Positions 1-64,000 of a DNA stretch of 64,000 nucleotides are shown here, in pieces; within the stretch, counting starts at the first letter, position 1; the number at the start of each line of letters is the position of its first letter. The translations under genes and the position numbers were made by a program. The notes under the pieces were generated by a model, which saw nothing but the letters and a program-made list of their open reading frames with translations, did no database searches and had not been told where the DNA came from. Source of the DNA: a virus; the IMG/VR virus record IMGVR_UViG_3300036832_000330, positions 1 to 64,000 of that record, one strand, 5' to 3'.

Positions 1-454
1 CCTCTGCGAAGTTGGGGTCATCGAAGTCCACGCCCCACCGCTTCAGCACCTCCTTGGGGATCATGTCCTTGCGGGCGTTGCCGTTGCCGGCCACGAACTT
101 CTTGAGTTGCTGGGGAGCCACCAGCGTGGGATAGGCCCGCCGGTCCTGGGGGTCGAACTGGGCCAGGACGGCCAGCTTGATCGCCGCCCCTACCTCCCCG
201 GAGGCGTGCTGGCCGTACTTCTCGGCCATGCTGTAGCTCTCCATGGCGATCATGCAGATGCAGCCCTGGAGGTCGTCGCGGGCCAGCATGAGGAACTGCT
301 GGCCGATGTCATGCATGAGCTTGTTCAGCCGTAGTACCCCCTTGGGCATGGTGCCCTTCGGCTTCCACACGGCCACCAGGCCCCTGGTGGGAGACCACAC
401 CACCATGGCGCAGTTCTTGGAGCCGGGGTCGATCCCGATGTAGAGGTCAGTCAC
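1..454 (-). CDS. ruvC: RuvC-like Holliday junction resolvase (runs off the left edge of the window)
   Basis: Not in the ORF track; translated by hand from GTG at 454 (GTGA overlap): MTDLYIGIDPGSKN...IAMESYS...APQQLKKFVAGNGNARKDM...FDDPNFAE. The GIDPG, E and LKK..GNGNAxK motifs are RuvC hallmarks. Confidence 0.85.
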   Translation of the reverse strand, partial: MTDLYIGIDPGSKNCAMVVWSPTRGLVAVWKPKGTMPKGVLRLNKLMHDIGQQFLMLARDDLQGCICMIAMESYSMAEKYGQHASGEVGAAIKLAVLAQFDPQDRRAYPTLVAPQQLKKFVAGNGNARKDMIPKEVLKRWGVDFDDPNFAE

Positions 455-672
455 CGGACGTACCCACTGCAAGCATCGTGGCACTCTTTCCGCTGGTAGC
501 CGTCGTGGTCGATGATCGGGCGCTCGCAGACCGGGCAGAGGACACCACCTCGCACGGTCACCGACTCCTCGACGTGCTTCTCGATGTCCCGGAACAGGTA
601 CTGACAGGTGTCGCACATGGTCAGGAGGGTGACGGTGCCGTCGTCCTCCATCAACAGGTAGTTAGTCGGCAT
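451..672 (-). CDS. Small Cys-rich (CxxC x2) hypothetical protein
   Basis: ORF track 73 aa with CDTC and CPVC; tightly packed with neighbours. Confidence 0.6.
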   Translation of the reverse strand: MPTNYLLMEDDGTVTLLTMCDTCQYLFRDIEKHVEESVTVRGGVLCPVCERPIIDHDGYQRKECHDACSGYVR

Positions 673-823
673 ACAGCCTCACCGCCGGCATACAGGGGTC
701 TTGCCCGTCCTCCCACATGGCGTCCTCCTCGTCGGTGGAGGGCAGGCCGTCATGGGTGTTACAGACCGGCTCGGAGCAGTACCCCAGCTTGACACCGGTC
801 TCGATCCACTCCTGGAAGGTCAC
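662..823 (-). CDS. Small hypothetical protein
   Basis: TFQEWIETGVKLGYCSEPVCNTHDGLP...; GTG start overlapping the upstream stop. Confidence 0.6.
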   Translation of the reverse strand: MTFQEWIETGVKLGYCSEPVCNTHDGLPSTDEEDAMWEDGQDPCMPAVRLYAD

Positions 824-1011
824 ACTGAGGCCAGGCCCTGCTCCTGCTTCCATCTCTCCATCTTCCTTGCTCCATGAAGCTGCTCAGCATGGCGTTGGGC
901 GATCATCTCGATACGCTCGGGATCCACCTCAGACCCATGCCTAGCGAGTCGACTCGTCACGCCGGCACGAGCGGTTTCCAGAGCATCACTGAACTCCTGA
1001 CTGCGACTCAT
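820..1011 (-). CDS. Hypothetical protein
   Basis: MSRSQEFSDALE...; C-terminal part of ORF 820..1125 that fits the gene packing. Confidence 0.5.
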   Translation of the reverse strand: MSRSQEFSDALETARAGVTSRLARHGSEVDPERIEMIAQRHAEQLHGARKMERWKQEQGLASV

Positions 1012-1222
1012 GTTGGACCCCCAACCTCTGAATCTCCCTGGCAACATACCACTGCGCTTTTTTGAGATCCTCGATGGGATCAATGCCCTCCTTGAGGCCC
1101 GCCCTCCAGAGGTACTTGATCGCATTCCCCACGTTGAAGTTGTAATGCTCTGCTATCCGAATGCACTCCACCCCGGAGGGATGGCTGCTGTAGTGAGGAG
1201 GATGGTTGACGAGGTCAGGCAT
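986..1222 (-). CDS. DUF3310-family protein (SaV / T7 gp1.7-like)
   Basis: VNHPPHY...ECIRI...FNVGNAIKYLWRAGLK...EDLKKAQWY signature. Confidence 0.9.
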   Translation of the reverse strand: MPDLVNHPPHYSSHPSGVECIRIAEHYNFNVGNAIKYLWRAGLKEGIDPIEDLKKAQWYVAREIQRLGVQHESQSGVQ

Positions 1223-1349
1223 CCTCACGCACCACCCACCATGCCAGTCGGCACTTCGGGCAACTTGGTTCCTGACGAGCGCCCATGACGACGATGTCGT
1301 ACGTGTGCTTGAACCTGACCTGGCAGGACTGACAACGGAAGACCATCAT
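1215..1349 (-). CDS. Small zinc-ribbon protein (FmdB-like)
   Basis: MMVFRCQSCQVRF...CPKC; ATGA overlap. Confidence 0.55.
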   Translation of the reverse strand: MMVFRCQSCQVRFKHTYDIVVMGARQEPSCPKCRLAWWVVREDA

Positions 1350-1453
1350 GGCGCTCCTCGACGGTGTGTGAGCCATTCCTGCCAGCACTCGTCGCACACA
1401 CCCAGGTCGTTGGCGGCGGCTGGTCGTTTCTCGCAGTGCCAGCAGAGCTTCAT
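1346..1453 (-). CDS. 35-aa Cys4 zinc-finger peptide
   Basis: Hand translation MKLCWHCEKRPAAANDLGVCDECWQEWLTHRRGAP; ATGA overlaps at both ends. Confidence 0.55.
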   Translation of the reverse strand: MKLCWHCEKRPAAANDLGVCDECWQEWLTHRRGAP

Positions 1454-2016
1454 GGCGCACCTCGATCTGCTCGTCGGTACCCAGGATTTTTTACATCAGT
1501 CCTCCTGGTGAGTTCCCGGCTGACCACGGCGGCGTCCCGCTCGGAGGACTCAAACAGCATCTGCTTCAGCTTGCGCCTGGCGTAGTACAGCTTGAGCGCA
1601 TCTCGGGCCGCACGTATTTCGGGATCGGCTTCCATCGCCGCCCGCACCCAGGTGACCGGTTCTGACGCCTTTTCAGGACGGTTGCGTGTGAGGTACAGCC
1701 CTTCCAGCTTTCGGACTTCCATCTCTGCATGGTGTTCGTAGATCTCCTCGATGGCTAGCTGGCTCTGAAAATAATCGGTCCACCGGGTGAAGCGGACGAA
1801 CAGATCCATCAACTGTTTGTCGGTGATGTCATCGATGTCGGTCTGGAGGGTGGGTGGCGTGCTGTCGGGAGCGGTTGGCTCATCGATCCCCAGATCGGTG
1901 TAGACGCCGCGGCTGTGGCCGTTGACCATTTGCTTCAGGGTCTCGCGCAGGTCTAGCGGGGGCCGGCGCTTGATCCGGCGCGGCACGTCGGACGAGGACT
2001 CTTCCGTTACGGTCAT
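1450..2016 (-). CDS. Coiled-coil hypothetical protein (possible recombination mediator)
   Basis: AGGAG RBS before ATG 2016; helical/coiled-coil composition; lies next to the Cas4-like exonuclease and RecA. Function is inferred from context only. Confidence 0.65.
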   Translation of the reverse strand: MTVTEESSSDVPRRIKRRPPLDLRETLKQMVNGHSRGVYTDLGIDEPTAPDSTPPTLQTDIDDITDKQLMDLFVRFTRWTDYFQSQLAIEEIYEHHAEMEVRKLEGLYLTRNRPEKASEPVTWVRAAMEADPEIRAARDALKLYYARRKLKQMLFESSERDAAVVSRELTRRTDVKNPGYRRADRGAP

Positions 2017-2881
2017 GCTTCTCCTCATAGCGGTGACAGTCGGCGCACCCATCGAAGGGGCAGGGTGGGATAGGCCCGCCCTGGAGCGCCATGGTGATTC
2101 GACTACATAGGTCTAGCCGATCTTGGATGCGCTCTTCCCGGTACCGGACGATCATCTCCTTGACCTTCTGGTTCCACTTGGATTCATACAGGAAGAGGAC
2201 TTCGCGATATTTCCGGCTCATGTAGCAGTAAAAATCACCCTGCCTGACGTGGGAGGGGAAGGGCATGCGGATGGAGTCCCACAGCCCGTCGTAGTCCAGG
2301 AACGACCTGGATTTTCCGTTGAGTTGGAACTGGTAGGTATGGGCCTTGATCAGGCCGGGGTTCTCAAAGCGGACAGTGCCCAGGCCGATGGACTTGATCT
2401 CGATGATGGGGCCGTCCCAGCCGTCCAGACCGTCTGCGTGACCCGCCATGTTCAGGTTCTGATTGAGCAGTGGCACCTCGTGGTAACGCAGGAACTGCCG
2501 GCCCTGGTGGCACTTCTCGCACTCCTGGGGAGCCAGGGCCGAGAAGGCGTAGTGACAGGCCGCGCAATAAAATGTACCGGCCAGTCGGCCCAGATCCCAG
2601 ATCCTTTTTTGCCACTTGTGATGGATCTCCTTGCCCTCATCGAAGACCATCTGGAGTTGCCAGTAGCTACCCGCTGGCGCTGAGAGAGCCTCCCGCCCTG
2701 ACAGCCGGTAGTAGCTCGCCCTGGGGCACCAGTCGCTGTGGCTGATCTCCGATGGGTGCAGAGCGTCGACTCTCGGCCCGTTCTCGCTTCCAGGCTGCAA
2801 TAAGAGTCTTTGAACATCCCCAAGGAGTCGGGTGGTCCGCTTCGTCGTTTCTAACAACGCTCGCAAATCTTTGTCGATCAC
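1880..2881 (-). CDS. Cas4-like PD-(D/E)xK exonuclease
   Basis: LHPSEI..WCPR, GKEIHHKWQ, GHADG...IIEIKS, H..Q..FY and C-terminal CxxxxCxxC; GTG start at 2881. Confidence 0.85.
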   Translation of the reverse strand: MIDKDLRALLETTKRTTRLLGDVQRLLLQPGSENGPRVDALHPSEISHSDWCPRASYYRLSGREALSAPAGSYWQLQMVFDEGKEIHHKWQKRIWDLGRLAGTFYCAACHYAFSALAPQECEKCHQGRQFLRYHEVPLLNQNLNMAGHADGLDGWDGPIIEIKSIGLGTVRFENPGLIKAHTYQFQLNGKSRSFLDYDGLWDSIRMPFPSHVRQGDFYCYMSRKYREVLFLYESKWNQKVKEMIVRYREERIQDRLDLCSRITMALQGGPIPPCPFDGCADCHRYEEKHDRNGRVLVRRAAPDQAPAPARPARDPEANGQRPQPRRLHRSGDR

Positions 2882-3218
2882 TGGCCGACGCGGTGATGAC
2901 CCACCCGGCCTGGATAGCCGCGTCACGATGCCTCTGGCGCTTGATCCGACGCCGCTCCCTTTCGCTGGTTCCGCCCCACACGCCCCACCGCTCGCCGTTC
3001 TCGATCGCGTAGTCCAGACAAGCCTCCAGCACGGGGCAACGGCCTGGGTGGTCCGGGTGGGTTCCCAGGCACACGCTTCGGGCCTCCTGCACCTGGGTGT
3101 TGTTGTGCTGGCGGTCGCTGTAGAACAGGTTTCCTGGCAGTCCTTTGCACTTTGCGGAGTCGAGCCACTGGGGATGGATCCGCTCGTAGATGGCCGGCAG
3201 TACCTGCTGGCGGTCCAC
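2667..3218 (-). CDS. whiB: WhiB-family transcription factor
   Basis: WLDSAKC...LFY...ARSVC...CPVLEACLDYA...WGVWGGTSERERR; start codon uncertain. Confidence 0.85.
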   Translation of the reverse strand: MDRQQVLPAIYERIHPQWLDSAKCKGLPGNLFYSDRQHNNTQVQEARSVCLGTHPDHPGRCPVLEACLDYAIENGERWGVWGGTSERERRRIKRQRHRDAAIQAGWVITASASDRQRFASVVRNDEADHPTPWGCSKTLIAAWKRERAESRRSAPIGDQPQRLVPQGELLPAVRAGGSLSASG

Positions 3219-3519
3219 GTAGAACCAGTTCGTGATAACTGGGTTCTGGGAGTACGACCCACTCCCTTCCACCAAGCTCAAAGACGAGAACAGGGCGGCG
3301 AGACTCTGCCATGGCGTGACGGTAGAGACTGATGAGGTCGTCGTAGAGGAGGGTGATGGAGCGACGGTTATCGGTGCGCTTGAACTCGACAAGCTCGGTG
3401 CGGCTACGACCGTCGTTCTTACGGTCCCAACGCGCACCAGAACGCGGGTTCGTGACACCTCCAAACCGCTCCATTCCCTTCTTCTCTTGCCGCCTCCACA
3501 GGCGGGTTCGCGTCCTCAT
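2923..3519 (-). CDS. Hjc-like PD-(D/E)xK Holliday junction resolvase / endonuclease
   Basis: QEK..GG..NPRSGA.W.RKNDG....LVEFKRT..SITL...PVLVFEL; ATGA coupling to recA; long tail overlapping whiB. Confidence 0.7.
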   Translation of the reverse strand: MRTRTRLWRRQEKKGMERFGGVTNPRSGARWDRKNDGRSRTELVEFKRTDNRRSITLLYDDLISLYRHAMAESRRPVLVFELGGREWVVLPEPSYHELVLRGPPAGTAGHLRADPSPVARLRKVQRTARKPVLQRPPAQQHPGAGGPKRVPGNPPGPPRPLPRAGGLSGLRDRERRAVGRVGRNQRKGAASDQAPEAS

Positions 3520-4610
3520 TTCTTGGCTCTGACGAGCCGCCGACTGGAGGGGCGGGGACCAGGCTCCTCGCGGCGAATGCCCTTCACTACGTGGTTCTGG
3601 ATAGCCTCCTGCAACTTCTGCTGCAATGTCAAGTCCCATCTGGCCTGTTCCTCCAGGGCGGCGCGGCCATGCCAGGACTCGGTGTCCAGGTGGTAGTAGC
3701 TGCCCTTGATCGAGAACACCTCGTAAAGAACGCCCAGCGTGACCAACTCCTTGCCCAGGTCATACGATCCGGGTGAGATGCCGGCGCTGTTGTGGTCGAA
3801 GTAGAAGTCGAACACGGCCACCCGCTCGGGCGGGAAGCTCTTGTTCTTCTTGGTCAGGGCCTTGACGGTGATGCCCACCTTGCGCTGGTTCTTGCGGTCT
3901 CCCTCTGTCAGCCAGTCGTCGCGCTTCAACTCCAGCCGGCTGGTGAACCAGTAGTTCTTGGCTCGGCCCCCTGGGGTGGTGCGGGGATCACCGAACAGGA
4001 CGCCGATCTTCTCCCGCCACTGGTTGACGACGAAGCAGGTCACGGCCCGGTCGTCCTCCACCAGGGATCGCTTCATGGCGGTGTAGCTCTTCCTGAAGAA
4101 CTTGCCGATCAGGCGCGCCGCCAGGCCCACCTGGGTGTCGTCCATGGTGCCCTCGCCCTCACTTATCGGTGATAGGGCGGGCATGGAGTCGATGACCAGA
4201 ACATCGGCGGTTCTACTCTCCAGAACCATGATGGCGGCGTTGCACGCCTCCTCCAGGATGTTGGTCTGCATGACCAGGATCTTGTCGGTGTCGCAGCCCA
4301 GGTCACGCGCCCAGCCCGGTACGAACTCCTCAGCCGCCACCCAGAAGGTGACGTGGTCAGGGTTGAGGGCCTGCTGGACGGCGATGGTCTTCAGGATGAT
4401 GGTGGTCTTGCCTGAACTCTCGTCGCCGTATAGCTCGTGGAAGGCGTTGGTCTGCCAGCCGCCCCCCAGGGCCATGTCCAGGCTGTAGCTCCCGGTGGAG
4501 ATACGAGGCAGGTCGGAGTAGCGGATCTGGCTGCCCCAGACCACGGTCTCGGGACCGTACTCCTTGTTGATCTCGGCCATCACCGTGGTGATGGTGTCGG
4601 TCTTGGTCAT
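3516..4610 (-). CDS. recA: RecA/UvsX-like recombinase
   Basis: ISTGSYSLDMALGGG, Walker A GDESSGKTT, VIDS, NQWREKIGVLFGDPRTTPGG. Confidence 0.97.
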   Translation of the reverse strand: MTKTDTITTVMAEINKEYGPETVVWGSQIRYSDLPRISTGSYSLDMALGGGWQTNAFHELYGDESSGKTTIILKTIAVQQALNPDHVTFWVAAEEFVPGWARDLGCDTDKILVMQTNILEEACNAAIMVLESRTADVLVIDSMPALSPISEGEGTMDDTQVGLAARLIGKFFRKSYTAMKRSLVEDDRAVTCFVVNQWREKIGVLFGDPRTTPGGRAKNYWFTSRLELKRDDWLTEGDRKNQRKVGITVKALTKKNKSFPPERVAVFDFYFDHNSAGISPGSYDLGKELVTLGVLYEVFSIKGSYYHLDTESWHGRAALEEQARWDLTLQQKLQEAIQNHVVKGIRREEPGPRPSSRRLVRAKK

Positions 4611-4927
4611 CGTGGGCGATCCCTCCTGCCCTCTCTGCGCCGATCATGGAACAGGTCTTCCCAGGCACTCATCTCGTGCTCGCCGGCCTGGGGACTCCAA
4701 CGCATGGCGTCGGGGCCAAGCTCGGTGTCGACCGGATCATGTGGCTCCAGGCGACGCTCGGTCCAGGACCGGACTGCGTTTGAAGGCTCGTAGTGGGGTT
4801 CCTGCGCCTGAGTGCCTCGCTGCGCGGCCCAGGCCGCAGCCTGTTGGCGCGCTGCCCGTTCACCGTGAATCCGGTGGATAGGCACGCCCCGGCGCTGAGC
4901 TTCCTCCTGTAGACCTTCGCGGGCCAC
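4607..4927 (-). CDS. Hypothetical protein with C-terminal DLFHDRRREGRR motif
   Basis: ORF fills the gap and has an ATGA overlap with recA. Confidence 0.6.
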   Translation of the reverse strand: MAREGLQEEAQRRGVPIHRIHGERAARQQAAAWAAQRGTQAQEPHYEPSNAVRSWTERRLEPHDPVDTELGPDAMRWSPQAGEHEMSAWEDLFHDRRREGRRDRPR

Positions 4928-4929
4928 AA

Positions 4930-5055
4930 CTACTTCTTCTTGGCTGCGGTCTTCTTGGCCGGGGCCTTCTTAACCTCTTCCTTCTTCTCCTCGCCCTTCT
5001 TACCGAACGGCGCGGCCCGCTTGCCGCCGAATGGCTCCTTCTTAGTGGTTGCCAT
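4930..5055 (-). CDS. 41-aa Lys/Ala-rich histone-H1-tail-like protein
   Basis: Hand translation MATTKKEPFGGKRAAPFGKKGEEKKEEVKKAPAKKTAAKKK; GAGG RBS. Confidence 0.75.
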   Translation of the reverse strand: MATTKKEPFGGKRAAPFGKKGEEKKEEVKKAPAKKTAAKKK

Positions 5056-5446
5056 TGTGATTCCTCTCTTGGTGTTGTTCGTAGAAGGCGGTCAGTAGTT
5101 GTGTCGAGTGATGGAGCAGGCTGTTCGGCTCGATGGCTTCATACGAGGTACTGGGGTCTGTGTTCCTGACCCGATGGTTGAACTCGACGGTCAGGTCGTC
5201 GTAGTCACCGTCCTCCACCTTCCGTATGCCTTTCTTGGTGATCCAGTACACCTGGCCTGCCTTTCCCTTGGACATGAGCCGCTGATGCGGTCTCTTGGTC
5301 ACGGTGTTGAAGCGGACCTCAAGGAGACCCTTTCTTCGTAACTCGGGGATTCGCCTGTGAGCTTCCTCTCTATCAAGGCCAGATTTAACTGCGGCTTCCT
5401 CGTGGGTCATGCCTGGATCCCATGGCCTTGCGAGATACCGCCGCAT
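5042..5446 (-). CDS. Winged-helix DNA-binding protein
   Basis: GMTHEEAAVKSGL..EAHRRIPELRRKGLL...GQVYWIT; TGATG coupling. Confidence 0.7.
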   Translation of the reverse strand: MRRYLARPWDPGMTHEEAAVKSGLDREEAHRRIPELRRKGLLEVRFNTVTKRPHQRLMSKGKAGQVYWITKKGIRKVEDGDYDDLTVEFNHRVRNTDPSTSYEAIEPNSLLHHSTQLLTAFYEQHQERNHNGNH

Positions 5447-5595
5447 CACTTCCTCCGGTTTTTGAACTCTCTCATGTTGTGTGTGTCCTTGTCCTTGGGC
5501 TTGCCCTTGGCGATGGTGGACTCGGCCTTCTTCTTGGTTGCCTCGTTGCTCTTCTTGGCCGCGGCGGCTCTGGCATCGCCCTGTCGCCCAGGCAT
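5446..5595 (-). CDS. 49-aa basic hypothetical protein
   Basis: Hand translation MPGRQGDARAAAAKKSNEATKKKAESTIAKGKPKDKD...; TGATG overlaps at both ends. Confidence 0.65.
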   Translation of the reverse strand: MPGRQGDARAAAAKKSNEATKKKAESTIAKGKPKDKDTHNMREFKNRRK

Positions 5596-5846
5596 CACTT
5601 CCCTCGGTTTTCGGGCTTGTTGTAGCGGCTCCTGGTGGGCTTGGCTTCGCCGGTCTTGGGCATGGGCTTGCGCCCAGACTCACGGGTCTCAGCCGCCTTC
5701 TCGCCCATGGCGTGACGCCTGGCCTTGCCCTGGGCCTGGGCGTTGGAGATGGCAGCCGCTTTGCTCTTGGAAAAACCCTTCTCCTTCAGGGCCTCGTATG
5801 AGTCGGCTTTTTTGATGGATGGTCCGGGTTCTTTTCCTCCTGGCAT
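5595..5846 (-). CDS. Small basic protein (GPSIK..YEAL...SK.KAA.I.N family)
   Basis: PGPSIKKADSYEALKEKGFSKSKAAAISNA resembles small actinobacterial DNA-binding proteins; AGGAGG RBS. Confidence 0.75.
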   Translation of the reverse strand: MPGGKEPGPSIKKADSYEALKEKGFSKSKAAAISNAQAQGKARRHAMGEKAAETRESGRKPMPKTGEAKPTRSRYNKPENRGK

Positions 5847-5854
5847 GGTTCCTC

Positions 5855-6361
5855 CTATCTGACGTTGCTCCAACTGAAGTCGGTGCCACTGAGGCTGGCA
5901 TCTACACCGAACTGACTGGCCCCTGACGAGTTGTCGCTGCGGGCGAACTGGACCGGCCCGGATGACTTCATGCCGATGGAGTTGAGCAGGGTGCCTGACT
6001 GCTCAAACAGGTCACCGTTGTACCCGCAATCAACGCAGAGAGGAGCCGCCTCAAACTGGCCTGACTTGCGCCGGAAGAAGCTGGACCCATTGCAGCGGGG
6101 GCACCGTCCCGACGTGCCCAGGCTGTTGGGGGCCTTCTCCACGTATCCCTGGCGGTTGACCCGGTGCCAATTATCGTCGGTGTCGCTCCCCGGCTGGTCC
6201 CACTCCGTCACCTCCTGGCGGGGGCCAGTCGGGGGGTACTGGGGTTGCCACCGGACGGCCTTCTGGGGGTAGCCCGTGGTCTGGCTGGGAGGGGGCGGGG
6301 GCGCAGCCGGCCTCCGGGCGACGCCCCCCAGTGCCCGCTCCCACCACCCAACGTCGCTCAT
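5855..6361 (-). CDS. Hypothetical protein with Zn ribbon
   Basis: WW..ALG N-terminus, CPRC...CVDCGY. Confidence 0.75.
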   Translation of the reverse strand: MSDVGWWERALGGVARRPAAPPPPPSQTTGYPQKAVRWQPQYPPTGPRQEVTEWDQPGSDTDDNWHRVNRQGYVEKAPNSLGTSGRCPRCNGSSFFRRKSGQFEAAPLCVDCGYNGDLFEQSGTLLNSIGMKSSGPVQFARSDNSSGASQFGVDASLSGTDFSWSNVR

Positions 6362-6537
6362 TGCCTCATCTCACTTAGCTCGTCCAGTTCCTCGCGCCGA
6401 TCATGGAAGAGGTCCGGGGCGATCTTGTGGGCGCTGAAGCGGTAGCACTTGCACTCCAGGCGTCCGACCATGCCGGAACAGCCACGGGTGTTGTGCTGCT
6501 CCATGGGATGACCGCATTTGGTGCAGGTCTGGCTCAT
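6358..6537 (-). CDS. Small Cys/His protein with DLFHDRREE motif
   Basis: MSQTCTKCGHPMEQH..C...CKC..APDLFHDRREE; ATGA coupling to the polymerase gene. Confidence 0.65.
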   Translation of the reverse strand: MSQTCTKCGHPMEQHNTRGCSGMVGRLECKCYRFSAHKIAPDLFHDRREELDELSEMRQ

Positions 6538-8558
6538 TTGGCCTCGCTCCAGTTCTTTCCGACACCGATGTTGACCTCCAGGGGTACGTCCAGCACCGGG
6601 CGACCCTCCAGGCGGATGTTCTCCATGGCCTCCTTGATAAACGGTATGGCGTCGAGGGCCTCCCGCTCGTCGCACTCGATCACGAACTCATCGTGGATCT
6701 GAAGCACCAGGGCGGCGTGGAACTCCCGCAGGGCCTCATGGACCCTGACGATGGCGATCTTGGCGATGTCGGCGGCACTGCCCTGGATGGGGTGGTTGAC
6801 GGCCTGGCGCTCCGCATAGCTGCGGTCCTTGGGGTTGCCGGATGCGATGTCCTTGAGCCGGCGCTTGCGCCCGTACAGGGTCTCGACGTAACCGTTCTGC
6901 AAGCAGGACCGCTTGGTCTTGGCCCCCCACTGGCGCACGCCGGGGTACGCCTGGTGCCAGGCGGTGTAGACCTTCTCGGCCTCCCGCAGGGGGATGCCCG
7001 ACAGATCCACCACCCGGCCAGCGCGGCCCTCAAAGGCGAAGTTGAAGTTGCAGTTCTTGGCGATGGCCCGCTGCTCGACGGCGACCTTGTCCTGTGGCAC
7101 CTTGTAGATCAGGCTGGCTGTCTGGGTGTGCAGATCCAGGCCATGGGTGTAGGCGTAGAGGAGCAGCCGGTCCTTGGTCTGGTGGGCCAGGATGCGTAGC
7201 TCGATCTGGCTGTAGTCGGCCACGATCAGGACACGGCCCGGTGGTGCCACGAACAGCCGGCGGATCAGGGTGGCCTCGACGGTCTCCTTATACCTGGCCG
7301 GGATGTTCTGGAGGTTGGGGGCGCTGCACGAGAGGCGACCGGTGCGGGCCACGGCCTGGTTGAAGCTGGCCCGGATGCGGCTGTCCTCATCGATGTGGGG
7401 CATGAACCCGACGACGTAGGTGGACAGCAGCTTGTTCACGTCCTTGTACTCCAGGAGCCGGCGGGGTTCCTGGTGGCGCTTCGCCAGGGTCTTGAGAGCG
7501 TTGGCGGCGGTGGAACGCTGGCCGGTCTCGGTGATGAAGCCGCAGGGCAGGCGCAGTTCGTCGTAGAGCCAGCGACCCAGTTGCTGGGTGGAGTTCAGGT
7601 TGATCTCGTGGCCCACCATGGCCTGGATGTCGTCCCTGATCTCGTCGCGCTGGCGCTCCAGCTTGGGCCGTAGCTCCTGGAACCCCGCCATATCGACGTA
7701 GGCCCCCTGCTGGCGCATCTGGAGTAGTACCCGAAGCACAGCCATCTCCAGGCTGAACAGCGCGCCCAGCTTGGGCTTGTCCTCCAGGACGCCGTGGAGC
7801 TTCCACCACAGCATCCAGGCCATCTTGGCGTCGACAATCGAGTACCTCATGGCTCGCCGCCACTCCACCTTGTACGCCTCCTCACCGAGTTTCTCGGCGT
7901 AGGTGAACCCGATGTAGTGCTGAGCAAGAAAGCCCAGGTTGTACGCCTTGAGGTTCTCATTGATCAGAAAAATCATGGTCATCACGTCGGCATACGGAGG
8001 TGGTGGTATTTCGCCGTAGTACTTGGCAATCGAGAGCAGATCAAAGCCCACGTTCTGGTTGATCTTGCGCCGGTCGGAGAAGAACAGGGGCTTCAGGGCG
8101 GCGAACACCTCGCTGCGGTGTAGCTGTTGGCGTCGGTCAGGGTGTCCCATGGGTATGACATGGGACACTCCCGGACCAGCGAGGGAAAGACACCAGACTT
8201 CGTTGGTCCGGGCGTCCAGAGCCGGCTTATCCTTGTCAGCCGCCTTGCGGCACTCGTCGGAGCAGTAGGTGCGTCGTCGGGGTGGGATGGGCCGGCGACA
8301 GGACAGGCAGGGGGTGGACTGCTCGCTGTAGCGCGACAGCACCCGGCGCTCGCTCTGGAGCATGCGGACCTGCCGGCCCCCACGGGTCTCCACGTCGAAG
8401 GCGAACTCAGAAAAACCGGAGTAGATCGAGACCACGGCTTCTAGCTCGACCATGGTGCGAATGGTCTTGATGGGGCTGCCAGGGGTGGGGGAAGGGGACC
8501 GGTGGCGGGTCCGATCCCCTTCCCGTTCCGACACGGCAGCGGGTCTTACCGGCACCAC
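6534..8558 (-). CDS. polA: DNA polymerase I family A (3'-5' exonuclease + polymerase) with Zn-finger insert
   Basis: AFDVET (ExoI), RTGRLSCSAPNLQNIP, ADYSQIELRILAH (motif A), RAIAKNCNF (motif B), NHPIQGSAAD, QIHDE (motif C). Start uncertain (8558 or ATG 8453). Confidence 0.97.
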   Translation of the reverse strand: MVPVRPAAVSEREGDRTRHRSPSPTPGSPIKTIRTMVELEAVVSIYSGFSEFAFDVETRGGRQVRMLQSERRVLSRYSEQSTPCLSCRRPIPPRRRTYCSDECRKAADKDKPALDARTNEVWCLSLAGPGVSHVIPMGHPDRRQQLHRSEVFAALKPLFFSDRRKINQNVGFDLLSIAKYYGEIPPPPYADVMTMIFLINENLKAYNLGFLAQHYIGFTYAEKLGEEAYKVEWRRAMRYSIVDAKMAWMLWWKLHGVLEDKPKLGALFSLEMAVLRVLLQMRQQGAYVDMAGFQELRPKLERQRDEIRDDIQAMVGHEINLNSTQQLGRWLYDELRLPCGFITETGQRSTAANALKTLAKRHQEPRRLLEYKDVNKLLSTYVVGFMPHIDEDSRIRASFNQAVARTGRLSCSAPNLQNIPARYKETVEATLIRRLFVAPPGRVLIVADYSQIELRILAHQTKDRLLLYAYTHGLDLHTQTASLIYKVPQDKVAVEQRAIAKNCNFNFAFEGRAGRVVDLSGIPLREAEKVYTAWHQAYPGVRQWGAKTKRSCLQNGYVETLYGRKRRLKDIASGNPKDRSYAERQAVNHPIQGSAADIAKIAIVRVHEALREFHAALVLQIHDEFVIECDEREALDAIPFIKEAMENIRLEGRPVLDVPLEVNIGVGKNWSEAK
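8489..8524 (-). promoter_or_regulatory. Strong hairpin between the SSB and polymerase genes
   Basis: GGGAAGGGGA (8489-8498) and TCCCCTTCCC (8515-8524) form a 10-bp inverted repeat. Confidence 0.5.
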
Positions 8559-8569
8559 CGTTCGGACAC

Positions 8570-9289
8570 CTAGTCCGAGAAGGCGTCAGCTACTTTTTGT
8601 AGCTCAGCCTTGGAAGCAACGTCGAGGGATGTGTCGTCCCAGAGGCGGTCGTCAAACTTGGCGATCTCCTCTTCGGACAGTGGCTCAAAATTCCAGTCCT
8701 CTTTGAGGTCTCGGTTTTTGATGGGGCGAATCTGAGTGCGGCGGCTGTTCTTCGGCCCCCTCATGGCGACGGCAAAATACCGACCACTCAGAGGCTCATC
8801 CTGAGAATACTCCTCCAGGGCCTCAGTGACCGACACACCACATTCAAAGGTGGTCAGGATGGGTGTGTCGCCTCCGCAGTCCAGGATATTGAAGCGGACC
8901 CTGGCACCGGGCTTGGGGTCGACATCGTCCAGAGGGCAATCCTCCTGGAGGCACACGTAGCTGAGCCGGCTGCCCCTGGGCATCCACTCACACCAGTGCA
9001 TGAGGAAGCTGGCGTAGGGGCCATCCTCCAGGAACATGATCAGGGCCTCCTCGTCCTGAACCTTGTACAGCTTGGTGAACTGGGAGGGGGCGTTGGCCTT
9101 GGTGCGGCGGTAGCCACTCCAGCCCTTGGCTACGGCCAGGCCGCGGTCATCGTCGGCGTTATCACGGGCCGGGGCGCGCCGGGTCTTGGCCGGCTCGGGT
9201 GCTTCACGCCGCAGACGGCGGGGTTCGGCTGGGGCCTCGTCGTATTCCTCCGCTGGACGGGGGCGAACCAGTCTTCTTGTCGGTGCCAT
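8570..9289 (-). CDS. ssDNA-binding protein (gp32-like)
   Basis: AAGGAG RBS, MAPTRR...; FLEDGPYASF.MHW, SYVCL..DCPL, acidic C-terminus; adjacent to the polymerase. Confidence 0.7.
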   Translation of the reverse strand: MAPTRRLVRPRPAEEYDEAPAEPRRLRREAPEPAKTRRAPARDNADDDRGLAVAKGWSGYRRTKANAPSQFTKLYKVQDEEALIMFLEDGPYASFLMHWCEWMPRGSRLSYVCLQEDCPLDDVDPKPGARVRFNILDCGGDTPILTTFECGVSVTEALEEYSQDEPLSGRYFAVAMRGPKNSRRTQIRPIKNRDLKEDWNFEPLSEEEIAKFDDRLWDDTSLDVASKAELQKVADAFSD

Positions 9290-9602
9290 GTTGACTCCTT
9301 TGTTGTGTGGGTGCAGGGGACAGGGGTGCAGAGGACAGGAAGTCTTCAGCAAGGTTGGGGGAGATCTCGGACCACTGGTTGATCTGGTGCAGTTCCTCTC
9401 GGGCCAGCTTCTCCACTTCGGTGATGACCAGTAGCTCAAGCTGGTCGATCCAGGAGGGCCGAGTCTCCCGGAGTGCGGCCCAGTCCTCGTCGGACCAGCC
9501 CAGGTCATGGTGGTCAGCCTCAGCCCCCACCTCCACATGGACGGTCTCGTAGTCCCGGACCCGCACGAGGTAGCGGATGTTCTTGGTGAGCTTCACCGCC
9601 AT
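9204..9602 (-). CDS. Hypothetical protein
   Basis: MAVKLTKNIRYLVRVRDYETVHVEVGAE...; GGAGG RBS. Confidence 0.65.
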   Translation of the reverse strand: MAVKLTKNIRYLVRVRDYETVHVEVGAEADHHDLGWSDEDWAALRETRPSWIDQLELLVITEVEKLAREELHQINQWSEISPNLAEDFLSSAPLSPAPTQQRSQHGTDKKTGSPPSSGGIRRGPSRTPPSAA

Positions 9603-10054
9603 GACCTCCAGGCCGCGACCACACGGGCCGTGAAGTTGGTCTCCACCAGGCGAGGCGGCTTCTCCTGGAGCAGGCCCTCCTCCTGGGCGATGGCGACGAT
9701 GCCCTCGATCTGGGCGCGGGTCCACAGCTTGAGGCCGGCGTCGCCCCTGGTGCCATAGCGAGGGCTGGTCTGGTACATGTTGCGGGGCAGCCAGCCCTTG
9801 CGTATCCAGGCCCGCATGGTGACGCTGTCACGCCCCAGGGCCTTGGCGAGCGCGCCGACGCGGAACATCTCGTAGCGGACCCCCTTGATGAAGACCTCCA
9901 GGGGGTGGGCGTCCCAGGGTTCGTCCTCACGGGCCACCCGGCGCTCCTCCACCCGTCGTTCGTGACGCATCTCCTGGGACTCCCGCCGCTTGCGCTTGGA
10001 GCCGGGGTAGTACTCGTCCTGGAGGGTGTCGAACACCCTCATCAGGTCGCTCAT
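9593..10054 (-). CDS. MerR-like HTH DNA-binding protein
   Basis: FRVGALAKALGRDSVTMRAWIRKGWLP...LWTRAQIE. Confidence 0.85.
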   Translation of the reverse strand: MSDLMRVFDTLQDEYYPGSKRKRRESQEMRHERRVEERRVAREDEPWDAHPLEVFIKGVRYEMFRVGALAKALGRDSVTMRAWIRKGWLPRNMYQTSPRYGTRGDAGLKLWTRAQIEGIVAIAQEEGLLQEKPPRLVETNFTARVVAAWRSWR

Positions 10055-10524
10055 GCCCGCACCGGCTTCTCATCCTCATCCAGGAGGAAGAACCGGTAGG
10101 AGGTGACGGCAGGGAACATGCGGGCCAACTCGTCGTCGGAGATGCGGTTGTCGTAGTAGGCAGCCCGGATGCGCTCCTCGTTGGGCACCCGGACGGGGTC
10201 GCTCAACTCCTCCCAGATGTCCTTGCCGCGGAGGATCTCCTCCGCTACCTCGTCGTTGATCTGGTTCTTGGAGACCACGCACAGGTTCTTCAGGTACCGG
10301 ATGTTCTGATCCCCAATCGGCTCCTCCAGATCTAAATAAATAGAGCCGTCAGTGGGATCCTTGTCGCCGTATTTTGCCAGGAGTTCCTTGAACCGGTCTG
10401 TACCCTTCTTTAGTTTGGGGGTGAGCAGGGCGTCCTGGCGCTTGAGGGCGTACCACTCGCGCACCTCCTGACGCAGGGCTTTCAGATCCAATCTCTCCTT
10501 GACGGCGGCTCGCTTCGTAGGCAT
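10051..10524 (-). CDS. Hypothetical phage protein
   Basis: 157-aa ORF with a leaderless-type start (TACCCT upstream). Confidence 0.75.
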   Translation of the reverse strand: MPTKRAAVKERLDLKALRQEVREWYALKRQDALLTPKLKKGTDRFKELLAKYGDKDPTDGSIYLDLEEPIGDQNIRYLKNLCVVSKNQINDEVAEEILRGKDIWEELSDPVRVPNEERIRAAYYDNRISDDELARMFPAVTSYRFFLLDEDEKPVRA

Positions 10525-10554
10525 GTCAGTAAGGGTAACTGGGGGGTGTGACCG

Positions 10555-10911
10555 TTAAGAGGGCGCTCGGGGATCACCTCCCCTGTCATGGGCGTTGCCG
10601 ACGACGTACCAGGGGCGTCCGTTCTCGTCGGCCACGGCCAGCAGCCGCTCTGTGGCGCGGTTGTGGCTCATACGATCCATGAAGGCGATCACGATGTTGG
10701 GGTCACGCCATTCGTAGACCCGGCGGTGTCGGAGGTACTTGAACTGCTCCACCTCAAACTGGAGGTCGACCAGGCTGCCGTCGTCCTGGATGATGATGGT
10801 CTCGCCCCAGTGACGGGCCTGGGTGTTCAGCCCCTCCAGGATCACTCGCAGGAGCAGGGTGTCGCTGGTCAGCCGGCTGCCACAAAGCAGGTACTGGGGG
10901 CCGTCCTTCAA
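10555..10911 (-). CDS. Degenerate SLOG/YspA-like protein
   Basis: LLCGSR...IIIQD...PNIVIAF....RAT..LL..A...GRP pattern, but the GGAxGAD loop is missing. Confidence 0.5.
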   Translation of the reverse strand: MKDGPQYLLCGSRLTSDTLLLRVILEGLNTQARHWGETIIIQDDGSLVDLQFEVEQFKYLRHRRVYEWRDPNIVIAFMDRMSHNRATERLLAVADENGRPWYVVGNAHDRGGDPRAPS

Positions 10912-11564
10912 GAACGACCTGAAGTCGCTCGTCGTACCCTTCTGCCGTTACCGTTGTTGTTACGACGGGGTGTGGGTGGGGGAGGAGGCGAGGGACGATG
11001 TCGATTACCCACCCGGACAAGTCTTATGAGCCTTGGACCCTCAGTCTTGGGTTGGTTGCCAACTAGTCTCACGAATGCATGCCCTTGATCGGTCGCAAGT
11101 TTCGCTAGTGCTAGGTACGCATCGCAGCGCACCTTTACGGCGTCGTACGCCTTGTGGGCCTCACCTTTTTGGAATCGATCCGCTGTTCGGAAGTCTTCCG
11201 GTGTTACTACGTCGTACCGTACCTTCTCGTACTTGCTGATCGAGATGGGAAGACGTTTGACTTCATCCCAATCGAGTTCGACCTCACCAGACCCCCACCC
11301 ATAAAAGATCTTGTTTCCAAGTTTATTTTCCTGGCCTTCGATCTGATTGACATCCCGTTCGACCTGCTTGGTTATCGCTGACGTGTCGTTCGGATAGTTC
11401 TGTCGCCCAACGGCGATGGCACGGTTTTTCCAGTCTTTGTCAGTGGTTTTGTAGCGGTCAGGCCGATCCGCACGCAAAGCCGCCCGGATGCGGCTGCGAT
11501 AGGTGTCATCCAGTTCATCGTAGGTTACGACGGTGACAGGCTCGTCTGAGGGTCTTCTGGGCAT
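10908..11564 (-). CDS. Hypothetical protein (partner of the ParB-like gene)
   Basis: 218-aa ORF, visibly more A/T at third codon positions than the flanks; GGAGG RBS. Confidence 0.75.
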   Translation of the reverse strand: MPRRPSDEPVTVVTYDELDDTYRSRIRAALRADRPDRYKTTDKDWKNRAIAVGRQNYPNDTSAITKQVERDVNQIEGQENKLGNKIFYGWGSGEVELDWDEVKRLPISISKYEKVRYDVVTPEDFRTADRFQKGEAHKAYDAVKVRCDAYLALAKLATDQGHAFVRLVGNQPKTEGPRLIRLVRVGNRHRPSPPPPPTPRRNNNGNGRRVRRATSGRS

Positions 11565-11567
11565 TTT

Positions 11568-12473
11568 TTACTTCACCTCCGTGATGTTTTTTAACTGCTC
11601 CAGTTCGTCTGGCTCAAGCAGATCCACGATCTCATCCGGGATGGGAGCGCCGATCATCGGGGCGAGTGTCTGAAGACTTTCCTGGATCTTGGTGGCCCAT
11701 ACTCGTACACGTTCTTGGCGCTGGCTCTGTATGTCTTCTGCTTCGTCAAGGCTGAGGCTGCCAGACTGGACGCGCTCTGCAAGATCGTCTGACAATTGAG
11801 ACATACGCTCTTCATCGTGTACTCTCTCCAGAGCTTCCTCCAGGGTTAGGCTCTTCGACTCCACAAGGGCGAGCAGTTTTGGATCAAGGCCGTCGAGTTC
11901 CTCCTTGCGCTGCTTGATTTTGTTAGCCGTTTTGTACGCCTCATCCAGGGCCATTCCCCCGGCTAGCACCTTGTCGCTCAACTCTCTAGCGTGATCGAGG
12001 ACGACACCAGCTTGGTGCATCGCTTTCAACCAACCGCTATCGGAAGATCTTCCGATAGCGGTTTTGGTGCCCCGCCTCCAACGCCTGTTGACTCGTTTCC
12101 CTTCCGCCTCCTCACCAATGGCGACGGCCATGGCCTTCACGCCTTCGCTGAGGGTTCGACGGCGGGCGTTGGCGTCGATGATGCACCGGACAGGGTCACC
12201 CTGCTCAACTTTCCACTGGGGTTCCAGGCCAACCAGGGCGCATGCTGCCACTCGGCCAATCCCGTCCAAGCCAAGACCGTTGGGGTCCATGACACATGGC
12301 TCACGTTGCCCGCCAACCTCCATCGAGTCAGCAATGACGCGGATTGCGTCTTCGGAGTGTGGAGGGAAGGACTCGGCCAGGGGGTGCCATCTTCCATTCC
12401 AGGTCACCTGTCCGTTCGATGGGGTTTCTGTGGGCTGTGACCGTCTGATAGTCCGTGCTGGTGCCATGCCCAC
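11568..12473 (-). CDS. ParB-N-like domain protein
   Basis: HPLAESFP...IADSM..GQREP...LDGIGRVAAC...NARRRTLS.G.KAMAVA followed by helical repeats. Confidence 0.7.
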   Translation of the reverse strand: MGMAPARTIRRSQPTETPSNGQVTWNGRWHPLAESFPPHSEDAIRVIADSMEVGGQREPCVMDPNGLGLDGIGRVAACALVGLEPQWKVEQGDPVRCIIDANARRRTLSEGVKAMAVAIGEEAEGKRVNRRWRRGTKTAIGRSSDSGWLKAMHQAGVVLDHARELSDKVLAGGMALDEAYKTANKIKQRKEELDGLDPKLLALVESKSLTLEEALERVHDEERMSQLSDDLAERVQSGSLSLDEAEDIQSQRQERVRVWATKIQESLQTLAPMIGAPIPDEIVDLLEPDELEQLKNITEVK

Positions 12474-12538
12474 CTATATAGCAGCAGGGTAGTTGGTCAC
12501 GTCCTGGGCTAGGGGATTACCTCCCGGACCCCCTGGTC

Positions 12539-14095
12539 TCAGACAGCACTCTCTCGGAGCCACTCCGACAGGGACTTGAGATCCAGGGTGACGCTGCCCC
12601 TGGGGTTGATGCCCTTGCCATCGATCACCGCCGCCGCCACCTTGGCCTTCTGGCCCAGCAGCTTGTGTTGGTATTCCTCGATGGTGCCCGTGGCCTGGAT
12701 CGTCAACAGCGTGACCTGGGGAAACTGACTGGACAGGCGCACGATGCGGGCCTGGCGTTGAGCAAAAGCCCCTGCTGACCAGGGGAGGTCGAAGCTGATC
12801 AGGAAGTTGGCGACGGGCAGGTCGAGGCCCACGCCCCCGGCGTCGGAGGACAGGAACAACCGGGTGTCGGGGTCGGTGGCGAAGGTCTGCTTGGCCCGGT
12901 CGCGCCGGGTGACCGACACCGCCCCGGTGAATAGCACGCTCTTGGTCATGCCCTTGGTGGCTTCGGCTACCAGATCGAGCATGTCCTTGAAGAATGAAAA
13001 AAATACGATCTTGTTACGCGGATCCGCCTCCAATATTTCCTGCATCAGTTCCAGGGCGGCGTCCAGCTTGGGGGCCTTGGGCAGCTTCTCCAGCCGGCCC
13101 GCTTCGTGTAGCTCCTGGGCGTATTCGCTGCCGGCCCGGTTGCCAGGTAGTACCCCCCGATAGTGGGCGGCTGAGATGCGGAGCAGGTCCGGGTGATCAC
13201 ACAGCATTCGCATGCAGACCAGCTTGCTCATGATCCGGCCACGGGCCTCGCTCTGCTCCTCGCCCCGGTAGAACCCCGACAGGGAGAAGTTGCCCCAGGC
13301 GTTGAGGGCCTCAGCCAGTTCGGCCTGGAGGTCATGCACCATGCGCCTATACAGGACCGCGCCAGCGGTGTCAAGGTCGACCAGTAGGGGGGCCGGGGTG
13401 ACCACCGCCGGCAATTGATCGGCTACCTCCGCTCGGGTACGGCGCACCATGTGGTCGGACAGCAGCCGGTGAAGGGTGGGCAGGTTGCGATAGGACCGGA
13501 CCCGGCCCCAGTGGTCGCGCTTGACGAAGGCGGCATCGAAGTTCTTGAAGTGGCCCAGGACGGTGGAGTCCACCCACTGCATGATGGAGAAGACCTCTTC
13601 GGCCCGGTTCTCGATGGGCTGGCCGGTCAGCGCCCATCGGTAGGTGGCGGTCAGCCGCTTGATCTTCTTGGACCGCTGAGGCTTGAAGTTCTTGAACCAC
13701 GTTGCTTCGTCGGCCACGATGAAGTCACGCGGCAGCCGGCTCACGATCTCCCAGTCGTTCGTCATCTGCTCCGGGTTGAGGATGCAGTACTCACCCTGGC
13801 CCTGCTTGTAGCGGAGGTATTGGGCCTGGCGCTGTGCGGCGGTGCCGTTGACGACGATGACGTTGGCCTCTGGGGCGAACTCCTCGATCATGCGCTTCCA
13901 CTGGAGCTTGATCGAGGCTGGGCAGATGATCAGGCCCCCGCCGATCTTGCCGGCCTCGATCAGTTCCTCGATGGCGGCGATGGTGATGACGGTCTTCCCT
14001 AACCCCATCTCATAGGCCACCAGCAGGCTCTTCATGTCGAGCATGCGCTCGACGGCCTGGGTCTGGAATGGGTAGAGGGTGCCCTTGAAGCTCAC
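12539..14095 (-). CDS. SNF2/DEAD-like SF2 helicase
   Basis: LYPFQ, MGLGKT, DEAT, LTGQPIEN, AGGVGLDL, DLPWS...QRQARI.R; GTG start coupled to primase. Confidence 0.93.
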   Translation of the reverse strand: MSFKGTLYPFQTQAVERMLDMKSLLVAYEMGLGKTVITIAAIEELIEAGKIGGGLIICPASIKLQWKRMIEEFAPEANVIVVNGTAAQRQAQYLRYKQGQGEYCILNPEQMTNDWEIVSRLPRDFIVADEATWFKNFKPQRSKKIKRLTATYRWALTGQPIENRAEEVFSIMQWVDSTVLGHFKNFDAAFVKRDHWGRVRSYRNLPTLHRLLSDHMVRRTRAEVADQLPAVVTPAPLLVDLDTAGAVLYRRMVHDLQAELAEALNAWGNFSLSGFYRGEEQSEARGRIMSKLVCMRMLCDHPDLLRISAAHYRGVLPGNRAGSEYAQELHEAGRLEKLPKAPKLDAALELMQEILEADPRNKIVFFSFFKDMLDLVAEATKGMTKSVLFTGAVSVTRRDRAKQTFATDPDTRLFLSSDAGGVGLDLPVANFLISFDLPWSAGAFAQRQARIVRLSSQFPQVTLLTIQATGTIEEYQHKLLGQKAKVAAAVIDGKGINPRGSVTLDLKSLSEWLRESAV

Positions 14096-14970
14096 CAGAA
14101 TGCCGCCAGGGTGGCTTTCTCCAGGCCCCTGTGAACTGCCAGCGGCGATAGCTCCCCTGGATCCTTGCCGTTCAGACCCCGGTAGTTGAACATCGTCATA
14201 GGGATCCGATGGTGCCACTTCTCTATCTGGAGGCGTCGGGTCTCCTTCCGACCGGCGGCGTCATCGTCCAGGGCCAGCACCAGGCGGTGCAGCCGCTCCA
14301 CCAGGAGCTTCATCTGCATGTCGGACACCTGGCAGCCGAAGGCGGCGAGCGCCGGCACGCCCAGGGTGTCCAGGTAGGCCACGTCCAGGGGCGACTCCAC
14401 CAAGACCGCCTGGTCAGAGCGCAGCACGTCGAGGCCAAAGAGGGTCTTGCCCTTCTTGATCCCCGGCGGGTGGTTGCGGATCTCGGCCCCCTTGGACTGC
14501 CAGCCCCACTTATCCCCAGTTGGGGACAAGATGGGGATAACCCAGGCAGCCTCCTCGCAGTCCCAGCGAAGCTGGAAGCGGTCGCACACCTCGGGGGTCA
14601 GGTGCCGACGCTCCAGGGCACGGGGCGGGGGCGGGCCGAACTCCTCCAGCCTGCTCTCCACTACCAGGCCGATAGGCGGCTCCCAAGGGGCCTCGTCGTA
14701 GCTGCCCAGGTCTACGTCGAAGCGCCGGATCATCTGGCGGGCCTCCCACACGCCCACCCCGGCCATGTCCATGATGAGCCGGGTCAGGCTGCCGGCGTAC
14801 TCGCACGAGAAGCAGTGGTGCGCCCCTGAGTGGCGGTTGATCGACCAGTGGTCAGGCCGGCGCTCCAGTTCCCCGGTGCGCTTCTCGTGCATGGGACAGC
14901 GGGCCTGTACCTCCGCGCCCAGGGTGCGGATGTCCTCGACGCCGATGTGTTCCAGTAGCTCCTCGATCAC
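14092..14970 (-). CDS. dnaG: DNA primase (CHC2 Zn finger + TOPRIM)
   Basis: CPMH...CFSC, LVESPLD, LALDDDAAG, KDPGEL. Confidence 0.9.
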   Translation of the reverse strand: MIEELLEHIGVEDIRTLGAEVQARCPMHEKRTGELERRPDHWSINRHSGAHHCFSCEYAGSLTRLIMDMAGVGVWEARQMIRRFDVDLGSYDEAPWEPPIGLVVESRLEEFGPPPPRALERRHLTPEVCDRFQLRWDCEEAAWVIPILSPTGDKWGWQSKGAEIRNHPPGIKKGKTLFGLDVLRSDQAVLVESPLDVAYLDTLGVPALAAFGCQVSDMQMKLLVERLHRLVLALDDDAAGRKETRRLQIEKWHHRIPMTMFNYRGLNGKDPGELSPLAVHRGLEKATLAAFW

Positions 14971-16241
14971 CGTTCCTCTGCACCCAGGTCGTCGTCGTCC
15001 TCGTACTCGATCTCTTCACCCTCCAGGATGGAGCCGTGGTCAAGGTCGACTATCAGCATGACATCCCTGGGCGAGCAGTTGCGAGATGCCAGGATCCGCA
15101 GCAGGGCCTCGTGGTCGTTGGTCTGGCCCTCCCCATCCCTGGTGGACTCCACGCCAAAAACCACGTCGCTGTCCTGGCCGAAGCTGGAGGAATATCCGAT
15201 GGAGTTGAGGCTGAGCTTGCCCCTGGGGGTCTTCCAGGTGAGAGCCTGGGTGGTCTGCACGATAGGCAAGTCAGCCTGCTGAGCCAGCCGCTTGAGGCTC
15301 CTGGTGATCGAGGTCAGGGCCTGGGGCGAGTTGGGCGTGACGCCCGGATCCTCGCACTCCATCATGTACGCACCATCTATATAGACGGCGTCGGGCCGGT
15401 GCTGGGCGATCTTGGCCCGGATGGCCGACACGGTGGTAGCGCCCATGGGGTCATGTACCAGGACGAAGGAGGGCCGGTCCTCTAGCTCGTGCGTCATCCG
15501 CTTGAGCTTCTTCCACTCCCAGTCCAGCATCTGGGCCGGGGCCTGGAGGTGGGACAGGCTGATGCCGGCCCGCAGGGCGTCATGACGGGTGGACTGCTCC
15601 CGGTTGGACATCTCAAAGCTGACGTACATGGTCTTGGCCCCGGCCTGGTTGGCGGCTATATCCATGCACATCAACAGCAGGCTCTTCTTGACCTTGGGGT
15701 TGCCGGCCAGGGTGATCAACTGCCCCTTCTGGAGGCCCCCGGTGGCGCGGTCCATGGAGGGGAAGCCAGTAGGCCAGCCCAGGAGACCCCGGTGCGTGGT
15801 CATGGTCTGGTAGTAGCTCACCCGTTCCTCCCCGGTGTCGTTCATCCGCTCGTCCAGTAGCTCGGTGACCTCCAGGTGCAGGCCCTCTAAGCCCATCGCC
15901 AGGAGTCTCACGGCGATGTCGGTGTCATTGTTGTTGAGCGGCTCCTTGAGACCGTCGAGCATCTCCATAAGCAGGGCGTACTTGCGCTGCTCCCGTAGCT
16001 CATCGATGTAGTAGGCCAGCGGCTCGGGGGTCTCGATCAGGCTGTCGGCGGGGTACTCCCGGTGGAAGGCGTCCGCGCTGGGCGACTCCCCATACCGGGA
16101 CCAGTGGTCCCGCGCCCAGTCGAACATGGCAGCGTTGTCGGGATCAATGAAGAAGGCGGTGGTGATGCGGGCGTGGGCCAGGGCGTCAAAGTCGCGGTCC
16201 TGGATGGTGCGGCAAATGGTCTGGTACTCGATGTCGGGCAT
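14967..16241 (-). CDS. dnaB: DnaB-like replicative helicase
   Basis: PTGFPSMDRATGGLQKGQL, SFEMS, YIDG, ITRSLKRLA, SSSFGQDSD, SRN. Confidence 0.9.
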   Translation of the reverse strand: MPDIEYQTICRTIQDRDFDALAHARITTAFFIDPDNAAMFDWARDHWSRYGESPSADAFHREYPADSLIETPEPLAYYIDELREQRKYALLMEMLDGLKEPLNNNDTDIAVRLLAMGLEGLHLEVTELLDERMNDTGEERVSYYQTMTTHRGLLGWPTGFPSMDRATGGLQKGQLITLAGNPKVKKSLLLMCMDIAANQAGAKTMYVSFEMSNREQSTRHDALRAGISLSHLQAPAQMLDWEWKKLKRMTHELEDRPSFVLVHDPMGATTVSAIRAKIAQHRPDAVYIDGAYMMECEDPGVTPNSPQALTSITRSLKRLAQQADLPIVQTTQALTWKTPRGKLSLNSIGYSSSFGQDSDVVFGVESTRDGEGQTNDHEALLRILASRNCSPRDVMLIVDLDHGSILEGEEIEYEDDDDLGAEER

Positions 16242-16690
16242 TAGCTCACCGTGAGGGGGGTGTCGGGGCCGATGAAGTAGCCCTGTGGGCCGAAGGAGAA
16301 GCGGTGTTCCTCCAGGCCGTAGTAGACGCGGTGGATGTCGGGGGAGTGGGCCAGGGACCGGCCCAGCCGCTGCGCGGTGTCCGCGAAGACGTACCTGACC
16401 GGCCAGTTATCCCGCTCGCTCCTGCGCGCCACGGCCCTGGCGAAGCGGGGGGCGCGGGCGGTGACGCAGATGTCGATGATGTAGTCGGTGCGGATCAGGA
16501 GGGACCACATCAGGCCCAGGGTCCGGTCCTGGATCTGCCATAGGTTCATGGCCTGGTCGAAGAGGCCCATGCGCCGCTTGAAGGACTCCAGGGTGTGTAC
16601 CACGGGGTAATCCGGGAGGGTGGCGATGGCACCCTCCCAGATGAAGATGACTCGTGGCCGGATGTCGGTACCTATCTCTCCCCGACGCAC
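16241..16690 (-). CDS. Hypothetical protein (HAD-like fold possible)
   Basis: 149-aa ORF inside the replication operon; MRRGEI..D..PRVIFIWEG. Confidence 0.7.
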   Translation of the reverse strand: MRRGEIGTDIRPRVIFIWEGAIATLPDYPVVHTLESFKRRMGLFDQAMNLWQIQDRTLGLMWSLLIRTDYIIDICVTARAPRFARAVARRSERDNWPVRYVFADTAQRLGRSLAHSPDIHRVYYGLEEHRFSFGPQGYFIGPDTPLTVS

Positions 16691-17283
16691 CGATAGTCCT
16701 CACCCTCCATCGCTACCAGGACCGTGCCCTCACGCAAGAAGCTGGACAGCCCTGGGGTGTACTGCTCATCCAGTTCTGGGAACGACAAGTTGGTGGTGAC
16801 GATGGTGACCATGTTGCGGTTATGGCGGTAGCGCAGCAAGTTGAACACCTGATGGTTCGACCAACCTGATCGTGACTCGGTCTCCCGCCCCAGATCGTCC
16901 AGGAGCAGGAACTGGGACTGCCTCTCGATGTACCGGAGCCGTTCGTCAAGTTTGTCCAGCTTGAAGGCCCGCTCTCCATCTTCGTCAGAGTTAAGGCGGG
17001 CGCTGAGACTGAACTTCTCCATATAGATGTCGATGTAGCTGCTGAGTTCGATGCACTCAATGCGGTAGCCGGCGTCGTTCGCGGCAGTTAGCACAGCACA
17101 GGCAAGGTGGGTCTTACCCACTCCATTCGGACCTGCGAAGGTGATGCCCTTGCCCTGATCCTTCATCACCTTCAGGACGGTGAGATAGTCCCTGGTGACC
17201 TCGACAGCCCTCTCTAGGTCGCCGTTGATGGTCTCAAAGTCATCGAGGCCCTTCTCCTGGTAGTACGGGAATACTTGTTTCAC
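16672..17283 (-). CDS. dnaC: DnaC/IstB-like AAA+ helicase loader
   Basis: GPNGVGKTHLA, LLLDDLGRE, TIVTTNL, GEDYR. Confidence 0.9.
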   Translation of the reverse strand: MKQVFPYYQEKGLDDFETINGDLERAVEVTRDYLTVLKVMKDQGKGITFAGPNGVGKTHLACAVLTAANDAGYRIECIELSSYIDIYMEKFSLSARLNSDEDGERAFKLDKLDERLRYIERQSQFLLLDDLGRETESRSGWSNHQVFNLLRYRHNRNMVTIVTTNLSFPELDEQYTPGLSSFLREGTVLVAMEGEDYRCVGER

Positions 17284-17810
17284 AGTTCCTCTCCTTGGAA
17301 GTTACGGTTGCAGTTACGGCAGTGGTAGCGTTGGCGATCCGGTTGCCCGCGGTGGGTCTGGCGTCCGTTGCGGGACACATAGTCCTGCTGGTCACAGAGG
17401 GGGCAGGGCGGCATGTCGGTTTTAGCCAGTGAGCGTTTGCGCTCGCCGGCCAGGTACCTCTCCCGGAGGGTCTTCGCGGCCAGGCGCGCCTTCCAGTGCC
17501 GGCGGTTCCACTCCTGCCGCCAGTCGTAGTAGGTCTCCTTGCCCTGATAGATCCGCCGCCGCACGTCCTGGGTCAGGCCGGCGAAGGTGCCGTACTCCAG
17601 GTTCTCGTAGTTCGCCAAGGCCCACCGGGTGCAGTCCCGGAACACCGGGCAGCGCACACAGATGGACTGGCACGTCGCCAGGGCCTCGATGCCCTCATCG
17701 AAGTAGACCTCGTTGACCCGGCCCGTGGCGGTCATACAGGCCCTCCGGGGGTCGGTGCTGAAGTCTGGGTCCAGGACGCCCCGGACCCAGAGAGGGGTAC
17801 GCCGGGTCAT
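17280..17810 (-). CDS. whiB: WhiB-like protein fused to an InsA-type Zn ribbon
   Basis: AC...YF...ICVRCPVFRDC..WAL...YGTFAGLT...RR; C-terminal CPLC...VSRNG...QRYHCRNCNRNF. Confidence 0.75.
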   Translation of the reverse strand: MTRRTPLWVRGVLDPDFSTDPRRACMTATGRVNEVYFDEGIEALATCQSICVRCPVFRDCTRWALANYENLEYGTFAGLTQDVRRRIYQGKETYYDWRQEWNRRHWKARLAAKTLRERYLAGERKRSLAKTDMPPCPLCDQQDYVSRNGRQTHRGQPDRQRYHCRNCNRNFQGEEL

Positions 17811-18577
17811 GTGGCGTAGTTAACACGGGGGGTGTGACGAGCAGTCTGGGCGAACCAATCCTTGCTCCGGGTGTTCTGCTTTGCTCGCTGGACAACCAGA
17901 CCGGAAAGATCCTCCCGCCGGCTCACGAAGACTCGCCAGGGGGGTCTGGTGGAATGCCGACACCATTCCGGGTGTCGAACAAACTCCTCCATCATCAGCT
18001 TCATGAAGGAGAGGTCGACGCCCTGGAGCTTCCACCGGTTCAGGTGATGGGCCAGGGCAGGACCGTTGGTCTGGAGAGGAACCATCTGGATCCCGGCTTC
18101 CCGCACTACACCGGGGAAAAAATACTTCGCCAGATAGGTCGTTGTTGCCACTGGTTTTTGGGCAGACTCCGACTTAACCCCGTTAAAGACACCAGAACCT
18201 CCAACACCCTCACCAACCGACAACGAGTGCTTAGAGCGGTCGCTCATCCCATCGCTTCGCGATAGAATAAGCTCCCACCGCGGGGCGGGGGACGAACTTT
18301 GGGGATTACCTCCCGACCCCTCGCACAGGCAGAAGATCAGCACGCGGTACCGGTAGCTCTCCCCGATGGTGACCCTCTCGACGTAGCCGGCGTCTTCCAG
18401 GTGGTCGAATGTCCCCATATCCGCACCGGGTACCGCTCGCTCCACCCGATACTCCAGCCTGTTCTCGCTGAGCAGGAGCAAGTCCTGCCGTCCAGTGTGT
18501 CTCCCGGCCCAGGTCAGGAGCCTATGCTCCGGGCTGCTACCCAGTTCTAGGCATGGTGGAACCACACCTCTGTCCAT
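17807..18577 (-). CDS. Putative replication initiator / hypothetical protein
   Basis: GGAGGAGG RBS; first gene of the leftward operon, upstream of the loader and helicase. Function is inferred from position. Confidence 0.55.
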   Translation of the reverse strand: MDRGVVPPCLELGSSPEHRLLTWAGRHTGRQDLLLLSENRLEYRVERAVPGADMGTFDHLEDAGYVERVTIGESYRYRVLIFCLCEGSGGNPQSSSPAPRWELILSRSDGMSDRSKHSLSVGEGVGGSGVFNGVKSESAQKPVATTTYLAKYFFPGVVREAGIQMVPLQTNGPALAHHLNRWKLQGVDLSFMKLMMEEFVRHPEWCRHSTRPPWRVFVSRREDLSGLVVQRAKQNTRSKDWFAQTARHTPRVNYAT

Positions 18578-18899
18578 GCTGCCTCCTCCCGGCGAAGCCC
18601 TGTGACCAGGGCTTTCCTATGTCCAGCCCGCCGGCTCTCTCGGAGTCGGACAGGTAACCGCATACATTGCCCCCGGCTGAGCCGGATGTCAAGTGCGAAT
18701 GAGGGAGGTCTTGATCAATGCGAATGATGTAAATCACCGCTTGCTGGGGCTTGCCTTCTACAGGCGTCTACAGCGCCGCCTACAGGCGCGTTAATCATTA
18801 GGTCAGTCCCACCCGCCGGGAAAAAACCTAGCCCTTTCTGCCCGCCCTCGCAAGGGCCGCTTTTTCCACAGGTTGTCCCCTTCCTAGGCTGGAGGGGGC
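18578..18899. promoter_or_regulatory. Divergent control region (possible origin / promoters)
   Basis: Largest gap, between the divergent arms. Contains CTACAG x3, an AT-rich patch, TTTTCCACA (DnaA-box consensus, 18862-18870) and TAGGCT just before the terminase ATG. Confidence 0.55.
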
Positions 18900-20546
18900 A
18901 TGACCTACGTAGACGATCCTAGCCTCGCTGACCAGGACGAAGATGACCGCGCCGACGACAGCGAGGGTCTCTCCGATGACCTGGAGCAATACGCCCCGCC
19001 GGTCTTAGACCCGGCCCAGCAGGGCTTTGTGGATCACCTTGTGGATAAGGTGTGGAGCTTTACGGTGATCTTCTCCGGGGTGGAGATGTTCCCCTACCAG
19101 GCAGCCCTGGGCCGGCGCATCATTGAGAGCGTCATCAGCGGAGATGGGGCCACCATCACGGGGGAACTCAGCCGTCAGAGCGGAAAGACAGAGGTGGTGG
19201 CGAACGTCGCCAGCAGTCTCATGATTCTGCTACCGCGGTTAGCGGAGATGTTCCCAGAGTTTGAGCCGTTGCAGAAGTTCCGCACGGGGTTGATGGTGGG
19301 ATGCTTCGCCCCGGTTGAGCAGCAGGTCGAGACCCTCTTCGGTCGGATCGTGGATCGCCTGACCTCTGAGCGTGCCCTGGAGATGCTGGAAGACCCGGAG
19401 ATCGATGATCAGGTCAAGCCTGGCTCTCGGAAGGTGCGCCTGAAAAAATGCCAGTCGTTTTGCGCCATGCAGACCGCCAACCCTCGCGCCAAGATCGAGT
19501 CCAAGTCTTACCATGTGATTTTTGTGGACGAGTCCCAGTCGGTGGACGAGTACGTTCTCAATAAGAGCATCACGCCTATGGGGGCATTTTACCTGGCGAC
19601 TATGGTCATGACCGGCACCCCAGACATCGTGAAGGGCGTGTTTTATAAGACAATCCAGCACAACCGTCGCCAGGAGCTACGCCGGGGCGGGAAGAAGAAC
19701 CACTTCCGCTTCGACTGGCACTACTGCGCCCGATTTAATAAAAACTATGCCGCCTACATCCGGGGCGAGGCCATGCGGATCGGGGAGGACAGCGATGAGT
19801 TCCGGCTCAACTACCGGCTGGAGTGGCTTCTGGAGCGGGGCATGCTCATCACTGAGACTCGTATGGACGAGCTTGGTGACCCCACCATGCCCATCGTCCA
19901 GGCGTACTGGAGATCGCCCCTGGTGGCGGGCATCGACTTCGCCAGACGCATGGACTCCACCGTGGTCACCATCGTCTGGGTGGACTGGGACCGTCCTGAT
20001 GAACTGGGCCTCTACGACCACCGGATCCTGAACTGGCTGGAGATGCACGGGGAGGAGTGGGAAGACCAGTACTTCAGGATCGTGGACTTCCTCTCCAACT
20101 ACTCGGTGGTGGCGTGCGGTGTCGACGCTCAAGGAGTTGGTGACGTAGCTGCTGACCGGCTGAAGCGACTGTTGCCGCGTATCCAGGTGGAACCACTGTC
20201 GTCACAGATCGCGGATCAGTCAGCCAGGTGGAAGCACCTTCAGCAGCTACTGCAACGAGGTTTGATGTCCTGGCCGGCGCATCCCAGGGCCAAGCGGACC
20301 AAGAACTGGCGGCGTTTTCGCCAGCAGATGGTGGATGTGGAGAAGAGCTACAAGGGTGCCCACCTCGTGGTGGCTGCGCCGAACGAGGCCGGCGTGCATG
20401 ACGACTACGTCGACTCACTGGCCTGCGCCACCATCATGTCCCAGGTGATGATGGTGCCTGAGGTTGAGATGCAGGCGACGCCCTGGGCGTCGTCGGTTCG
20501 GCGGTCGAGGGCTGCTCGTCCTCGCCAGCGGCGTCGGACAGCATAG
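18900..20546 (+). CDS. terL: Terminase large subunit
   Basis: FPYQ, SRQSGKTE (Walker A), VDESQ (Walker B), MTGTP, AGIDFAR..DSTV, HDDYVDSLA. Confidence 0.95.
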   Translation: MTYVDDPSLADQDEDDRADDSEGLSDDLEQYAPPVLDPAQQGFVDHLVDKVWSFTVIFSGVEMFPYQAALGRRIIESVISGDGATITGELSRQSGKTEVVANVASSLMILLPRLAEMFPEFEPLQKFRTGLMVGCFAPVEQQVETLFGRIVDRLTSERALEMLEDPEIDDQVKPGSRKVRLKKCQSFCAMQTANPRAKIESKSYHVIFVDESQSVDEYVLNKSITPMGAFYLATMVMTGTPDIVKGVFYKTIQHNRRQELRRGGKKNHFRFDWHYCARFNKNYAAYIRGEAMRIGEDSDEFRLNYRLEWLLERGMLITETRMDELGDPTMPIVQAYWRSPLVAGIDFARRMDSTVVTIVWVDWDRPDELGLYDHRILNWLEMHGEEWEDQYFRIVDFLSNYSVVACGVDAQGVGDVAADRLKRLLPRIQVEPLSSQIADQSARWKHLQQLLQRGLMSWPAHPRAKRTKNWRRFRQQMVDVEKSYKGAHLVVAAPNEAGVHDDYVDSLACATIMSQVMMVPEVEMQATPWASSVRRSRAARPRQRRRTA

Positions 20547-20627
20547 AGGCAGCGTTGCTGCCGGTGGCCCGCTGCATCGAGGTGCGGTGCGCCCACTGGT
20601 CTGAGATCGACACGTTCCTAGGGTACT

Positions 20628-20664
20628 GGGTGGTCAGGGGGCGCGCTGGCACCGGACCTAGCCT
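20628..20664 (+). promoter_or_regulatory. Putative late promoter
   Basis: GGGTGGTCAGGGG...CACCGGACCTAGCCT; near-identical copy at 36388-36424. Confidence 0.55.
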
Positions 20665-20696
20665 CATATACACAGCCCTCGACAGGAGGAGAAGAC

Positions 20697-21098
20697 ATGT
20701 CTCTTGGCCCTGTGCCGATGTTCCCGGAGCGGGGACGGTACCAGTACGACCAGACCGTGGCGAACAACGCGCCCGGTGGACGGGGACCGCTCCGCTTTGA
20801 AGAGGGCCTGGGCACCGACACCGACATCCCCAACGACTTCCAGCGGGGGATGATCGAGTTCATGGTGTCGGCTCCTGGCCGCATCAACCATGTCGACCCC
20901 AACGTCCAGTTCAAGATGCCTGAGGAGACCCTGGCTGAGCGGTCCCACGTCGGCTCTGCGGCCTGGATCGACGCTCCGACGATGCTCGGGGAGTTCGCTC
21001 GGGGAAGCTTCACGGATTCTGCGGAAGTGACCTACGAGGAGGTGCAACGCTCGGGCGGCATCCAGAAGCGGCGTGCCCCTGAGGTTGTCATCGACTGA
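20697..21098 (+). CDS. Conserved virion-region hypothetical protein
   Basis: AGGAGGA RBS; RGPLRFEEG.GTDTD.PNDF..G...ERSHVGSAAW. Confidence 0.8.
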   Translation: MSLGPVPMFPERGRYQYDQTVANNAPGGRGPLRFEEGLGTDTDIPNDFQRGMIEFMVSAPGRINHVDPNVQFKMPEETLAERSHVGSAAWIDAPTMLGEFARGSFTDSAEVTYEEVQRSGGIQKRRAPEVVID

Positions 21099-21099
21099 G

Positions 21100-21312
21100 A
21101 TGGCCTCGATAGGTGGTGGCCGGGAGTTAGACGAGCATCGGAAGGTCCGCATCCTCGCCATGGCGGTGCAGCACCACGGTGCTGATCCCTCGACGGTGAA
21201 GCAGATGCTGGACGATCCGAACTTTGGCATGGACCCCAGTGTCAGCGACAGGGTCCATGCCCATGCCATGGCGATGGCTGCGAACACCAGGGGCGGTCGA
21301 CATGAGCGGTGA
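21100..21312 (+). CDS. Hypothetical protein
   Basis: MASIGGGRELDEHRKV...; fits the gene packing. Confidence 0.55.
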   Translation: MASIGGGRELDEHRKVRILAMAVQHHGADPSTVKQMLDDPNFGMDPSVSDRVHAHAMAMAANTRGGRHER

Positions 21313-21502
21313 ACCTGGCAGCTTTCGCCACAGTCTCAAGTGGGGCCTTCTCGGACTTGTTGGGAGGGCAGGAAGACCTCCTGCTGAACCTGGCTTCCTC
21401 CATGACGTTGGTCAGGGCATCAATGCGCTTCGCCACCCTGAGTACTTCCATGACCGGCGGGAAGAGGGCCGGCGAGAGGGACCAGCGAATGCCGCGCCGT
21501 GA
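21302..21502 (+). CDS. Small protein with YFHDRREEGRR motif
   Basis: MSGEPGSFRH...; shared motif supports this frame. Confidence 0.6.
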   Translation: MSGEPGSFRHSLKWGLLGLVGRAGRPPAEPGFLHDVGQGINALRHPEYFHDRREEGRREGPANAAP

Positions 21503-22991
21503 CCCACCTCCACCGAAGGCCATCCCGGCAGCCACCCCGGAGATAGCGGAGCAGCAACAGCAAGGGCGCGCCGAATCCATCAAAGGCCCGCTGCGCTCCA
21601 ATAATCCCAGGGGTCGTAAGACCATCCGGGCCAGGTCTCAACACCCCACCCAGACCACGCCTCGCCCCCAGAGTGACTGGGAGAAGGAGCATTACGGGGG
21701 CGATCCCACCAGTGGCAGCGATCTGGAGCGGATGCGGGCCGGCGGTGGGCTGGCTACCGGTCGTCCCTCGCCCCGGATCCCCAAGCGCGTCAACGTGGCG
21801 AACGCGGTGCTGGTGGAGCGTGGTCTGGCTGACCCCGGTGACGTGGATCCGAACCAGGGCCGGCTGTTCGGTCACGCCGAGATGGGCAAGTTGACCAAGA
21901 CCGACAAGGAGATGGCTGAGCAGACCGGGGTGCCCTACCGTCGCCCCGCCGGCCAGGGCTGGATGACCGGGGTGGGCCGCACCAAGAGAGCGCCCTACGA
22001 CACCGCCGCGGAGGCACGGGCGGCTGGTGACACCAAGGCCGAAGCTGCTATCCATGCGCGCAAGGCTGAGGTAGGCCAGCAGGCCAAAGAGAAGGTGCGG
22101 GAGCCAGACACGGGGGAGCCGTCCCAGACCCCGGTTAGAACGGCCATGAGCAACCGTGCCCGGTACGAGTCTGATCGCCCCACTACTTGGTATGCCGGCG
22201 AGGCCACTCAGGCGGTCGAGCGGGAGGCCCTCAAGAGCGGCCTGGGTGGGCACCCCCAGGGGTTCAACATCATGCGGCGGGCCACGGCGCTACTCAGCCC
22301 CCAGAAGCCCTGGGACATGGGCCACCACCAGGACGACAACTACACCCAGCCGAACGTCGAGGTGGCTGGGCATCTGGTGCGGTTCCTCCGGGGTGAGCAG
22401 GCGCGACTGGGGGAGGAGTACGACCCGGACAAGGCAGCCAAAGAGTTCCGTATGCCAGGTGTGGGACACACAGAGGAGACCCCGAACTTGGTGCAGGGAC
22501 AGAGCTTGCCCATGAGGAAGGCGGTAGCTCGTCACCTGGACAAGCCCACCCACGAGGAGCCGAAGTTGGCGACTGAGGTGCAGAAGGTCCGTAACTTCGA
22601 CCCGGCCCTGGCGGCAGGGCATCGTGTTCGTTGGGCACGCCGTCAGGCGTTGCAGCGGTACACGTCGGACACCCATGACATCCGGGCTGCTGGCATCACC
22701 GGGCTGTACCAGAGCTTCGTCGGTTCTAACGCTCCTGGGGGCTACGAGTTCGCCGCCATGACCGGGCGACGTGGTGCCATGCGCCAGTCGGTACGGGCGC
22801 TCAAGGAGGGCCGTGATCCTCGCACCTCCTCCGAGTACCAGGAGAACGTCTGGGTGGGCAAGCGCGGCCCTAACCAGCCCAGGGTCCACAAGGGGCCGGG
22901 TGGCACAGGCCGACAGGTGCTGTTTGAGCAGAACAAGAAGACCGGCCAGGAGAAGCCGGCCCGGAGGGCATTACCGCCGAAGAAGAAGTGA
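21489..22991 (+). CDS. Large virion-region protein with a possible HhH/glycosylase-like domain
   Basis: Basic, disordered N-terminal half; C-terminal half WY...ALLSPQKPW...N...KVRNF...TSDTHD...YE...YQENVW, a pattern recalled from uncharacterised phage proteins. Confidence 0.6.
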   Translation: MPRRDPPPPKAIPAATPEIAEQQQQGRAESIKGPLRSNNPRGRKTIRARSQHPTQTTPRPQSDWEKEHYGGDPTSGSDLERMRAGGGLATGRPSPRIPKRVNVANAVLVERGLADPGDVDPNQGRLFGHAEMGKLTKTDKEMAEQTGVPYRRPAGQGWMTGVGRTKRAPYDTAAEARAAGDTKAEAAIHARKAEVGQQAKEKVREPDTGEPSQTPVRTAMSNRARYESDRPTTWYAGEATQAVEREALKSGLGGHPQGFNIMRRATALLSPQKPWDMGHHQDDNYTQPNVEVAGHLVRFLRGEQARLGEEYDPDKAAKEFRMPGVGHTEETPNLVQGQSLPMRKAVARHLDKPTHEEPKLATEVQKVRNFDPALAAGHRVRWARRQALQRYTSDTHDIRAAGITGLYQSFVGSNAPGGYEFAAMTGRRGAMRQSVRALKEGRDPRTSSEYQENVWVGKRGPNQPRVHKGPGGTGRQVLFEQNKKTGQEKPARRALPPKKK

Positions 22992-23095
22992 GGTGGAGCA
23001 AGCCATGCCGGCTCTAGACCGGAAGCTCAAGGCATCATGACCGACTCCACCGCCGCCAGTGTACAGGGTGAACACAAGCATGTGGGAGCGCGTTG

Positions 23096-23305
23096 ATGGC
23101 TGAGATAAGTCCTCTGAGAACCAAGGGTGTGCCAGTCGAGTACATGGATCTCAACACCCTGTGGAACGACCGGCGTGACCCCCACGCCAACCCCTTGTCG
23201 TCCTCGCCCCGGCGTGAGTCGGCTCGTCCTGGACCCAGTGCCCTGGGTGGCCTGGTACACCAGATCTACCGTGGGACACCCTCCCACACGGTGGGCGATG
23301 AGTGA
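23096..23305 (+). CDS. Small hypothetical protein (LWNDRR variant motif)
   Basis: MAEISPLRTK...MDLNTLWNDRRDP. Confidence 0.5.
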   Translation: MAEISPLRTKGVPVEYMDLNTLWNDRRDPHANPLSSSPRRESARPGPSALGGLVHQIYRGTPSHTVGDE

Positions 23306-23513
23306 CCTGCCCGTCCTCCTGGCGACAGCCCCGCCCGTCATCCTGTCTCAGTCGATCCTGAGCCAGCGGGTGAAGCCGCGCCATGCCGCCATCGCTGCCC
23401 AGTCCGAGACCAAGCAACTCCAGAAGCAGGCAGCGCGCCGGCAGCTACAGCAGGCAGAGCGCCGCCGGCTGCCCCTGACCCAGCAGGACTTCTATCAGAG
23501 GCTGGCCCGGTGA
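23298..23513 (+). CDS. Small hypothetical protein
   Basis: MSDLPVLLATAPP...; overlaps at both ends. Confidence 0.55.
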   Translation: MSDLPVLLATAPPVILSQSILSQRVKPRHAAIAAQSETKQLQKQAARRQLQQAERRRLPLTQQDFYQRLAR

Positions 23514-23800
23514 ATGGTAACGGCGACGGCGATGGCAACGGGCACGGCAACCCTCGTCCTGACCTCTTCCATGACCGACGTGGTGAGGGCAAGCGCACCG
23601 CTCCCTACGCCTTGACGCCTATGGCGAAGCCCTCTATTGCCAAGGTCGTATACGGCGGTGACATGGGCGTCTTCCACAAGACCATCTTGTCTGCGCCTGG
23701 TGGGCGTAAGAGTTATGAGTCCTTGTTCCCGAAGTTCAGCGCAAAGGAGCATGGCCCCGGTACTTCCTTCGGCACTCACGTCCCTATCAGGTACTCATGA
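23510..23800 (+). CDS. Small protein with DLFHDRRGEGKRTAP motif
   Basis: GTGA/ATGA coupling; motif shared with the next gene. Confidence 0.7.
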   Translation: MNGNGDGDGNGHGNPRPDLFHDRRGEGKRTAPYALTPMAKPSIAKVVYGGDMGVFHKTILSAPGGRKSYESLFPKFSAKEHGPGTSFGTHVPIRYS

Positions 23801-24042
23801 ACATCACCGGTGACGGTCTCTTCCATGACCGACGTGAAGAAGGACGCCGAACCGCGCCTTCGCACTTCTCCTACCCGCATGGAGGTGAGATGGGTGATCG
23901 TGAGGGGCAGATAGATCCATACCTCAGGAAGAACATCTACGCGCTCAAGGCGATGCCCCAACAGAGTGGATTGCCCAAGTTCAATCCTTCCGCTTCGCAG
24001 AAAGGAACGCCTCCTGAGGGTTACGCACCCTCGTACTCCTGA
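23797..24042 (+). CDS. Small protein with GLFHDRREEGRRTAP motif
   Basis: Translationally coupled to the portal gene (TGATG). Confidence 0.7.
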   Translation: MNITGDGLFHDRREEGRRTAPSHFSYPHGGEMGDREGQIDPYLRKNIYALKAMPQQSGLPKFNPSASQKGTPPEGYAPSYS

Positions 24043-25796
24043 TGTCTATCCAGTTCCAGTCCCCCAGCTATAGAGCGGCATCGTCTGACCTGACGATCCA
24101 GATAAGTCCCCTGGGACTTGTCGAGCTAGCCGACGAAGAGTTTGAGGTACATGGCCCCAGGCTCAATCGCTACGCCATGAACTGGGCCTTTTACTTGGGG
24201 TACCACTGGGCACAGCGACCGGACCTGGGTGAGCCACAACTCACGTTCAACTACACCCGTGCCCTCAGTGACTTCACCACCAACTTCGTGTTCGGCAAGG
24301 GCGTTGGCTTTCGCTCCCCAGACGCCACCGGGGCCATCGTGCCCACCCGGTTACAGCGGATCTGGGAGAAGGACAACAAGAAGGACTCGCTCCTCTGGGA
24401 GATGGGGTCCATGGGTAGCGTCACGGGGGACTGTTTCATCAAGGTGGCGTATGAAGAGCCGTGGGCTGACCCGTCCGGGATGCCGCATCCAGGACGGGTA
24501 CGCATCCTGCCCTTGAACGCGGCCTTCTGCTTTCCCGAATGGCACCCTCATGATCGCAAGCGGCTCATCCGCTTCAAGCTGAAGTACCGGTTCTGGGGCA
24601 CCACTCAGGAAGGTACCCGTCAGGTCTTCACCTATACCGAGTTGCTGACCGAGAACCAGATCGAGGAGTACGTCAACGACGAACTGATCGACACCAGGGA
24701 GAACCCCCTGGGCGAGATCCCCATTGTCCACATCAGCAACTTGCCAATCGCTTCATCGCCCTGGGGCATGCCCGACATCCAGGACGTGACGGTGTTGAAC
24801 CGCACCTACAACGAGGTTGCCACCGACATCACCGACATCGTGAACTACCACGCTGCTCCGGTGACGGTGGTGATCGGCGCTCGGGCCTCCAACCTGGAGA
24901 AGGGCAGTCATCAGACCTGGAGTATCCCTAACAAGGACGCCAAGGTGGAGAACTTGCTCTTCGACCCACGCGGCATCGAGGAGGCCATCAAGCTGCTGGA
25001 TGTCCTGAAGAACGCCATGCATGAGATGACCGGTGTTCCCAAAACCGCCCTGGGCGAAGAGCAGGCCATCTCCAATACCTCTGGGGTAGCTCTGGCGATC
25101 CAGTACCAGCCCCTCATGAATCGGTTCAACCTGAAGAAGACTCAGTACGGAGAGGGCCTGGCTGAGGTCAATAGGTTGGCGCTGAAGACCTTGTTCATGA
25201 AGGAGCCGGAAACCCTGGTCTACAACCCCACCTGGGATCCGCCTCTCCAGGATGACCAGATGCCGATGCTGGATCCCATGGACCCTCTCACCTACGAGAA
25301 CACGGTCCACTTCCAGCCTCCGCTCCCCGTCGACAAGCTGGTGCTGCTCAACGAGCTACAGGTCAAGATGGCCCTGGGCCTGGAATCCAAGCGTGGTGCC
25401 CTTCAGGAACTGGGTGAGGAGTTCCCGGATGAGAAGCTCCAGGAGCTTTTCCACGAGTTAATCGATGACGCAGAGCAGCAAGCTGCTCTGGAGCTACTCA
25501 AGGCCCAGGTGGCCTCCTTCGTCGCCAACATGACCGGCATGGTCAGCCCGGAGGGTCCGCAGCCCATGCCGCCGCCGCCGGCTAACGGGAATGGGAACGG
25601 CAGCAGCAACGGTGGTGGGGTGAAGTCGGCGGGTGGTCCCAATGTGAACAGCGCCCCTCAGGCCAAGATCGGTGCTTTGCCGGGGATCGACCTCAAGGAC
25701 AATGAGGACATCAAGAAGATGTTCCAGCGCATCGTCACCCTGTCCCAGGGCACCACCATCCCGCAGCGGCGGGTGCCTGAGGAAGACGAGACATGA
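24042..25796 (+). CDS. Portal protein (SPP1 gp6-like)
   Basis: 584 aa; GSVTGDCFIKV, NPLGEIPIVHI.N, ISNTSGVALAIQY; lies between terminase and capsid. Confidence 0.9.
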   Translation: MSIQFQSPSYRAASSDLTIQISPLGLVELADEEFEVHGPRLNRYAMNWAFYLGYHWAQRPDLGEPQLTFNYTRALSDFTTNFVFGKGVGFRSPDATGAIVPTRLQRIWEKDNKKDSLLWEMGSMGSVTGDCFIKVAYEEPWADPSGMPHPGRVRILPLNAAFCFPEWHPHDRKRLIRFKLKYRFWGTTQEGTRQVFTYTELLTENQIEEYVNDELIDTRENPLGEIPIVHISNLPIASSPWGMPDIQDVTVLNRTYNEVATDITDIVNYHAAPVTVVIGARASNLEKGSHQTWSIPNKDAKVENLLFDPRGIEEAIKLLDVLKNAMHEMTGVPKTALGEEQAISNTSGVALAIQYQPLMNRFNLKKTQYGEGLAEVNRLALKTLFMKEPETLVYNPTWDPPLQDDQMPMLDPMDPLTYENTVHFQPPLPVDKLVLLNELQVKMALGLESKRGALQELGEEFPDEKLQELFHELIDDAEQQAALELLKAQVASFVANMTGMVSPEGPQPMPPPPANGNGNGSSNGGGVKSAGGPNVNSAPQAKIGALPGIDLKDNEDIKKMFQRIVTLSQGTTIPQRRVPEEDET

Positions 25797-26671
25797 CCTC
25801 TCCAGGTGTAGCTGGGCCGCAGTTGAGGCCGTACTATCCCCATCGGGGTAGCCCGGAGAAGCGCGCCCAGCCCACCCAGGGCAAGCTATTCCGCGACCCC
25901 AAGCCCAATGATGAGGCCCGCTACCCCCGTGGCTACACCCCGGAGCGGATGCAAGAAGTGCGGGACATGCCCATCGAGATCCAGCAGGGCCATGAGGGGG
26001 CCTTCTCTGGCCCTGCGGGTCCGCATCAAGTGCGTGAGGTCATCGCCCGTTCCACCACGCCGGCCACCGAACTCCCACACGATCAGGGCACCCTCCAGGT
26101 TGAACTGGGTCATGACATGCCTCATGCACACGGTGCTTATGGCTACGCCTTCGGGGGGCGGCTGGGCAGGATCCGCCTCGACATCGGTCATCACTACAAC
26201 GTGAGCGATTGGTTCTGGCGGCAGAACCAGAGGAGTCAGGGGCAGACGCTTATGCACGAGCTTGGGCACGCTCGCTCTGACGTGGAGCGGAGACCCCACT
26301 CCTACCCCCGCACACAGACGGCACTGGGCCAGGAGGAAGCCTTCGCGGACGAGAACATGCTCCAACGCTGGAGGCCCGATCCCCGTGACGTGCGCCGGGG
26401 CGAGTCATATGGCCCTCCAAGTCCCAGCTACGAGCATGAGGACGCCTTTGAGGGCTTGACCCCACCAGGGGCCAGGAAGCAGACTCCCGCTGGGCAGGTT
26501 GGCAAGGCTGCCAAGACCGCCCATCGGGCCTACCTCAAGGCCCGGACCACCCCCATAGTGAAGGCCCAGCACGAGAAGCTCGTCCATGAGATCCTGCACG
26601 GTCCTCAGCAGCCCCCCCTTCAGAATCAGCAGTTCCATCCCAGTGAGTGGGAACAGACAGAAAGGAGCTAA
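25793..26671 (+). CDS. Zincin-like metallopeptidase-domain protein
   Basis: TLMHELGH (HExxH) with downstream EEAFAD. Confidence 0.7.
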   Translation: MTSPGVAGPQLRPYYPHRGSPEKRAQPTQGKLFRDPKPNDEARYPRGYTPERMQEVRDMPIEIQQGHEGAFSGPAGPHQVREVIARSTTPATELPHDQGTLQVELGHDMPHAHGAYGYAFGGRLGRIRLDIGHHYNVSDWFWRQNQRSQGQTLMHELGHARSDVERRPHSYPRTQTALGQEEAFADENMLQRWRPDPRDVRRGESYGPPSPSYEHEDAFEGLTPPGARKQTPAGQVGKAAKTAHRAYLKARTTPIVKAQHEKLVHEILHGPQQPPLQNQQFHPSEWEQTERS

Positions 26672-26680
26672 CGCCAGTCC

Positions 26681-27481
26681 ATGACCGTCACCGAACCAGG
26701 GACCGTTCCGCCCGAAGGCGAGCCAGCGCCGCCTGATCCCAACAGCATCACCGTCCCTGTCACCCCGCCGGCAGAGCCACCTCCCACCGCTCGTGCCCCT
26801 CGTACCGCCGAGTCGCCCCAGCAGCCGTTCACCCAGGAGGATGTCGAGCGCATCCGTCAGGAAGAGCGCGCTCGGGTGCTGGCAGAGCAGCAGCGTGCGG
26901 ACCAGCTAGAAAATGAGTTGGCTCAGTTCCGCAAGGATGCTGAGGATCGCCAGAAGGCGGAAGAGAAGCTCCAGCGGGACGCGGCCCGTGCGGCCAAGAA
27001 AAAAGAAGAGGAGGAAATGGAGCTTCGTGACCTCATCACTCGGAAGGATCAGGAGTGGGAGGAGCGGCTCCAGGCAGAGCGGGCAGAGCGGGAAAAGGCT
27101 TTCGCCATGCTGGAACAGGAGCGTCGGCACGCTTCGCTCCAGACGTACCTGGCTGCACGAATGGCAGAAATAGGGGACGACATCATGCCTGAGTTGCGTG
27201 ATCTCGTCGCCGGGAACTCAGAGCAAGAGATCGATGCCTCCATCGTTCTTCTCTCCAAAAAATCTGAGTTGATGAAAAACAATGCTGTAACGGCCATGAG
27301 AAATATCAACGCTGGTCGTCCCATGGTGGGCGTCACCGCGCCCCCAGTCGGTCCCATGGAAACCAGCCAAACGTCCCGCACATATACCGCCGATGAACTC
27401 AAGGCGATGACCCCCGAAGAGTACGCTGCTGAACGAGAGAACTTGCTTCGTGCAGCTTCAAACAGCCGTCGAGGACAGTAG
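26681..27481 (+). CDS. Capsid scaffolding protein
   Basis: Pro-rich N-terminus, FTQEDVERIRQEER, long coiled coil, MTPEEYAAER; directly upstream of the capsid gene. Confidence 0.85.
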   Translation: MTVTEPGTVPPEGEPAPPDPNSITVPVTPPAEPPPTARAPRTAESPQQPFTQEDVERIRQEERARVLAEQQRADQLENELAQFRKDAEDRQKAEEKLQRDAARAAKKKEEEEMELRDLITRKDQEWEERLQAERAEREKAFAMLEQERRHASLQTYLAARMAEIGDDIMPELRDLVAGNSEQEIDASIVLLSKKSELMKNNAVTAMRNINAGRPMVGVTAPPVGPMETSQTSRTYTADELKAMTPEEYAAERENLLRAASNSRRGQ

Positions 27482-27513
27482 AGGTAGTACCCGAAAACAG
27501 GAGGTAAGGCACA

Positions 27514-28524
27514 GTGCCTTCAGCCATCACCGGCACCCCGCTGCTGAGTGCGTCACCCACCGGTTATCCGGGTACCAACTCACAGCTTTCCCCGGCCATC
27601 CAGGTCATCTGGTCGAAAGAGATCCTCTTTCAGTCGATGCCCGTACTGCGTTATGAGCAGTTTGCTGTAAAGAAGACGGAACTCGGTGTACAACCGGGTC
27701 TTCAAGTGAACTTCATGCGTTATAACAACCTGGGCGACGCCTCGCAACTGGTTGAAGGCGTTCGCATGCAGACCGCCGCCCTGACGGCCTCCCAGTACGC
27801 CATCACGGTGGCTGAGCAGGGCTACGCCGTGGCCGTGAGCGAGCTACTGCTCAATGCGTCCTTCGATGACGTGATGGCCTCGTCCTCCAGGTTGCTCGGG
27901 CGCAACATGGCGAAGTACCTGGACGGCAGTGCCCGTGACACGCTGTACCAGGCGTCCTCGGCCATCTTCGGCTACCAGTTGCCCACTGGTGCCATCACGC
28001 CGATCTCGCCCTACGACGCTGGCACAGTGGCTGCCAACTACAGCGCCCTGGCCGGGACGTACTACTTCAGCGTCAACGTCGCGAAAGATGCGGTCGAGAC
28101 CCTGGCTACCAAGAACGTCCCCCGCATCGGTGAGACCTACGTTTCCTTCATCGACCCTCACCAGTCTAGAAGGTTACGAGATAACCCCGAGTTCATCGAA
28201 ATGACAAAATATGCAGCAGCGGGTAATTTCATGATCGGGGAGATCGGACGCCTCAACGACGTGGTCTACATCGAGACCACCCAGGTGCGTCAGTACGCCG
28301 TCAACACCGGGCCGGCGGGCATGGGTGCCACCACCAACGCGGGCGTCACTCACGGGGCCATGTTCCTGGGCGACAATGCCTTCGGTCACGCCATTGCATT
28401 GCCTGTCGAGCTACGTGATGGCGGTGTATTGGATTTCGGTAGAGAACATGCACTTTGCTGGTATGCCATCTGGGGATTCGGCCTCATAACGGACCAGAGC
28501 GTGGTTATCGCTTGGACTAACTGA
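27514..28524 (+). CDS. Major capsid protein (N4-gp56 family)
   Basis: WSKEILFQSMP.LRYEQFAVKKTEL, GEIGRL.DV.YIETT, ELRDGG..DFGREH; AGGAGG RBS. Confidence 0.92.
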   Translation: MPSAITGTPLLSASPTGYPGTNSQLSPAIQVIWSKEILFQSMPVLRYEQFAVKKTELGVQPGLQVNFMRYNNLGDASQLVEGVRMQTAALTASQYAITVAEQGYAVAVSELLLNASFDDVMASSSRLLGRNMAKYLDGSARDTLYQASSAIFGYQLPTGAITPISPYDAGTVAANYSALAGTYYFSVNVAKDAVETLATKNVPRIGETYVSFIDPHQSRRLRDNPEFIEMTKYAAAGNFMIGEIGRLNDVVYIETTQVRQYAVNTGPAGMGATTNAGVTHGAMFLGDNAFGHAIALPVELRDGGVLDFGREHALCWYAIWGFGLITDQSVVIAWTN

Positions 28525-28535
28525 GAAACGTCGAT

Positions 28536-29063
28536 ATGCCTAGAGCGCAGCGTGGCGACTTCACTGGTGCCCAGCGTCAGCAATTGGCTGAGGAGAAGGC
28601 CGCAGAGTTAGCGGAGCGCCAGCAGGAAATCGGCCTGGTGAATCAGGTCGACATAGTGAATGAGGAAGAGGGGATCTGGGATCCTTCTACCGGTCAGGTG
28701 ATGGAGTTGTCGCCTGATGCTGCGGAGAAGATCCGCCAGGCTGAAGAGCCGGTTACGGTCGACACCGATCCGATCCTGGACCCCTCTGTCCCCGTGCCTG
28801 GTTATGACCCCATGAAGGACTTCCAGGACACACAAATCCAGCAACGGAAGGTGCAGCATTCAGTGAATACCCTGGAGGTGCAAGACCTGGGGCCTGAGCC
28901 GATGACCGTCGACACCGAGTGGAAGGTCATCCGGGTCAACACCGACATCGAGGACATGACCTACGGGGTGGGCACCAGCTACACCTTCCTGCGGGGCCGG
29001 CGCTATCGCGTCCCCTTCCCCCTGTACCAGTGGCTTGAGAGTCGGGGCGTGATTTACCATTGA
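28536..29063 (+). CDS. Head-associated hypothetical protein
   Basis: IRVNTDIEDMTYG.G..YTF..GRRYRVP C-terminus; follows the capsid gene. Confidence 0.7.
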   Translation: MPRAQRGDFTGAQRQQLAEEKAAELAERQQEIGLVNQVDIVNEEEGIWDPSTGQVMELSPDAAEKIRQAEEPVTVDTDPILDPSVPVPGYDPMKDFQDTQIQQRKVQHSVNTLEVQDLGPEPMTVDTEWKVIRVNTDIEDMTYGVGTSYTFLRGRRYRVPFPLYQWLESRGVIYH

Positions 29064-29371
29064 CCGACACTGAGCCTGAGCTAATCGAGCGCGAGTGTGC
29101 CAAGTGCGGGGCCTCCGACACGGAGCCGCATCATTTAAGTTACGTTTCCCTCAGGCACCCGGTGAGCGGCGAGGGCGTGGACTTGTCGGTGAGCAAGCAC
29201 ATCCAGTGCTGCGCTGAGGATGGCTGCCCCATCTGCTCGGCTGATGTTGAGCGCGCTGCCCAGGAAGGGGTTGATCCCTCCCGGTTACGGAGCTTCCTCC
29301 AGAACCGCCCTGCTGACCATCAGCAGATGCTCCAGGAACAGTTCGGGATAGCGACCGCCCAGGAGGAGTAA
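29060..29371 (+). CDS. Cys/His-rich hypothetical protein
   Basis: CAKC..D..PHH...HIQC...GCPIC. Confidence 0.65.
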   Translation: MTDTEPELIERECAKCGASDTEPHHLSYVSLRHPVSGEGVDLSVSKHIQCCAEDGCPICSADVERAAQEGVDPSRLRSFLQNRPADHQQMLQEQFGIATAQEE

Positions 29372-29763
29372 TGGCGAACCTCGTCACCACCGAAGCCAAC
29401 AACATCCTGGCGGCAAGCTCGGGCCAGGCTGCTTATGTCGCCCCCATCGGCAACATCATGGTGGCCCTGGTGACCTCCTTGGGCACAGCCCTCCAGGCCG
29501 GCGCGGAGGTGACGAACACTGGTGGGAGTCAGTACGCCCGCCAGCAGATCACCTTCGCTGCGCCCAACGCCGGCAGCATCGCCTCCAGCAATGCCCTGAC
29601 CTACGCCAACATGCCGGCGGTAACCGTGGTGGGTGTGGACGAGTACGACTCGGCACCCACCCCGGTCAGACGCTGGACCGGCTCGCTGTCGACCACCAAG
29701 TCAGTGAACGCAGGCGACACCTTCTCGATCTCGATAGGTAGCTATAGCAAGAGCATGTCATGA
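29371..29763 (+). CDS. Virion structural protein (small beta-rich fibre/decoration-type)
   Basis: GAEVT..GGSQYARQQITF.AP..G...SN..T...MP...GDTFSI. Confidence 0.7.
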   Translation: MANLVTTEANNILAASSGQAAYVAPIGNIMVALVTSLGTALQAGAEVTNTGGSQYARQQITFAAPNAGSIASSNALTYANMPAVTVVGVDEYDSAPTPVRRWTGSLSTTKSVNAGDTFSISIGSYSKSMS

Positions 29764-29942
29764 GCGTCGTCAGCGGCGTGGTAACCATGACGGCATCGAC
29801 CACCATGGTGGTGACTCCTCTTCAACCACCTCCACTGGTCGACCAGATCATCGCCCTGTCCGGTCAAGATCCAGCCCTGCTGGGGGCCATGGGCTACATG
29901 GACGATGTCTTCACCACTCGTCTGGTGGGTGACATCAACTAG
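29760..29942 (+). CDS. Small hypothetical protein
   Basis: ATGA-coupled 60-aa ORF. Confidence 0.5.
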   Translation: MSVVSGVVTMTASTTMVVTPLQPPPLVDQIIALSGQDPALLGAMGYMDDVFTTRLVGDIN

Positions 29943-30520
29943 CGCATACAGGCCAGGAAGTTGAAGACCTGGCTCTTCTCCTTGATGGAGATGGGTTTCA
30001 GGGAGTATCCGGCTGGGCAGGTAGTTCCCGTAGGCCCTGCTGGCCCCCGTGGTCCGGTCGAACCGGTTTGCCCCGTAGCTCCCTTCGTTCCTTGGGGACC
30101 GGGAGGCCCAGCAGGGCCAGCAGGTCCGCTACGCCCAGTCGCGCCAGTTGCACCCGGTTGCCCCTGCGATCCTGCGGATCCGGTGGATCCTGTCTGGCCT
30201 TGTGTTCCCGTCGCTCCCGCCGTGCCGGTGCTTCCCGCTGCTCCCACTGCTCCCGCCTGGCTCGCAGTTGTTGATCCGGTTGATCCGGTTCCGGCTGGTC
30301 CGATGGCACCTCTTTCTCCTTGTGGTCCCCGTTGGCCTGTTGGCCCTGGCGGTCCAGTTTTCCCCTGCGGTCCAGGGGGGCCATGTACTCCTGGTGGCCC
30401 TGCTGCCGCAGGTTCGGGAGGATTCCCCACTACCAGAGCTATGGCGCAGGCAATAAATAGGGCAGCGGCGATGAGTAGCAAGGCCACCCCGCTACTAAAG
30501 ACTCTTCGGATCCACCCCAT
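29939..30520 (-). CDS. Membrane-anchored collagen-like protein (lysis cassette)
   Basis: N-terminal transmembrane helix, long Gly-X-Y run, C-terminal CPAGY...C. Confidence 0.8.
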
Positions 30521-30773
30521 CCTCTTCCCCGTTCTGTTTCGGCGGCTTGATGCCATGTTCCGCCAGATCGAGTAGAAGCTCATAGTTGTGACGTTCCGCC
30601 TCGATGCGTAGACGACGCTCGTCGGCCAGCATGTGGCTCATGCTGTCGAGGTCTTCTTTGGCTCCCTTGCGCTCCTTGTTACGCACGGTCCTGATCGCCA
30701 GCAAGACACCCCCGATGGCGGCGACGATCCCCCCTATCCCGGCGATGAGGGCGATGAGATCGGTGACACTCAT
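30495..30773 (-). CDS. Putative holin / membrane protein (1 TM + coiled coil)
   Basis: [22 protein letters not shown]; downstream of the endolysin. Confidence 0.65.
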
Positions 30774-31048
30774 TCATCTCGTCTGCGACGCCTGGTCATG
30801 GCGAGGAGCATGGTCTCCACTGGGATGATGCCGATCAGGATCAGTCCCGTGATGATGTAGGCGATGTTCTTGCTGCTGGCGCTGACCGAGTAGGTGATGA
30901 TCCACACCCCCAGCAGGAAGACGGCTACCTGTCGGACGATAGCTACCCATCGTGGGTATTCCTGATCCTTGTTGACACGCTGAGCCAGCCACTCAAGCCG
31001 ACTGACCTCCTTCGGTTCCTCAGATTCTCGGCCTGGTACCGAACTCAT
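30770..31048 (-). CDS. Putative holin (2 TM, basic C-terminus)
   Basis: Two hydrophobic helices and an RRRRR tail; directly after the endolysin. Confidence 0.7.
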   Translation of the reverse strand: MSSVPGRESEEPKEVSRLEWLAQRVNKDQEYPRWVAIVRQVAVFLLGVWIITYSVSASSKNIAYIITGLILIGIIPVETMLLAMTRRRRRDE

Positions 31049-31882
31049 TCATGTGACCGGAGCGGTCCATGAGGTAGCCCAAGTCTGTGATCCCACTAGA
31101 CCATCTACGGTCAAGCCCTTCTCGGATTGGAAGCTGCGGGCCACGCTGTATGACTGATCACCGAAGTCACCGTCCACGCTTATGGCCCATCCTCTGTGCG
31201 CCATCTGCTGTTGCCAGGTGCGGACGTTCGTGCTATCCACGCCACCGTAATGGCCGGAATGACAATATGGGCTGGGGTCCGGTCGCCCCAGGTAGTGACC
31301 CGCCGGATAGGGAAAGGGTGGGGCTTTACCTGCCGGGGGAGGCGTGGGCGTAGGTCCGGGTGATGGTGCTGGTTGCCCCCCGGCCATGGCGATGACCTCG
31401 TCCATGGGGAAGCCACTCCCGCAATCGACGTGCCCGCCCCCCCAGCTACCGAGATCGATGTGCTGGCATACACCCCGTCCATTGGACTGGGCCTGCTGGG
31501 CGTTCAGCTTGGTCAATGGGATGCCGAAAGCAGCACTCTCCTCACGTAGCCAGGACGCCACGTTGGAGAGCATGTTGGGGTGCCTGTGCCACTCGGCGCT
31601 GTCCCAGGCGGCAAACGCACAGATTTCTGCCTGACAGGCCACTGGATTAGCATTGCTCGCGGTCCAGGCTTTATCACCACGTTTTACGTAGACGCCGATA
31701 GTGCCCAAAGTGTCGTCTATGCCAGCATGGCTGGAGACACCGCTTGAAGAAGACGCAAAATAGTTACCCAACGACTGGTACGTCCTCGATCCCTCAGCCG
31801 TATGCAGCACCAGGAGGCGCACACCGGCCCCGCCCCGGCTGGAGTAGTTCGGACTGGGGATAGCAACACGGTTCAGCGCCAT
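31049..31882 (-). CDS. Endolysin: N-acetylmuramoyl-L-alanine amidase + peptidoglycan-binding domain
   Basis: SPNYSSR...VLHTAEG...SSH...AW...E...H.D.G; C-terminal VDGDFG...FQSEKGLTVDGLVG. Confidence 0.92.
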   Translation of the reverse strand: MALNRVAIPSPNYSSRGGAGVRLLVLHTAEGSRTYQSLGNYFASSSSGVSSHAGIDDTLGTIGVYVKRGDKAWTASNANPVACQAEICAFAAWDSAEWHRHPNMLSNVASWLREESAAFGIPLTKLNAQQAQSNGRGVCQHIDLGSWGGGHVDCGSGFPMDEVIAMAGGQPAPSPGPTPTPPPAGKAPPFPYPAGHYLGRPDPSPYCHSGHYGGVDSTNVRTWQQQMAHRGWAISVDGDFGDQSYSVARSFQSEKGLTVDGLVGSQTWATSWTAPVT

Positions 31883-32028
31883 CTACGATCCTCCTCATCG
31901 TCCAGGGGAGTCTTGGCATGATCGTGGATTGGTTCCTTGTTCGGCTCTTCCGCGGGATCGGGCCATAGGACACCGACGCTCTCGTGGAAATTCTCGGGAT
32001 CTGGATCCCGCGATCGATCTCTTTCCAT
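31873..32028 (-). CDS. Small acidic hypothetical protein
   Basis: Hand translation MERDRSRDPDPENFHES...; AGGAG RBS. Confidence 0.45.
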   Translation of the reverse strand: MERDRSRDPDPENFHESVGVLWPDPAEEPNKEPIHDHAKTPLDDEEDRRWR

Positions 32029-32035
32029 GTAGCTC

Positions 32036-32215
32036 CTAGTTGATCTGTTCGCCTGTGGTGGGGTTGAACTCGCTGGCAGGGTCTTCGGTGCCGGGAGGAA
32101 CGTCCTCTTCCGGCTCTGGGGTCTCCTCTTCCGGCTCTGGGGTCACCTCAGCAGACTTCTCTGTCTCGGTGTCGGGGCCTTCACCCTCAGGCGTTGGCTC
32201 TTCAGTGGTGGACAT
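32036..32215 (-). CDS. Small acidic Pro/Glu-rich protein
   Basis: Hand translation MSTTEEPTPEGEGP...TPEPEEE TPEPEED...FNPTTGEQIN. Confidence 0.55.
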   Translation of the reverse strand: MSTTEEPTPEGEGPDTETEKSAEVTPEPEEETPEPEEDVPPGTEDPASEFNPTTGEQIN

Positions 32216-32256
32216 GGTCTAAAGGTAGTTCTCGACTGGTCGACGCTCGGCGTCAA

Positions 32257-33060
32257 CTAGTTCGCCCACAGTTCGGCGTAGATCGTCATGGCACCAGCAG
32301 ACACAGGCGTGTACTGGTAAAGAGCGACCCTCTCTCCTGGCCGGATGGCAGGAGCTTCGGTGCTACGGATGTACTGACCGGAGAAGGTGCCCCCACCGCT
32401 CACCTGTGACCCACAAACGACGTTGTTCGCGCTGTCATAAACCATCACGTAGATCTGCCCACCGGTCTCGTTGGCAGTGCAGTTCTCCCGATAGGTGAAG
32501 ATGACCGAGTGCAGGTTGCCGTCGTTGGGGGCGGTCCAGGTCACGATGTCCTGGGTTCCGTTGACGAGGGCCACGCCACTCGCTCCGGTAGAGGCGACAC
32601 GCTGTAAGCCGGCAGCCGTCCCCGCAGGACCGGTCGCTCCAGTCGGACCAAGTGGCCCCTGTGCCCCGGTAGGTCCGACCTGACCCTGCACCCCTTGAGG
32701 CCCCAAAGGACCGGGTATTCCCTGGACGCCCTGAGGTCCGACCGCGATGTCCAGGGCCATCCAGCCCTGGATCGAGTCGTAGAACCAGACCACAGGCGGG
32801 GTGCCTACCAGCCACACCATGCCGGCCTGAGCCGGCGTAGGAACAGCGGGTAGGTGGGTGTTGTCAGCGACTGATCCGGCGACGAGGAAGCCGCCTGGAG
32901 GCCCCTGTGGCCCGCTGGGACCGACTGGGCCGGCGGGACCGGTTGGCCCCTGCATCCCACCTGGACCCTGTGGCCCTGGTTTGCCTGGAGGCCCAGGTAG
33001 TCCTGGGACAGTGATCTCGATCACGTCCGCAGTCGGCCCGGTGACCGTGATGTCACTCAT
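32257..33060 (-). CDS. Collagen-repeat virion fibre protein
   Basis: MSDITVTGP..., two Gly-X-Y blocks, beta-rich C-terminus. Confidence 0.8.
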
Positions 33061-33505
33061 AGCTGCCTCGCTCTCCGATGGTGAGGGCCAGGTTGGTGTT
33101 GGGCTTGGCCGGCTGGGTGATGTTCGGGTCCACGTTGAAGAAGCCGCGCATGATGCGGTCCTGCACTCCGCTGGCGGTGTAGGTGGCGAAGAGGTCATAC
33201 AGGTACGACCGGCCAATGCCCCAGAACCCGACAGCCTGGACGGCCCCTGGATAGTTGCCCTGGGCGAAGTAGGTCAGCGAGTCTTCCTGGCTGATGTGGA
33301 GTGCAATGGTGGCCCCGTCCTCCAGGATGGTGCAGCGGCTGGAGGCGGCGTCGAGGCGCATGACCAGTACCCAGTTGGTGTTGCGGATCTCCATGACCGC
33401 GTCGCTCAGTGGCACCAGTTGCGCCGTTTGGGAGTCTCTGATCGCCACGGTTCTTTGCCAGTCGGCCCAGGCGTCGAGATAGAGGTCGTATTGAGCTAGT
33501 GCCAT
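33053..33505 (-). CDS. Virion structural protein (fibre adaptor-like)
   Basis: YDLY.D..ADW...A.MEIR...YLYDLF...RIMRG.F.V.P.IT pattern. Confidence 0.65.
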
Positions 33506-33506
33506 A

Positions 33507-34013
33507 TCACCACGTCATGGTCTGTACGAAGAAGTCCTGCTGCTGGGTGTCGTTGACCACCTCTTCGGCCTTGATCTGCTCGCCCAGCGCAGAGATGGTC
33601 ATATAAGTGCCGTGGACGAAGCCTTGTTTTTCATACTTCGTCACCTTGTAGACGATGTTGTCGTAGCTGAACCGATCACGAAAATGGTTGGCGGTGTTGA
33701 GCGGGCTGATGCGAAAGCGGTCCATAGCCGCCGTCACCTGGAACACGATGCTGGCGGTGGAGAGGACGTAGAAGCCCTCGTCGGTCTCCAAGGGGTCATC
33801 CTGGCGGAAGTCGACAAACATGACGGGTAGTACCACGGGTGGGTACCAGGCGCGGCTCGGTCCCTCGTCGTAGACCTGATGCTTGGTCGAGGCCATGGGG
33901 TCGTACTCAGCCCACAGGACGGCCTCGCCCCAGTATCGCTGGTAGTTCCGCATGACCTCGTTCATGCGGATGATCTGATCCTTCTGGTACCAGGCCGGCG
34001 TGTAGAGAGGCAT
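33507..34013 (-). CDS. Neck / head-closure protein
   Basis: YDEG..R.W..PV.LPV...GFY...DRF.YD..VY; lies in the neck block. Confidence 0.6.
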   Translation of the reverse strand: MPLYTPAWYQKDQIIRMNEVMRNYQRYWGEAVLWAEYDPMASTKHQVYDEGPSRAWYPPVVLPVMFVDFRQDDPLETDEGFYVLSTASIVFQVTAAMDRFRISPLNTANHFRDRFSYDNIVYKVTKYEKQGFVHGTYMTISALGEQIKAEEVVNDTQQQDFFVQTMTW

Positions 34014-34654
34014 CAGAACAGCTTCCCTTGTGCTGACTTTGGCTTGAGCTTGGCTTTGCGCTTCTTGTCGGCTGCCGCCCTCTGAGCTAGCTCCTCCCGC
34101 TGATAGGGGTGGAAGCCGTAGTGGACGTTCTCCCAGATGGGAGGTTCATGAGCAGGCTTGCCTAGTGGGGCGTGTACCTCTTCGGTGCGGTAGTTGGCCC
34201 AGACATCAGGCTTGAGGTCTGGTCGCACCCGGTTGGAGAAGCGTTCGCCGGCCTCAGAGCGTTCGGGTGAGTGGATGGGCACGGTCTCCTGGCCGAAGTT
34301 CCAGTAGTGCGCTGAATGAAATAGCGCGCCGGCCAGGCCCCTGGCTCTGGCATCTCCCTCTTTGGTGTGCCCGGTGGCGAGGTTCTCCACCATGGTGACT
34401 TCACCAGGGGTACCGGACCCTTTCCTGGCCCAGGACAACTCTGCCGCCACTGAGGGGTACTTCGGGTGCGATACGTCGACCGCAGCCAGGTGATGCTCGT
34501 GCGGTGACTGCTGCATATCGAGCATGTAGCCGTGGGCTATGGGACCGGCCCAGGGGTGGGCCAGGTGTTCCATGCCAGGCAGGGCTAGTTGGTGCGGGTT
34601 GATCTCGCGCTTGGTGCCGGCGAACTGCTCAGGGTTGAGGGCCTCGTGACTCAT
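34013..34654 (-). CDS. GNAT-like protein with MSHEALNPEQF leader
   Basis: V..VE...RARGLAGALF (RxxGxA acetyl-CoA-type motif), PIHSPERSEAG. Confidence 0.55.
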   Translation of the reverse strand: MSHEALNPEQFAGTKREINPHQLALPGMEHLAHPWAGPIAHGYMLDMQQSPHEHHLAAVDVSHPKYPSVAAELSWARKGSGTPGEVTMVENLATGHTKEGDARARGLAGALFHSAHYWNFGQETVPIHSPERSEAGERFSNRVRPDLKPDVWANYRTEEVHAPLGKPAHEPPIWENVHYGFHPYQREELAQRAAADKKRKAKLKPKSAQGKLF

Positions 34655-35256
34655 CGAGCCAACCTGTGCGCCACAGTGCGGTGATGACCCTCAGCGAGCC
34701 AGGTCTTGCCTCCATGCTCGTAGGTTTCTGGCTCGTAAGGCACGCTTTCACCGGGGTAGTCCGGGTCATGTCGCGGTACATCACCCTGGGCGTACTCCCG
34801 CAGGGTGGGCAAGTGGAGGTGGGCCTGGGATGTCCAGACTTCGCCATGTGGATAGCCACGGCTCTCCCCGTACCCCTCAGCGGCACCGACGAGGTGGGGG
34901 GCAGCTACGAGGGGATCGGTATAAGGCTTGTGGGCCTCAGGGTTACGACTGGTCTGGCGAATATCAGCCTGGGCGAAGACATGCTTGGCAACTCGGCCTC
35001 GGATCACATCAGGAGCTTCTTCACCACCCAGGGAGGGATGTACCCCTAGCAACTGGGCGACATTCTCAGGCTCTTCCTGGAAATCCCGCCAGGGGCGAGG
35101 GTCACCTCTACGTGCTGCTGTCTGCGCTCGCCCCAGACGAGCTTGGTTCTCAGGATCGAGCTTGGGCCGGTTGGCTGCGATGTGTTCTTGCACGCCTGTG
35201 GTGATGCGGTTCTTCCACTGCTCAAACTGCTCGTCGTTGAGAGCTTCGTGGCTCAC
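34651..35256 (-). CDS. ParB/Srx-like protein with MSHEALNDEQF leader
   Basis: TSQ.HL....LREY...P..Y...GKTWLAEGHHRTVAH. Confidence 0.6.
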   Translation of the reverse strand: MSHEALNDEQFEQWKNRITTGVQEHIAANRPKLDPENQARLGRAQTAARRGDPRPWRDFQEEPENVAQLLGVHPSLGGEEAPDVIRGRVAKHVFAQADIRQTSRNPEAHKPYTDPLVAAPHLVGAAEGYGESRGYPHGEVWTSQAHLHLPTLREYAQGDVPRHDPDYPGESVPYEPETYEHGGKTWLAEGHHRTVAHRLAR

Positions 35257-35257
35257 G

Positions 35258-36370
35258 TCACCACCAGCCGACCCAGCCTGTATTGATGGTGGTGTAGGCC
35301 CAGTAGTACCCGTAGCCGGTGGTGGGGTCCACGTCCCTGGTGGGGTCGATATTGGTGCTGGGCTGGAGGGCCACGTAGCGACGGTTCTGGTAGTCGATGA
35401 GATCCTGGGGTTGGTAGGTGTGTGTGGAGTTCCACAGGCCCTGGTAGCTGTACATCTTCTGGGTCACATCGATCTGTGGCATCTCCCGCTGGGGCCAGGT
35501 CAGGTCGTCGTACTCCTTGGACCGGTAGATGGGCACCAGCCGCTTGGTGGTGCGCGACACCCGCCGCAGCCTCGATTGGGTGATGCGGTACAGGCCCACG
35601 CCCAGGGCGCTCGACAGTGCCATGTACTGGCCGTTGAGCCGGTCGATCATCTGGGTGATCTGATTGAAGGTCTGGCTGATCGGGATGGTGACGCCGTCCG
35701 GTGTATGGACATCGTGCTGCTGGGCTACGCCAGTGGCGATGTCCCACAGGGCCATGACCGTGACCAGGATGGAGATGGGGTACTCCTCCACCTCAGTGAT
35801 CATCATGGGGGCCGGTGTCCCGTAGTCGATGGGCTGGCCGGTAGTACCCAGTGGAGGAGGTAGTACCGGGGGGTAGCCCTCATCGATCTCGCCGGCTGGG
35901 CTGGTGCCATAGGTGTGCTGCACATAGGCCGTGCGGACGTAGAGGTCAAGCTCGGCGGGCAGCAGGTCACGGTAGTAGGTGCCCTGGGCCACCAGGAGCA
36001 TGCCGATGGCGGGGGCCTGGGTGAAGACCAGGACGCCACCATGCTCGTCCAGGACGTAGTCGAAGCCCAGGTTGGCTGAGGTAGTACCTCCTGCCGTGGT
36101 GTCGGTCAAGACCACCTGGAGGTTGGACGATGACACGTTCTCGACGGGAAGCTCAAAGCGAAAGGCCACGCCAGAGCAGGTCTGCCGGCAGATGAAGGGC
36201 CGGGGCAGATCCCGAAGTCGGAGTCGCGCCATCTGGGCGATCCGCTGCGTCGAAGAGGGGCTGACCGGCGGGTAGGCCAGCCCCTGATCGGTGTCGGGGT
36301 ACTGCCCCGGCGATCCTGCCGTGATGTCATATGGGTTCGGAAGCCCGGAGACCGGCCCAGAGACTGACAC
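35258..36370 (-). CDS. Neck / head-tail adaptor with C-terminal carbohydrate-binding-like module
   Basis: EEYP.....ALW..A.....D..TPDGVTIP..Q...LRRVSRTT.RLVPIY...E.DD; WNSTHTYQPQD.I.YQ.R.Y.ALQ (CBM5/12-like). Confidence 0.7.
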   Translation of the reverse strand: MSVSGPVSGLPNPYDITAGSPGQYPDTDQGLAYPPVSPSSTQRIAQMARLRLRDLPRPFICRQTCSGVAFRFELPVENVSSSNLQVVLTDTTAGGTTSANLGFDYVLDEHGGVLVFTQAPAIGMLLVAQGTYYRDLLPAELDLYVRTAYVQHTYGTSPAGEIDEGYPPVLPPPLGTTGQPIDYGTPAPMMITEVEEYPISILVTVMALWDIATGVAQQHDVHTPDGVTIPISQTFNQITQMIDRLNGQYMALSSALGVGLYRITQSRLRRVSRTTKRLVPIYRSKEYDDLTWPQREMPQIDVTQKMYSYQGLWNSTHTYQPQDLIDYQNRRYVALQPSTNIDPTRDVDPTTGYGYYWAYTTINTGWVGWW

Positions 36371-36378
36371 ACACCCAG

Positions 36379-36424
36379 GCTAGGTCCGGGTGGTCAGGGG
36401 GGACGCGACACCCGGACCTAGCAT
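36379..36424. promoter_or_regulatory. Back-to-back promoters forming a 14-bp inverted repeat
   Basis: GCTAGGTCCGGGTG (36379-36392) and CACCCGGACCTAGC (36409-36422) lie between divergent operons; each arm runs into TAGC(C/A)T. Confidence 0.65.
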
Positions 36425-36495
36425 TGTGGCTATCCGGTCTGATTCCACCGGTCAGGTAGTACAGCTAGAAAATGCCCAGCCTTTTGTGAGGAAAA

Positions 36496-36912
36496 ATGCC
36501 TTCCTCGTCGTATAACTGCGTCAAAAAATCAGACGTGGCAAAGCTGGGAAAAGCTGTCTCTCAATACAAGAGGATCTCGGATTCCAAGACGGTCAGGAAG
36601 CAGGCGTCGAAAGCCGGCCAGCCGTTGCTGGAGCAGATGCAGGGTCTGATCCGGGGTGAACCCAGCCTGTCTGACTTCGGCCACATAGCCGACGCCATGC
36701 GGGTCTTCAGCCATGACGACAACGTCAGCGTCGGCTTGCCGGCGGATCACCCCCTGCTGCCCTCAGCCCAACAGATGCACAACGTCTTCCAGGTCAGCGA
36801 CGTGGCCTTCGACTTGGCCCAGCAGAGTGGTGAGGTGGAGGGGGCCTTCCATGACAACCTGGGCCTGCGGTCTCAGCCCTGGTGGCGACGCATGGTGGAG
36901 CAGATGCGATGA
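36496..36912 (+). CDS. Hypothetical virion-morphogenesis protein
   Basis: GAGG RBS; first gene of the tail operon. Confidence 0.65.
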   Translation: MPSSSYNCVKKSDVAKLGKAVSQYKRISDSKTVRKQASKAGQPLLEQMQGLIRGEPSLSDFGHIADAMRVFSHDDNVSVGLPADHPLLPSAQQMHNVFQVSDVAFDLAQQSGEVEGAFHDNLGLRSQPWWRRMVEQMR

Positions 36913-36949
36913 CGATAAAGGAAGATCTTCCTATATCGGGGGTGGTGTC

Positions 36950-37675
36950 ATGACCCTGACCAACCCGCCCAACGATGTCGTCCCCAACCCTCCCTTCCTG
37001 GGTCTTTATACCGAAGAGGACATGGGCCTGAAGACGCACCTCCAGGGCCTCTATGTCAGTGATCTGAACGCCCCCAACGAGACCCGCCAGGTACCGGTGT
37101 GGTTTCACAATCCCGAAAGGGAGGAGCGGAGGATCACCTATCCCAACATCACCATCAACTTCACCGGAGAGCGGATAGCTCACGAGCGCGAGCATCGGGG
37201 CTGGGTGGGGATCGGCTATCGGTACCTCCAGGGCGTCCCCTTCGTCCTGGGATCAGAGCAAACCCCGCCGTCCATGGAGTACCCCATCCCCATGGACTTC
37301 GACTACACCGTCACGGCCAGCGCCCGGATCAACCAGCACATCTCCCAGATCTCTGGCAGCTTGGCGATGAGCAAGCTCCATCCCCGCTTCGCCCAGATGG
37401 AGTGCCCCGGTGGCACGGTGCGGAGGATCACGGTCATGGGCGTGAGCCGCACCAATAGCATGGAGTCCGACAAGCGGCTCTTTCGCCAGATCTACCAGCT
37501 TCGGATCTCCACCGAGATCGAGGATGTTGTCACTGCGCTCGGCACCAGGGTGGCCTGTGTTGTCCTGAGCGTCTTGGGTCAGGTGAATGTGAAGCTAGAT
37601 GGCGGGTTGACGATCAGGGATATGCAGGGCGGCGTCCTGTGGGGTCCGCACACAATCACATCGGAGGAAGAATAA
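36950..37675 (+). CDS. Tail terminator / completion protein
   Basis: ED..LK..LQG...VPVWF..PE.E.R..TYP.ITI...PIP..FDY; directly upstream of the sheath gene. Confidence 0.65.
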   Translation: MTLTNPPNDVVPNPPFLGLYTEEDMGLKTHLQGLYVSDLNAPNETRQVPVWFHNPEREERRITYPNITINFTGERIAHEREHRGWVGIGYRYLQGVPFVLGSEQTPPSMEYPIPMDFDYTVTASARINQHISQISGSLAMSKLHPRFAQMECPGGTVRRITVMGVSRTNSMESDKRLFRQIYQLRISTEIEDVVTALGTRVACVVLSVLGQVNVKLDGGLTIRDMQGGVLWGPHTITSEEE

Positions 37676-39541
37676 ATGCCCACCTTGACCAGGCCGGGGG
37701 TTTACGTCGATGAGTCGTCGTTCCCCACCTACATCGGTGCCACTCCCGGCACAGCCGCGGCGTGCTTCGTCGGCCCGTGCCCTCGCGGCCCGTGCCAGGT
37801 GGGTCAGTCGGGTGGGGCCAACCTGCCTGTCGCCTATGGGGTGACACCGACGCGTGTCAACTCCTGGAGAGAGTTCACGGCCTGGTTCGGTGGCTTTGAG
37901 ACTGCCTATCCCCCCAGCCTCCTGCACTTAGCTGTCTATTGCTTCTTCTCTGCGGGCGGCACCAATGCCACGGTCATTCGATCCATTCGTCAGGACGCCT
38001 CTGGGCCAGTGGTGGCGAGCCACACCTTCAATGACTCCCAGACCGTAGCGCCCCGAACCGTGACTGATGGCGTGACGACGAGTACGTCGGCCACGGTAAC
38101 GTCAGCCACCGCCAACTTCACCACCAACGACATCGGCAGGACGATCTCGGGTGCCGGCATCCCTGCCAACAGCACGATCATCACGATCAACAGTGGCACC
38201 AGTGTCGTCATCTCCGCGAATGCCACGGCCACCGCTACCGCAGTCTCTCTGACTATCAGCGGCGGCGGCTTGCCTACCCTGGAGGTTGACGCAGCGAATC
38301 CAGGTGCGTGGGCCTCTGGTACGACCCAGAATCCCAACGGGGGACTGTGGATCGACATCCTGCCGGGAACCATCAGGGACTCCCACTCAAACATCATCAG
38401 CTTCACTATCCAAGTGAAGTATCAGGGCAATGGCCCCAACAATGTCGTAGAGCATTGGCCGGATCTATCCATGATCCCCGGTTCGACCAACCTGGGCCAG
38501 GCCAACTACGCCCCTGACATCATCAACAACCCCTACACCGGGTCGAAGTACATCCATCTGGTGGACAAGGGAAATGTGCCCACTCCCCCGGCTATACGCG
38601 ACTACACCTGGAACCCGTCCACCACCACCGCTTCGCAACAGTTGACCGGTGGCTCTGACGGCCAGCCCATCACCTTCCAGGATCAACTGTCTGCTCTCCA
38701 ACAACTGGATGCGTACCCGGAGCAGCCCTTCGTGATCAACATGCCGGGGCTGATCACCGGGTCGGACATCTCTAGCGTGGTGGGCTACGCCCAGACTCGT
38801 GGCGATAGCTTCGTGGTCATCGATTGCCCGCCGGCCTACAGCCCCAGCGCCATGGTCACCTTTGCCCAGGCTCTGTCGTCCAGTGCCCAGTGCGCCATCT
38901 ACTACCCCCAGGTGAAGATCTCCGACCCGTACTCGGCGGTGCCGGGAGTGACGCGCATGGTGGCACCGGGTGGCTTCGTGGTCGGTCAGTACATCGCCAC
39001 TGACGCCAGGCGGGGGGTGCAGAAGGCTCCCGCCGGCCTGGGCAACTCCCTCCTGGGGGCCTTCGGCGTGGAGACCATCCTCACCAACACTGACCAGGGC
39101 AACCTGACCCAGGCCAACGTCAACTGCATCATCTCGGTGCCTGGCGCAGGCGTGGTGATCTGGGGCGCTCGCACCCTGTCGCCTTACCTCGTCACCCGGT
39201 ACGTCCCCGTCGAGCGCACTCTGCTCTATCTCGCCACTGAGATGACGGCCATGACCAAGTTCGCGGTCTTTGAGCCGAACGACTGGGTGTTGTGGAACAT
39301 GATCACGTCGGTCCTCAGCCAGTTCTTGACCTCGTTCTGGCAGAGCGGTGGTCTGCGGGGGACGAGTATCTCGGAGGCGTTCTACGTCACCTGTGACAGC
39401 AGCGTCAATACGCCTCAGTCCATTCAGCAGGGCATCGTCAACGTCGAGGTCGGTGTGTCGCTCCAGTACCCCGCTGAGTTCGTCATCATCTCCATCGGCC
39501 AGTGGGCCGGTGGTCAGAGCGTCAGCGTCACCACTACCTGA
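37676..39541 (+). CDS. Tail sheath protein
   Basis: RPGVYVDE, YYPQV.I.DP, GVQKAPAG, WGARTL, FEPND, YPAEFVII. Confidence 0.95.
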   Translation: MPTLTRPGVYVDESSFPTYIGATPGTAAACFVGPCPRGPCQVGQSGGANLPVAYGVTPTRVNSWREFTAWFGGFETAYPPSLLHLAVYCFFSAGGTNATVIRSIRQDASGPVVASHTFNDSQTVAPRTVTDGVTTSTSATVTSATANFTTNDIGRTISGAGIPANSTIITINSGTSVVISANATATATAVSLTISGGGLPTLEVDAANPGAWASGTTQNPNGGLWIDILPGTIRDSHSNIISFTIQVKYQGNGPNNVVEHWPDLSMIPGSTNLGQANYAPDIINNPYTGSKYIHLVDKGNVPTPPAIRDYTWNPSTTTASQQLTGGSDGQPITFQDQLSALQQLDAYPEQPFVINMPGLITGSDISSVVGYAQTRGDSFVVIDCPPAYSPSAMVTFAQALSSSAQCAIYYPQVKISDPYSAVPGVTRMVAPGGFVVGQYIATDARRGVQKAPAGLGNSLLGAFGVETILTNTDQGNLTQANVNCIISVPGAGVVIWGARTLSPYLVTRYVPVERTLLYLATEMTAMTKFAVFEPNDWVLWNMITSVLSQFLTSFWQSGGLRGTSISEAFYVTCDSSVNTPQSIQQGIVNVEVGVSLQYPAEFVIISIGQWAGGQSVSVTTT

Positions 39542-39552
39542 GAGGAGGACAC

Positions 39553-40188
39553 ATGACGCGTCCCTTGAACAGTGATCCACTGCGGAACTTCCGCTTCCTG
39601 GTCACCATCACCTCACCCAACCATACGGCTGTGCCCACCACTATTGGTCGCATGGGATTCATGGCCGTATCCGGTCTATCTGTTAACAACGAGGTCATTC
39701 CTTACCGTGAAGGTGGGAACAACACAACGACCCGTAAAATGCCCGGGCAATCTGACTTTGGCCCTCTTACTCTTACAAGAGGGTTCATGGCTATCCCTGT
39801 TGATGGCGGCAATGGTGGCACAGATGAGATCTATAAGTGGTTCCAAATGATCTTCTCTGTAGCGGGAGCAGCCGGCAGTGGTACTGGCGCACCGGGCATG
39901 AACTTCCGTAGCGGAGTAACCATTGACGTGCTGGAACACCCTATCACCAAGACCGCTTATGCGGCTGGTGTTTCCGGAGGCACGCCGGCTATCAAGGCTC
40001 GCTTTGCAGTTTATAACGCTTGGCCTATGGGCTATTCATTCAGCGACTTGGAAGCCGGTGGCAACGCAGTGTTTATAGAAAACCTTACGCTTGCACATGA
40101 AGGCTTTGGCGTATTAGCCGGTAAGCAGGATCCGGGTCTCTTTATCGGCGGATCTGAGTATCCAGCGGCAGGTAATCCAGGTGCCTGA
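39553..40188 (+). CDS. Tail tube protein (T4 gp19-like)
   Basis: DPLRNFRF, GF..VSGL, YREGG, PG, LTLTRG, NAWP, E.LTLAHEG. Confidence 0.93.
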   Translation: MTRPLNSDPLRNFRFLVTITSPNHTAVPTTIGRMGFMAVSGLSVNNEVIPYREGGNNTTTRKMPGQSDFGPLTLTRGFMAIPVDGGNGGTDEIYKWFQMIFSVAGAAGSGTGAPGMNFRSGVTIDVLEHPITKTAYAAGVSGGTPAIKARFAVYNAWPMGYSFSDLEAGGNAVFIENLTLAHEGFGVLAGKQDPGLFIGGSEYPAAGNPGA

Positions 40189-41002
40189 TCCGCTCGCTGA
40201 GTTCACCGCGACAATCATTGATCCGGCTTCTAGCCCGGAGATCGTCCACGAACTGACCAAGCCGGCGGTGCCATTGATGCCGTCCCTGCCGGCTGACACC
40301 GTGACGCTCCCAGGCGGTCTCCTGGACAGCGACGGTGTGCTGCACGCCGAAGCACGTATCCGGGAGATCAACGGGTCCGACGAAGAGGCCATGGCCCGTG
40401 AGCTACGTAGCCCCACCGTCAACATCCCCAAGGTGGTGGATCTCATCCTCAAGAGGTGCGTGCTGTCGGTGGGTCCGTACGAGTCGACCCCCAAGCTGCT
40501 GCTGGGCATGCTGACCGGGGATCGGTCTGCTCTCATGCTGGCGATCAGGATCCTGACCTTTGGCCCGGATTGGGAGGTGCCTGACTTCCCCTGCCGGATA
40601 TGCGGCAAGTCCTTCGGTGTCATCGTGGAACTCGACAAGGACATCGAGATCAAGAAGATGGACAACCCGATGGTGCAGGACATCGAGGTGCCGCTCCGCA
40701 ATGGTCACCTGGCGCTCGTCCACATGCTGACCGGGGATGTTCAGCTTGAGATGGTGGGCGATGGCAACAGGACCGGCCCGGAGGAGGCCACCATCGCCAT
40801 CGACCGTAGCCTCCGCTCGCTGAACGGCAGCCCGGTGATGGGCAACATCGCTCAGAAGATGAGCATGGCTGATCGGCGCAAGATCATCCAGGCCATGACT
40901 GACGCGCAACCTGGCCCGCGTATGGAGGAGGTGATGGTCACATGCACCGAATGCGGCCAGGAAGCCGCCTACCAGTTGAGTCTGGTGGATCTCTTTCGCT
41001 AA
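40181..41002 (+). CDS. Tail assembly chaperone (T4 gp26-like)
   Basis: LPGG, REING.DEE, GDR..L.LAIR..TFG, CRIC, CTECG, DLFR end. Confidence 0.8.
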   Translation: MPDPLAEFTATIIDPASSPEIVHELTKPAVPLMPSLPADTVTLPGGLLDSDGVLHAEARIREINGSDEEAMARELRSPTVNIPKVVDLILKRCVLSVGPYESTPKLLLGMLTGDRSALMLAIRILTFGPDWEVPDFPCRICGKSFGVIVELDKDIEIKKMDNPMVQDIEVPLRNGHLALVHMLTGDVQLEMVGDGNRTGPEEATIAIDRSLRSLNGSPVMGNIAQKMSMADRRKIIQAMTDAQPGPRMEEVMVTCTECGQEAAYQLSLVDLFR

Positions 41003-41144
41003 CTACGTCACCCCGTTCGACCTCCTCTACCTCCAGTACCGCCGGATCGCTGAGCGATTCTCGGGCTGGAGCCTGTCCGAGATCAAGACCATGAGCTACC
41101 CGGAACGCATGCACTGGGTCGAAGTCGTCCTGGAGACTAAGTAA
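40995..41144 (+). CDS. Frameshift-accessed C-terminal extension of the tail chaperone
   Basis: +1 frame FANYVTPFDLLYLQYRRIAERFSGWSLSEIKTMSYPERMHWVEVVLETK*; no start codon of its own; ends TAATG at the tape-measure gene. Confidence 0.7.
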   Translation, partial: FANYVTPFDLLYLQYRRIAERFSGWSLSEIKTMSYPERMHWVEVVLETK

Positions 41145-43987
41145 TGCCCGGTGGTGGGTATGGCGTCGGGCTGTTCGACTCCTCGGGACCGGACAAGTTC
41201 GCGGAGTCGATCAAGAAGATCACGTCTGCCCTGACCGGGGTCCAGGGCGGCTTCACCAACTTTGGGAATGCCGCCAACAAGAGCCTGAGTGGCCTCGGGA
41301 CACTCATCGACAACCTGACCAAGAAGCTGGGTGACTTCCAGAAGCAGGCCCAGGCAGCCAGCAGCGCCATGGGTGGTGGCGGTGGTGGAGGCGGTGGAGG
41401 AGGCACTCCTGCCGGCGGTGGAAGTGGGGGCACCGGAGCAGCCGATGGCTCGTGGACTGCGCCCAGTGCCAAAGGTAACCCCGGTGGCTACAACCAGGGT
41501 CCGCTCGACACCGGCCAGGGCACCCAGCCGGATGGCAGCGCGGCGGCGGCGCAACTGAAGGATCAGTGGGGTCGGATGCCTGAGGGCACGCCCAAGCCCA
41601 AAACGGACTCCATGGTCAGTCCTGGCAATGACCAGAGCAGCATGCTAGGCAAGGCAGCCGGCTCCATGATCCCGGCTGCCATGGGCAAGATGGCGACCTC
41701 TGTGCAGCAGGGAGCCGCCGGCAACCTGATCGCTTCGTCTATTCAGGGGGCGACCATCGGACAGATGCTGGCCCCGGCTTATGGGGTCAGCGCCAAGAGC
41801 ATTTACACCTTCGGTACCGGTACGTGGGCGCAGAATCCCCAGGACGTGGCGCAGTCCGCTATGTATGCCTCCACCTACATGGGTGCCGGCCCTGGTACTA
41901 GGAACTGGTCGACTGTCAACCGTGGCGCTAACCAACTCATGGCATTGTCGCCTGGCATGACCCGGCAGCAGGCCATGGTCACCCAGAATCAGATGCAGCA
42001 GCCAGGGACGCTCAACGCTGGCCTGATGTTTGGCTTGAACTTCAAGCCTGGCGGGAAAATGATGGAGACCACTCAGCAGTACAGCATGATTTATCAGAAG
42101 TTGTTCTCCAGCTATCCAGGTGGCAAACCGACTGCTGATCAGTTCTCGGCGTACTTTGCTCCGGGTGGTCCGGGCGAGAACAACCTGGCTGCCATGGGCA
42201 TCCAGCCCGGTACTGATCAATACCAGGCGTTCATGAACTACGCCACTGCCCGTCTGGGCGTAGCCAATAAGGGCGGGGACATAACCAAGATGGATCTCAG
42301 CACGAAGAAGGGAGTGAAGCAGGCCGGTCTCGACACGCCGGCTTTTGCCCAGTTGCAGGCTCAGACTGCCAAGGCTTCCACCATGTCGAAGGCTGAGCCT
42401 GGTCTCGCCGGGGCTGCCACGAACCTCAACAACGCCGCCGCTGCTCTGTTGAAGGCCGTTGGCCCGCTAGCCAGTTTGGGCGGTGGTGTCATCGGCAAGA
42501 TCTTCGGCGGCAGCCATGGTCTGCTGGGTGGGCTTGGCCCTGAAGTGAGCATGATTGGCAAGCTCGGCGGTCACCTACCGGGCGTGGGTGGGATCATCAA
42601 GAGCATCTTCCAGCAGGGCGGTCAGGTGCCGGGGAATGGCCCTCAGTTGGCCGTTGTCCATGGCGGCGAGTACGTCCTGACCAAGGACGATGTCGACAAG
42701 ATGCAGGGCAAGAAGGGTGGGCATGGGGCCGGCGCAGGTAGCGTCCTGGGCAGTGTCGCGGGCGCGAGTGCGGGGCCGGGGGCTAAGGGCGGCGACTCTG
42801 CCCTCAAGCTGCTCTCGGAGAAGCCCTCCGACAACCCCACCATTGCGCTGTCGATGCTGTTGTCGCCCCCTCCACCTGGATCGCCTCTGGCTGCCCTCGC
42901 CAAGGGTGGCGCTCAACATCAGCTAGGTGCCGGCAAGACTGCTGCTCCTGCCCAGACTGGTGGAAAGGGAAATGCTGGAGTGGGTGGGGCCGGCATGCCT
43001 GGTCAGTGGGTGGTGAATGGCGCTCTCACTCCTGCTGGCATGGCAGCCTTGATGGGGACGGGAGGAATGGGTGCGGCGTTGGCAGCGACGCTGCCAGGAG
43101 CCGCCACCGGGACAGCAGGAGGCCAGCCCGCGACAGGAGGCAGTGCCTGGAACTACAAGTCAGCCGGCGTGGGTGCTAGCGATCTGTCGGGGATGTTCGC
43201 CGGTTCAGGCACGAACACCCAGACCTCTGACGGCTCTGGTAGTGGAGCGGGTGGCTCGGGTGGGACTGGTTCCGGCACGCCCACAAGTCTGAACGGTAGC
43301 GGCAACGTCCAGCAGGCGTACAACTACTACATCGGTAAGGGCCTGAAGGATTACCAGGCAGCCGCCATCATTGGGAACTTCGCCCAGGAGTCTGGGGTCA
43401 ACCCTAGCTCCAAGCAACCTGGCGGTGTTGGACGTGGTATCGCTCAGTGGTCGGTAGGTGGTCGATGGGATCAGCTTGTTGCCTGGGCCAAGGCATCGAA
43501 CCGAGACCCCAACAGCATGGCAACCCAGTTGGACTACACCTGGGTGGAGTTGACCGGTTCCTATGGCAGCGCCCTGTCGAATCTGAAGGCAGCCGGCAAC
43601 GTCAGTGATGCCACCACGGTCTTTGAAACAGGCTACGAGGCTGCTGGCAAATCGGCTATGTCGAGCCGGATCAAGTACGCCCAGAACGTCCTGGCCTCTA
43701 AGGGCCAGGGCTATGCCCGTGGCACCCAGCTTGTGGCTCGCAACCAGCTTGCCATGCTCCACCGGGGCGAGGCCGTGGTGCCGGCGGCTGACAACTATTC
43801 CACCACCCCCTACAACAAGGGTGGCGCTCAGGGTGGTAGCCCCATTGTCCAGTTGAACTTCAAGCCAGGCTCGGTGGTGTTGCAGGTTCCGGCCAACTCC
43901 ACCCAGCAGGACATGGACTCGCTCGCCAAGCAGTTCATCGCTGCGGTGTCCAAGCCCCAGAACCTGGCGTCAGTGAGGAGTACGTAA
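41144..43987 (+). CDS. Tape measure protein with phage tail lysozyme domain
   Basis: Gly/Ala-rich 947 aa; AAAIIGNFAQESGVNP...GIAQWS..GRW...QLDY...FETGYE. Confidence 0.85.
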   Translation: MPGGGYGVGLFDSSGPDKFAESIKKITSALTGVQGGFTNFGNAANKSLSGLGTLIDNLTKKLGDFQKQAQAASSAMGGGGGGGGGGGTPAGGGSGGTGAADGSWTAPSAKGNPGGYNQGPLDTGQGTQPDGSAAAAQLKDQWGRMPEGTPKPKTDSMVSPGNDQSSMLGKAAGSMIPAAMGKMATSVQQGAAGNLIASSIQGATIGQMLAPAYGVSAKSIYTFGTGTWAQNPQDVAQSAMYASTYMGAGPGTRNWSTVNRGANQLMALSPGMTRQQAMVTQNQMQQPGTLNAGLMFGLNFKPGGKMMETTQQYSMIYQKLFSSYPGGKPTADQFSAYFAPGGPGENNLAAMGIQPGTDQYQAFMNYATARLGVANKGGDITKMDLSTKKGVKQAGLDTPAFAQLQAQTAKASTMSKAEPGLAGAATNLNNAAAALLKAVGPLASLGGGVIGKIFGGSHGLLGGLGPEVSMIGKLGGHLPGVGGIIKSIFQQGGQVPGNGPQLAVVHGGEYVLTKDDVDKMQGKKGGHGAGAGSVLGSVAGASAGPGAKGGDSALKLLSEKPSDNPTIALSMLLSPPPPGSPLAALAKGGAQHQLGAGKTAAPAQTGGKGNAGVGGAGMPGQWVVNGALTPAGMAALMGTGGMGAALAATLPGAATGTAGGQPATGGSAWNYKSAGVGASDLSGMFAGSGTNTQTSDGSGSGAGGSGGTGSGTPTSLNGSGNVQQAYNYYIGKGLKDYQAAAIIGNFAQESGVNPSSKQPGGVGRGIAQWSVGGRWDQLVAWAKASNRDPNSMATQLDYTWVELTGSYGSALSNLKAAGNVSDATTVFETGYEAAGKSAMSSRIKYAQNVLASKGQGYARGTQLVARNQLAMLHRGEAVVPAADNYSTTPYNKGGAQGGSPIVQLNFKPGSVVLQVPANSTQQDMDSLAKQFIAAVSKPQNLASVRST

Positions 43988-45336
43988 TGCCTGTCCTCAA
44001 TCCTCCTGACGTTCCAGGCAGTGCCTACCCCGGCGCGGCCACCAAGCCGGCGGTCACCCAAGACCAGATCGACAAGATGGTGTCCTGGGCACTCAGCCAG
44101 GTGGGCAAGGGATACTCCGAAGGCGCAGGCGTGAGGTGTGGCCCGGACAAGTACGACTGCTCGGGGTTTGTTTACACCGCCTGTAAGCAAGCTGGCATAC
44201 GGCCTCCTGGTGGAATTCAGTCCTCTTGCACCACCACCTTCACCCAGTGGCCTGACCGGAACTCCAATGGCAATACGGAGGTGCAGCCCCCGTTCGCCAA
44301 GGGGGTCTTGATCTACTTCAACACCAGCAGCGGGGCACAGCCGGGTCACACCGCCATCTCACTGGGTGACGGGACCATGGTGAACGCCCTCGACACCCAG
44401 TACGGCATCATCACTTGTCCCCAAAGCTGGGGCGGGACGCCCATGGGCGGCATCTCCCTGGTCGGTGCTGGCAGCACGGGAGGAGCGGGATCCGACACGG
44501 GAGGAGGGTCTGGCTCTGGCTCTGGATCGGGCAATGCCCAAAGCACCACAGGGAAGACCTGGCAAGACGAGGTGGCTGCTCAGCAGGCCATCGTCGCCAA
44601 GCTCCCGGACCCACGAGACAACCTGCCCTTCTCCAAGTACTTCCAGACGATGCGTATGCCGCCGGCCAATAACCTCGTGCGCGGTGGGATCGCGGACCTC
44701 ACCACCAGGCAGTTCAAGTGCTACTTCATGATGAACCCCCAGCAGATCTCGATGGGGTCCAACATTGACACCAGCAACCTGACCTCGCCCCTGCAACAGG
44801 ATCCTTCGGTCATGCAGTACGGCGGTTACTGGGTGACCAACCAGACCGTCAGCTTCACCATCTATTTCAACCGCATGTATGAGGTGTGGCAGGGTGGGGT
44901 CAAAGGGCCGTCCGATATCGGGTGTCGCTGGGACATCCGCGCCATTGAACGGCTCATGGGCATCTTCGACGCCCAGACCAAGGGCGGGGCATCGGTTGGC
45001 ATTGGCAACTACGGAGCCGGTGGCTACCCGCCCATGACCTACCCGCTCCAGGTGGTCTTCGGTGGGTCCAACTCCTACCAGTTCCAGGGCACCATCGCCG
45101 GTATGGACTACACCTACACGCTCTTCTCCAAGGACATGATCCCCATCGAGGCGTTCTGTGACCTTCAGATCATGCGTATCTACCAGCCCAGCATGTCCAC
45201 CCCTGATCTGGTCAATGGCACCTTCATGACGGCGGCGAAAGCCAGTCAGTACGCGGCCAACCCCGCGGCCAATGCGTCGAAGTTTGCCAACACCCCCTTC
45301 AATCTGCCGAAGAAAGGCACGGCGAAGAAGAAGTGA
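43987..45336 (+). CDS. NlpC/P60 peptidase fused to a tube-initiator-like domain
   Basis: YDCSGFV, GHTAISLGDG.MVNA; C-terminal F.MNP...SFTIYFNR...FS.DMIP. Confidence 0.8.
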   Translation: MPVLNPPDVPGSAYPGAATKPAVTQDQIDKMVSWALSQVGKGYSEGAGVRCGPDKYDCSGFVYTACKQAGIRPPGGIQSSCTTTFTQWPDRNSNGNTEVQPPFAKGVLIYFNTSSGAQPGHTAISLGDGTMVNALDTQYGIITCPQSWGGTPMGGISLVGAGSTGGAGSDTGGGSGSGSGSGNAQSTTGKTWQDEVAAQQAIVAKLPDPRDNLPFSKYFQTMRMPPANNLVRGGIADLTTRQFKCYFMMNPQQISMGSNIDTSNLTSPLQQDPSVMQYGGYWVTNQTVSFTIYFNRMYEVWQGGVKGPSDIGCRWDIRAIERLMGIFDAQTKGGASVGIGNYGAGGYPPMTYPLQVVFGGSNSYQFQGTIAGMDYTYTLFSKDMIPIEAFCDLQIMRIYQPSMSTPDLVNGTFMTAAKASQYAANPAANASKFANTPFNLPKKGTAKKK

Positions 45337-45611
45337 CCATCGGCCTGTACTCTCGCTATCTGGGTCAGCCCGTGGTCGCGGTGCCTCTCGATACCTCTGG
45401 GCAGTACAAGTCGGCGGTGTTTGGCCCACCCACCACTGGCCCCACCCAGTTCGCCTACTACACCGTGGTGGACGGGGATCGCTTCGACACCATCTCCTAT
45501 GAGGTGTACGGCCTGCCGGATTACTGGTGGAAGATCGCCAATGCCAACCCTGAGGTGTTCTACCCGGACTACCTCGTCCCTGGCTCGATCCTGAGGATCC
45601 CAACCTCATGA
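45333..45611 (+). CDS. LysM / tail-X-like baseplate protein
   Basis: SRY...YTVVDGDRFDTISY..YG....WW.IA.ANP...PG..LRIP. Confidence 0.85.
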   Translation: MTIGLYSRYLGQPVVAVPLDTSGQYKSAVFGPPTTGPTQFAYYTVVDGDRFDTISYEVYGLPDYWWKIANANPEVFYPDYLVPGSILRIPTS

Positions 45612-46795
45612 CCATTCAAGCCGTGGCGTATCCGACCTTCGATCCTGGTGGCATCGCGGCCAAGAAGACCGTCAGCACAGTCAAGGTGATGATGACTGAG
45701 GGCATGCATGACACTGCCATCATCACCCTGCGCTCGGAGGTGACTGATGCCCCGGAGCTTCAACCCGGCACCCCGGTGCAAGTGCAGTATGGCTGGAACC
45801 CCCTCGACATGGACTGGTTCTACGGCTACGTCGACCACGTCGAGGCCCACTACGACAAGTCCCTCCCCGATCAGTCCACCTTTGAGGACGTGGTCTGCCT
45901 GGGGGCTAGCTATTGCCTGAAAGATCCTTTCTCGGGGGCCTGGACGCACGTCCAGGCATCGAGCCTGGTGACTCAGATCGCCAGCCAGTACTTCCTGGCT
46001 TCGCTGATCGAGAACGACGACTACATCTGGCCGCAGTTGTCGAACCCCGGTTCGTCGGCCTGGTCGTTCCTCGTCCAGCTTGCCAACAAGAACGGCTACA
46101 GCCTGGCCGTGAACCAGACGCTGTTGCGGTTCCTCTCTATCGATGTCGGTGTGCGTTGCTACGGGCCAGCCATGCCGGTATTCAAGACCCGCAAGACCGC
46201 CGCCAGTGTGGTGCAGCAAGGAATCTCAAACTTTCAGGCTATTACCGGGGAGACTTTCACCACTCCAGGCGGCAACAAGGCCATCCGTACCATTGCCGGC
46301 CTCGATCTCACCACGGGCACGGTCGTCGGAGCGGTCAACACGGGCACCGAGAGCATCCTGGGACAGGACGCCGTCTATCCCTTCTTCACTCAGCAGGTCT
46401 CTGACACGGTGGTCAACTCTCAGGGATCGGCCCAGAACACGTTGATAGGCATGGCTGAGTACAACCGGCTCAGCTATCGGGCCACGGCCAGTCTCACTGG
46501 CCTGACCACAGTCAAGCAGGGCACACCCATCGTGCTGAATGGAATTGACGCCAACAACGATGGGGTGTGGTGGGTCATGGAGGTTACTCACCGGATCTCA
46601 TCGGTGGGCTACTCCATGGATGTCTGTTTGGGCCGTGACTCCAAGGGTGACAATGGCATGCGCCCGGTTCAGTCAGCAGCGGCGGCTTACACCCCTCAGA
46701 ACCCCATGTCCTACGCCGTCAAGAACGCTCCTCCCACCAGGCTCGTGAATAATCGCTGGCGCGCCGGGAACCAGTTCAATGTCAACATCAGTTAG
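45608..46795 (+). CDS. Baseplate hub protein (late control D-like)
   Basis: HD.A, FYGYV, S.WSFL..LA...GY, G.WWV.EVTH. Confidence 0.8.
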
Positions 46796-48548
46796 CCCCA
46801 CCTCCACTCCGCAGCTTTACCCTGGTGTCTATCCGGCCAAGGTCTTCGCCAACAATGATCCGCAGCACAAAGCCCGGATCCAGATGTACATCCCCCAGAT
46901 CTACGGGACCATGCCGGTCAAGATCTGGGCACCTCCGGTCTCCCAGGCATCCGGCTCGCCGGCAGTGGGCAGCGTGGTGTGGTGCCTGTTCCAGGGCGGT
47001 GACCCTGCCTACCCCACCTACCTGCCCCAGACGGCGGGTGGAGGTGGTGCCATTGGCCCGACAGGCCCCACCGGGCCACAGGGTCCAGTCGGTGCCCAGG
47101 GTCCACTAGGTCCGACTGGCCCAACGGGACCGCAGGGGATCGTTGGCCCCACTGGTCCCTCAGGTGGCCCACCTGGGCCTACGGGAGCGACGGGTCCGAC
47201 CGGCCCCACGGGATTGGTAGGGCCTCCAGGAGCGACCGGTCCTGCGGGTGCCATCGGTAGCCCTGGCCCGACTGGATCCACAGGACCGACTGGCCCTCAG
47301 GGTCCAGCCGGTGGCCCTACCGGACCCACCGGTCCTCAAGGCCCACCTGGACTCACCTACATCACCACGCTGACCTCGCCCACGGTGGCCGGCTCCCCTT
47401 ACACCGTCGTCCACAACCTGGGTGCCACCTATCCACTGGTCGAACTGTGGGATGCGGTGACTGGCTTCATGATCACCGCCGATGTCACGCGGGTGGACGC
47501 TAATACCATCCGGGTCTCTTTCCGACAGAACGCCGCCAACAACGTCACCGTGGTGGTCACGGGAGGAGCATCAGGCAGCGGACCTACCGGCTCCACTGGC
47601 CCCACTGGTGTCGCTGGTCCGACCGGCCCCACCGGGCCTACTGGAGCGACTGGGCAAGGCATCAGCATCAAAGGCTCGGTGCCCAACTCGGGCAGTCTGC
47701 CCTCCACTGGTAATCAGCCAGGTGACGGGTGGATCACTGCTGATACCGGGCACCTGTGGGTATGGGACGGGACCAAGTGGACAGACGCCGGCCTGGTTCA
47801 GGGTCCACCCGGTGTCGCTGGCCCCACGGGACCGACTGGAGCTATTGGCCCCACGGGTCCGACCGGCAACACGGGAGCCACTGGATCTCAAGGCATCCAG
47901 GGAGTGGCCGGTCCCACCGGGCCAACAGGAGCCACCGGGACGACAGGGGTCACTGGCGCGTCTGGATCCACTGGGCCGACAGGGCCGACTGGTGCGGCCT
48001 CCACTGTCCCTGGCCCCACTGGGCCGACTGGGTCGACCGGTCCTGCCGGCACGGGCCTCGTCTACACGGCAACGCTCACCACTCCTACGGTGGCCGGTTC
48101 TCCCTACACAGTGACTCACACCCTGGGCGTTCAGTATCCCTTGGTGGAACTGTGGGACTCTGTCACTGGCTCCATGATCCAGGCCGATGTCGCCACTGTC
48201 GACACCAACAGCATCCGGGTCACGTTTCGTCAGGATGCCGCCCACAACGTCACAGTGGTCGTCACTGGCTCGACTTCAGGGAGCGGCCCCGCCGGTCCTC
48301 CCGGCCCCACCGGTCCCACAGGAGCCACTGGCCCCGCCGGTACGGGAGCCGGTCAGACCTTGACCTGGAACCAGGCCAGCGCAGCCACGGTGTGGACGAT
48401 CCCTCACAATCTTGGCTACTACCCCAACGTGACCGCAGTGGACTCGGCGGGCACTGAGATCTTCCCAGGCACGGTGAAGTACATAAGCGCCACCACAGTT
48501 GAACTCGACTTCTCGGCTGCCGTGGGCGGCTCGGCGTACCTGAGTTAG
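46779..48548 (+). CDS. gp5/VgrG OB-fold spike protein fused to collagen and HNL modules
   Basis: GVY.A.V..N.DP...ARI...IPQ...WA...P.VGS.VWC.FQGGDP.YP, then GPTGPT repeats. Confidence 0.85.
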
Positions 48549-48557
48549 GAGCGAACC

Positions 48558-50039
48558 ATGCCCACCTTCTACGGCGCTGTTGACCTGATCCAGAACGAGC
48601 TTCGCAACGCCACCGTCCAGAACCTGGGATCGGCCCCGGCCACACCACATGCCGGTCAGCTTTACTACAACACCGCCAATAACACACTGTGGTGGTGGAA
48701 TGGCACAGCCTGGATAGCAGCTTCAGGAGCTACACCGGGCAGCACAGTCACCACCCAGGCAGTCGGTGATGCTGCGGTCGTTGGTGCCCTCACCAGTTTT
48801 GCCCGTGAGGATCACAAGCACGGGCGAGAAGCATTCGGTGGCACGGTCACGGCAGACACCACCTTTGGTGCTGGTTCAGCAGTCGGTAGTGCTACCACGC
48901 TGCCGCACTCTGACCATAGTCATGGTTCTCCCACCCATGACGCCACGGCGCACAGTGCCCTGTTAGGTACGGTCACGGCGGAACCGACCTTTGGTAGCGC
49001 CAGCACCAACGGTGCAGCAGGCACGATCTCACGCTCGGATCATGCCCACGGTAACCCCACCCACGGTGCGGCTGACCACACGGCCTTGTTGGGAGCGGTC
49101 ACTCCCGAACCCACCTTTGGCTCAGCCAGTGCCAATGGTGCGGCCACCACCATCTCTCGTTCAGACCATGCTCACGGCAATCCCACCCACCTGGCCGGCG
49201 ATCACTCCTCGATCTCGCTGTCGGCCTTCGCTGTGCCTACGGCGGCGCTGAACCTCAACAACCAGAACATCAACAACCTGGCGGATCCCACTACCGCTCA
49301 GCAGGCTGCCACCAAGAACTACGTCGACAATGCGGTAGCGGGCCTGTCCTGGAAGGCCCCGGCTCGGGGTGCATCCACCGCCAACATCGCCGCTCTGTCG
49401 GGCACCATGACCCTGGACGGCGTGGCCCTGATCGCGGGCGACCGTGTCCTGGTCAAGAACCAGACCACACAGTCAGCCAACGGTGTCTATGTGGTGGCGG
49501 CGGGAGCGTGGGCCAGGGCCACTGACTGTGCCACCGCGGCCCAGCTTCTCAACATGGCGGTCTACATCGAGGAAGGCACCACCCAGGCCGACACGGGCTG
49601 GGTCATGACCACCAACGCTCCCATCACGGTGGGCAGCACGAACCTCGTCTACGTGCAGTTCACTGGGGCGGGCACCTATACCGCCGGCAATGGCCTGCAA
49701 CTTACTGGCAACGTCTTCTCGGTCCTGAATGCTGACACGAGCATCACGGTGGCGGGAGGTGGCATCTCGGTCAACACCGCAGTCATCGCCACTCAGGCGT
49801 ACGTCAACACCGCCGTCACCGGGGTGACCAAGAAATACGCCGCCAACCTGACCGGCACGGCCTCGCCGGAAACCGTGACCCATAACCTCAACACAAGGGA
49901 TGTGCAAGTGACTGTACTGAATGGCGCATCGCCCTACGGTGCCGTCGAGGTGGATTGGCAGGCCACTACTGTCAACACCGTGACCATCAGCTACAACCCC
50001 AACCTGGGAGCGGGTTATCGAGTGGTGGTGCAAGGCTGA
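48558..50039 (+). CDS. Tail fibre protein
   Basis: DL.QNEL.NA..QNL..AP, RSDHAHG repeats, AATKNYVD, GDRVLVKNQT...NGVY, THNLNT. Confidence 0.85.
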   Translation: MPTFYGAVDLIQNELRNATVQNLGSAPATPHAGQLYYNTANNTLWWWNGTAWIAASGATPGSTVTTQAVGDAAVVGALTSFAREDHKHGREAFGGTVTADTTFGAGSAVGSATTLPHSDHSHGSPTHDATAHSALLGTVTAEPTFGSASTNGAAGTISRSDHAHGNPTHGAADHTALLGAVTPEPTFGSASANGAATTISRSDHAHGNPTHLAGDHSSISLSAFAVPTAALNLNNQNINNLADPTTAQQAATKNYVDNAVAGLSWKAPARGASTANIAALSGTMTLDGVALIAGDRVLVKNQTTQSANGVYVVAAGAWARATDCATAAQLLNMAVYIEEGTTQADTGWVMTTNAPITVGSTNLVYVQFTGAGTYTAGNGLQLTGNVFSVLNADTSITVAGGGISVNTAVIATQAYVNTAVTGVTKKYAANLTGTASPETVTHNLNTRDVQVTVLNGASPYGAVEVDWQATTVNTVTISYNPNLGAGYRVVVQG

Positions 50040-51625
50040 TGCCCCGTACTTATGGCACCACCAACGTCATGCCCTACGCCTCTGCGCCGGCAGTGGGCGC
50101 GGTGGGCGACGAGTACTACAACACCACCAACAAGTTCCTGTACCTCTCGGACGGCACGGCCTGGAACGCCATTATGGGTGGGGGAGGAGGAGGTGGTGGC
50201 TCGCCGGCCTGGGTGGGCACCATCACCTCGCCGGTAGCGGGGACCACCTACACCCTGACCCACAACCTCAACACCTCGACGCCCTTCGTGCAGCTATGGG
50301 ATGCCGTCACGCTGGTGCAGGTCATCGGTCAGGTGGTGGCTGTCAACGCCAATCAGGTACAGGTCACCTTCTCGGCCACCCCGGCCCACAACGTGACGGT
50401 GGTGGTAGGCGGCATCTCGGCGGTAGGCACGGCCACCTCCACTGGCCCCTGGACTGGGACCATCTCCACGCCCGCCGCCAATACCGCCTACACCCTGACC
50501 CACAGTCTGAATACCGCCACCCCCATCGTGCAGATGTACGACGCCGTGACCAGGGCACAGATCATGGGTCAGATCGTGGCGACCACCGTCAACTCCATCA
50601 CGGTCACCTTCACCCAGGCCCCGCCCAACAACGTCACGGTGGTCATCAGCACGGGCGGCATAGCCGCCTCTGGTGTCGCGCCCTCTGGTCCCTGGACTTC
50701 CGCCATCGTCAGTCCCGCTGCCCTGACCACCTACACCCTGACCCACAGCCTGAATAGCTCTACACCTTTGGTGCAACTCTGGGATGCGGTCACCAAGCTC
50801 CAGGTGCAGGCCCAGGTGACGGCGCTCGACGCCAACCGCATAGCGGTCCTCTTCGCCACGGCCCCACCCAACAACGTCAACGTGGTGGTGAGCAGCGGAG
50901 GTGGCACGCCCGGACCCACGGCTGCCAATGTCTATTACCTGACCTACTACCAGACCATCCCGGCAGTGCAGGCCGGCTCGCCCTACACCCTGAACCACAG
51001 GCTCAACAGCACCCAGATCATCGTGCAGCTATGGGACGCGACCACCCTCCAGTTGGTGCAGGCCCAGGTTCAGATCATCGACGCCAATAACATCCGCATC
51101 AGCGTGGCTCAGTCCATGCCCAACGCCGTGAACGCGGTGGTGATGATCGGTCCTAGCACTCCTGCGGCGGTCAACCCTGGCGACATGGCGAGCAAATCCT
51201 ACGTTGATACCGCAGGGTCCACCCGCTATGCCTTCAGGGGTGTGCGGACTGCTGCGCTTAACTCATCTGGCACAGCAGCCACTTCACAGATCGTGGTGTT
51301 CGATCAGGCACCTGTCAATCAGGGCAACTGTTACAACACTACTACCGGTCTGTATACCTGCCCGGTTGCTGGTGTGTACATGGTTCACGGCGGGTTAGGG
51401 TGGAACCTGAGTGCGTCGGGCCAGGGTTTTACACAAATATTTAAAAACGGTGCCGAAGTGCGACGTGTAGGTATTACCAGCTCTGGATATGCCGAGACTA
51501 GTGTTACATACATCGATCTGTGCGTGGCAGGGGACACATTCCAACTGAATAATCAGAGTTCGTTGACTACCCAAGGTATTCGGCTCGGCACTGAAACCTA
51601 CTTCAATGCTGTATTCATGGGATAG
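50039..51625 (+). CDS. Tail fibre with four HNL modules and a C-terminal C1q-like domain
   Basis: Four TH(N/S)LN..P.VQ(L/M)(W/Y)DA.T repeats; FD...NQGNCYNTTTGLYTCPVAGVY. Confidence 0.85.
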   Translation: MPRTYGTTNVMPYASAPAVGAVGDEYYNTTNKFLYLSDGTAWNAIMGGGGGGGGSPAWVGTITSPVAGTTYTLTHNLNTSTPFVQLWDAVTLVQVIGQVVAVNANQVQVTFSATPAHNVTVVVGGISAVGTATSTGPWTGTISTPAANTAYTLTHSLNTATPIVQMYDAVTRAQIMGQIVATTVNSITVTFTQAPPNNVTVVISTGGIAASGVAPSGPWTSAIVSPAALTTYTLTHSLNSSTPLVQLWDAVTKLQVQAQVTALDANRIAVLFATAPPNNVNVVVSSGGGTPGPTAANVYYLTYYQTIPAVQAGSPYTLNHRLNSTQIIVQLWDATTLQLVQAQVQIIDANNIRISVAQSMPNAVNAVVMIGPSTPAAVNPGDMASKSYVDTAGSTRYAFRGVRTAALNSSGTAATSQIVVFDQAPVNQGNCYNTTTGLYTCPVAGVYMVHGGLGWNLSASGQGFTQIFKNGAEVRRVGITSSGYAETSVTYIDLCVAGDTFQLNNQSSLTTQGIRLGTETYFNAVFMG

Positions 51626-51634
51626 GACGGGCTG

Positions 51635-52192
51635 ATGACACTCCTCAACTACACCTACCCGATCCCTCTCCCGGCCCCGGTTACGTCGGGGTCAGGTATC
51701 CAGAGCTATACCGATCCGATGGGTGACGTATGGGTAGCTGCCAATGGGGTGAACTCGGGCAACTGGAAGCGGGCCAGAGATGCGTTGCATTGTGAGTATT
51801 ATCGGGCGGCTGCCTGGACGACTCCAACTTCGTTGTCGGCGGTAGCTATGGATCAGGTCATCGAGGATTTCTATGGCCTATACAATGCCAACACTGGTGT
51901 GTTCTCGGTTCCGGTCACAGGACTGTACCTGCTTAACTTTTCCGTAGCGGCGACGGCGACCGCGATCAACCAATGGCTGAACTGCGTTCTCGTTAACACT
52001 GGCGGTAGCATGGTAGCGCAGTTCCAGAACTACGCCGGTGCCGCCGCCAACTTTACCTCTGCCACCATTTACCAACGTGCCCTCGCTAACACGGAGACAA
52101 TCACTACCAAGGTGAACGCTAGTGTTGGCATGACAGGGAGTATCGGTGTGAATGCGAGTCGATTTGGGGCCGTATACCTGGGGACAAGCTGA
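51635..52192 (+). CDS. C1q-like receptor-binding cassette 1
   Basis: Shared N-terminus PAPVTSG...DP.GDVWVA.NG...W.RARD; YNANTGVFSVPVTGLY. Confidence 0.75.
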   Translation: MTLLNYTYPIPLPAPVTSGSGIQSYTDPMGDVWVAANGVNSGNWKRARDALHCEYYRAAAWTTPTSLSAVAMDQVIEDFYGLYNANTGVFSVPVTGLYLLNFSVAATATAINQWLNCVLVNTGGSMVAQFQNYAGAAANFTSATIYQRALANTETITTKVNASVGMTGSIGVNASRFGAVYLGTS

Positions 52193-52752
52193 TGAGCTTT
52201 CCTACCTACGCCGATCCCATCCCCACCCCGGCTCCCCTCACGTCGGGCACCACCACTCAGAGCTTCACTGACCCTCTGGGTGACGTGTGGGTAGCCAAGA
52301 ACGGGGTCAGAGGTGGCAACTGGTACCGGGCCAGGGACGTGCTGCGTTGTCACTACAGTCGGGCCGCAGCCTTCAACTTCACCAACGCCAATGTTGTCCT
52401 CGCATATGACACGGTGAACACGGGTGGCGATTCATACGGCCTTATGGCGGGGGGTGCCTTCACGGCACCAGTAGCCGGTGTCTATATGTGGTTCCTTCAG
52501 GTTTGTGGCACGGCTACAGCCGCCGCTCAGTGGTTTCAGTTGACGGGTCTAAACAATGGGGCGTTTGGCTGGAGCCAAAACCGTGTCTATGCTGTGGGGG
52601 CGGGCAACGTCACCCTTTCAGTGACCGATTCACAGCCCCTGAACGCTACTGACACCATACAGCCGCAGATCATCTGTTCAGCAGCTTCTCTGGCTGGTGT
52701 TGCCAACGGACTACTCACCTATGGATTCTTCAACTACATGGGGACGGGCTGA
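52192..52752 (+). CDS. C1q-like receptor-binding cassette 2
   Basis: Same N-terminus; GAFTAPVAGVY. Confidence 0.75.
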   Translation: MSFPTYADPIPTPAPLTSGTTTQSFTDPLGDVWVAKNGVRGGNWYRARDVLRCHYSRAAAFNFTNANVVLAYDTVNTGGDSYGLMAGGAFTAPVAGVYMWFLQVCGTATAAAQWFQLTGLNNGAFGWSQNRVYAVGAGNVTLSVTDSQPLNATDTIQPQIICSAASLAGVANGLLTYGFFNYMGTG

Positions 52753-53339
52753 TGAGCTTTATCGAAGTACCTAGCTACGCGCCCATGATCAACCTGCCAC
52801 CTCCGGTCACGTCAGGCAGTGGGCTTCAGACCTTCACTGATGTGCTGGGTGACCTGTGGGTGGCGCAGAATGGCACGGCAGGGGGAGCCTGGAAGCGAGC
52901 CAGGGACGTGTTGCATGCTCGGGTCTACCGCAATGCCGCTTTCAACTGCAACAGCGGCACCTTGACCCTGGTGCCGATGGACGGGGTGTATCGGGACGCC
53001 TGGGGGATGAGTGATGGCAGCGGGATCGCTTTCCTCGTCACCGGAGCGTTCGCCGTCACCATGCAACTTGGCTTCGTGGCGACGGTAGCGGCACAGTGGA
53101 TGATGACCCGTGCCTATGTTGGGCCGGTTGGGTCAGAACTACTCCTCGGAGCGGCACAGAACGCTTCGGCCATCGCATCCGGCACTTGGTCGGCCAGTGT
53201 GACGTTCAACCATGTGGTTACGAACGCCGCTTCTCATGTGCTGACCCAAGTGACCGCCAGCGGGACCATGGCGTTATCGGTGGCTGCCGGAAGCCCGACT
53301 TGGTGCTGGCTGTCAGTGAGCTATCTAGGGACGGGCTGA
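52752..53339 (+). CDS. C1q-like receptor-binding cassette 3
   Basis: Same N-terminus; ends YLGTG. Confidence 0.72.
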   Translation: MSFIEVPSYAPMINLPPPVTSGSGLQTFTDVLGDLWVAQNGTAGGAWKRARDVLHARVYRNAAFNCNSGTLTLVPMDGVYRDAWGMSDGSGIAFLVTGAFAVTMQLGFVATVAAQWMMTRAYVGPVGSELLLGAAQNASAIASGTWSASVTFNHVVTNAASHVLTQVTASGTMALSVAAGSPTWCWLSVSYLGTG

Positions 53340-53905
53340 TGTCAACTACTGAGTTTGCTGCTTACGTTCCGCTCATTCCGCTGCCTGCCCCGGTCACCTC
53401 GGGCAGCGCCATCCAGGTCTACACCGACCCCTATGGCGATGTGTGGGTGGCGAAGAACGGTGTGGACAGTGGCAACTGGCATCGAGCCAGGGATGTGCTG
53501 TACTGCCGGATTACCCGAACCGCTGCCTACACCCTCCCGGCTAGCCCCAACGGGGTGGCAATGCCGTGGGACGGAGCAGTAGCGGGCCAAGACAAATATG
53601 GCATGTACAATGGCACCGGCATCACGGTCCCTATTGGCGGGATTTGGATGTTTGGGGCGGTTATTGAGCTAAACAATACGGCAGTGAATCAAGTCCTTGG
53701 TTACTATGTGGGGGCGAGTCGATCATCTACCAACCAGATGCCTGGCACTGGCTTCCCGCTGCGTGTAGCTCACACCACCACACAGATTACGGCAGCCAAT
53801 GCGGCTGTCAACGTCGTATTTGAGTACACGACAGCAAGCCTGGTGATGACGGTTGGTACCGGGGATCGTTGCCACATGTGGGCGCAATACTTGGGGACGA
53901 GCTAA
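53339..53905 (+). CDS. C1q-like receptor-binding cassette 4
   Basis: Same N-terminus; GITVPIGGIW; ends YLGTS. Confidence 0.72.
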   Translation: MSTTEFAAYVPLIPLPAPVTSGSAIQVYTDPYGDVWVAKNGVDSGNWHRARDVLYCRITRTAAYTLPASPNGVAMPWDGAVAGQDKYGMYNGTGITVPIGGIWMFGAVIELNNTAVNQVLGYYVGASRSSTNQMPGTGFPLRVAHTTTQITAANAAVNVVFEYTTASLVMTVGTGDRCHMWAQYLGTS

Positions 53906-53917
53906 AAGGAGGAACAT

Positions 53918-54499
53918 GTGAGTTATCTGACCTACGCCCTGCTGACTGAGGACGTGAACTTCGGGAGGAGATCACGGGCCTGCATCAACTACACAGCCAA
54001 CCTCAAGAACCAGGACAGTGATCCTGCCATAGCGGCACTGGCGAACGACTTGCTGAAGCAGGAGCCGTTGCAGACTGTCGTCCTGCTGAACTCCATCTGT
54101 GCTGGCCCGAACTTCAGCGACATCGTGGACAACGGCGACGGCACCATCGACTCGTCCAAGATCACTGACGAGGACATCACTTCCCACACCGACAATATGT
54201 TCTCTGAGGTGGCGAGGATCTTCTATCCGTACTCGGCAGACACTCCACCTTCACAGCCGGTGATCAGCGGAGTGGATCCGACCAGCGGTAGCAAGGGCAC
54301 CACCATCACTATCTCTGGGGTAGCACTGAGCGGGACCACGAATGTCGCCCTGAATGATCTTGACTGCACCAACCTCAACGTGGTCAGCGACACTGAGGTC
54401 ACGGCAGACACGCCACTCGATACCGGCAAGGGTGTCTGGCCCCTCGTGGTGACGGTGGATGGCACCGACATCACCGGCCCAATCTTCCAGGTCACCTAG
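53918..54499 (+). CDS. IPT/TIG-domain protein
   Basis: PVISGVDPTSGSKGTTITISG...VVSDTEVTA.TP. Confidence 0.8.
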   Translation: MSYLTYALLTEDVNFGRRSRACINYTANLKNQDSDPAIAALANDLLKQEPLQTVVLLNSICAGPNFSDIVDNGDGTIDSSKITDEDITSHTDNMFSEVARIFYPYSADTPPSQPVISGVDPTSGSKGTTITISGVALSGTTNVALNDLDCTNLNVVSDTEVTADTPLDTGKGVWPLVVTVDGTDITGPIFQVT

Positions 54500-54509
54500 G
54501 ATCTGACCA

Positions 54510-54851
54510 GTGATTGACGGCCCGCGCCCGGTGCGCCTTCAGAACTCTGGCGACATCTACCAGGAGCTTGGCCCCAACTATTCCTCCCAGGAGCTACTGG
54601 TCACCGCGGCCCTGCGGACGGCCATGATCCCCGGCCAGGAGATCGTGGCTGAGGTGCGGCCCCCCATCCCTACTCTGGGCGATCCCTTCCCGCCCCGGTA
54701 CGGGTACGCCCCCTACCAGGATCGCCAGGCCACCATCCAGGAGGCCCTCGACGTGAACCGGAGCTACCCGAATCGTCGCTGGGATCTCTCGGGCGGGGTA
54801 GCCGGCTGGCAGGGCGCAGCGCGTAACGTAGGTGTGGAAGATGTCTGGTAG
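54510..54851 (+). CDS. Hypothetical protein
   Basis: 113-aa ORF with TAGGAT 7 nt upstream of GTG. Confidence 0.65.
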   Translation: MIDGPRPVRLQNSGDIYQELGPNYSSQELLVTAALRTAMIPGQEIVAEVRPPIPTLGDPFPPRYGYAPYQDRQATIQEALDVNRSYPNRRWDLSGGVAGWQGAARNVGVEDVW

Positions 54852-54859
54852 GAGGACAC

Positions 54860-55144
54860 ATGTCTGATCTGTTCGGAGGAGGTCGGGGAGCGCCCGAAGG
54901 GATCGGCCCCATCGAGGGCCTGGCACCCTCACCAGGAGCGGGACCGGGACGCATCCTGGGCCTGTCCCAGGCCCTCAAGCTCGGTGGTGACCTGGGTGGC
55001 CCCCTGGCTCAGCACTTCATCAATCGGGCCAAGGCCCGAAAGGACTTCAACGACGCCCCGGCGGATGATCCTCTTGGCGCAGACGATGGCAACTTGATCA
55101 AGACTGCTGGCGCTGGACCCATTGATCCAGCGGTGGTCCCCTAG
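54860..55144 (+). CDS. Hypothetical protein
   Basis: AGGAGG RBS. Confidence 0.65.
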   Translation: MSDLFGGGRGAPEGIGPIEGLAPSPGAGPGRILGLSQALKLGGDLGGPLAQHFINRAKARKDFNDAPADDPLGADDGNLIKTAGAGPIDPAVVP

Positions 55145-55152
55145 GAGGACGC

Positions 55153-55395
55153 ATGGCTGAGAACAGAGACCGCAGCATGAATGCCGAACTCATAGACGGC
55201 ATGGTCGATGGCACCTACAAGCGTGTCATCCGCGACCGCTCCAACTACCCGGACCCTGACCGCCGGCTCCAGCGAGCCGACAGGCTGGCCCTCAACCATG
55301 GCACCAACGGCTTCGGTGTGGCTGAGGCCCCGGAGAAGCGCACGCCCGATGGCCGCTTCTCCCATGGCGTGGGCTTCATTCCCCCTGTCACCTGA
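55153..55395 (+). CDS. Hypothetical protein
   Basis: AGGAGG RBS; RSMNAEL..G..DG.YK. Confidence 0.7.
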   Translation: MAENRDRSMNAELIDGMVDGTYKRVIRDRSNYPDPDRRLQRADRLALNHGTNGFGVAEAPEKRTPDGRFSHGVGFIPPVT

Positions 55396-55913
55396 TGCCA
55401 CGTCTGTTGGTCTGCCGGGAGTGCAAGACCATCGAGGAACTCCCGCTCTACAACGGCTCGCCCAAGCTTGAGGCCCAGGATCCCCTCCTGGACAACCTCG
55501 TGCGCCGGCACGTCCAGGCCCATGACACCAAGGACGACACCGCTGCCCTCCTGGTGGCGTCGGAGGAGGCGTGCAACTGCGTCAAGTGCAAGGGTCGCTA
55601 CACCTTCTGGCAGGCCCACCGGGACGAGGTGTTGAAGGGCCTGGGCGAGCGGTGGACTGGCTTCCACCCGGAGTTCTACGCCACCAAGGACACCTACAAA
55701 GAAGATGCCATGCGGTGCTACAACATCCACCGCCGGCCCAAGGGCACCGACTGCATCGACTACCGCGACGACGGGCGCAAGCTGACCGGGAAGAACTGGC
55801 CCAGGGATAAGGCCGTCTACCTCTGTGACTTCTGCCCGGTGGAGACCCAGGTGACCACGGCCATCCGCCATGCCGCCGGCATGTACAAGAGAGCGCCAGG
55901 CGAAGTTGACTGA
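55395..55913 (+). CDS. Cys-rich hypothetical protein
   Basis: RLLVCREC.TIEELP...AM.CY..H.RP...YLCDFCPV. Confidence 0.75.
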   Translation: MPRLLVCRECKTIEELPLYNGSPKLEAQDPLLDNLVRRHVQAHDTKDDTAALLVASEEACNCVKCKGRYTFWQAHRDEVLKGLGERWTGFHPEFYATKDTYKEDAMRCYNIHRRPKGTDCIDYRDDGRKLTGKNWPRDKAVYLCDFCPVETQVTTAIRHAAGMYKRAPGEVD

Positions 55914-56166
55914 CCTCAACGGCTCGGAGCCGCCGCCCCAGCAGGTACTCACCCTGTTCCTGGTGGTGGTCGACCTGGATGGCTCCTCCAGGGCGGTCCT
56001 GGACACTGAAGAGCGGTTCATGGCCCAGCGCATCGCTGGCCCCAAGGATGTCTACCCGGCCCTGGCGAACGTCCTGGCTGACTTCGCCGGCCTCAAGGCA
56101 GCGGAGGCCATGGTCTCCTTCCAGATGCAGATGGCGCGACAGGCTGCTGCTCACCAGGAAGGCTGA
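55906..56166 (+). CDS. Hypothetical protein
   Basis: TTG start; TLFLVVVD.DG. Confidence 0.6.
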   Translation: MTDLNGSEPPPQQVLTLFLVVVDLDGSSRAVLDTEERFMAQRIAGPKDVYPALANVLADFAGLKAAEAMVSFQMQMARQAAAHQEG

Positions 56167-56205
56167 GGACTGTCTACAGAGGCCCCTACACGTCGCTGTG
56201 ACCGC

Positions 56206-56406
56206 CTACAGCCGACTCTGGGCAGTCCAGCCCTCCAGGTACTGGTAGGCGTCCTCCAGGGGCACTGAGGCATCGTGGGGGTGCCCACAGATCCACTCCC
56301 CCCAGCGGTCCCGGAAGCAAGGAGGACCGCTGGCGTCTTCCACCAGGAAGCTACGCCCAGAGGGACGTAGCTCCTGGGGAGTGCGGACGCCGCGCTGGAC
56401 TGCCAC
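56206..56406 (-). CDS. Small hypothetical protein
   Basis: GTG start overlapping the upstream TAG. Confidence 0.45.
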   Translation of the reverse strand: MAVQRGVRTPQELRPSGRSFLVEDASGPPCFRDRWGEWICGHPHDASVPLEDAYQYLEGWTAQSRL

Positions 56407-57038
56407 TAGGTGAAGGTCATACCGCCGGCCAGGGTGGCAGAGCCGCCCGTGGTGGTCACCTTCACGTCGACTGCCGGCGGGCCTGCCACGTTGGTGGTGC
56501 CAGTGGTGCAGGTCAGTTCGCCGTCGTTGACTACGACCACTGACGTGCAAGCCACGCCACCGATGGTCACGCTCGGAGCCGACACGCTGAAGCCGCCACC
56601 CATGATGGTGACTGGGGTGGCTGCGCCGTGGACTGCCGTGGTGGGGCTGATGGTGCCCACGCTCGGTGCCCCGCCCGTGATGCCGTTGATGGCATTGATG
56701 GCGTTGGTGTTGCCGGTGCTGGAGTTGGTCAGCCGGGTCTTCTCGGCGTTCAGGGCGGTGTTGGCAGCCAGGTCACGCTCCATGATCTGGGCATCCGGCC
56801 AGGTGACAGAGGCCGTCGCCACCGGGCTGATGGCCTGGCCTGGAGAGGTGGTGGGCGCGCCCGGTCCCGGCTGGTTGGGGGCCACGTTCATCTGCCCCCA
56901 GTTGGGGGTGTAGTACGGCGACATGCACCATTGGCTGGCGCTGACGATCTTGGGCTGCACCAGGGCAGCGGCAGCCTGGTTGGCCGGCAGTTCCTTGACG
57001 TTGATGATGTAGGGGAGGGTGGCGGGATCGTAGGGCAT
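56406..57038 (-). CDS. IPT/TIG-domain protein
   Basis: PSVGTISPT.....TPVTI.GGGF.....VTIGGVACT.V.VVND.ELTCT. Confidence 0.8.
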   Translation of the reverse strand: MPYDPATLPYIINVKELPANQAAAALVQPKIVSASQWCMSPYYTPNWGQMNVAPNQPGPGAPTTSPGQAISPVATASVTWPDAQIMERDLAANTALNAEKTRLTNSSTGNTNAINAINGITGGAPSVGTISPTTAVHGAATPVTIMGGGFSVSAPSVTIGGVACTSVVVVNDGELTCTTGTTNVAGPPAVDVKVTTTGGSATLAGGMTFT

Positions 57039-57814
57039 TACACATTCTCCTCTGTGACTTGTCCTGCTTCGGGATCAGAATGCGTGTGCGCGGGCACGTC
57101 CTCAGCTTGTTGCCCGTATCCAGCCTGTCGGTCCTGCTCTGTCTCTGGCTCTGGCTCTGACTCTGCCGCCACTTCCCGCTGCTGCTGCTCGGCCTCCGCT
57201 GCTGCCCCGGCTTCGGTCGGTCCCCTTCCTTCTCTCTCCTCGCCCTCTGCCACTTCCTCCTCTTCAGCTACGGGAGGCGTGTAGCCCTCCAGGCGGGGAT
57301 CCTCCACGATGACGCCGCTGGCAGCCATGGTCTCGACGTGATCCGCGATGTTGGCCTGGGCCATGGCGTGCTGCTCAGGAGGTAGCTGTAGACCCAGGTC
57401 TACGGACTCCGGGTTGCGCTCGATGAACTGCTGGGCGGCAGCGGTGTTGGCCGGCAGTTCGTCAGGGCTGTAGACCCGCTTGTAGGGGTCGACGGCCACC
57501 TCTACTGCCCCGGCCTCGACTTCACCCCTATCGACGGCCTCCTGCTCGGCCCTGGCCTGGGTGCCCTGGGGCGTGCCGGCAGCCTCCTGCTCAGCCTGAG
57601 CCTGGGTGCCCATCGGGGTGCCGGCAGCCTCCTGCTCGATCTCAGCCTGGGTGGGGCGACCGGCTTCTTGGCCTTCACTGGGCGCAGTGTCGGCGTCGTT
57701 CTGCTGAAGCCGGCTGATCAACTCGTCCTTGTTCCCTGAGGTGTGGAGGCTTCTGCTCCGAAGCTCGTCCCGTAGCTCTTCCACGGTCCTGTTCTGGTAC
57801 TGGTCATCAGCCAT
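57038..57814 (-). CDS. SAP-domain acidic protein
   Basis: YQNRTVEELRDELRSRSLHTSGNKDELISRL followed by Glu/Ala-rich repeats. Confidence 0.8.
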   Translation of the reverse strand: MADDQYQNRTVEELRDELRSRSLHTSGNKDELISRLQQNDADTAPSEGQEAGRPTQAEIEQEAAGTPMGTQAQAEQEAAGTPQGTQARAEQEAVDRGEVEAGAVEVAVDPYKRVYSPDELPANTAAAQQFIERNPESVDLGLQLPPEQHAMAQANIADHVETMAASGVIVEDPRLEGYTPPVAEEEEVAEGEEREGRGPTEAGAAAEAEQQQREVAAESEPEPETEQDRQAGYGQQAEDVPAHTHSDPEAGQVTEENV

Positions 57815-57879
57815 GCCCAAGTTTTACCCATGGCCTGGTCACCCCCTGTGTCACCCGACATGGGCACTAGGCTCAAGCC

Positions 57880-58101
57880 ATGGCGTTTCTTGAAGCAGCA
57901 GCACCTCTACTGGAGGGTGGCGCAGAGGCTGGTGGCGCTGGTGAGGGTCTGGGTGGCCTGAGCAAGATGCTTCCAGGCATGACACATGATTTCAACGACA
58001 ATCCTGTCTCCAAGATCACCCATGCCTTCATGGGGAACATCGGTACCCACGGCGGTGACCAGGAGAAAGCCAACATCGGAACCCTCGGGTCTCTCGCCTG
58101 A
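57880..58101 (+). CDS. Small hypothetical protein
   Basis: TAGGCT 6 nt upstream of ATG; terminator downstream. Confidence 0.6.
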   Translation: MAFLEAAAPLLEGGAEAGGAGEGLGGLSKMLPGMTHDFNDNPVSKITHAFMGNIGTHGGDQEKANIGTLGSLA

Positions 58102-58120
58102 TTTTTCCAGGCTGGACGCG

Positions 58121-58147
58121 AAGAGGCCCCCCTGGAGGGGGCCTCTT
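58121..58147. terminator. Likely bidirectional intrinsic terminator
   Basis: AAGAGGCCCCC-CTGGA-GGGGGCCTCTT, an 11-bp stem between convergent genes. Confidence 0.7.
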
Positions 58148-58242
58148 GCATGGCTAACCATGGCTACCACACCATGACCGCAACACCGTCCCCGGAGACC
58201 GACAAGCGACCGGAAAGGTACCGCTTTTTGCAGTGTAGCGGA

Positions 58243-58608
58243 TCAGGACGCCTGACGCACCAGCACCCGGCGAGGTGGTGCCGGCTCCTCCTCCTCCTCC
58301 TCCACCTGGGGTCGGATGCGCTCGTTGGTGTCCCACTCCTGGAGGCCCCGGCGAGCCAGAGTCTGCTGTACGTACTGGTACGGCCAGTTGTTCAGGTTGC
58401 GGGAGATCTCCATGATGCCCTGGCCGTCGAGGAACATGGCGACGATGGTCTCGTCCCGGATCTGGGACTCGTCCCACTTGGACATGGGGGTCTCGGAGCA
58501 GTCCTCGCAGCACCAGAACACGAACCGTCCTATGCGGCGTCGGTAGCCCATGAACACCCCGCAGGCGCGGCAGCGCATCTCCTGGAGTTCATCATCCTGG
58601 TCAGCCAT
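58243..58608 (-). CDS. Zn-finger + HTH protein
   Basis: CRAC...WCCEDC, then I..MFLDGQGIMEISRNL...YVQQTLARRG. Confidence 0.65.
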   Translation of the reverse strand: MADQDDELQEMRCRACGVFMGYRRRIGRFVFWCCEDCSETPMSKWDESQIRDETIVAMFLDGQGIMEISRNLNNWPYQYVQQTLARRGLQEWDTNERIRPQVEEEEEEPAPPRRVLVRQAS

Positions 58609-58730
58609 CAGTTCGGCCTCCCTCCAGAACGGCTGCATCTCTTCTTCGTGGCTGGGTCATTGTGGGTGTACAGCTTGCCCAGTTTGGTCAGAGTCACCTT
58701 CTTGGCGCAGTAAGGACAGCGGGTCTTCAT
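58608..58730 (-). CDS. 40-aa Zn-finger peptide
   Basis: Hand translation MKTRCPYCAKKVTLTKLGKLYTHNDPATKKRCSRSG; TGATG overlaps at both ends. Confidence 0.6.
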   Translation of the reverse strand: MKTRCPYCAKKVTLTKLGKLYTHNDPATKKRCSRSGGRPN

Positions 58731-58972
58731 CAGCCCGCCTTTCTGAGAGCGGCGATGACATCGTCCAGGTAGCTGGCCGGGAAGACCGCGCCGCTCATGT
58801 TCTGGCCGTTGGGGAGCAGGTTGATGCCGACTCTGATGTAGTCGTCGTTCCCCCCGGTGGTGATCCTGGTGACCCGAACCTCTCGACTGTCGCCTAGTTT
58901 GACTCGGCTCATGACCTTGGGGGGGCGGATGGTCCTGGTGGGGTTGGGCTTGGTGCTGTTCTTTTCAGGCAT
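58730..58972 (-). CDS. PC4/YdbC-like ssDNA-binding protein
   Basis: EVRVTR....G..DYIRV......G....G..FP...LDDVI.AL pattern. Confidence 0.5.
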   Translation of the reverse strand: MPEKNSTKPNPTRTIRPPKVMSRVKLGDSREVRVTRITTGGNDDYIRVGINLLPNGQNMSGAVFPASYLDDVIAALRKAG

Positions 58973-59198
58973 GGTTGTCTTTCATGTTAGTGGTTTTTTG
59001 AAGTCTTTCCTGCTCGTGCTTGAGGAACGTAAGGGTGTCCAGCCAGCCGGTGGTGTAGACCTTGCCGCCACCCACCACATAGATGGTGGCTCGACCACCC
59101 TTACGGACAACCCAGTCCCTGATGGTGCCTGCCTCCTTGGCGGCGCGTAGCTCGGAGCGCAGGATCGTCATGAGGTTGGGGGACAGCGGCTCGCTCAC
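58965..59198 (-). CDS. Hypothetical protein
   Basis: GTGA-coupled start. Confidence 0.55.
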   Translation of the reverse strand: MSEPLSPNLMTILRSELRAAKEAGTIRDWVVRKGGRATIYVVGGGKVYTTGWLDTLTFLKHEQERLQKTTNMKDNHA

Positions 59199-59656
59199 GG
59201 CCATACCGCGGTGGGATAGACATCGATCAGCCGGCGGCGGTACCTGTCGTAGGGCACCCAGACCGGCTGACCGGTGCGCTCGATCTCCTGCTGGATGTCC
59301 CAGTAGCGGTCGTAGCGGCGGCGATAGCGTGCCCGCACCGCCAGGTACCAGAGGGCGTAGATAGGCAGGGCCACGAAGACGAAGACGGCGTCGACTCCAC
59401 CGAAGACCGCCGCGCTGCCGAAGGCGATGAGCATGCCGGTGTACCAGCGTTCCCAGTGGTGCTTCTGGCTCTGCATCAGGGCTTCGCATCCGTAGGGATC
59501 CATGTAGCGCCCTAGTCTGCGCCGGCTCTTGACCTGGCGGAACGAGGGGGCTGGCGGCTTGGGAGAGCCGCGTAGCCCAGCCCAGTAGCTCTGAGAGTCG
59601 AGGAGGTAGCCGGCGTACTTCGGGTTCTGTTGCGGTGGTGGTAGTTGGATTGCCAT
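59195..59656 (-). CDS. Membrane protein (2 TM)
   Basis: Hydrophobic GMLIAFG...VFVFVALPIYALWY; leaderless start. Confidence 0.65.
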   Translation of the reverse strand: MAIQLPPPQQNPKYAGYLLDSQSYWAGLRGSPKPPAPSFRQVKSRRRLGRYMDPYGCEALMQSQKHHWERWYTGMLIAFGSAAVFGGVDAVFVFVALPIYALWYLAVRARYRRRYDRYWDIQQEIERTGQPVWVPYDRYRRRLIDVYPTAVWP

Positions 59657-59690
59657 GGCTACATGGTACCACATGTATGAGTGAACGTGG

Positions 59691-59858
59691 TCATGTTGCT
59701 AGGTCTTCTAGATTGATCTCGACCTTGCCCTTGACGAAGGCGTTGATGAGCAGGACTTCGGAGTTCATCAGGTCAACGGGCCGAAGCACGGCAGTGCCGT
59801 ACTCCGACTCGATCCTGATCCGCGGGTCAGTCTTGGGGGTCTGGATAGTGATCTTCAC
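59691..59858 (-). CDS. Small hypothetical protein
   Basis: Hand translation MKITIQTPKTDPRIRIESEYG...; AAGGAGG RBS. Confidence 0.6.
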   Translation of the reverse strand: MKITIQTPKTDPRIRIESEYGTAVLRPVDLMNSEVLLINAFVKGKVEINLEDLAT

Positions 59859-60286
59859 GCCGCCTCCTTGTAGTAGTAGCCATACACGGCGCGGGTGCCG
59901 TCCCGGCTGGGATCACCAGTGTCATGGATGACCCCGTCGATGACGGCGGTGTAGTGCTTGGAGCAGGCCACTACGAGCCGGCCCATCGGTAGCTCGCCCT
60001 CCTTCAAGTGGACCGTGGTGCCACTGCCGATGCTCATGGTGGGCACCCATGTCCAGCCCAGTTGCTCCATGAACCGGCGGCATGTTCGCTTGGACACACC
60101 GTTGCGAGAGCTAGAGCGCGTTGTGCCCTTGCCGGGTCGCTCCAGCTTGACCACCTCGTTCATGGTCTCGTAGATGTTGTTGTAGCCAAGCTCGGTGGCG
60201 ATGGCGATGGCTCGCACCACGCAGTCGCCCGCCGATCCTTTCCAGCCGGCAGCCTTGCGGCCACCGTCGTCGTAGACCCAGTTCAT
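59855..60286 (-). CDS. Conserved phage protein (papain-like Cys/His dyad possible)
   Basis: DGGR..AG..G.AGDCVVRAIAIAT...HYTAVIDG.IHDT.D. Confidence 0.75.
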   Translation of the reverse strand: MNWVYDDGGRKAAGWKGSAGDCVVRAIAIATELGYNNIYETMNEVVKLERPGKGTTRSSSRNGVSKRTCRRFMEQLGWTWVPTMSIGSGTTVHLKEGELPMGRLVVACSKHYTAVIDGVIHDTGDPSRDGTRAVYGYYYKEAA

Positions 60287-60543
60287 CGTGGCCTCTTCTT
60301 CAGCAGTGCCTTGGTCAGGGCCGCGCTCTGTGCCTGGAGAGCCTTCCTTTCCTCTTCAGTGAAGCGACTCTTCGGTGCGTTCTTTGCGTCTTCCCACTGG
60401 TAGGCGAGCTTGATGAGTTGACTGTCGGACATGGACTCCATGGAGTTGACTGTCTCCTCAGGGATCTCGGCGGTGACGAGGTCACCCTCCATCCCCCAGG
60501 TGCCAGTCTGTCGGTCAATGTATACGTGGTAGTTTTTTGCCAT
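60283..60543 (-). CDS. Hypothetical protein
   Basis: Leaderless start after TGGTAAACT. Confidence 0.65.
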   Translation of the reverse strand: MAKNYHVYIDRQTGTWGMEGDLVTAEIPEETVNSMESMSDSQLIKLAYQWEDAKNAPKSRFTEEERKALQAQSAALTKALLKKRPR

Positions 60544-60599
60544 GTGGACAGTTTACCACACCGCATGTGAAGAGTGTTGGCAGCATGTGAGGTAGATTA

Positions 60600-60615
60600 T
60601 GTGACGTACGTCACA
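60600..60615. promoter_or_regulatory. CRP/GlxR-type operator
   Basis: Perfect palindrome TGTGA-CGTACG-TCACA in a divergent intergenic region. Confidence 0.65.
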
Positions 60616-60660
60616 CCGGAACAGCGCACATCCATCTGCTCACTATGATATGCTGTACTC

Positions 60661-60900
60661 ATGGCTAACACCGATGACATCCGCAGGGAGATGATCGAGA
60701 CCGGGCAACCGGCAGTCGATCTCGCTGCCACCATAATCACTGACCAACCCACCTGGGACACCGACGCCCTGCGTCAGGAGTTTGAGGTGCTGGGCTTCGC
60801 CGCTCCCTTCGTCGTCGTTCGACGCAAGTCGGATGGTCAGAAGGGGTCGCTAGAGTTCACCCACAACCCGCGGGTGTACTTCAACTTCGTCGCTGACTGA
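60661..60900 (+). CDS. Conserved hypothetical phage protein
   Basis: WDT..L.QEFEV.GF.APFVVVRRKSDG.KGSLEF.H.PR.YF. Confidence 0.75.
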   Translation: MANTDDIRREMIETGQPAVDLAATIITDQPTWDTDALRQEFEVLGFAAPFVVVRRKSDGQKGSLEFTHNPRVYFNFVAD

Positions 60901-60908
60901 GAGGGTAG

Positions 60909-61226
60909 ATGGAACAGCCCACTTACGAGAGTGAGTTCCCCAAGCATCTCGGCCCGCCTCCGGTTCCTAACGGGACCGGGGGCAAGCTGCACGATGCCAC
61001 CAAGCCCACCTACCTGCTCCAGCTTGACTCTGGAGCCTTCATGGCTGTCTGGGAACACATGGAAGCTGAGGCACGGCACCGCTTCCCCACCAGGGGCACC
61101 TATGCCCACGCTCGCGCTTACCTGCGCGCCGTCGAGGCATTCCGCAAGTGCTACTGGGCCAACCACGAGGCCCCGGATCCTCCCAAGCCGACGCCGGTTC
61201 GCCGGCTGGTGAGGAGGGGACGATGA
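60909..61226 (+). CDS. Hypothetical protein
   Basis: GAGG RBS; C-terminal PVRRLVRRGR. Confidence 0.65.
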   Translation: MEQPTYESEFPKHLGPPPVPNGTGGKLHDATKPTYLLQLDSGAFMAVWEHMEAEARHRFPTRGTYAHARAYLRAVEAFRKCYWANHEAPDPPKPTPVRRLVRRGR

Positions 61227-61474
61227 GTGAACTGATGGTCACCATCCCTCACCCGTTCGGGGACGTGACCATGCCCTTCACCCAGGCAGAGGCCGTGGGC
61301 CAGTGCATCGAGAAGCTGGCCTTCAAAGGCAAGGAAGCCACCTGGCACCGGGCCGAGTGCGCCTGCTGCATCGTCGTCCACGAGGCCGGCGTCGAACCCT
61401 GTTACGAGGGGTTCATCGTGGGCCGGGACGGTGCCTTCGACTGGGTCGAGCATGACCCAGTCGAAGAAAACTGA
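61223..61474 (+). CDS. Hypothetical protein
   Basis: ATGA coupling; CACC motif. Confidence 0.6.
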   Translation: MSELMVTIPHPFGDVTMPFTQAEAVGQCIEKLAFKGKEATWHRAECACCIVVHEAGVEPCYEGFIVGRDGAFDWVEHDPVEEN

Positions 61475-61489
61475 GGGTGTAAGCAGGAG

Positions 61490-61654
61490 CTACCAGTAGT
61501 ACCTCCGCGTGCCGGTGTAGCCGCCCCGGAAGGTCGGTGCCGCCCAGAACAGAGCTAGGCAGACGGCAGCCACGATCAGGATGACGCCGATGATCCAACT
61601 CACGAACAGCAAGCAGACCAAGCCGACGATGAGAAGCAATCCAGCTAGAGCCAT
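61490..61654 (-). CDS. Small 2-TM membrane protein
   Basis: Hand translation MALAGLLLIVGLVCLLFVSWIIGVILIVAAVCLALFW...GTRRYYW. Confidence 0.65.
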   Translation of the reverse strand: MALAGLLLIVGLVCLLFVSWIIGVILIVAAVCLALFWAAPTFRGGYTGTRRYYW

Positions 61655-61686
61655 GGGCAGTACTTACCCACAACTAGCCTTGGCAT

Positions 61687-61908
61687 ATGACTACTGCTCC
61701 CGCACCTGGACAGCCTGGTCAGCGTCGGTACTGGTACAACGCTCCCGCGGCGTACTCTCCCTTCCTCCGAGTGCTGGCCGTGGCATGTGTTATTGCCATC
61801 TTGATCGTCGGGATTCTCATCCTGGCTGACGACAAGGTGACCGTAGACCGAGTGGCCTCAGGATTCATCGCCACCGGAGTCTTGGGAGCCATCCTGGTCT
61901 TCCTCTGA
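61687..61908 (+). CDS. Small 2-TM membrane protein
   Basis: QRRYWYN, then two hydrophobic helices; TAGCCT leaderless start. Confidence 0.65.
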   Translation: MTTAPAPGQPGQRRYWYNAPAAYSPFLRVLAVACVIAILIVGILILADDKVTVDRVASGFIATGVLGAILVFL

Positions 61909-62055
61909 GTCGCTGCCCTGGTCGGACTCTTCCAGACGGGCTACGAGATCTTCCTTCTTGCCGGTCTTGGGCAGATCCCGCTCGGCTAGCTCGTCCTTCA
62001 ACTCAGCCACGGTCTGGCTCTCGTAGGGGGTCTCGGTTTCGTTCTCTTCGGGCAT
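61858..62055 (-). CDS. SAP-domain protein
   Basis: YESQTVAELKDELAERDLPKTGKKEDLVARL. Confidence 0.8.
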   Translation of the reverse strand: MPEENETETPYESQTVAELKDELAERDLPKTGKKEDLVARLEESDQGSDSEEDQDGSQDSGGDES

Positions 62056-62085
62056 GCCTCTACTCCTGCCCCTCTGGCCGGCGCG

Positions 62086-62343
62086 TCAATCAGCAGGGAT
62101 CAGGTTCTCCAGCATGCCCAGGCACGCCTCCAGGTGCAGGCGTAGCTCCAGTAGCTGATCGAGTTGGGTCTCTCGGTCATCGGCAAGCTGTCGGTACCGG
62201 GAGATGGTCTGGCCGCACTGCATGAGGATCAGGTCGACCTCGTTGACGAGTTCCGGCTCCCGCAGGGAGGCTGACCGGTCCCTGGCCTTCTTCCAGAACC
62301 CGGTGTCGCGTCGATCTCTTCGCCAGTCCTTAAGAACTGACAC
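62086..62343 (-). CDS. Hypothetical protein
   Basis: 85-aa helical ORF. Confidence 0.6.
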   Translation of the reverse strand: MSVLKDWRRDRRDTGFWKKARDRSASLREPELVNEVDLILMQCGQTISRYRQLADDRETQLDQLLELRLHLEACLGMLENLIPAD

Positions 62344-63160
62344 TGGCTGACTTGCCCACCCTGACCAGGCGTCGCCGCTGTGGAAGCTCGGTGATGGTGG
62401 CTAGCTCGGGCTTGCTCACCCGCTTCTTGGCCTCTCGCTCCTTGAGCCGCCTGGCTCGGGCCTTCTCCAGTTCCCTCTGCTTGGCCTTGTCAGCCGCCCT
62501 GGCCTCCTTGGACCCCGGCACCAGGCCGTCCTTCCTGGGACGGCCACGAGGCCGCTCGGAGGGGGTCTTGTTGGCTCCAGGAGGTGGGATGGAGAAGGCT
62601 GTCTTGGTGAAGGTGTGCCGGGGTCCGAACTTGGTCCGGGATCCCGGTGTGTTGAAGTCCAGGGTGGCCTTGGACTCCGACTCCAGGGGCACCGCCGGCA
62701 GGACGTACTGGGCCGGCTTGGTCTGCACCACGATCTTGAAGTCGCTGCCGGCCAGGGACAGGGCGTCCTGGACGTGAGCCGGCAGCCCGTTGGTTGGCCC
62801 GGTGTTGAAGATCGAGTTGGCCCACGCCTCGATGTCGGCCTGGGTCTTGATCTGCTTGTTCAGGAGGCCCTTGACCCTGATCCCCAGCTTCTCTAGTTGA
62901 GGGATGGTGTCAGGGAAGGCGGCTAGAAGCTCCAGGGCGTTCTGCCGCAGCTTGTCGACGCGCTCGGGGTTAGACGAGTACTCCATCCCCGGCCAGATGA
63001 CGGCAGTGTTCCTGAACCACGTCCAGGTGCCCCCGTTGTAGACCGGGATATAGCCCACTCTCCCCAGCTTGAGGCTGCCGTTGGAGGCAGTGATTTTTTG
63101 CCAAGCCTCAGTTCCGTTCAACTCCACTCTCCAGATCACTCGCTCTAGCCACGGCGTCAT
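62330..63160 (-). CDS. Hypothetical protein with AT-hook-like RPRGRPRK
   Basis: 276-aa ORF with a basic C-terminus. Confidence 0.7.
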   Translation of the reverse strand: MTPWLERVIWRVELNGTEAWQKITASNGSLKLGRVGYIPVYNGGTWTWFRNTAVIWPGMEYSSNPERVDKLRQNALELLAAFPDTIPQLEKLGIRVKGLLNKQIKTQADIEAWANSIFNTGPTNGLPAHVQDALSLAGSDFKIVVQTKPAQYVLPAVPLESESKATLDFNTPGSRTKFGPRHTFTKTAFSIPPPGANKTPSERPRGRPRKDGLVPGSKEARAADKAKQRELEKARARRLKEREAKKRVSKPELATITELPQRRRLVRVGKSASVSS

Positions 63161-63461
63161 GCCAGTCCCGCTCCAGGGGGGAGTCGCTCAGGATACGGGG
63201 TGGTTTCCCACGAATCCAGACGCCTGACGCGTAGGCATGATGTTTTTTCCTGAGCATGATACCCAGGCCGTGCCGCCAAGGAGGAGTGATCTCTCGGGTC
63301 AGGGCTACGGAGAGCCGGCGTTGCCAGGGGTTGGGCTGGCCGCTCCAGAAGTAGAAAATCGACCAGGACTTGGTGTTGTCAGGAACTGAGGAAGCGTCGG
63401 GGAGGTGGGGTAGTACCCAGTCGTTTTCCTCTGGGTCTCGGCTGTCGGGGTGGATCTCCAA
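63108..63461 (-). CDS. Hypothetical protein
   Basis: Fills the gap; start uncertain. Confidence 0.45.
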   Translation of the reverse strand: MEIHPDSRDPEENDWVLPHLPDASSVPDNTKSWSIFYFWSGQPNPWQRRLSVALTREITPPWRHGLGIMLRKKHHAYASGVWIRGKPPRILSDSPLERDWHDAVARASDLESGVERN

Positions 63462-63567
63462 GAGCTTTTTCGTTCTCTTCCAGGGCCTGGTCGATCTGGG
63501 CTAAAAGAGCGTCGATCCGCTCATTCAGCACCGGGGCTTTTTTGGGCGGATCGCACTTCTTCGCCAT
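63379..63567 (-). CDS. Small hypothetical protein
   Basis: MAKKCDPPKK..ERIDALLAQIDQALEEN. Confidence 0.5.
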   Translation of the reverse strand: MAKKCDPPKKAPVLNERIDALLAQIDQALEENEKALGDPPRQPRPRGKRLGTTPPPRRFLSS

Positions 63568-63569
63568 GG

Positions 63570-64000
63570 CTACTCAATGCTCCCCCAGCCGCCTTGACCG
63601 TAGGGGTAAGCGTTCAGGACGGCGTTGATGTATCGCCCAGGAGACTCCACCCGCTTGAAGCGGTTCCAGATCCTGGGGGGCACGTTGGAGTAGTGCCAGG
63701 GTGTGCCATCGCGGAAAATGACCTCCAGTTGTTGCAGGTTCCGGGAGTAGCGCGCCTGGAGGGTCCGGGGTCTAGGAGGGTTGATCGTCCTGGTGGGCCA
63801 GTAGTAGTCCCAGGCCGGATCCGGGGTGGGGCCGAATGGCCCCTGGGTGCCGTGTGGCTCCTCGTCGGAGACCAGGGGGAAGTCCTCAGGCCGCACGTAC
63901 TGGGGGTGCAGCTTGAGCATGGCGTTACGGGCGCGCTCCTCCCGTGCCTGGGAGTAGCTGTCGTAGCCGCGGGCCTTCTCCCGCTCGTTGCGGACTGCGT
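63570..64000 (-). CDS. KTSC-domain protein (probably starts beyond the window)
   Basis: ARYS...QQLEVIFRDG..WHY.NVP..IW..F....SPGRYIN; the frame is open to the window end. Confidence 0.8.
   Translation of the reverse strand, partial: AVRNEREKARGYDSYSQAREERARNAMLKLHPQYVRPEDFPLVSDEEPHGTQGPFGPTPDPAWDYYWPTRTINPPRPRTLQARYSRNLQQLEVIFRDGTPWHYSNVPPRIWNRFKRVESPGRYINAVLNAYPYGQGGWGSIE

Follow-up and report, generated by a model that had tools for sequence, protein, structure and literature searches.

The window analysed here is a stretch of 64,000 nucleotides from the 93,647-bp genome of an uncultured actinobacterial phage, in which RecA, an SSB-like protein, a Cas4-like exonuclease, a DUF6424 protein and several smaller proteins carry a similar short basic peptide near one of their ends (Table 1). 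The consensus core of this tag is R-R-L-x-R, with a broader form R-x-[L/I/V]-x-R, and it lies at the N- or C-terminus, 1-13 residues from the protein end, usually after a Pro and often before V-G, P-R-P or K-K. It is set in low-confidence, Pro/Arg/Glu-rich tails of non-homologous proteins, with P, R and E enriched and I, F, Y, M and L depleted among the flanking residues, and acidic tracts commonly adjoin it. An earlier note on this DNA had described the motif as appended to many replication and early proteins, and its seven main instances are all present in the genes that it named. No published description of the tag was found in the literature.

Table 1. Copies of the terminal tag, possible variants and related features in the window.
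Feature	Position	Strand	Details
RuvC-like resolvase gene, truncated at the contig start	2..454	-	tblastn 68% identity, residues 1-151
RRLHR, Cas4-like exonuclease C-terminus	1895..1909	-	ORF 1880-3262, true start probably near 2800; ends PRRLHRSGDR; phrog_2506 exonuclease (1.5e-19), phrog_1706
RRIKR, 1450-2016 protein	1966..1980	-	residues 13-17; VPRRIKRRP at residues 11-19
RRLVR, RecA C-terminal tail	3528..3542	-	gene 3516-4610, RecA by Pfam (7.6e-52); residues 357-361 of 364; ends PSSRRLVRAKK
RRLRR copy 2, SSB-like protein	9206..9220	-	residues 24-28, PRRLRRE
RRLVR copy 1, SSB-like protein (putative gp32-like SSB)	9263..9277	-	gene 8570-9289, starts MAPTRRLVRPRP; residues 5-9
GRRVRR, second basic block, orphan protein	10929-10943	-	gene 10908-11564; read directly
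RLIRLVRVG variant, orphan protein C-terminal region	11007..11033	-	gene 10908-11564; PRLIRLVRVG read directly
ARTIRR, possible R-x-I-x-R variant, ParB-like protein N-terminus	12441..12458	-	gene 11568-12473, phrog_930 (7.6e-06); uncertain
EEIEYEDDDD, acidic Tyr-containing C-terminal tail, DnaB-like helicase	14988..15017	-	gene 14967-16241, DnaB_C 2.2e-25; candidate acidic partner
RRVLVR (one residue extra), zinc-ribbon-like protein C-terminus	58255..58272	-	gene 58243-58608; ends PPRRVLVRQAS
TRTIRP, weak look-alike, 80-aa protein	58922..58939	-	gene 58730-58972; residues 12-17; uncertain member
RRLVR, 105-aa protein C-terminus	61200..61214	+	gene 60909-61226; ends PVRRLVRRGR (G001 orthologue SVRKLVRRARK)
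RRLVR, DUF6424 protein C-terminal tail	62360..62374	-	gene 62330-63160, DUF6424 (PF19988, 6.6e-15); residues 263-267 of 276

Conservation of the tag among relatives is deep in three unrelated families, comprising about 60 homologues for RecA, about 50 for the SSB-like protein, in two copies, and about 50 for DUF6424. The RecA tail P-x-P-R-R-L-x-R-x-K-K is kept in the homologues P0001-P0061, down to 46% identity, and is missing from cellular-type RecAs. In the DUF6424 family the form RR(x)L[VA]RVG persists down to 35% identity; in the window protein PQRRRLVRVGK stops 9 residues short of the end, in a tail that has a pLDDT of 47-55 from residue 250 onwards, and upstream of the tag come the AT-hook-like RPRGRPRK, which is invariant, and a helix rich in Lys and Arg. 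The Cas4-like exonuclease is indeed tagged, as the earlier note had proposed, although the GRVLVRR that it gave is 35 residues away from the end and the canonical terminal copy had been missed; this tail, PRRL[HYS]RSGDR at the very end, is present in all relatives. Cultured Borockvirus Cas4 tails carry two copies (TRRL/TRRIVR), and in Streptomyces phage BRock a clear tag is found on the Cas4 tail only.

Smaller families follow a similar pattern. The 1450-2016 protein has an N-terminal RR[IL][KR]R.PPLDL in its homologues from G001, G002, G004 and G005, and its homologues in Streptomyces phages Alone3 and GiJojo are annotated as SSB or DNA-binding protein. The zinc-ribbon-like protein ends in ARRRVLVRQAS in G001, and its RR-x-LVR spacing is also common in the DUF6424 family. 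Relatives of the RuvC-like resolvase, whose G001 copy matches phrog_159, end in RRLVRVG[KR], while the tail of the window copy falls outside the record. Additional carriers in related phages include the Cas4-like exonuclease, the RuvC-like resolvase and an HTH protein (HTH_17), among others. Across six related genomes the tag occurs in more than ten BLAST-unrelated families with a near-fixed Leu, and it has been gained or lost family by family, as seen in the 10051, HTH and 9204 families. The orphan protein has no homologue in the related genomes, and the ARTIRR of the ParB-like protein requires a GTG start at 12473 that was not picked by the gene model. The PTRTIRP that the earlier note had read in a PC4-like protein is kept in one relative (G001) but has no final Arg to complete the R-x-hydrophobic-x-R core.

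The earlier note had allowed that Arg and Pro might recur by chance in GC-rich DNA, and chance origin of the tag is excluded by the counts. In a six-frame translation of the whole genome RRLVR has four matches, all in the coding frame, all within 14 aa of a protein terminus and written with differing codons, and none off-frame. Within the terminal 20 aa, RRL.R was observed in 5 proteins against an average of 0.27 and at most 3 in 300 residue shuffles, and an unbiased ranking of all terminal 5-mers placed R.LVR/RRL.R first or joint first in the genome and three relatives. Tag codons vary at most sites between instances, so that the repeat exists at the level of the peptide and not of the DNA, and the tag peptide is under selection. 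The motif observation is real and stronger than first described.

The SSB-like protein is the carrier in which the tag is most constant. Its N-terminus reads MP..RRL[VI]RPRPAEEY[DE]E in about 50 homologues, and AEEY[DE]E, which lies between the two tags, hardly varies. The second copy, PRRLRRE in the window, is an addition to the list of the earlier note; it is kept as PRRL[RQH]R, with P23, R24, R25, L26 and R28 nearly invariant. Residues 1-49 have a pLDDT below 50, and at this low confidence the monomer model places no N-terminal peptide on the core. The best fold matches of the core, by two independent aligners, are T4 and RB69 gp32 (8gme_B, Z 6.5 over 155 residues, rmsd 5.2; 2atq_B, Z 6.4), with other SSB OB folds lower, and the Foldseek match to gp32 has a probability of 0.57-0.77 but an E of about 0.05-0.1. 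H98, C113 and C118 never vary, and C100 is nearly invariant, which can be compared with the His/Cys3 zinc site of gp32. The protein has no Pfam or PHROGs match, and a profile of 52 SSB-like sequences searched against PDB sequences did not recover gp32; on the predicted model, a putative gp32-like fold, new here, is assigned with a moderate score. The protein ends in a conserved helix and lacks an acidic disordered C-tail, and therefore another means of partner recruitment would be needed.

A profile search extended the SSB family to 579 representative clusters. R-x-[LIVM]-x-[RK] occurs in the first 20 residues of 47% of 142 full-length representatives, against 3% of shuffles, and usually begins at residue 3; some distant members have R-T-L-S-R-R as their N-terminal peptide, and in many of them an acidic C-terminal tail completes a three-part layout like that of gp32. 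Judged from these sequences, the tag is identical with an N-terminal peptide that is ancient in the SSB family, and the N-terminal R-x-hydrophobic-x-R of the wider family is reported here for the first time.

Additionally, the hydrophobic residue of the tag changes in the RecA tail together with that of the SSB peptide in the loci compared, a relation that is also new here. Both proteins have L in all loci of the clade, I in L055, and V in L068 and L071, which amounts to two or three switches in the evolution of related phages; in L055 the SSB tag carries I and other tags carry L.

Altogether, these observations suggest that the tag is probably a short linear docking motif, a common address tag. 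The earlier note had proposed a shared partner-binding or recruitment signal, and the selection on the peptide, the disordered termini of non-homologous DNA-metabolism proteins, the gain and loss and the SSB/RecA co-variation all fit that idea; the identity of the tag with the N-terminal peptide of the SSB family leads to a more specific model than a generic recruitment signal. The oldest and most constant home of the tag would be the extreme N-terminus of the gp32-like SSB, where, by analogy with the B-domain/LAST of T4 gp32, it probably docks on the neighbouring SSB molecule and gives cooperative coating of ssDNA. In T4, the basic N-terminal peptide of gp32 binds the adjacent gp32 core, which results in cooperativity, and UvsX, helicases and other proteins are brought in by gp32 (PMC12893549, PMC11551737). 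In the phage clade the tag may have been added to the flexible termini of RecA, the Cas4-like exonuclease, the RuvC-like resolvase, DUF6424, small DNA-binding proteins and others, and by occupying the receptor site of the SSB peptide these clients would become concentrated on SSB-coated ssDNA, at recombination and replication intermediates. That the tag binds a protein site, and that this site is on the SSB, are both steps that we infer. Mimicry of the SSB N-terminal peptide by clients that dock on one common site, for which SSB-coated ssDNA is the likeliest place, is the reading that we tentatively favour, at somewhat short of an even chance. The tagged set, consisting of a recombinase, an end-processing nuclease, a resolvase and DNA-binding proteins, agrees with the recruits of SSB hubs elsewhere. 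Against this reading weigh the monomer model, which leaves the N-terminal peptide undocked, the moderate fold score, the small number of co-variation switches, the L of other tags in L055 and the single clear tag of BRock.

The same evidence for a selected shared peptide would apply if the tag docked on a different common hub, of phage or host, with the SSB as one more client, which we consider rather unlikely. Candidate partners are the helicase tail, which is acidic and contains an aromatic residue in every relative, the nearly invariant acidic AEEYDE segment adjoining the SSB tag, and a host protein of the actinobacterial replisome, and the T7 replisome is organised by oppositely charged tails. 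However, the acidic-aromatic word is not widespread as a terminal motif in the genomes compared, two disordered peptides binding each other would be unusual, and the tag corresponds to none of the known clamp-binding (QL[SD]LF) or SSB-Ct motifs. A nucleic-acid-binding arm that needs no protein receptor, comparable to an AT-hook or to the internal LAST sequence of T4 gp32, which contacts ssDNA, is also doubtful. It would account for the three arginines, for the fact that all annotated carriers bind DNA (RecA, SSB, nuclease, resolvase, HTH_17, ParB-like), for the possibility of tandem copies (SSB; Borockvirus Cas4) and for the tag-like, near-invariant RRTQIRP within the SSB core. Nevertheless, generic DNA affinity does not require a shared R-R-L-x-R with near-fixed Leu across so many families and leaves the in-step hydrophobic change of SSB and RecA unexplained; besides, acidic tracts lie beside many tags, and DUF6424 already has its own AT-hook-like sequence and basic helix.

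A degron, an Arg-modification target or a compartment, condensate or virion signal, which would impose a common fate on DNA-metabolism proteins, is improbable, even though every carrier is an early or middle protein and exposed basic motifs at termini can act as protease-adaptor signals, as do the MuA-type C-terminal signals for ClpX. The tag occurs at either end, 1-13 residues inside, which speaks against a free terminus being what is recognised; an abundant structural DNA-coating protein that keeps the peptide as its constant N-terminus across 579 clusters would be an odd carrier for a degron, and no late or virion protein carries the tag. Hardly credible is an origin of the motif as a side effect of a DNA-level signal (ribosome-binding site for the next gene, terminator or repeat) or of GC-rich composition. 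AGG codons in some C-terminal copies do produce Shine-Dalgarno-like strings before the next start, as in GTGAGGAGGGGACGATGA at 61209-61226, and two tag-coding stretches in G001 match at 19/21 nt, but N-terminal copies cannot serve as downstream ribosome-binding sites, and the peptide is kept across homologues at 35-50% identity. The codon differences between instances, the six-frame count, the shuffles, which keep local composition and do not reproduce the motif, and the 5-mer scan all contradict such an origin.

Docking on the SSB, the reading favoured here, has partial precedents. T4 gp32 likewise has a basic peptide at its N-terminus (B-domain/LAST, Lys-Arg-Lys-Ser-Thr, residues 3-7) followed by a disordered linker, and a look-alike inside the core, KRKTS in T4 and RRTQIRP in the phage SSB. 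In contrast, the phage tag has an obligatory hydrophobic residue, the phage SSB has no detectable sequence homology to gp32, and no other T4 proteins are known to carry the gp32 peptide, T4 clients being recruited instead via the C-terminal A-domain; the K/R-K/R-K/R-S/T-S/T pattern was rejected for the tag on sequence, with the position in the SSB being the same. In bacteria, one disordered-tail peptide, the SSB tip (DDDIPF), also organises many unrelated enzymes around SSB-coated ssDNA, but that tip is acidic and borne by the SSB, whereas the phage peptide is basic and borne by the clients. If the model is true, polarity is reversed with respect to bacteria and T4, which have the tail on the SSB and the pocket on the clients.

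As in the hub-docking motif class (SSB-Ct, clamp-binding motifs, PIP box), the tag sits in disordered termini, and its non-homologous carriers gain and lose it with the core word kept. Clamp-binding motifs (QL[SD]LF, the PIP box, T4 gp45 client tails) are similarly client-borne, terminal at either end, and gained or lost, but they have no sequence resemblance to the tag, and the phage SSB itself bears the motif; among the genes of the window none was recognised as a clamp. A sliding-clamp motif (QL[SD]LF / QxxLxxF) was rejected, with neither Gln nor an aromatic residue in the consensus, as was an AT-hook (R-G-R-P core), since the tag has no G-R-P. A Tat signal peptide (S/T-R-R-x-F-L-K plus h-region) was also discarded, since most copies are C-terminal and the N-terminal ones are followed by acidic Pro-rich sequence with no hydrophobic stretch. 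The T7 replisome, in turn, relies on electrostatic tail-to-patch contacts among replication proteins (gp2.5/gp4 C-termini, gp5/thioredoxin basic patches); its shared tails, unlike the tag, are acidic and on two proteins only, and the DnaB-like helicase of the phage likewise ends in an acidic, aromatic-containing tail.

Every listed instance of the arginine-rich terminal tag (core R-R-L-x-R, wider form R-x-[L/I/V]-x-R; tag peptides such as PSSRRLVRAKK, the RecA tail, and MAPTRRLVRPRP), which an earlier note had read as a shared signal on DNA-metabolism proteins, was found in the sequence. A six-frame translation of the whole genome contains the string RRLVR at four places, each of them in the coding frame and at most 14 residues from a protein end. 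The codons differ in every copy (CGG CGG CTC GTC AGA; AGA AGA CTG GTT CGC; CGC CGG CTG GTG AGG; CGA CGC CTG GTC AGG), thus it is the peptide that is repeated, rather than the DNA. Five proteins have RRL.R within their terminal 20 residues, against approximately 0.27 in both whole-protein and terminal-window shuffles (maximum of three in 300), and this excess, a comparison that the note had proposed, rules out a composition artefact. An unbiased scan of all terminal 5-mers with at most one wildcard, counting distinct protein families, returned R.LVR/RRL.R as first or joint first word, with six families in this genome and five, seven and eight in three related contigs. In this genome and in the related genomes G002 and G005, no shuffle produced a word with as many families; in G001, a third relative, five families were counted and at least five were reached by 8 of 30 shuffles.

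A lack of conservation in related phages, named in the same note as grounds for abandoning the tag, is clearly contradicted by the RecA, SSB-like and DUF6424 proteins, all of which keep it. The RecA tail P-x-P-R-R-L-x-R-x-K-K is shared by about 60 homologues with identities as low as 46% and is absent from the next RecAs, which are of cellular type. About 50 SSB-like homologues begin with two tag copies (MP..RRL[VI]RPRPAEEY[DE]E...PRRL[RQ]R), and in about 50 DUF6424 homologues, the most distant at 35% identity, the protein closes with RR(x)L[VA]RVG and a few further residues. Clustering of all predicted proteins from five large related IMG/VR contigs revealed the tag in the Cas4-like exonuclease (ending PRRL[HYS]RSGDR, a copy also present here but overlooked before), the RuvC-like resolvase of the relatives (ending RRLVRVG[KR]), the 1450 family (N-terminal RR[IL][KR]R.PPLDL), an HTH_17 protein of related contigs (MPRRLVRS), a family of approximately 320 residues, the 9204 family, and HNH-like and several small proteins. 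In some families the tag is intact in one genome and degenerate in another (e.g., MPRRLARED vs. MPTKRAAK), a pattern typical of linear motifs. Across 53 instances the consensus reads [P/S/T]-R-R-[L>I>V]-x-R, proline being over-represented from position -1 to -3 and G, R or P following two residues beyond the final arginine; C-terminal copies lie 1-13 residues before the stop (one at 29), and about a third of the N-terminal copies begin at residues 3-5. Taken together, the tag peptide is real, selected and clade-wide. Within G001, the segments coding for the DUF6424 and RuvC-like tags agree in 19 of 21 nt, other tag-coding pairs matching at approximately 55-75% of nucleotides; this may reflect gene conversion or a shared codon preference (CTG GTC AGG GTG GGC AAG).

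The tags sit in disordered tails: residues 1-49 of the SSB-like protein have pLDDT below 50, and the DUF6424 tail past residue 250 has pLDDT of 47-55, compared to values above 90 in its globular part. Around the tags, Pro, Arg and Glu are over-represented and hydrophobic residues under-represented. Every carrier is encoded either in the replication and recombination operon (1.4-12.5 kb) or in the minus-strand early block (58-63 kb), and no tag was found among the virion proteins of the genome. We consider that the tag is probably a common address tag on DNA-metabolism proteins. The overlap between the Cas4-like and 1450-family genes recurs in all five related contigs (86-149 nt), each frame retaining its own tag where the other frame is variable. 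The globular domain of DUF6424 (residues 13-190, pLDDT above 90) had no PDB fold match by Foldseek or VIA, the whole protein had no usable match in the ESM Atlas, and the exonuclease ORF had no match among PDB sequences.

Features of the tag-carrying genome and of the related genome G001
Feature	Position	Strand	Description
RuvC-like resolvase	2-454	minus	gene cut off by contig start near residue 151
1450-family gene	1450-2016	minus	next gene after the Cas4-like ORF
Gene overlap	1880-2016	minus	137 nt shared, in two frames, by Cas4-like C-terminal tail and 1450-family N-terminal tail
Cas4-like exonuclease	1880-3262	minus	ORF, start probably near 2800; tag at 1895-1909
RecA	3516-4610	minus	C-terminal tag
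SSB-like protein	8570-9289	minus	tags at residues 5-9 and 24-28
RRTQIRP	8723-8743	minus	nearly invariant, inside SSB-like core
DnaB-like helicase tail	14988-15017	minus	EEIEYEDDDD, acidic with one aromatic; similar tails in relatives
WhiB-like domain	17280-17735	minus	fused to zinc-ribbon-like C-terminus; head of replication operon
MSHEALNxEQF tag	window 34013-35256; genome 66477-67702		second shared terminal tag, unrelated to RRLVR
SAP-type proteins	57038-57814; 61858-62055	minus	two proteins; DNA-binding motifs at start, then long acidic tails
DUF6424 protein	62330-63160	minus	C-terminal tag
AT-hook-like block	62531-62554	minus	invariant RPRGRPRKDGL..PGSKEAKAAD between DUF6424 globular domain and long helix
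G001 tag-coding pair (L033/L036)	50587-51462; 105706-106335		DUF6424 and RuvC-like tails

The SSB-like protein had no sequence match in Pfam, PHROGs or PDB. Its structure model, built from 52 sequences, was closest to the cores of T4 gp32 (8gme_B, Z 6.5, 155 residues) and RB69 gp32 (Z 6.4), with other OB-fold SSBs scoring behind them and Foldseek agreeing weakly. Moreover, H98, C113 and C118 are invariant in the family and C100 is nearly so, which recalls the zinc site of gp32, and the protein is likely, but not proven, to be a gp32-like SSB. A profile search with this family retrieved 579 representative clusters; among 142 full-length representatives (pairwise identity under 50%), 47% carry R-x-[LIVM]-x-[RK] within residues 1-20, compared to 3% in shuffles, mostly beginning at residue 3 (MPRTLSRR, MATRRVVRR, MPATRRIIRR), which identifies the tag as the ancient N-terminal peptide of the SSB family. 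Many of these representatives also have C-terminal runs of Asp and Glu; no acidic disordered C-tail is present in the SSB of this clade. The N-terminal peptide sits where T4 gp32 has its basic B-domain/LAST peptide. In T4, cooperativity comes from the docking of that peptide on the core of the next gp32, and partner recruitment from the C-domain of gp32 (PMC12893549, PMC11551737). The RRTQIRP segment resembles the tag with one extra residue and parallels the internal LAST sequence of T4 gp32.

The hydrophobic position of the SSB peptide matches that of the RecA tail in every lineage examined, across L, I and V types. The SSB/RecA pair is L/L in all loci of this clade, I/I in locus L055 (TRRIIRRP and GRRIRRRS) and V/V in loci L068 (MATRRVVRRS and a RecA ending KTVRRRRGR, with another ORF ending PKRRVIRRRRMT) and L071 (MPTKRAVIRQ and a RecA ending PTKKQRTVRKKS); the RecA of L073 has no tag. 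This matching, based on two or three switches only among related phages, suggests that one receptor reads both peptides. A strict co-variation of all tags in a genome with the SSB peptide is ruled out by L055, where other tags keep Leu beside the Ile of SSB and RecA.

By analogy with gp32, we propose, with somewhat less than even confidence, that clients imitate the peptide at the SSB N-terminus and thereby occupy the docking site otherwise filled by a neighbouring SSB, and that RecA, the Cas4-like nuclease, the resolvase and others would in this way be concentrated on SSB-coated ssDNA. The peptide is not docked in the monomer model of the SSB-like protein. A more far-reaching version, which we regard as rather doubtful, is an SSB interactome of reverse polarity, in which the cooperativity peptide would have been copied onto the recombinase, nuclease, resolvase and other clients. 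These would insert into or cap SSB filaments via the site meant for the N-terminus of the next SSB, recruitment and the local displacement of SSB would be coupled through a single interaction, and a large family of actinobacterial phages, most of them uncultured, would use the system widely, with lineage dialects of the tag (L, I or V type).

The tag might instead dock on another hub, such as the DnaB-like helicase tail, the AEEYDE segment of SSB or a host protein. The acidic, Tyr-containing helicase tail is conserved and resembles that of T7 gp4. A search for a complementary acidic-aromatic motif at the termini of many proteins found one in SSB and the helicase tail only. We judge docking on another hub unlikely. 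The same holds for a direct DNA-binding arm, against which stand the fixed word of the tag, the co-varying hydrophobic residue, the acidic tracts adjoining the tags and the separate AT-hook-like RPRGRPRK that the DUF6424 protein already has. A degron, modification site or localisation signal, also raised in the earlier note, appears improbable. Codon diversity, N-terminal copies and zero off-frame matches contradict an artefact at the DNA level, ruling out a DNA repeat or a ribosome-binding-site effect, and leave such an origin scarcely credible.

Hubs centred on SSB or on the clamp account for the way in which dozens of DNA enzymes locate their substrate and, to our knowledge, the tail sits on SSB in all well-studied SSB hubs. 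Clients carrying a copy of the N-terminal peptide of SSB would represent new wiring, and the tag would be the idea of a hub-docking motif in a new form with a specific model. Full-text literature searches for RRLVR-type strings and for linear motifs shared by phage SSB and RecA returned nothing relevant. If true, the model would provide a simple rule for how phages assemble the machinery of recombination-dependent replication, and a terminal R-x-hydrophobic-x-R near such an SSB could mark phage proteins of unknown function, such as DUF6424 and several orphans, as DNA-transaction factors.

The window is the leading 64 kb of a phage record of one contig (93,647 bp, 62% GC) and encodes a myovirus-type virion module and a long minus-strand operon for replication and recombination (in this order: WhiB-like, DnaC-like loader, DnaB-like helicase, primase, SNF2 helicase, ParB-like, SSB-like, family-A polymerase, RecA and Cas4-like exonuclease). 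The record is probably incomplete, since the missing part of the RuvC-like gene is absent from the opposite contig end. Megablast of the window against cultured phages gave no match, and the sole cultured relatives are distant Streptomyces Borockvirus-like phages (portal approximately 60% identity, RecA approximately 40%), which together with the WhiB-like domain point to a putative actinobacterial host. A scan with P0254 gave no locus. The Borockvirus RecAs have no tagged tail, and a related tag in cultured Borockviruses is confined to the Cas4 tail (BRock, ending PTRVIRRTGTTRRIVRGK; Alone3, ending GTTRRLRGTGTTRRLGRS; GiJojo, RPTRRLRSTGPTRKLGG...), making part of the model accessible in a laboratory host. 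The terminal-word scan also gave ALN.E, LN.EQ and N.EQF in four protein families (N-terminal MSHEALNxEQF).

Follow-up and report, generated by a model that had tools for sequence, protein, structure and literature searches.

A short peptide tag shared by otherwise unrelated small proteins of an uncultured soil phage lineage and its possible role in head assembly

Introduction

Encapsulin cargo-loading peptides are short and uncleaved, usually C-terminal and sometimes N-terminal, and are carried on a flexible region. They attach diverse cargo proteins to the interior surface of a shell with the HK97 fold, and their consensus is hydrophobic and rich in Gly and Ser. In bacteriophage T4, a capsid-targeting sequence (CTS), always at the N-terminus, brings proteins to the scaffolding core and is then cut off by the prohead protease. 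The diverse internal proteins of T4 have only this targeting sequence in common (PMC3012670).

Here, we describe a tag of 14-20 residues encoded by an uncultured soil phage (IMG/VR record IMGVR_UViG_3300036832_000330; whole record 93,647 bp, or 93.6 kb, estimated to be 80% complete). The window comprises 64,000 nt (positions 1 to 64,000 of the record), and all coordinates refer to it unless noted. As with the CTS of the T4 proteins IPI-III and Alt, a short portable peptide is the sole common feature of diverse, fast-evolving small proteins. Unlike the CTS, the tag is N-terminal in 20, C-terminal in 14, and internal in four of the 38 clusters of proteins carrying it; its sequence is unrelated to the CTS by inspection, and no prohead protease was detected in the 93.6-kb record. 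The analogy to T4 drawn in the original prediction therefore fits in its logic, a single conserved tag spread over fast-evolving small proteins of many kinds, and fails in its details, because the T4 tag is only N-terminal and is cleaved.

The tag resembles encapsulin peptides in being terminal at either end and in having disordered carriers. It differs in being Arg-rich (D, R, R, E, G, R, R, and P are invariant) and in that encapsulin cargo is usually encoded right next to the shell gene. Beta-clamp-binding motifs and the acidic tails of SSB are also short linear motifs, found at free termini of unrelated proteins and serving one partner. However, neither a consensus of the Q-L-x-L-F type (Q-L-[S/D]-L-F) nor one of the acidic D-D-D-I-P-F type was present in the tag, whose carriers belong mainly to the head module, not to the replisome. 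The D-L ahead of the aromatic residue was dispensable in many copies, and no Gln was conserved. Resemblances to clamp-binding motifs, Tat signals, and RiPP leaders were dropped because of consensus mismatch. A literature search for the motif returned irrelevant matches only, in agreement with the earlier statement that no description of it was known.

Results

A search of all six reading frames across the 93,647-bp record gave exactly five FHDRR matches, at 4651 (-), 6408 (-), 21446 (+), 23567 (+), and 23821 (+). Residue frequencies predict 0.04 matches, and simulation of 60 second-order Markov genomes gave 0.1 (maximum 1). The five-carrier pattern proposed from inspection was thus reproduced by the genome-wide search. 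All five copies were in an open frame and co-directional with transcription. The nucleotide core TTCCATGA occurred six times (1.8 expected), a count reached in 0 of 100 shuffles, and the variant WNDRR was sited at 23162. The six ORFs and peptides named in the original prediction were all found in place:

4607..4927, minus strand: carrier A, 106 aa, with a C-terminal tag at 4610-4651
6358..6537, minus strand: carrier B, 59 aa, Cys-rich and zinc-ribbon-like, with the first tag half at about 6388-6417, near the C-terminus
21302..21502, plus strand: carrier C, 66 aa, with a C-terminal tag at 21446-21487
23096..23305, plus strand: F family protein, 69 aa, with a tag-related block around WNDRR at 23156-23194
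23510..23800, plus strand: carrier D, 96 aa, with an N-terminal tag block at about 23549-23608
23797..24042, plus strand: carrier E, 81 aa, with an N-terminal tag at 23818-23862

The carriers had been described as otherwise dissimilar, and BLASTP agreed: barring true orthologues, they matched each other and ORFs of related contigs over only 15-30 motif residues. As also noted earlier, four of the six lie between terminase and portal. The other two, A and B, are part of the replication arm, which runs leftward, and are located upstream of RecA and downstream of a family A DNA polymerase. The stop codon of carrier A overlaps the RecA start (ATGA). Carrier A was missing upstream of RecA in relative G004 and is therefore an accessory insertion; its homologues P0029 and P0039 retained the tag. 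In a correction to the earlier account, carrier B contains FHDRR but lacks the second half of the motif. Its homologue in the complete relative G002 (L049) kept the half-tag at the C-terminus in a different gene neighborhood.

The ORF of carrier C overlaps the ATG (21489) of a 500-aa variable protein. It was missed by a simple gene finder, and its support is comparative: the arrangement recurs in relatives, and the homologue in L004 extends beyond the tag. Members of family D (alignment A2) were 47-54% identical overall, and the tag block was the only invariant run. The AlphaFold2 model of carrier D, built on a shallow alignment, was all coil (pLDDT 53), and a word-index search for its homologues returned just three proteins. 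The stop codon of carrier E overlaps the portal start, and the 81-aa form is recorded as P0015. The F protein was kept in all relatives in which the region was recovered. Its AlphaFold2 model, also from a shallow alignment, had a low-confidence helix at residues 19-27 that spans the WNDRR block, and an ESM Atlas search gave nothing useful. The block proposed as a motif variant is present, but it belongs to a separate conserved family whose link to the tag is only suggestive.

A profile search over 1.84 billion proteins yielded the 38 carrier clusters, every one 53-176 aa long. The first half of the tag follows the pattern hydrophobic-aromatic-[H/N]-D-R-R and the basic second half E-G-R-R-x-x-P, with four invariant Arg residues, an invariant acidic-basic pattern, and a net charge of only approximately +2. 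The claim that the motif occurs near either terminus held both here and in relatives, and 13 of the 14 C-type clusters ended exactly one residue past the Pro, followed by the stop codon. Similarity did not extend beyond the tag, and P0032 and P0039 shared a common domain with the tag at opposite ends, as expected of the transferable tag that had been proposed. The median hydrophobic fraction was 0.185 in carriers vs. 0.28 in the genome. Carrier charge was not uniformly basic, and some carriers had clearly conserved domains of their own. The motif was found in no cellular protein among the 1.84 billion representatives, Pfam and PHROGs gave no credible family for any carrier, and a profile search of the PDB with the tag revealed no similar peptide among solved structures.

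Codon usage was analyzed in 38 distinct DNA copies from this phage and approximately 30 related soil-virus contigs. The residues D-R-R-x-E-G-R-R-x-x-P were invariant in the 38 copies. Codon positions 1 and 2 of D, R, R, E, G, R, R, and P carried 1.2-2.0 bits (mostly 2.0), whereas third positions of the Arg, Gly, and Pro codons carried 0.1-0.4 bits and were nearly random. One tag Arg was encoded by CGN in 28 copies and by AGG in 10, and relatives had Asn, Pro, or Ser in place of the tag His. The earlier statement that FH is always TTC CAT applied to this genome but not to relatives, in which TTT, CAC, AAC, AAT, and CCT were used at these positions. The constant CAT in the tag is explained by genome-wide avoidance of the hexamer CACGAC (two occurrences vs. 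47 expected): outside the tag, His-Asp pairs were encoded as CAT GAC 23 times vs. CAC GAC once. The sequence-level outcomes that the original prediction had listed as refuting were not observed: the motif was kept in homologues, and no copy was found in non-coding DNA or in other frames, all being in open, co-directional frames. The tag is a peptide under protein-level selection, as first proposed, and a DNA site is effectively ruled out.

The head region that houses most carriers is organized as follows:

18900..20546, plus strand: large terminase
20697..21098, plus strand: conserved 133-aa gene after the terminase, left border of the first carrier hot spot
21489..22991, plus strand: 500-aa variable cassette protein, between the first hot spot and F
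23298..23513, plus strand: conserved 71-aa gene following F, left border of the second hot spot
24042..25796, plus strand: portal protein, SPP1 type, right border of the second hot spot
26681-27481: scaffold
27514-28524: capsid protein

In an unbiased IMG/VR-wide scan, 22 of 23 tag copies (96%) lay between the 133-aa gene and the portal, and N-type carriers overlapped the portal start. The 133-aa gene was 73-88% identical in 30 close relatives, approximately 47% identical in two distant contigs, and approximately 48% identical in Streptomyces phages that have no tag. The 500-aa cassette protein had no homologues in cultured phages or relatives; its position was occupied in relatives by at least three other unrelated families (one of them DUF7178), some of whose proteins began with a degenerate tag. 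Only the clade possessing the F and g37 genes had the tag, and Streptomyces phages with 61% identical portals had neither the tag nor these genes. Five relatives (L003, L007, L020, L037, and L039) had a complete terminase-portal interval without any carrier, so the tag system is dispensable. Early or replication regions also contained some carriers, as did an effector-like operon; one tagged gene of L067 lay in an operon resembling domains of polyvalent (injected) proteins.

No match to the prohead proteases S78, S77, or ClpP was obtained in the 93.6-kb record, estimated to be 80% complete, and the S77 control gave no signal. Two paralogous HExxH peptidases were found, at 25793-26671 and 68178-69455 (the latter outside the window); most relatives lacked the former at that position. 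Enzyme-like proteins in this genome, and likewise in L067, shared a second N-terminal tag.

Discussion

Selection at the level of the peptide, portability, terminal position, restriction to one lineage, and concentration in one genomic interval are established. We tentatively favor the reading that the motif is an uncleaved docking peptide for head assembly or cargo loading. The tag would act as a portable short linear peptide by which small accessory proteins, mostly disordered, bind one shared partner from a free N-terminus or C-terminus. The likeliest partner may be a conserved head-assembly component (scaffold, portal, or inner shell surface), because almost all carriers are found in two hypervariable hot spots of the head-assembly operon. 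In this way the prohead would recruit small proteins from a rapidly changing set, and the carriers would end up in virions. The tagged gene of L067 in an operon resembling polyvalent (injected) proteins and the precedent of the T4 internal proteins speak for this reading. An uncleaved tag, similar to that of encapsulins rather than to that of T4, is tentatively preferred because no protease was detected in the record. Counting against loading into the head are the location of carriers A and B in the replication arm, the five carrier-free relatives, and carrier charge that is not uniformly basic, unlike that of T4 internal proteins; moreover, the second N-terminal tag could be the real capsid-loading signal.

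A broader and doubtful proposal is that the tag may serve as a cargo-loading peptide of tailed phages, active at either end of a protein and needing no proteolysis, as a counterpart of encapsulin tags. With it, the lineage might exchange the hypervariable small disordered proteins, and now and then a large cassette protein, that enter the head and are delivered along with the DNA, and the universally conserved WNDRR protein might be an ancestral client of the same receptor. Should the tag prove to be a signal for loading or docking, it would be a compact, position-independent address label of 14-20 residues in an uncultured, probably actinobacterial, phage lineage. The small orphan proteins that it marks would then form one functional set, probably host-takeover or anti-defense cargo. 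Such labels would provide handles to find injected proteins in metagenomic phages and to package foreign proteins. Even without the partner, approximately 40 orphan protein clusters become one testable class.

A serious, if less likely, rival is that the tag docks instead to a partner outside the virion, with one hub aiming or timing many small accessory proteins. The hub could be a host machine (RNA polymerase, ribosome, or a protease or unfoldase, for which the tag would be a degron), or the tag could be a recognition or modification site for the phage HExxH peptidases or for an ADP-ribosyltransferase-like protein. Carriers that adjoin RecA and DNA polymerase or occur in an effector-like operon are in keeping with such a hub, as are the four invariant Arg residues and a terminal position at either end, which is typical of degrons and hub-binding tails. 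The paralogous peptidases are candidates at hand, but the one at 25793-26671 was missing there in most relatives. Speaking against such a hub, the head-assembly operon held 96% of the copies, and the absence of the motif from cellular proteins among the 1.84 billion representatives argues against mimicry of a widespread host motif.

Alternatively, the tag might be left over from the movement of gene cassettes. Small accessory genes would enter gene junctions along with a conserved end segment, retained in part for its translational-coupling signals to the next gene, and the peptide by itself would do little. The hypervariable insertion hot spots that house carriers would suit such a relic, as would the termination of 13 of the 14 C-type copies exactly one residue after the Pro, with the stop overlapping the next start in the loci examined. 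The R-R-D-R-P codons of C-type copies often spell a purine-rich GGGA/AGG 10-14 nt before the next start. We consider this improbable, because third positions were randomized while residues were invariant, even in the first half far from any start, and because N-type and mid-protein copies had no nearby downstream start. In addition, one domain was tagged at either end, and the tag was the best-conserved block in orthologues. Two other readings were rejected. N-type copies could have been leaders of a gene starting at a downstream in-frame ATG, but this ATG was not conserved in relatives. An ATG inside the tag could have been the start of the next gene, but it was in frame in copy C only, not in A or relatives.

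There is little likelihood that the peptide is itself active, for example as an arginine-rich nucleic-acid-binding or regulatory peptide modulated by the variable parts. The four invariant Arg residues, the acidic-basic pattern, and the disorder and poor conservation of the rest of the carriers are compatible with it, but the net charge is low, some carriers have conserved domains, and the search of solved structures revealed no similar peptide.

A nascent-chain arrest peptide that controls the downstream gene, similar to SecM/RAPP, is very improbable. Arrest-peptide families have an R-A-P-P or R-A-G-P core. C-type copies do finish with Arg-x-x-Pro-x-stop right before the next start, but this core is absent from tag sequences and most tags are N-terminal (20 of 38 clusters), with 40-70 residues left to translate.

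The chance that a DNA or RNA site (a promoter, or a site of packaging or recombination) is here incidentally being read as a peptide is close to nil: the core was always TTCCATGA in this genome and every copy was co-directional with transcription, but the reading is effectively refuted by the codon-position analysis (the three-base period of conservation, Arg CGN/AGG switching, and replacement of His in relatives), by the absence of the tag from non-coding DNA and other frames, and by CACGAC avoidance, which makes the CAT preference a genome-wide effect.

Residues before D-R-R tended to agree within a genome. Among genomes with several copies, four had FH throughout, one had FN in both copies, another had HH in both, and two were mixed. 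Confounded as it is by the FH majority and shared ancestry, this agreement hints at co-adaptation to a genome-specific receptor.

Motif copies in the genome

All five tag peptides and the WNDRR variant were found where the original prediction had placed them. The tag spans 14-20 residues, with a first half of the form hydrophobic-aromatic-[H/N]-D-R-R and a second half E-G-R-R-x-x-P. Six-frame translation of the whole virus record (93,647 bp; the window covers its first 64 kb) yielded five copies of FHDRR and no others, against an expectation of 0.04 from residue frequencies and of 0.1 (maximum 1) in 60 Markov-simulated genomes. All copies lay in an open frame co-oriented with local transcription, and a codon-usage log-odds scan preferred the motif frame at every site except 21446, where it was ambiguous. 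The carriers and the landmark genes (Pfam assignments) were as follows.

3516-4610, leftward arm, RecA
4607-4927, - strand, carrier A
6358-6537, - strand, carrier B
6534-8534, leftward arm, family A DNA polymerase
18900-20546, rightward arm, large terminase
21302-21502, + strand, carrier C
23096-23305, + strand, F (WNDRR protein)
23510-23800, + strand, carrier D
23797-24042, + strand, carrier E
24042-25796, rightward arm, SPP1-type portal
27514-28524, rightward arm, capsid protein

An internal L-F-F-S-D-R-R at 8081 (- strand), within the DNA polymerase, is similar to the tag's first half, probably by chance.

Selection on the peptide

Forty-four related IMG/VR loci were retrieved via the portal (portal identity 80-91% in most), and four further contigs of this lineage came from an IMG/VR-wide scan with the back-translated motif. 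Among the 38 distinct DNA copies from the window, these loci and the scan contigs, the first two codon positions of the invariant residues (D, R, R, x, E, G, R, R, x, x, P) carried 1.2-2.0 bits, mostly 2.0, and the third positions of Arg, Gly and Pro codons just 0.1-0.4 bits. One tag Arg was encoded by CGN in 28 copies and by AGG in the other 10, and the His was replaced in relatives by Asn, Pro, Ser or Trp. Thus, the fixed first and second positions, loose third positions, Arg codon switch and replaceable His show that the tag is conserved by selection at the peptide level.

The invariable TTC CAT coding of FH, noted in the original prediction, has an ordinary cause in this genome, where His-Asp is coded CAT GAC because the asymmetric hexamer CACGAC/GTCGTG is avoided (2 copies on both strands of the window vs. 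47 ± 7 expected). Excluding tag copies, His-Asp pairs in genes were CAT GAC 23 times and CAC GAC once. The rule does not hold in relatives without this avoidance, which use CAC GAC in the tag. The sole window copies of the hexamer are listed here; its scarcity is probably due to the avoidance of a restriction target (Type IIS/III-like) of the host.

502-507, CACGAC/GTCGTG
53827-53832, CACGAC/GTCGTG

Architecture and portability of the tag

When carriers were compared with all ORFs of the related loci (BLASTP), matches other than true orthologues spanned just 15-30 motif residues. A profile built from 37 motif windows matched just 38 clusters among 1.84 billion representative proteins (E ≤ 0.001), all of 53-176 aa. 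The tag lay within the first ~35 residues in 20 clusters, at the C-terminus in 14 (13 of which terminate exactly one residue past the conserved Pro) and internally in 4. It was present on several unrelated domain families, and one domain bore it at the N-terminus in cluster P0032 and at the C-terminus in cluster P0039, which is direct evidence for the tag as a portable module. Among carrier D orthologues (overall identity 47-54%) the tag block was the sole invariant run. The median hydrophobic fraction was 0.185 in carriers vs. 0.28 in the genome's proteins, and AlphaFold2 predicted carrier D as all coil (pLDDT 53, shallow alignment).

The first half of the tag was found without the second in carrier B, in the carrier B homologue of a complete relative and, N-terminally, in some large cassette proteins. 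The conserved W-N-D-R-R of the F family is possibly another lone first half; AlphaFold2 placed a low-confidence helix at this block.

A literature search returned irrelevant matches only and turned up no account of the motif. No carrier could be credibly assigned to a Pfam or PHROGs family, and a PDB profile search with the tag gave no match. Diverse small phage proteins are already known to share tags of this kind, for address or docking.

Genomic placement of carriers

The scan of 2.9 million IMG/VR viral contigs mapped 23 copies in 17 stretches, all from soil-metagenome contigs of this lineage. Twenty-two copies lay between the conserved 133-aa gene (3′ of terminase) and the portal, 11 on each side of the conserved F gene. 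The interval before F held chiefly carriers with a C-terminal tag, immediately upstream of the large cassette protein; the interval after F held N-terminally tagged carriers, whose stops typically adjoin or overlap the portal start. The remaining copy belonged to an operon whose enzyme-like genes include ParB-like and HAD-like ones. This operon (locus L067, about 4230-8910 on the reverse strand) uses two different N-terminal tags side by side, one ..QF-type and the other an FHDRR tag right after the initiator Met. Carrier A is an insertion, with no counterpart upstream of RecA in one relative, and five relatives had no carrier in their complete terminase-portal interval.

Function of the tag

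Peptide-level selection, terminal and position-independent placement, disordered carriers, restriction to one lineage and strong concentration in the head-assembly operon are established for the tag. From these we infer that it is probably a short linear motif through which the carriers dock to a single common partner, whether in head assembly or at another hub. That the partner is a head-assembly component is our favored but tentative reading; docking would bring the variable small carriers into the prohead, with the tag left uncleaved. In its logic such recruitment resembles the T4 capsid-targeting sequence (PMC3012670), but encapsulin cargo peptides are a closer match for the either-terminus, apparently protease-free architecture. 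No S78, S77 or ClpP protease was detected in the record, which is an estimated 80% complete, and the S77 control also gave no match.

A docking partner outside the virion is the main rival and somewhat unlikely; this hub could be a host machine, a degradation system, one of the phage's paralogous HExxH peptidases or another of its enzymes. Carriers in the replication arm, the carrier in an effector-like operon and the second shared N-terminal tag of this genome speak for it. A relic of cassette junctions or translational coupling, a weaker alternative, would explain why the C-terminal copies end so exactly and why the R-R-D-R-P codons are purine-rich, but leaves the invariant first half and the N-terminal copies unexplained. 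An arrest peptide and a DNA site are also weaker and fit poorly.

Neighboring genes

Between the 133-aa gene and F lies a large gene (window 21489-22991; same position in L003-L046) that is a non-homologous replacement cassette, occupied in different genomes by at least four unrelated protein families (264-598 aa), one of them DUF7178. The window's 500-aa cassette protein is a singleton with no detectable relatives. Paralogous HExxH (H-E-L-G-H) metallopeptidase-like genes lie at 25793-26671 and, beyond the window, at 68178-69455 of the full record; the former is inserted between portal and scaffold, a position it does not occupy in most relatives.

F and the adjacent g37 (each about 70 aa; window 23096-23513) are clade-specific and co-occur in all relatives with the region recovered. 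Among Streptomyces phages, BRock, Alone3 and others whose portals are 61% identical retain the 133-aa gene but have neither F and g37 nor the tag. F seems to be largely disordered, with two short helices that are conserved, and both F and g37 may be head-completion or portal-associated proteins.

Many N-terminally tagged carriers share a similar Pro-x-x-aromatic-Ser/Asn tail just 5′ of the next start, which may represent a second short motif or else result from constraint at the conserved portal-gene junction.

23780-23800, + strand, tail of carrier D
24022-24042, + strand, tail of carrier E
L013, L023 and L028 (related loci), tail directly upstream of portal
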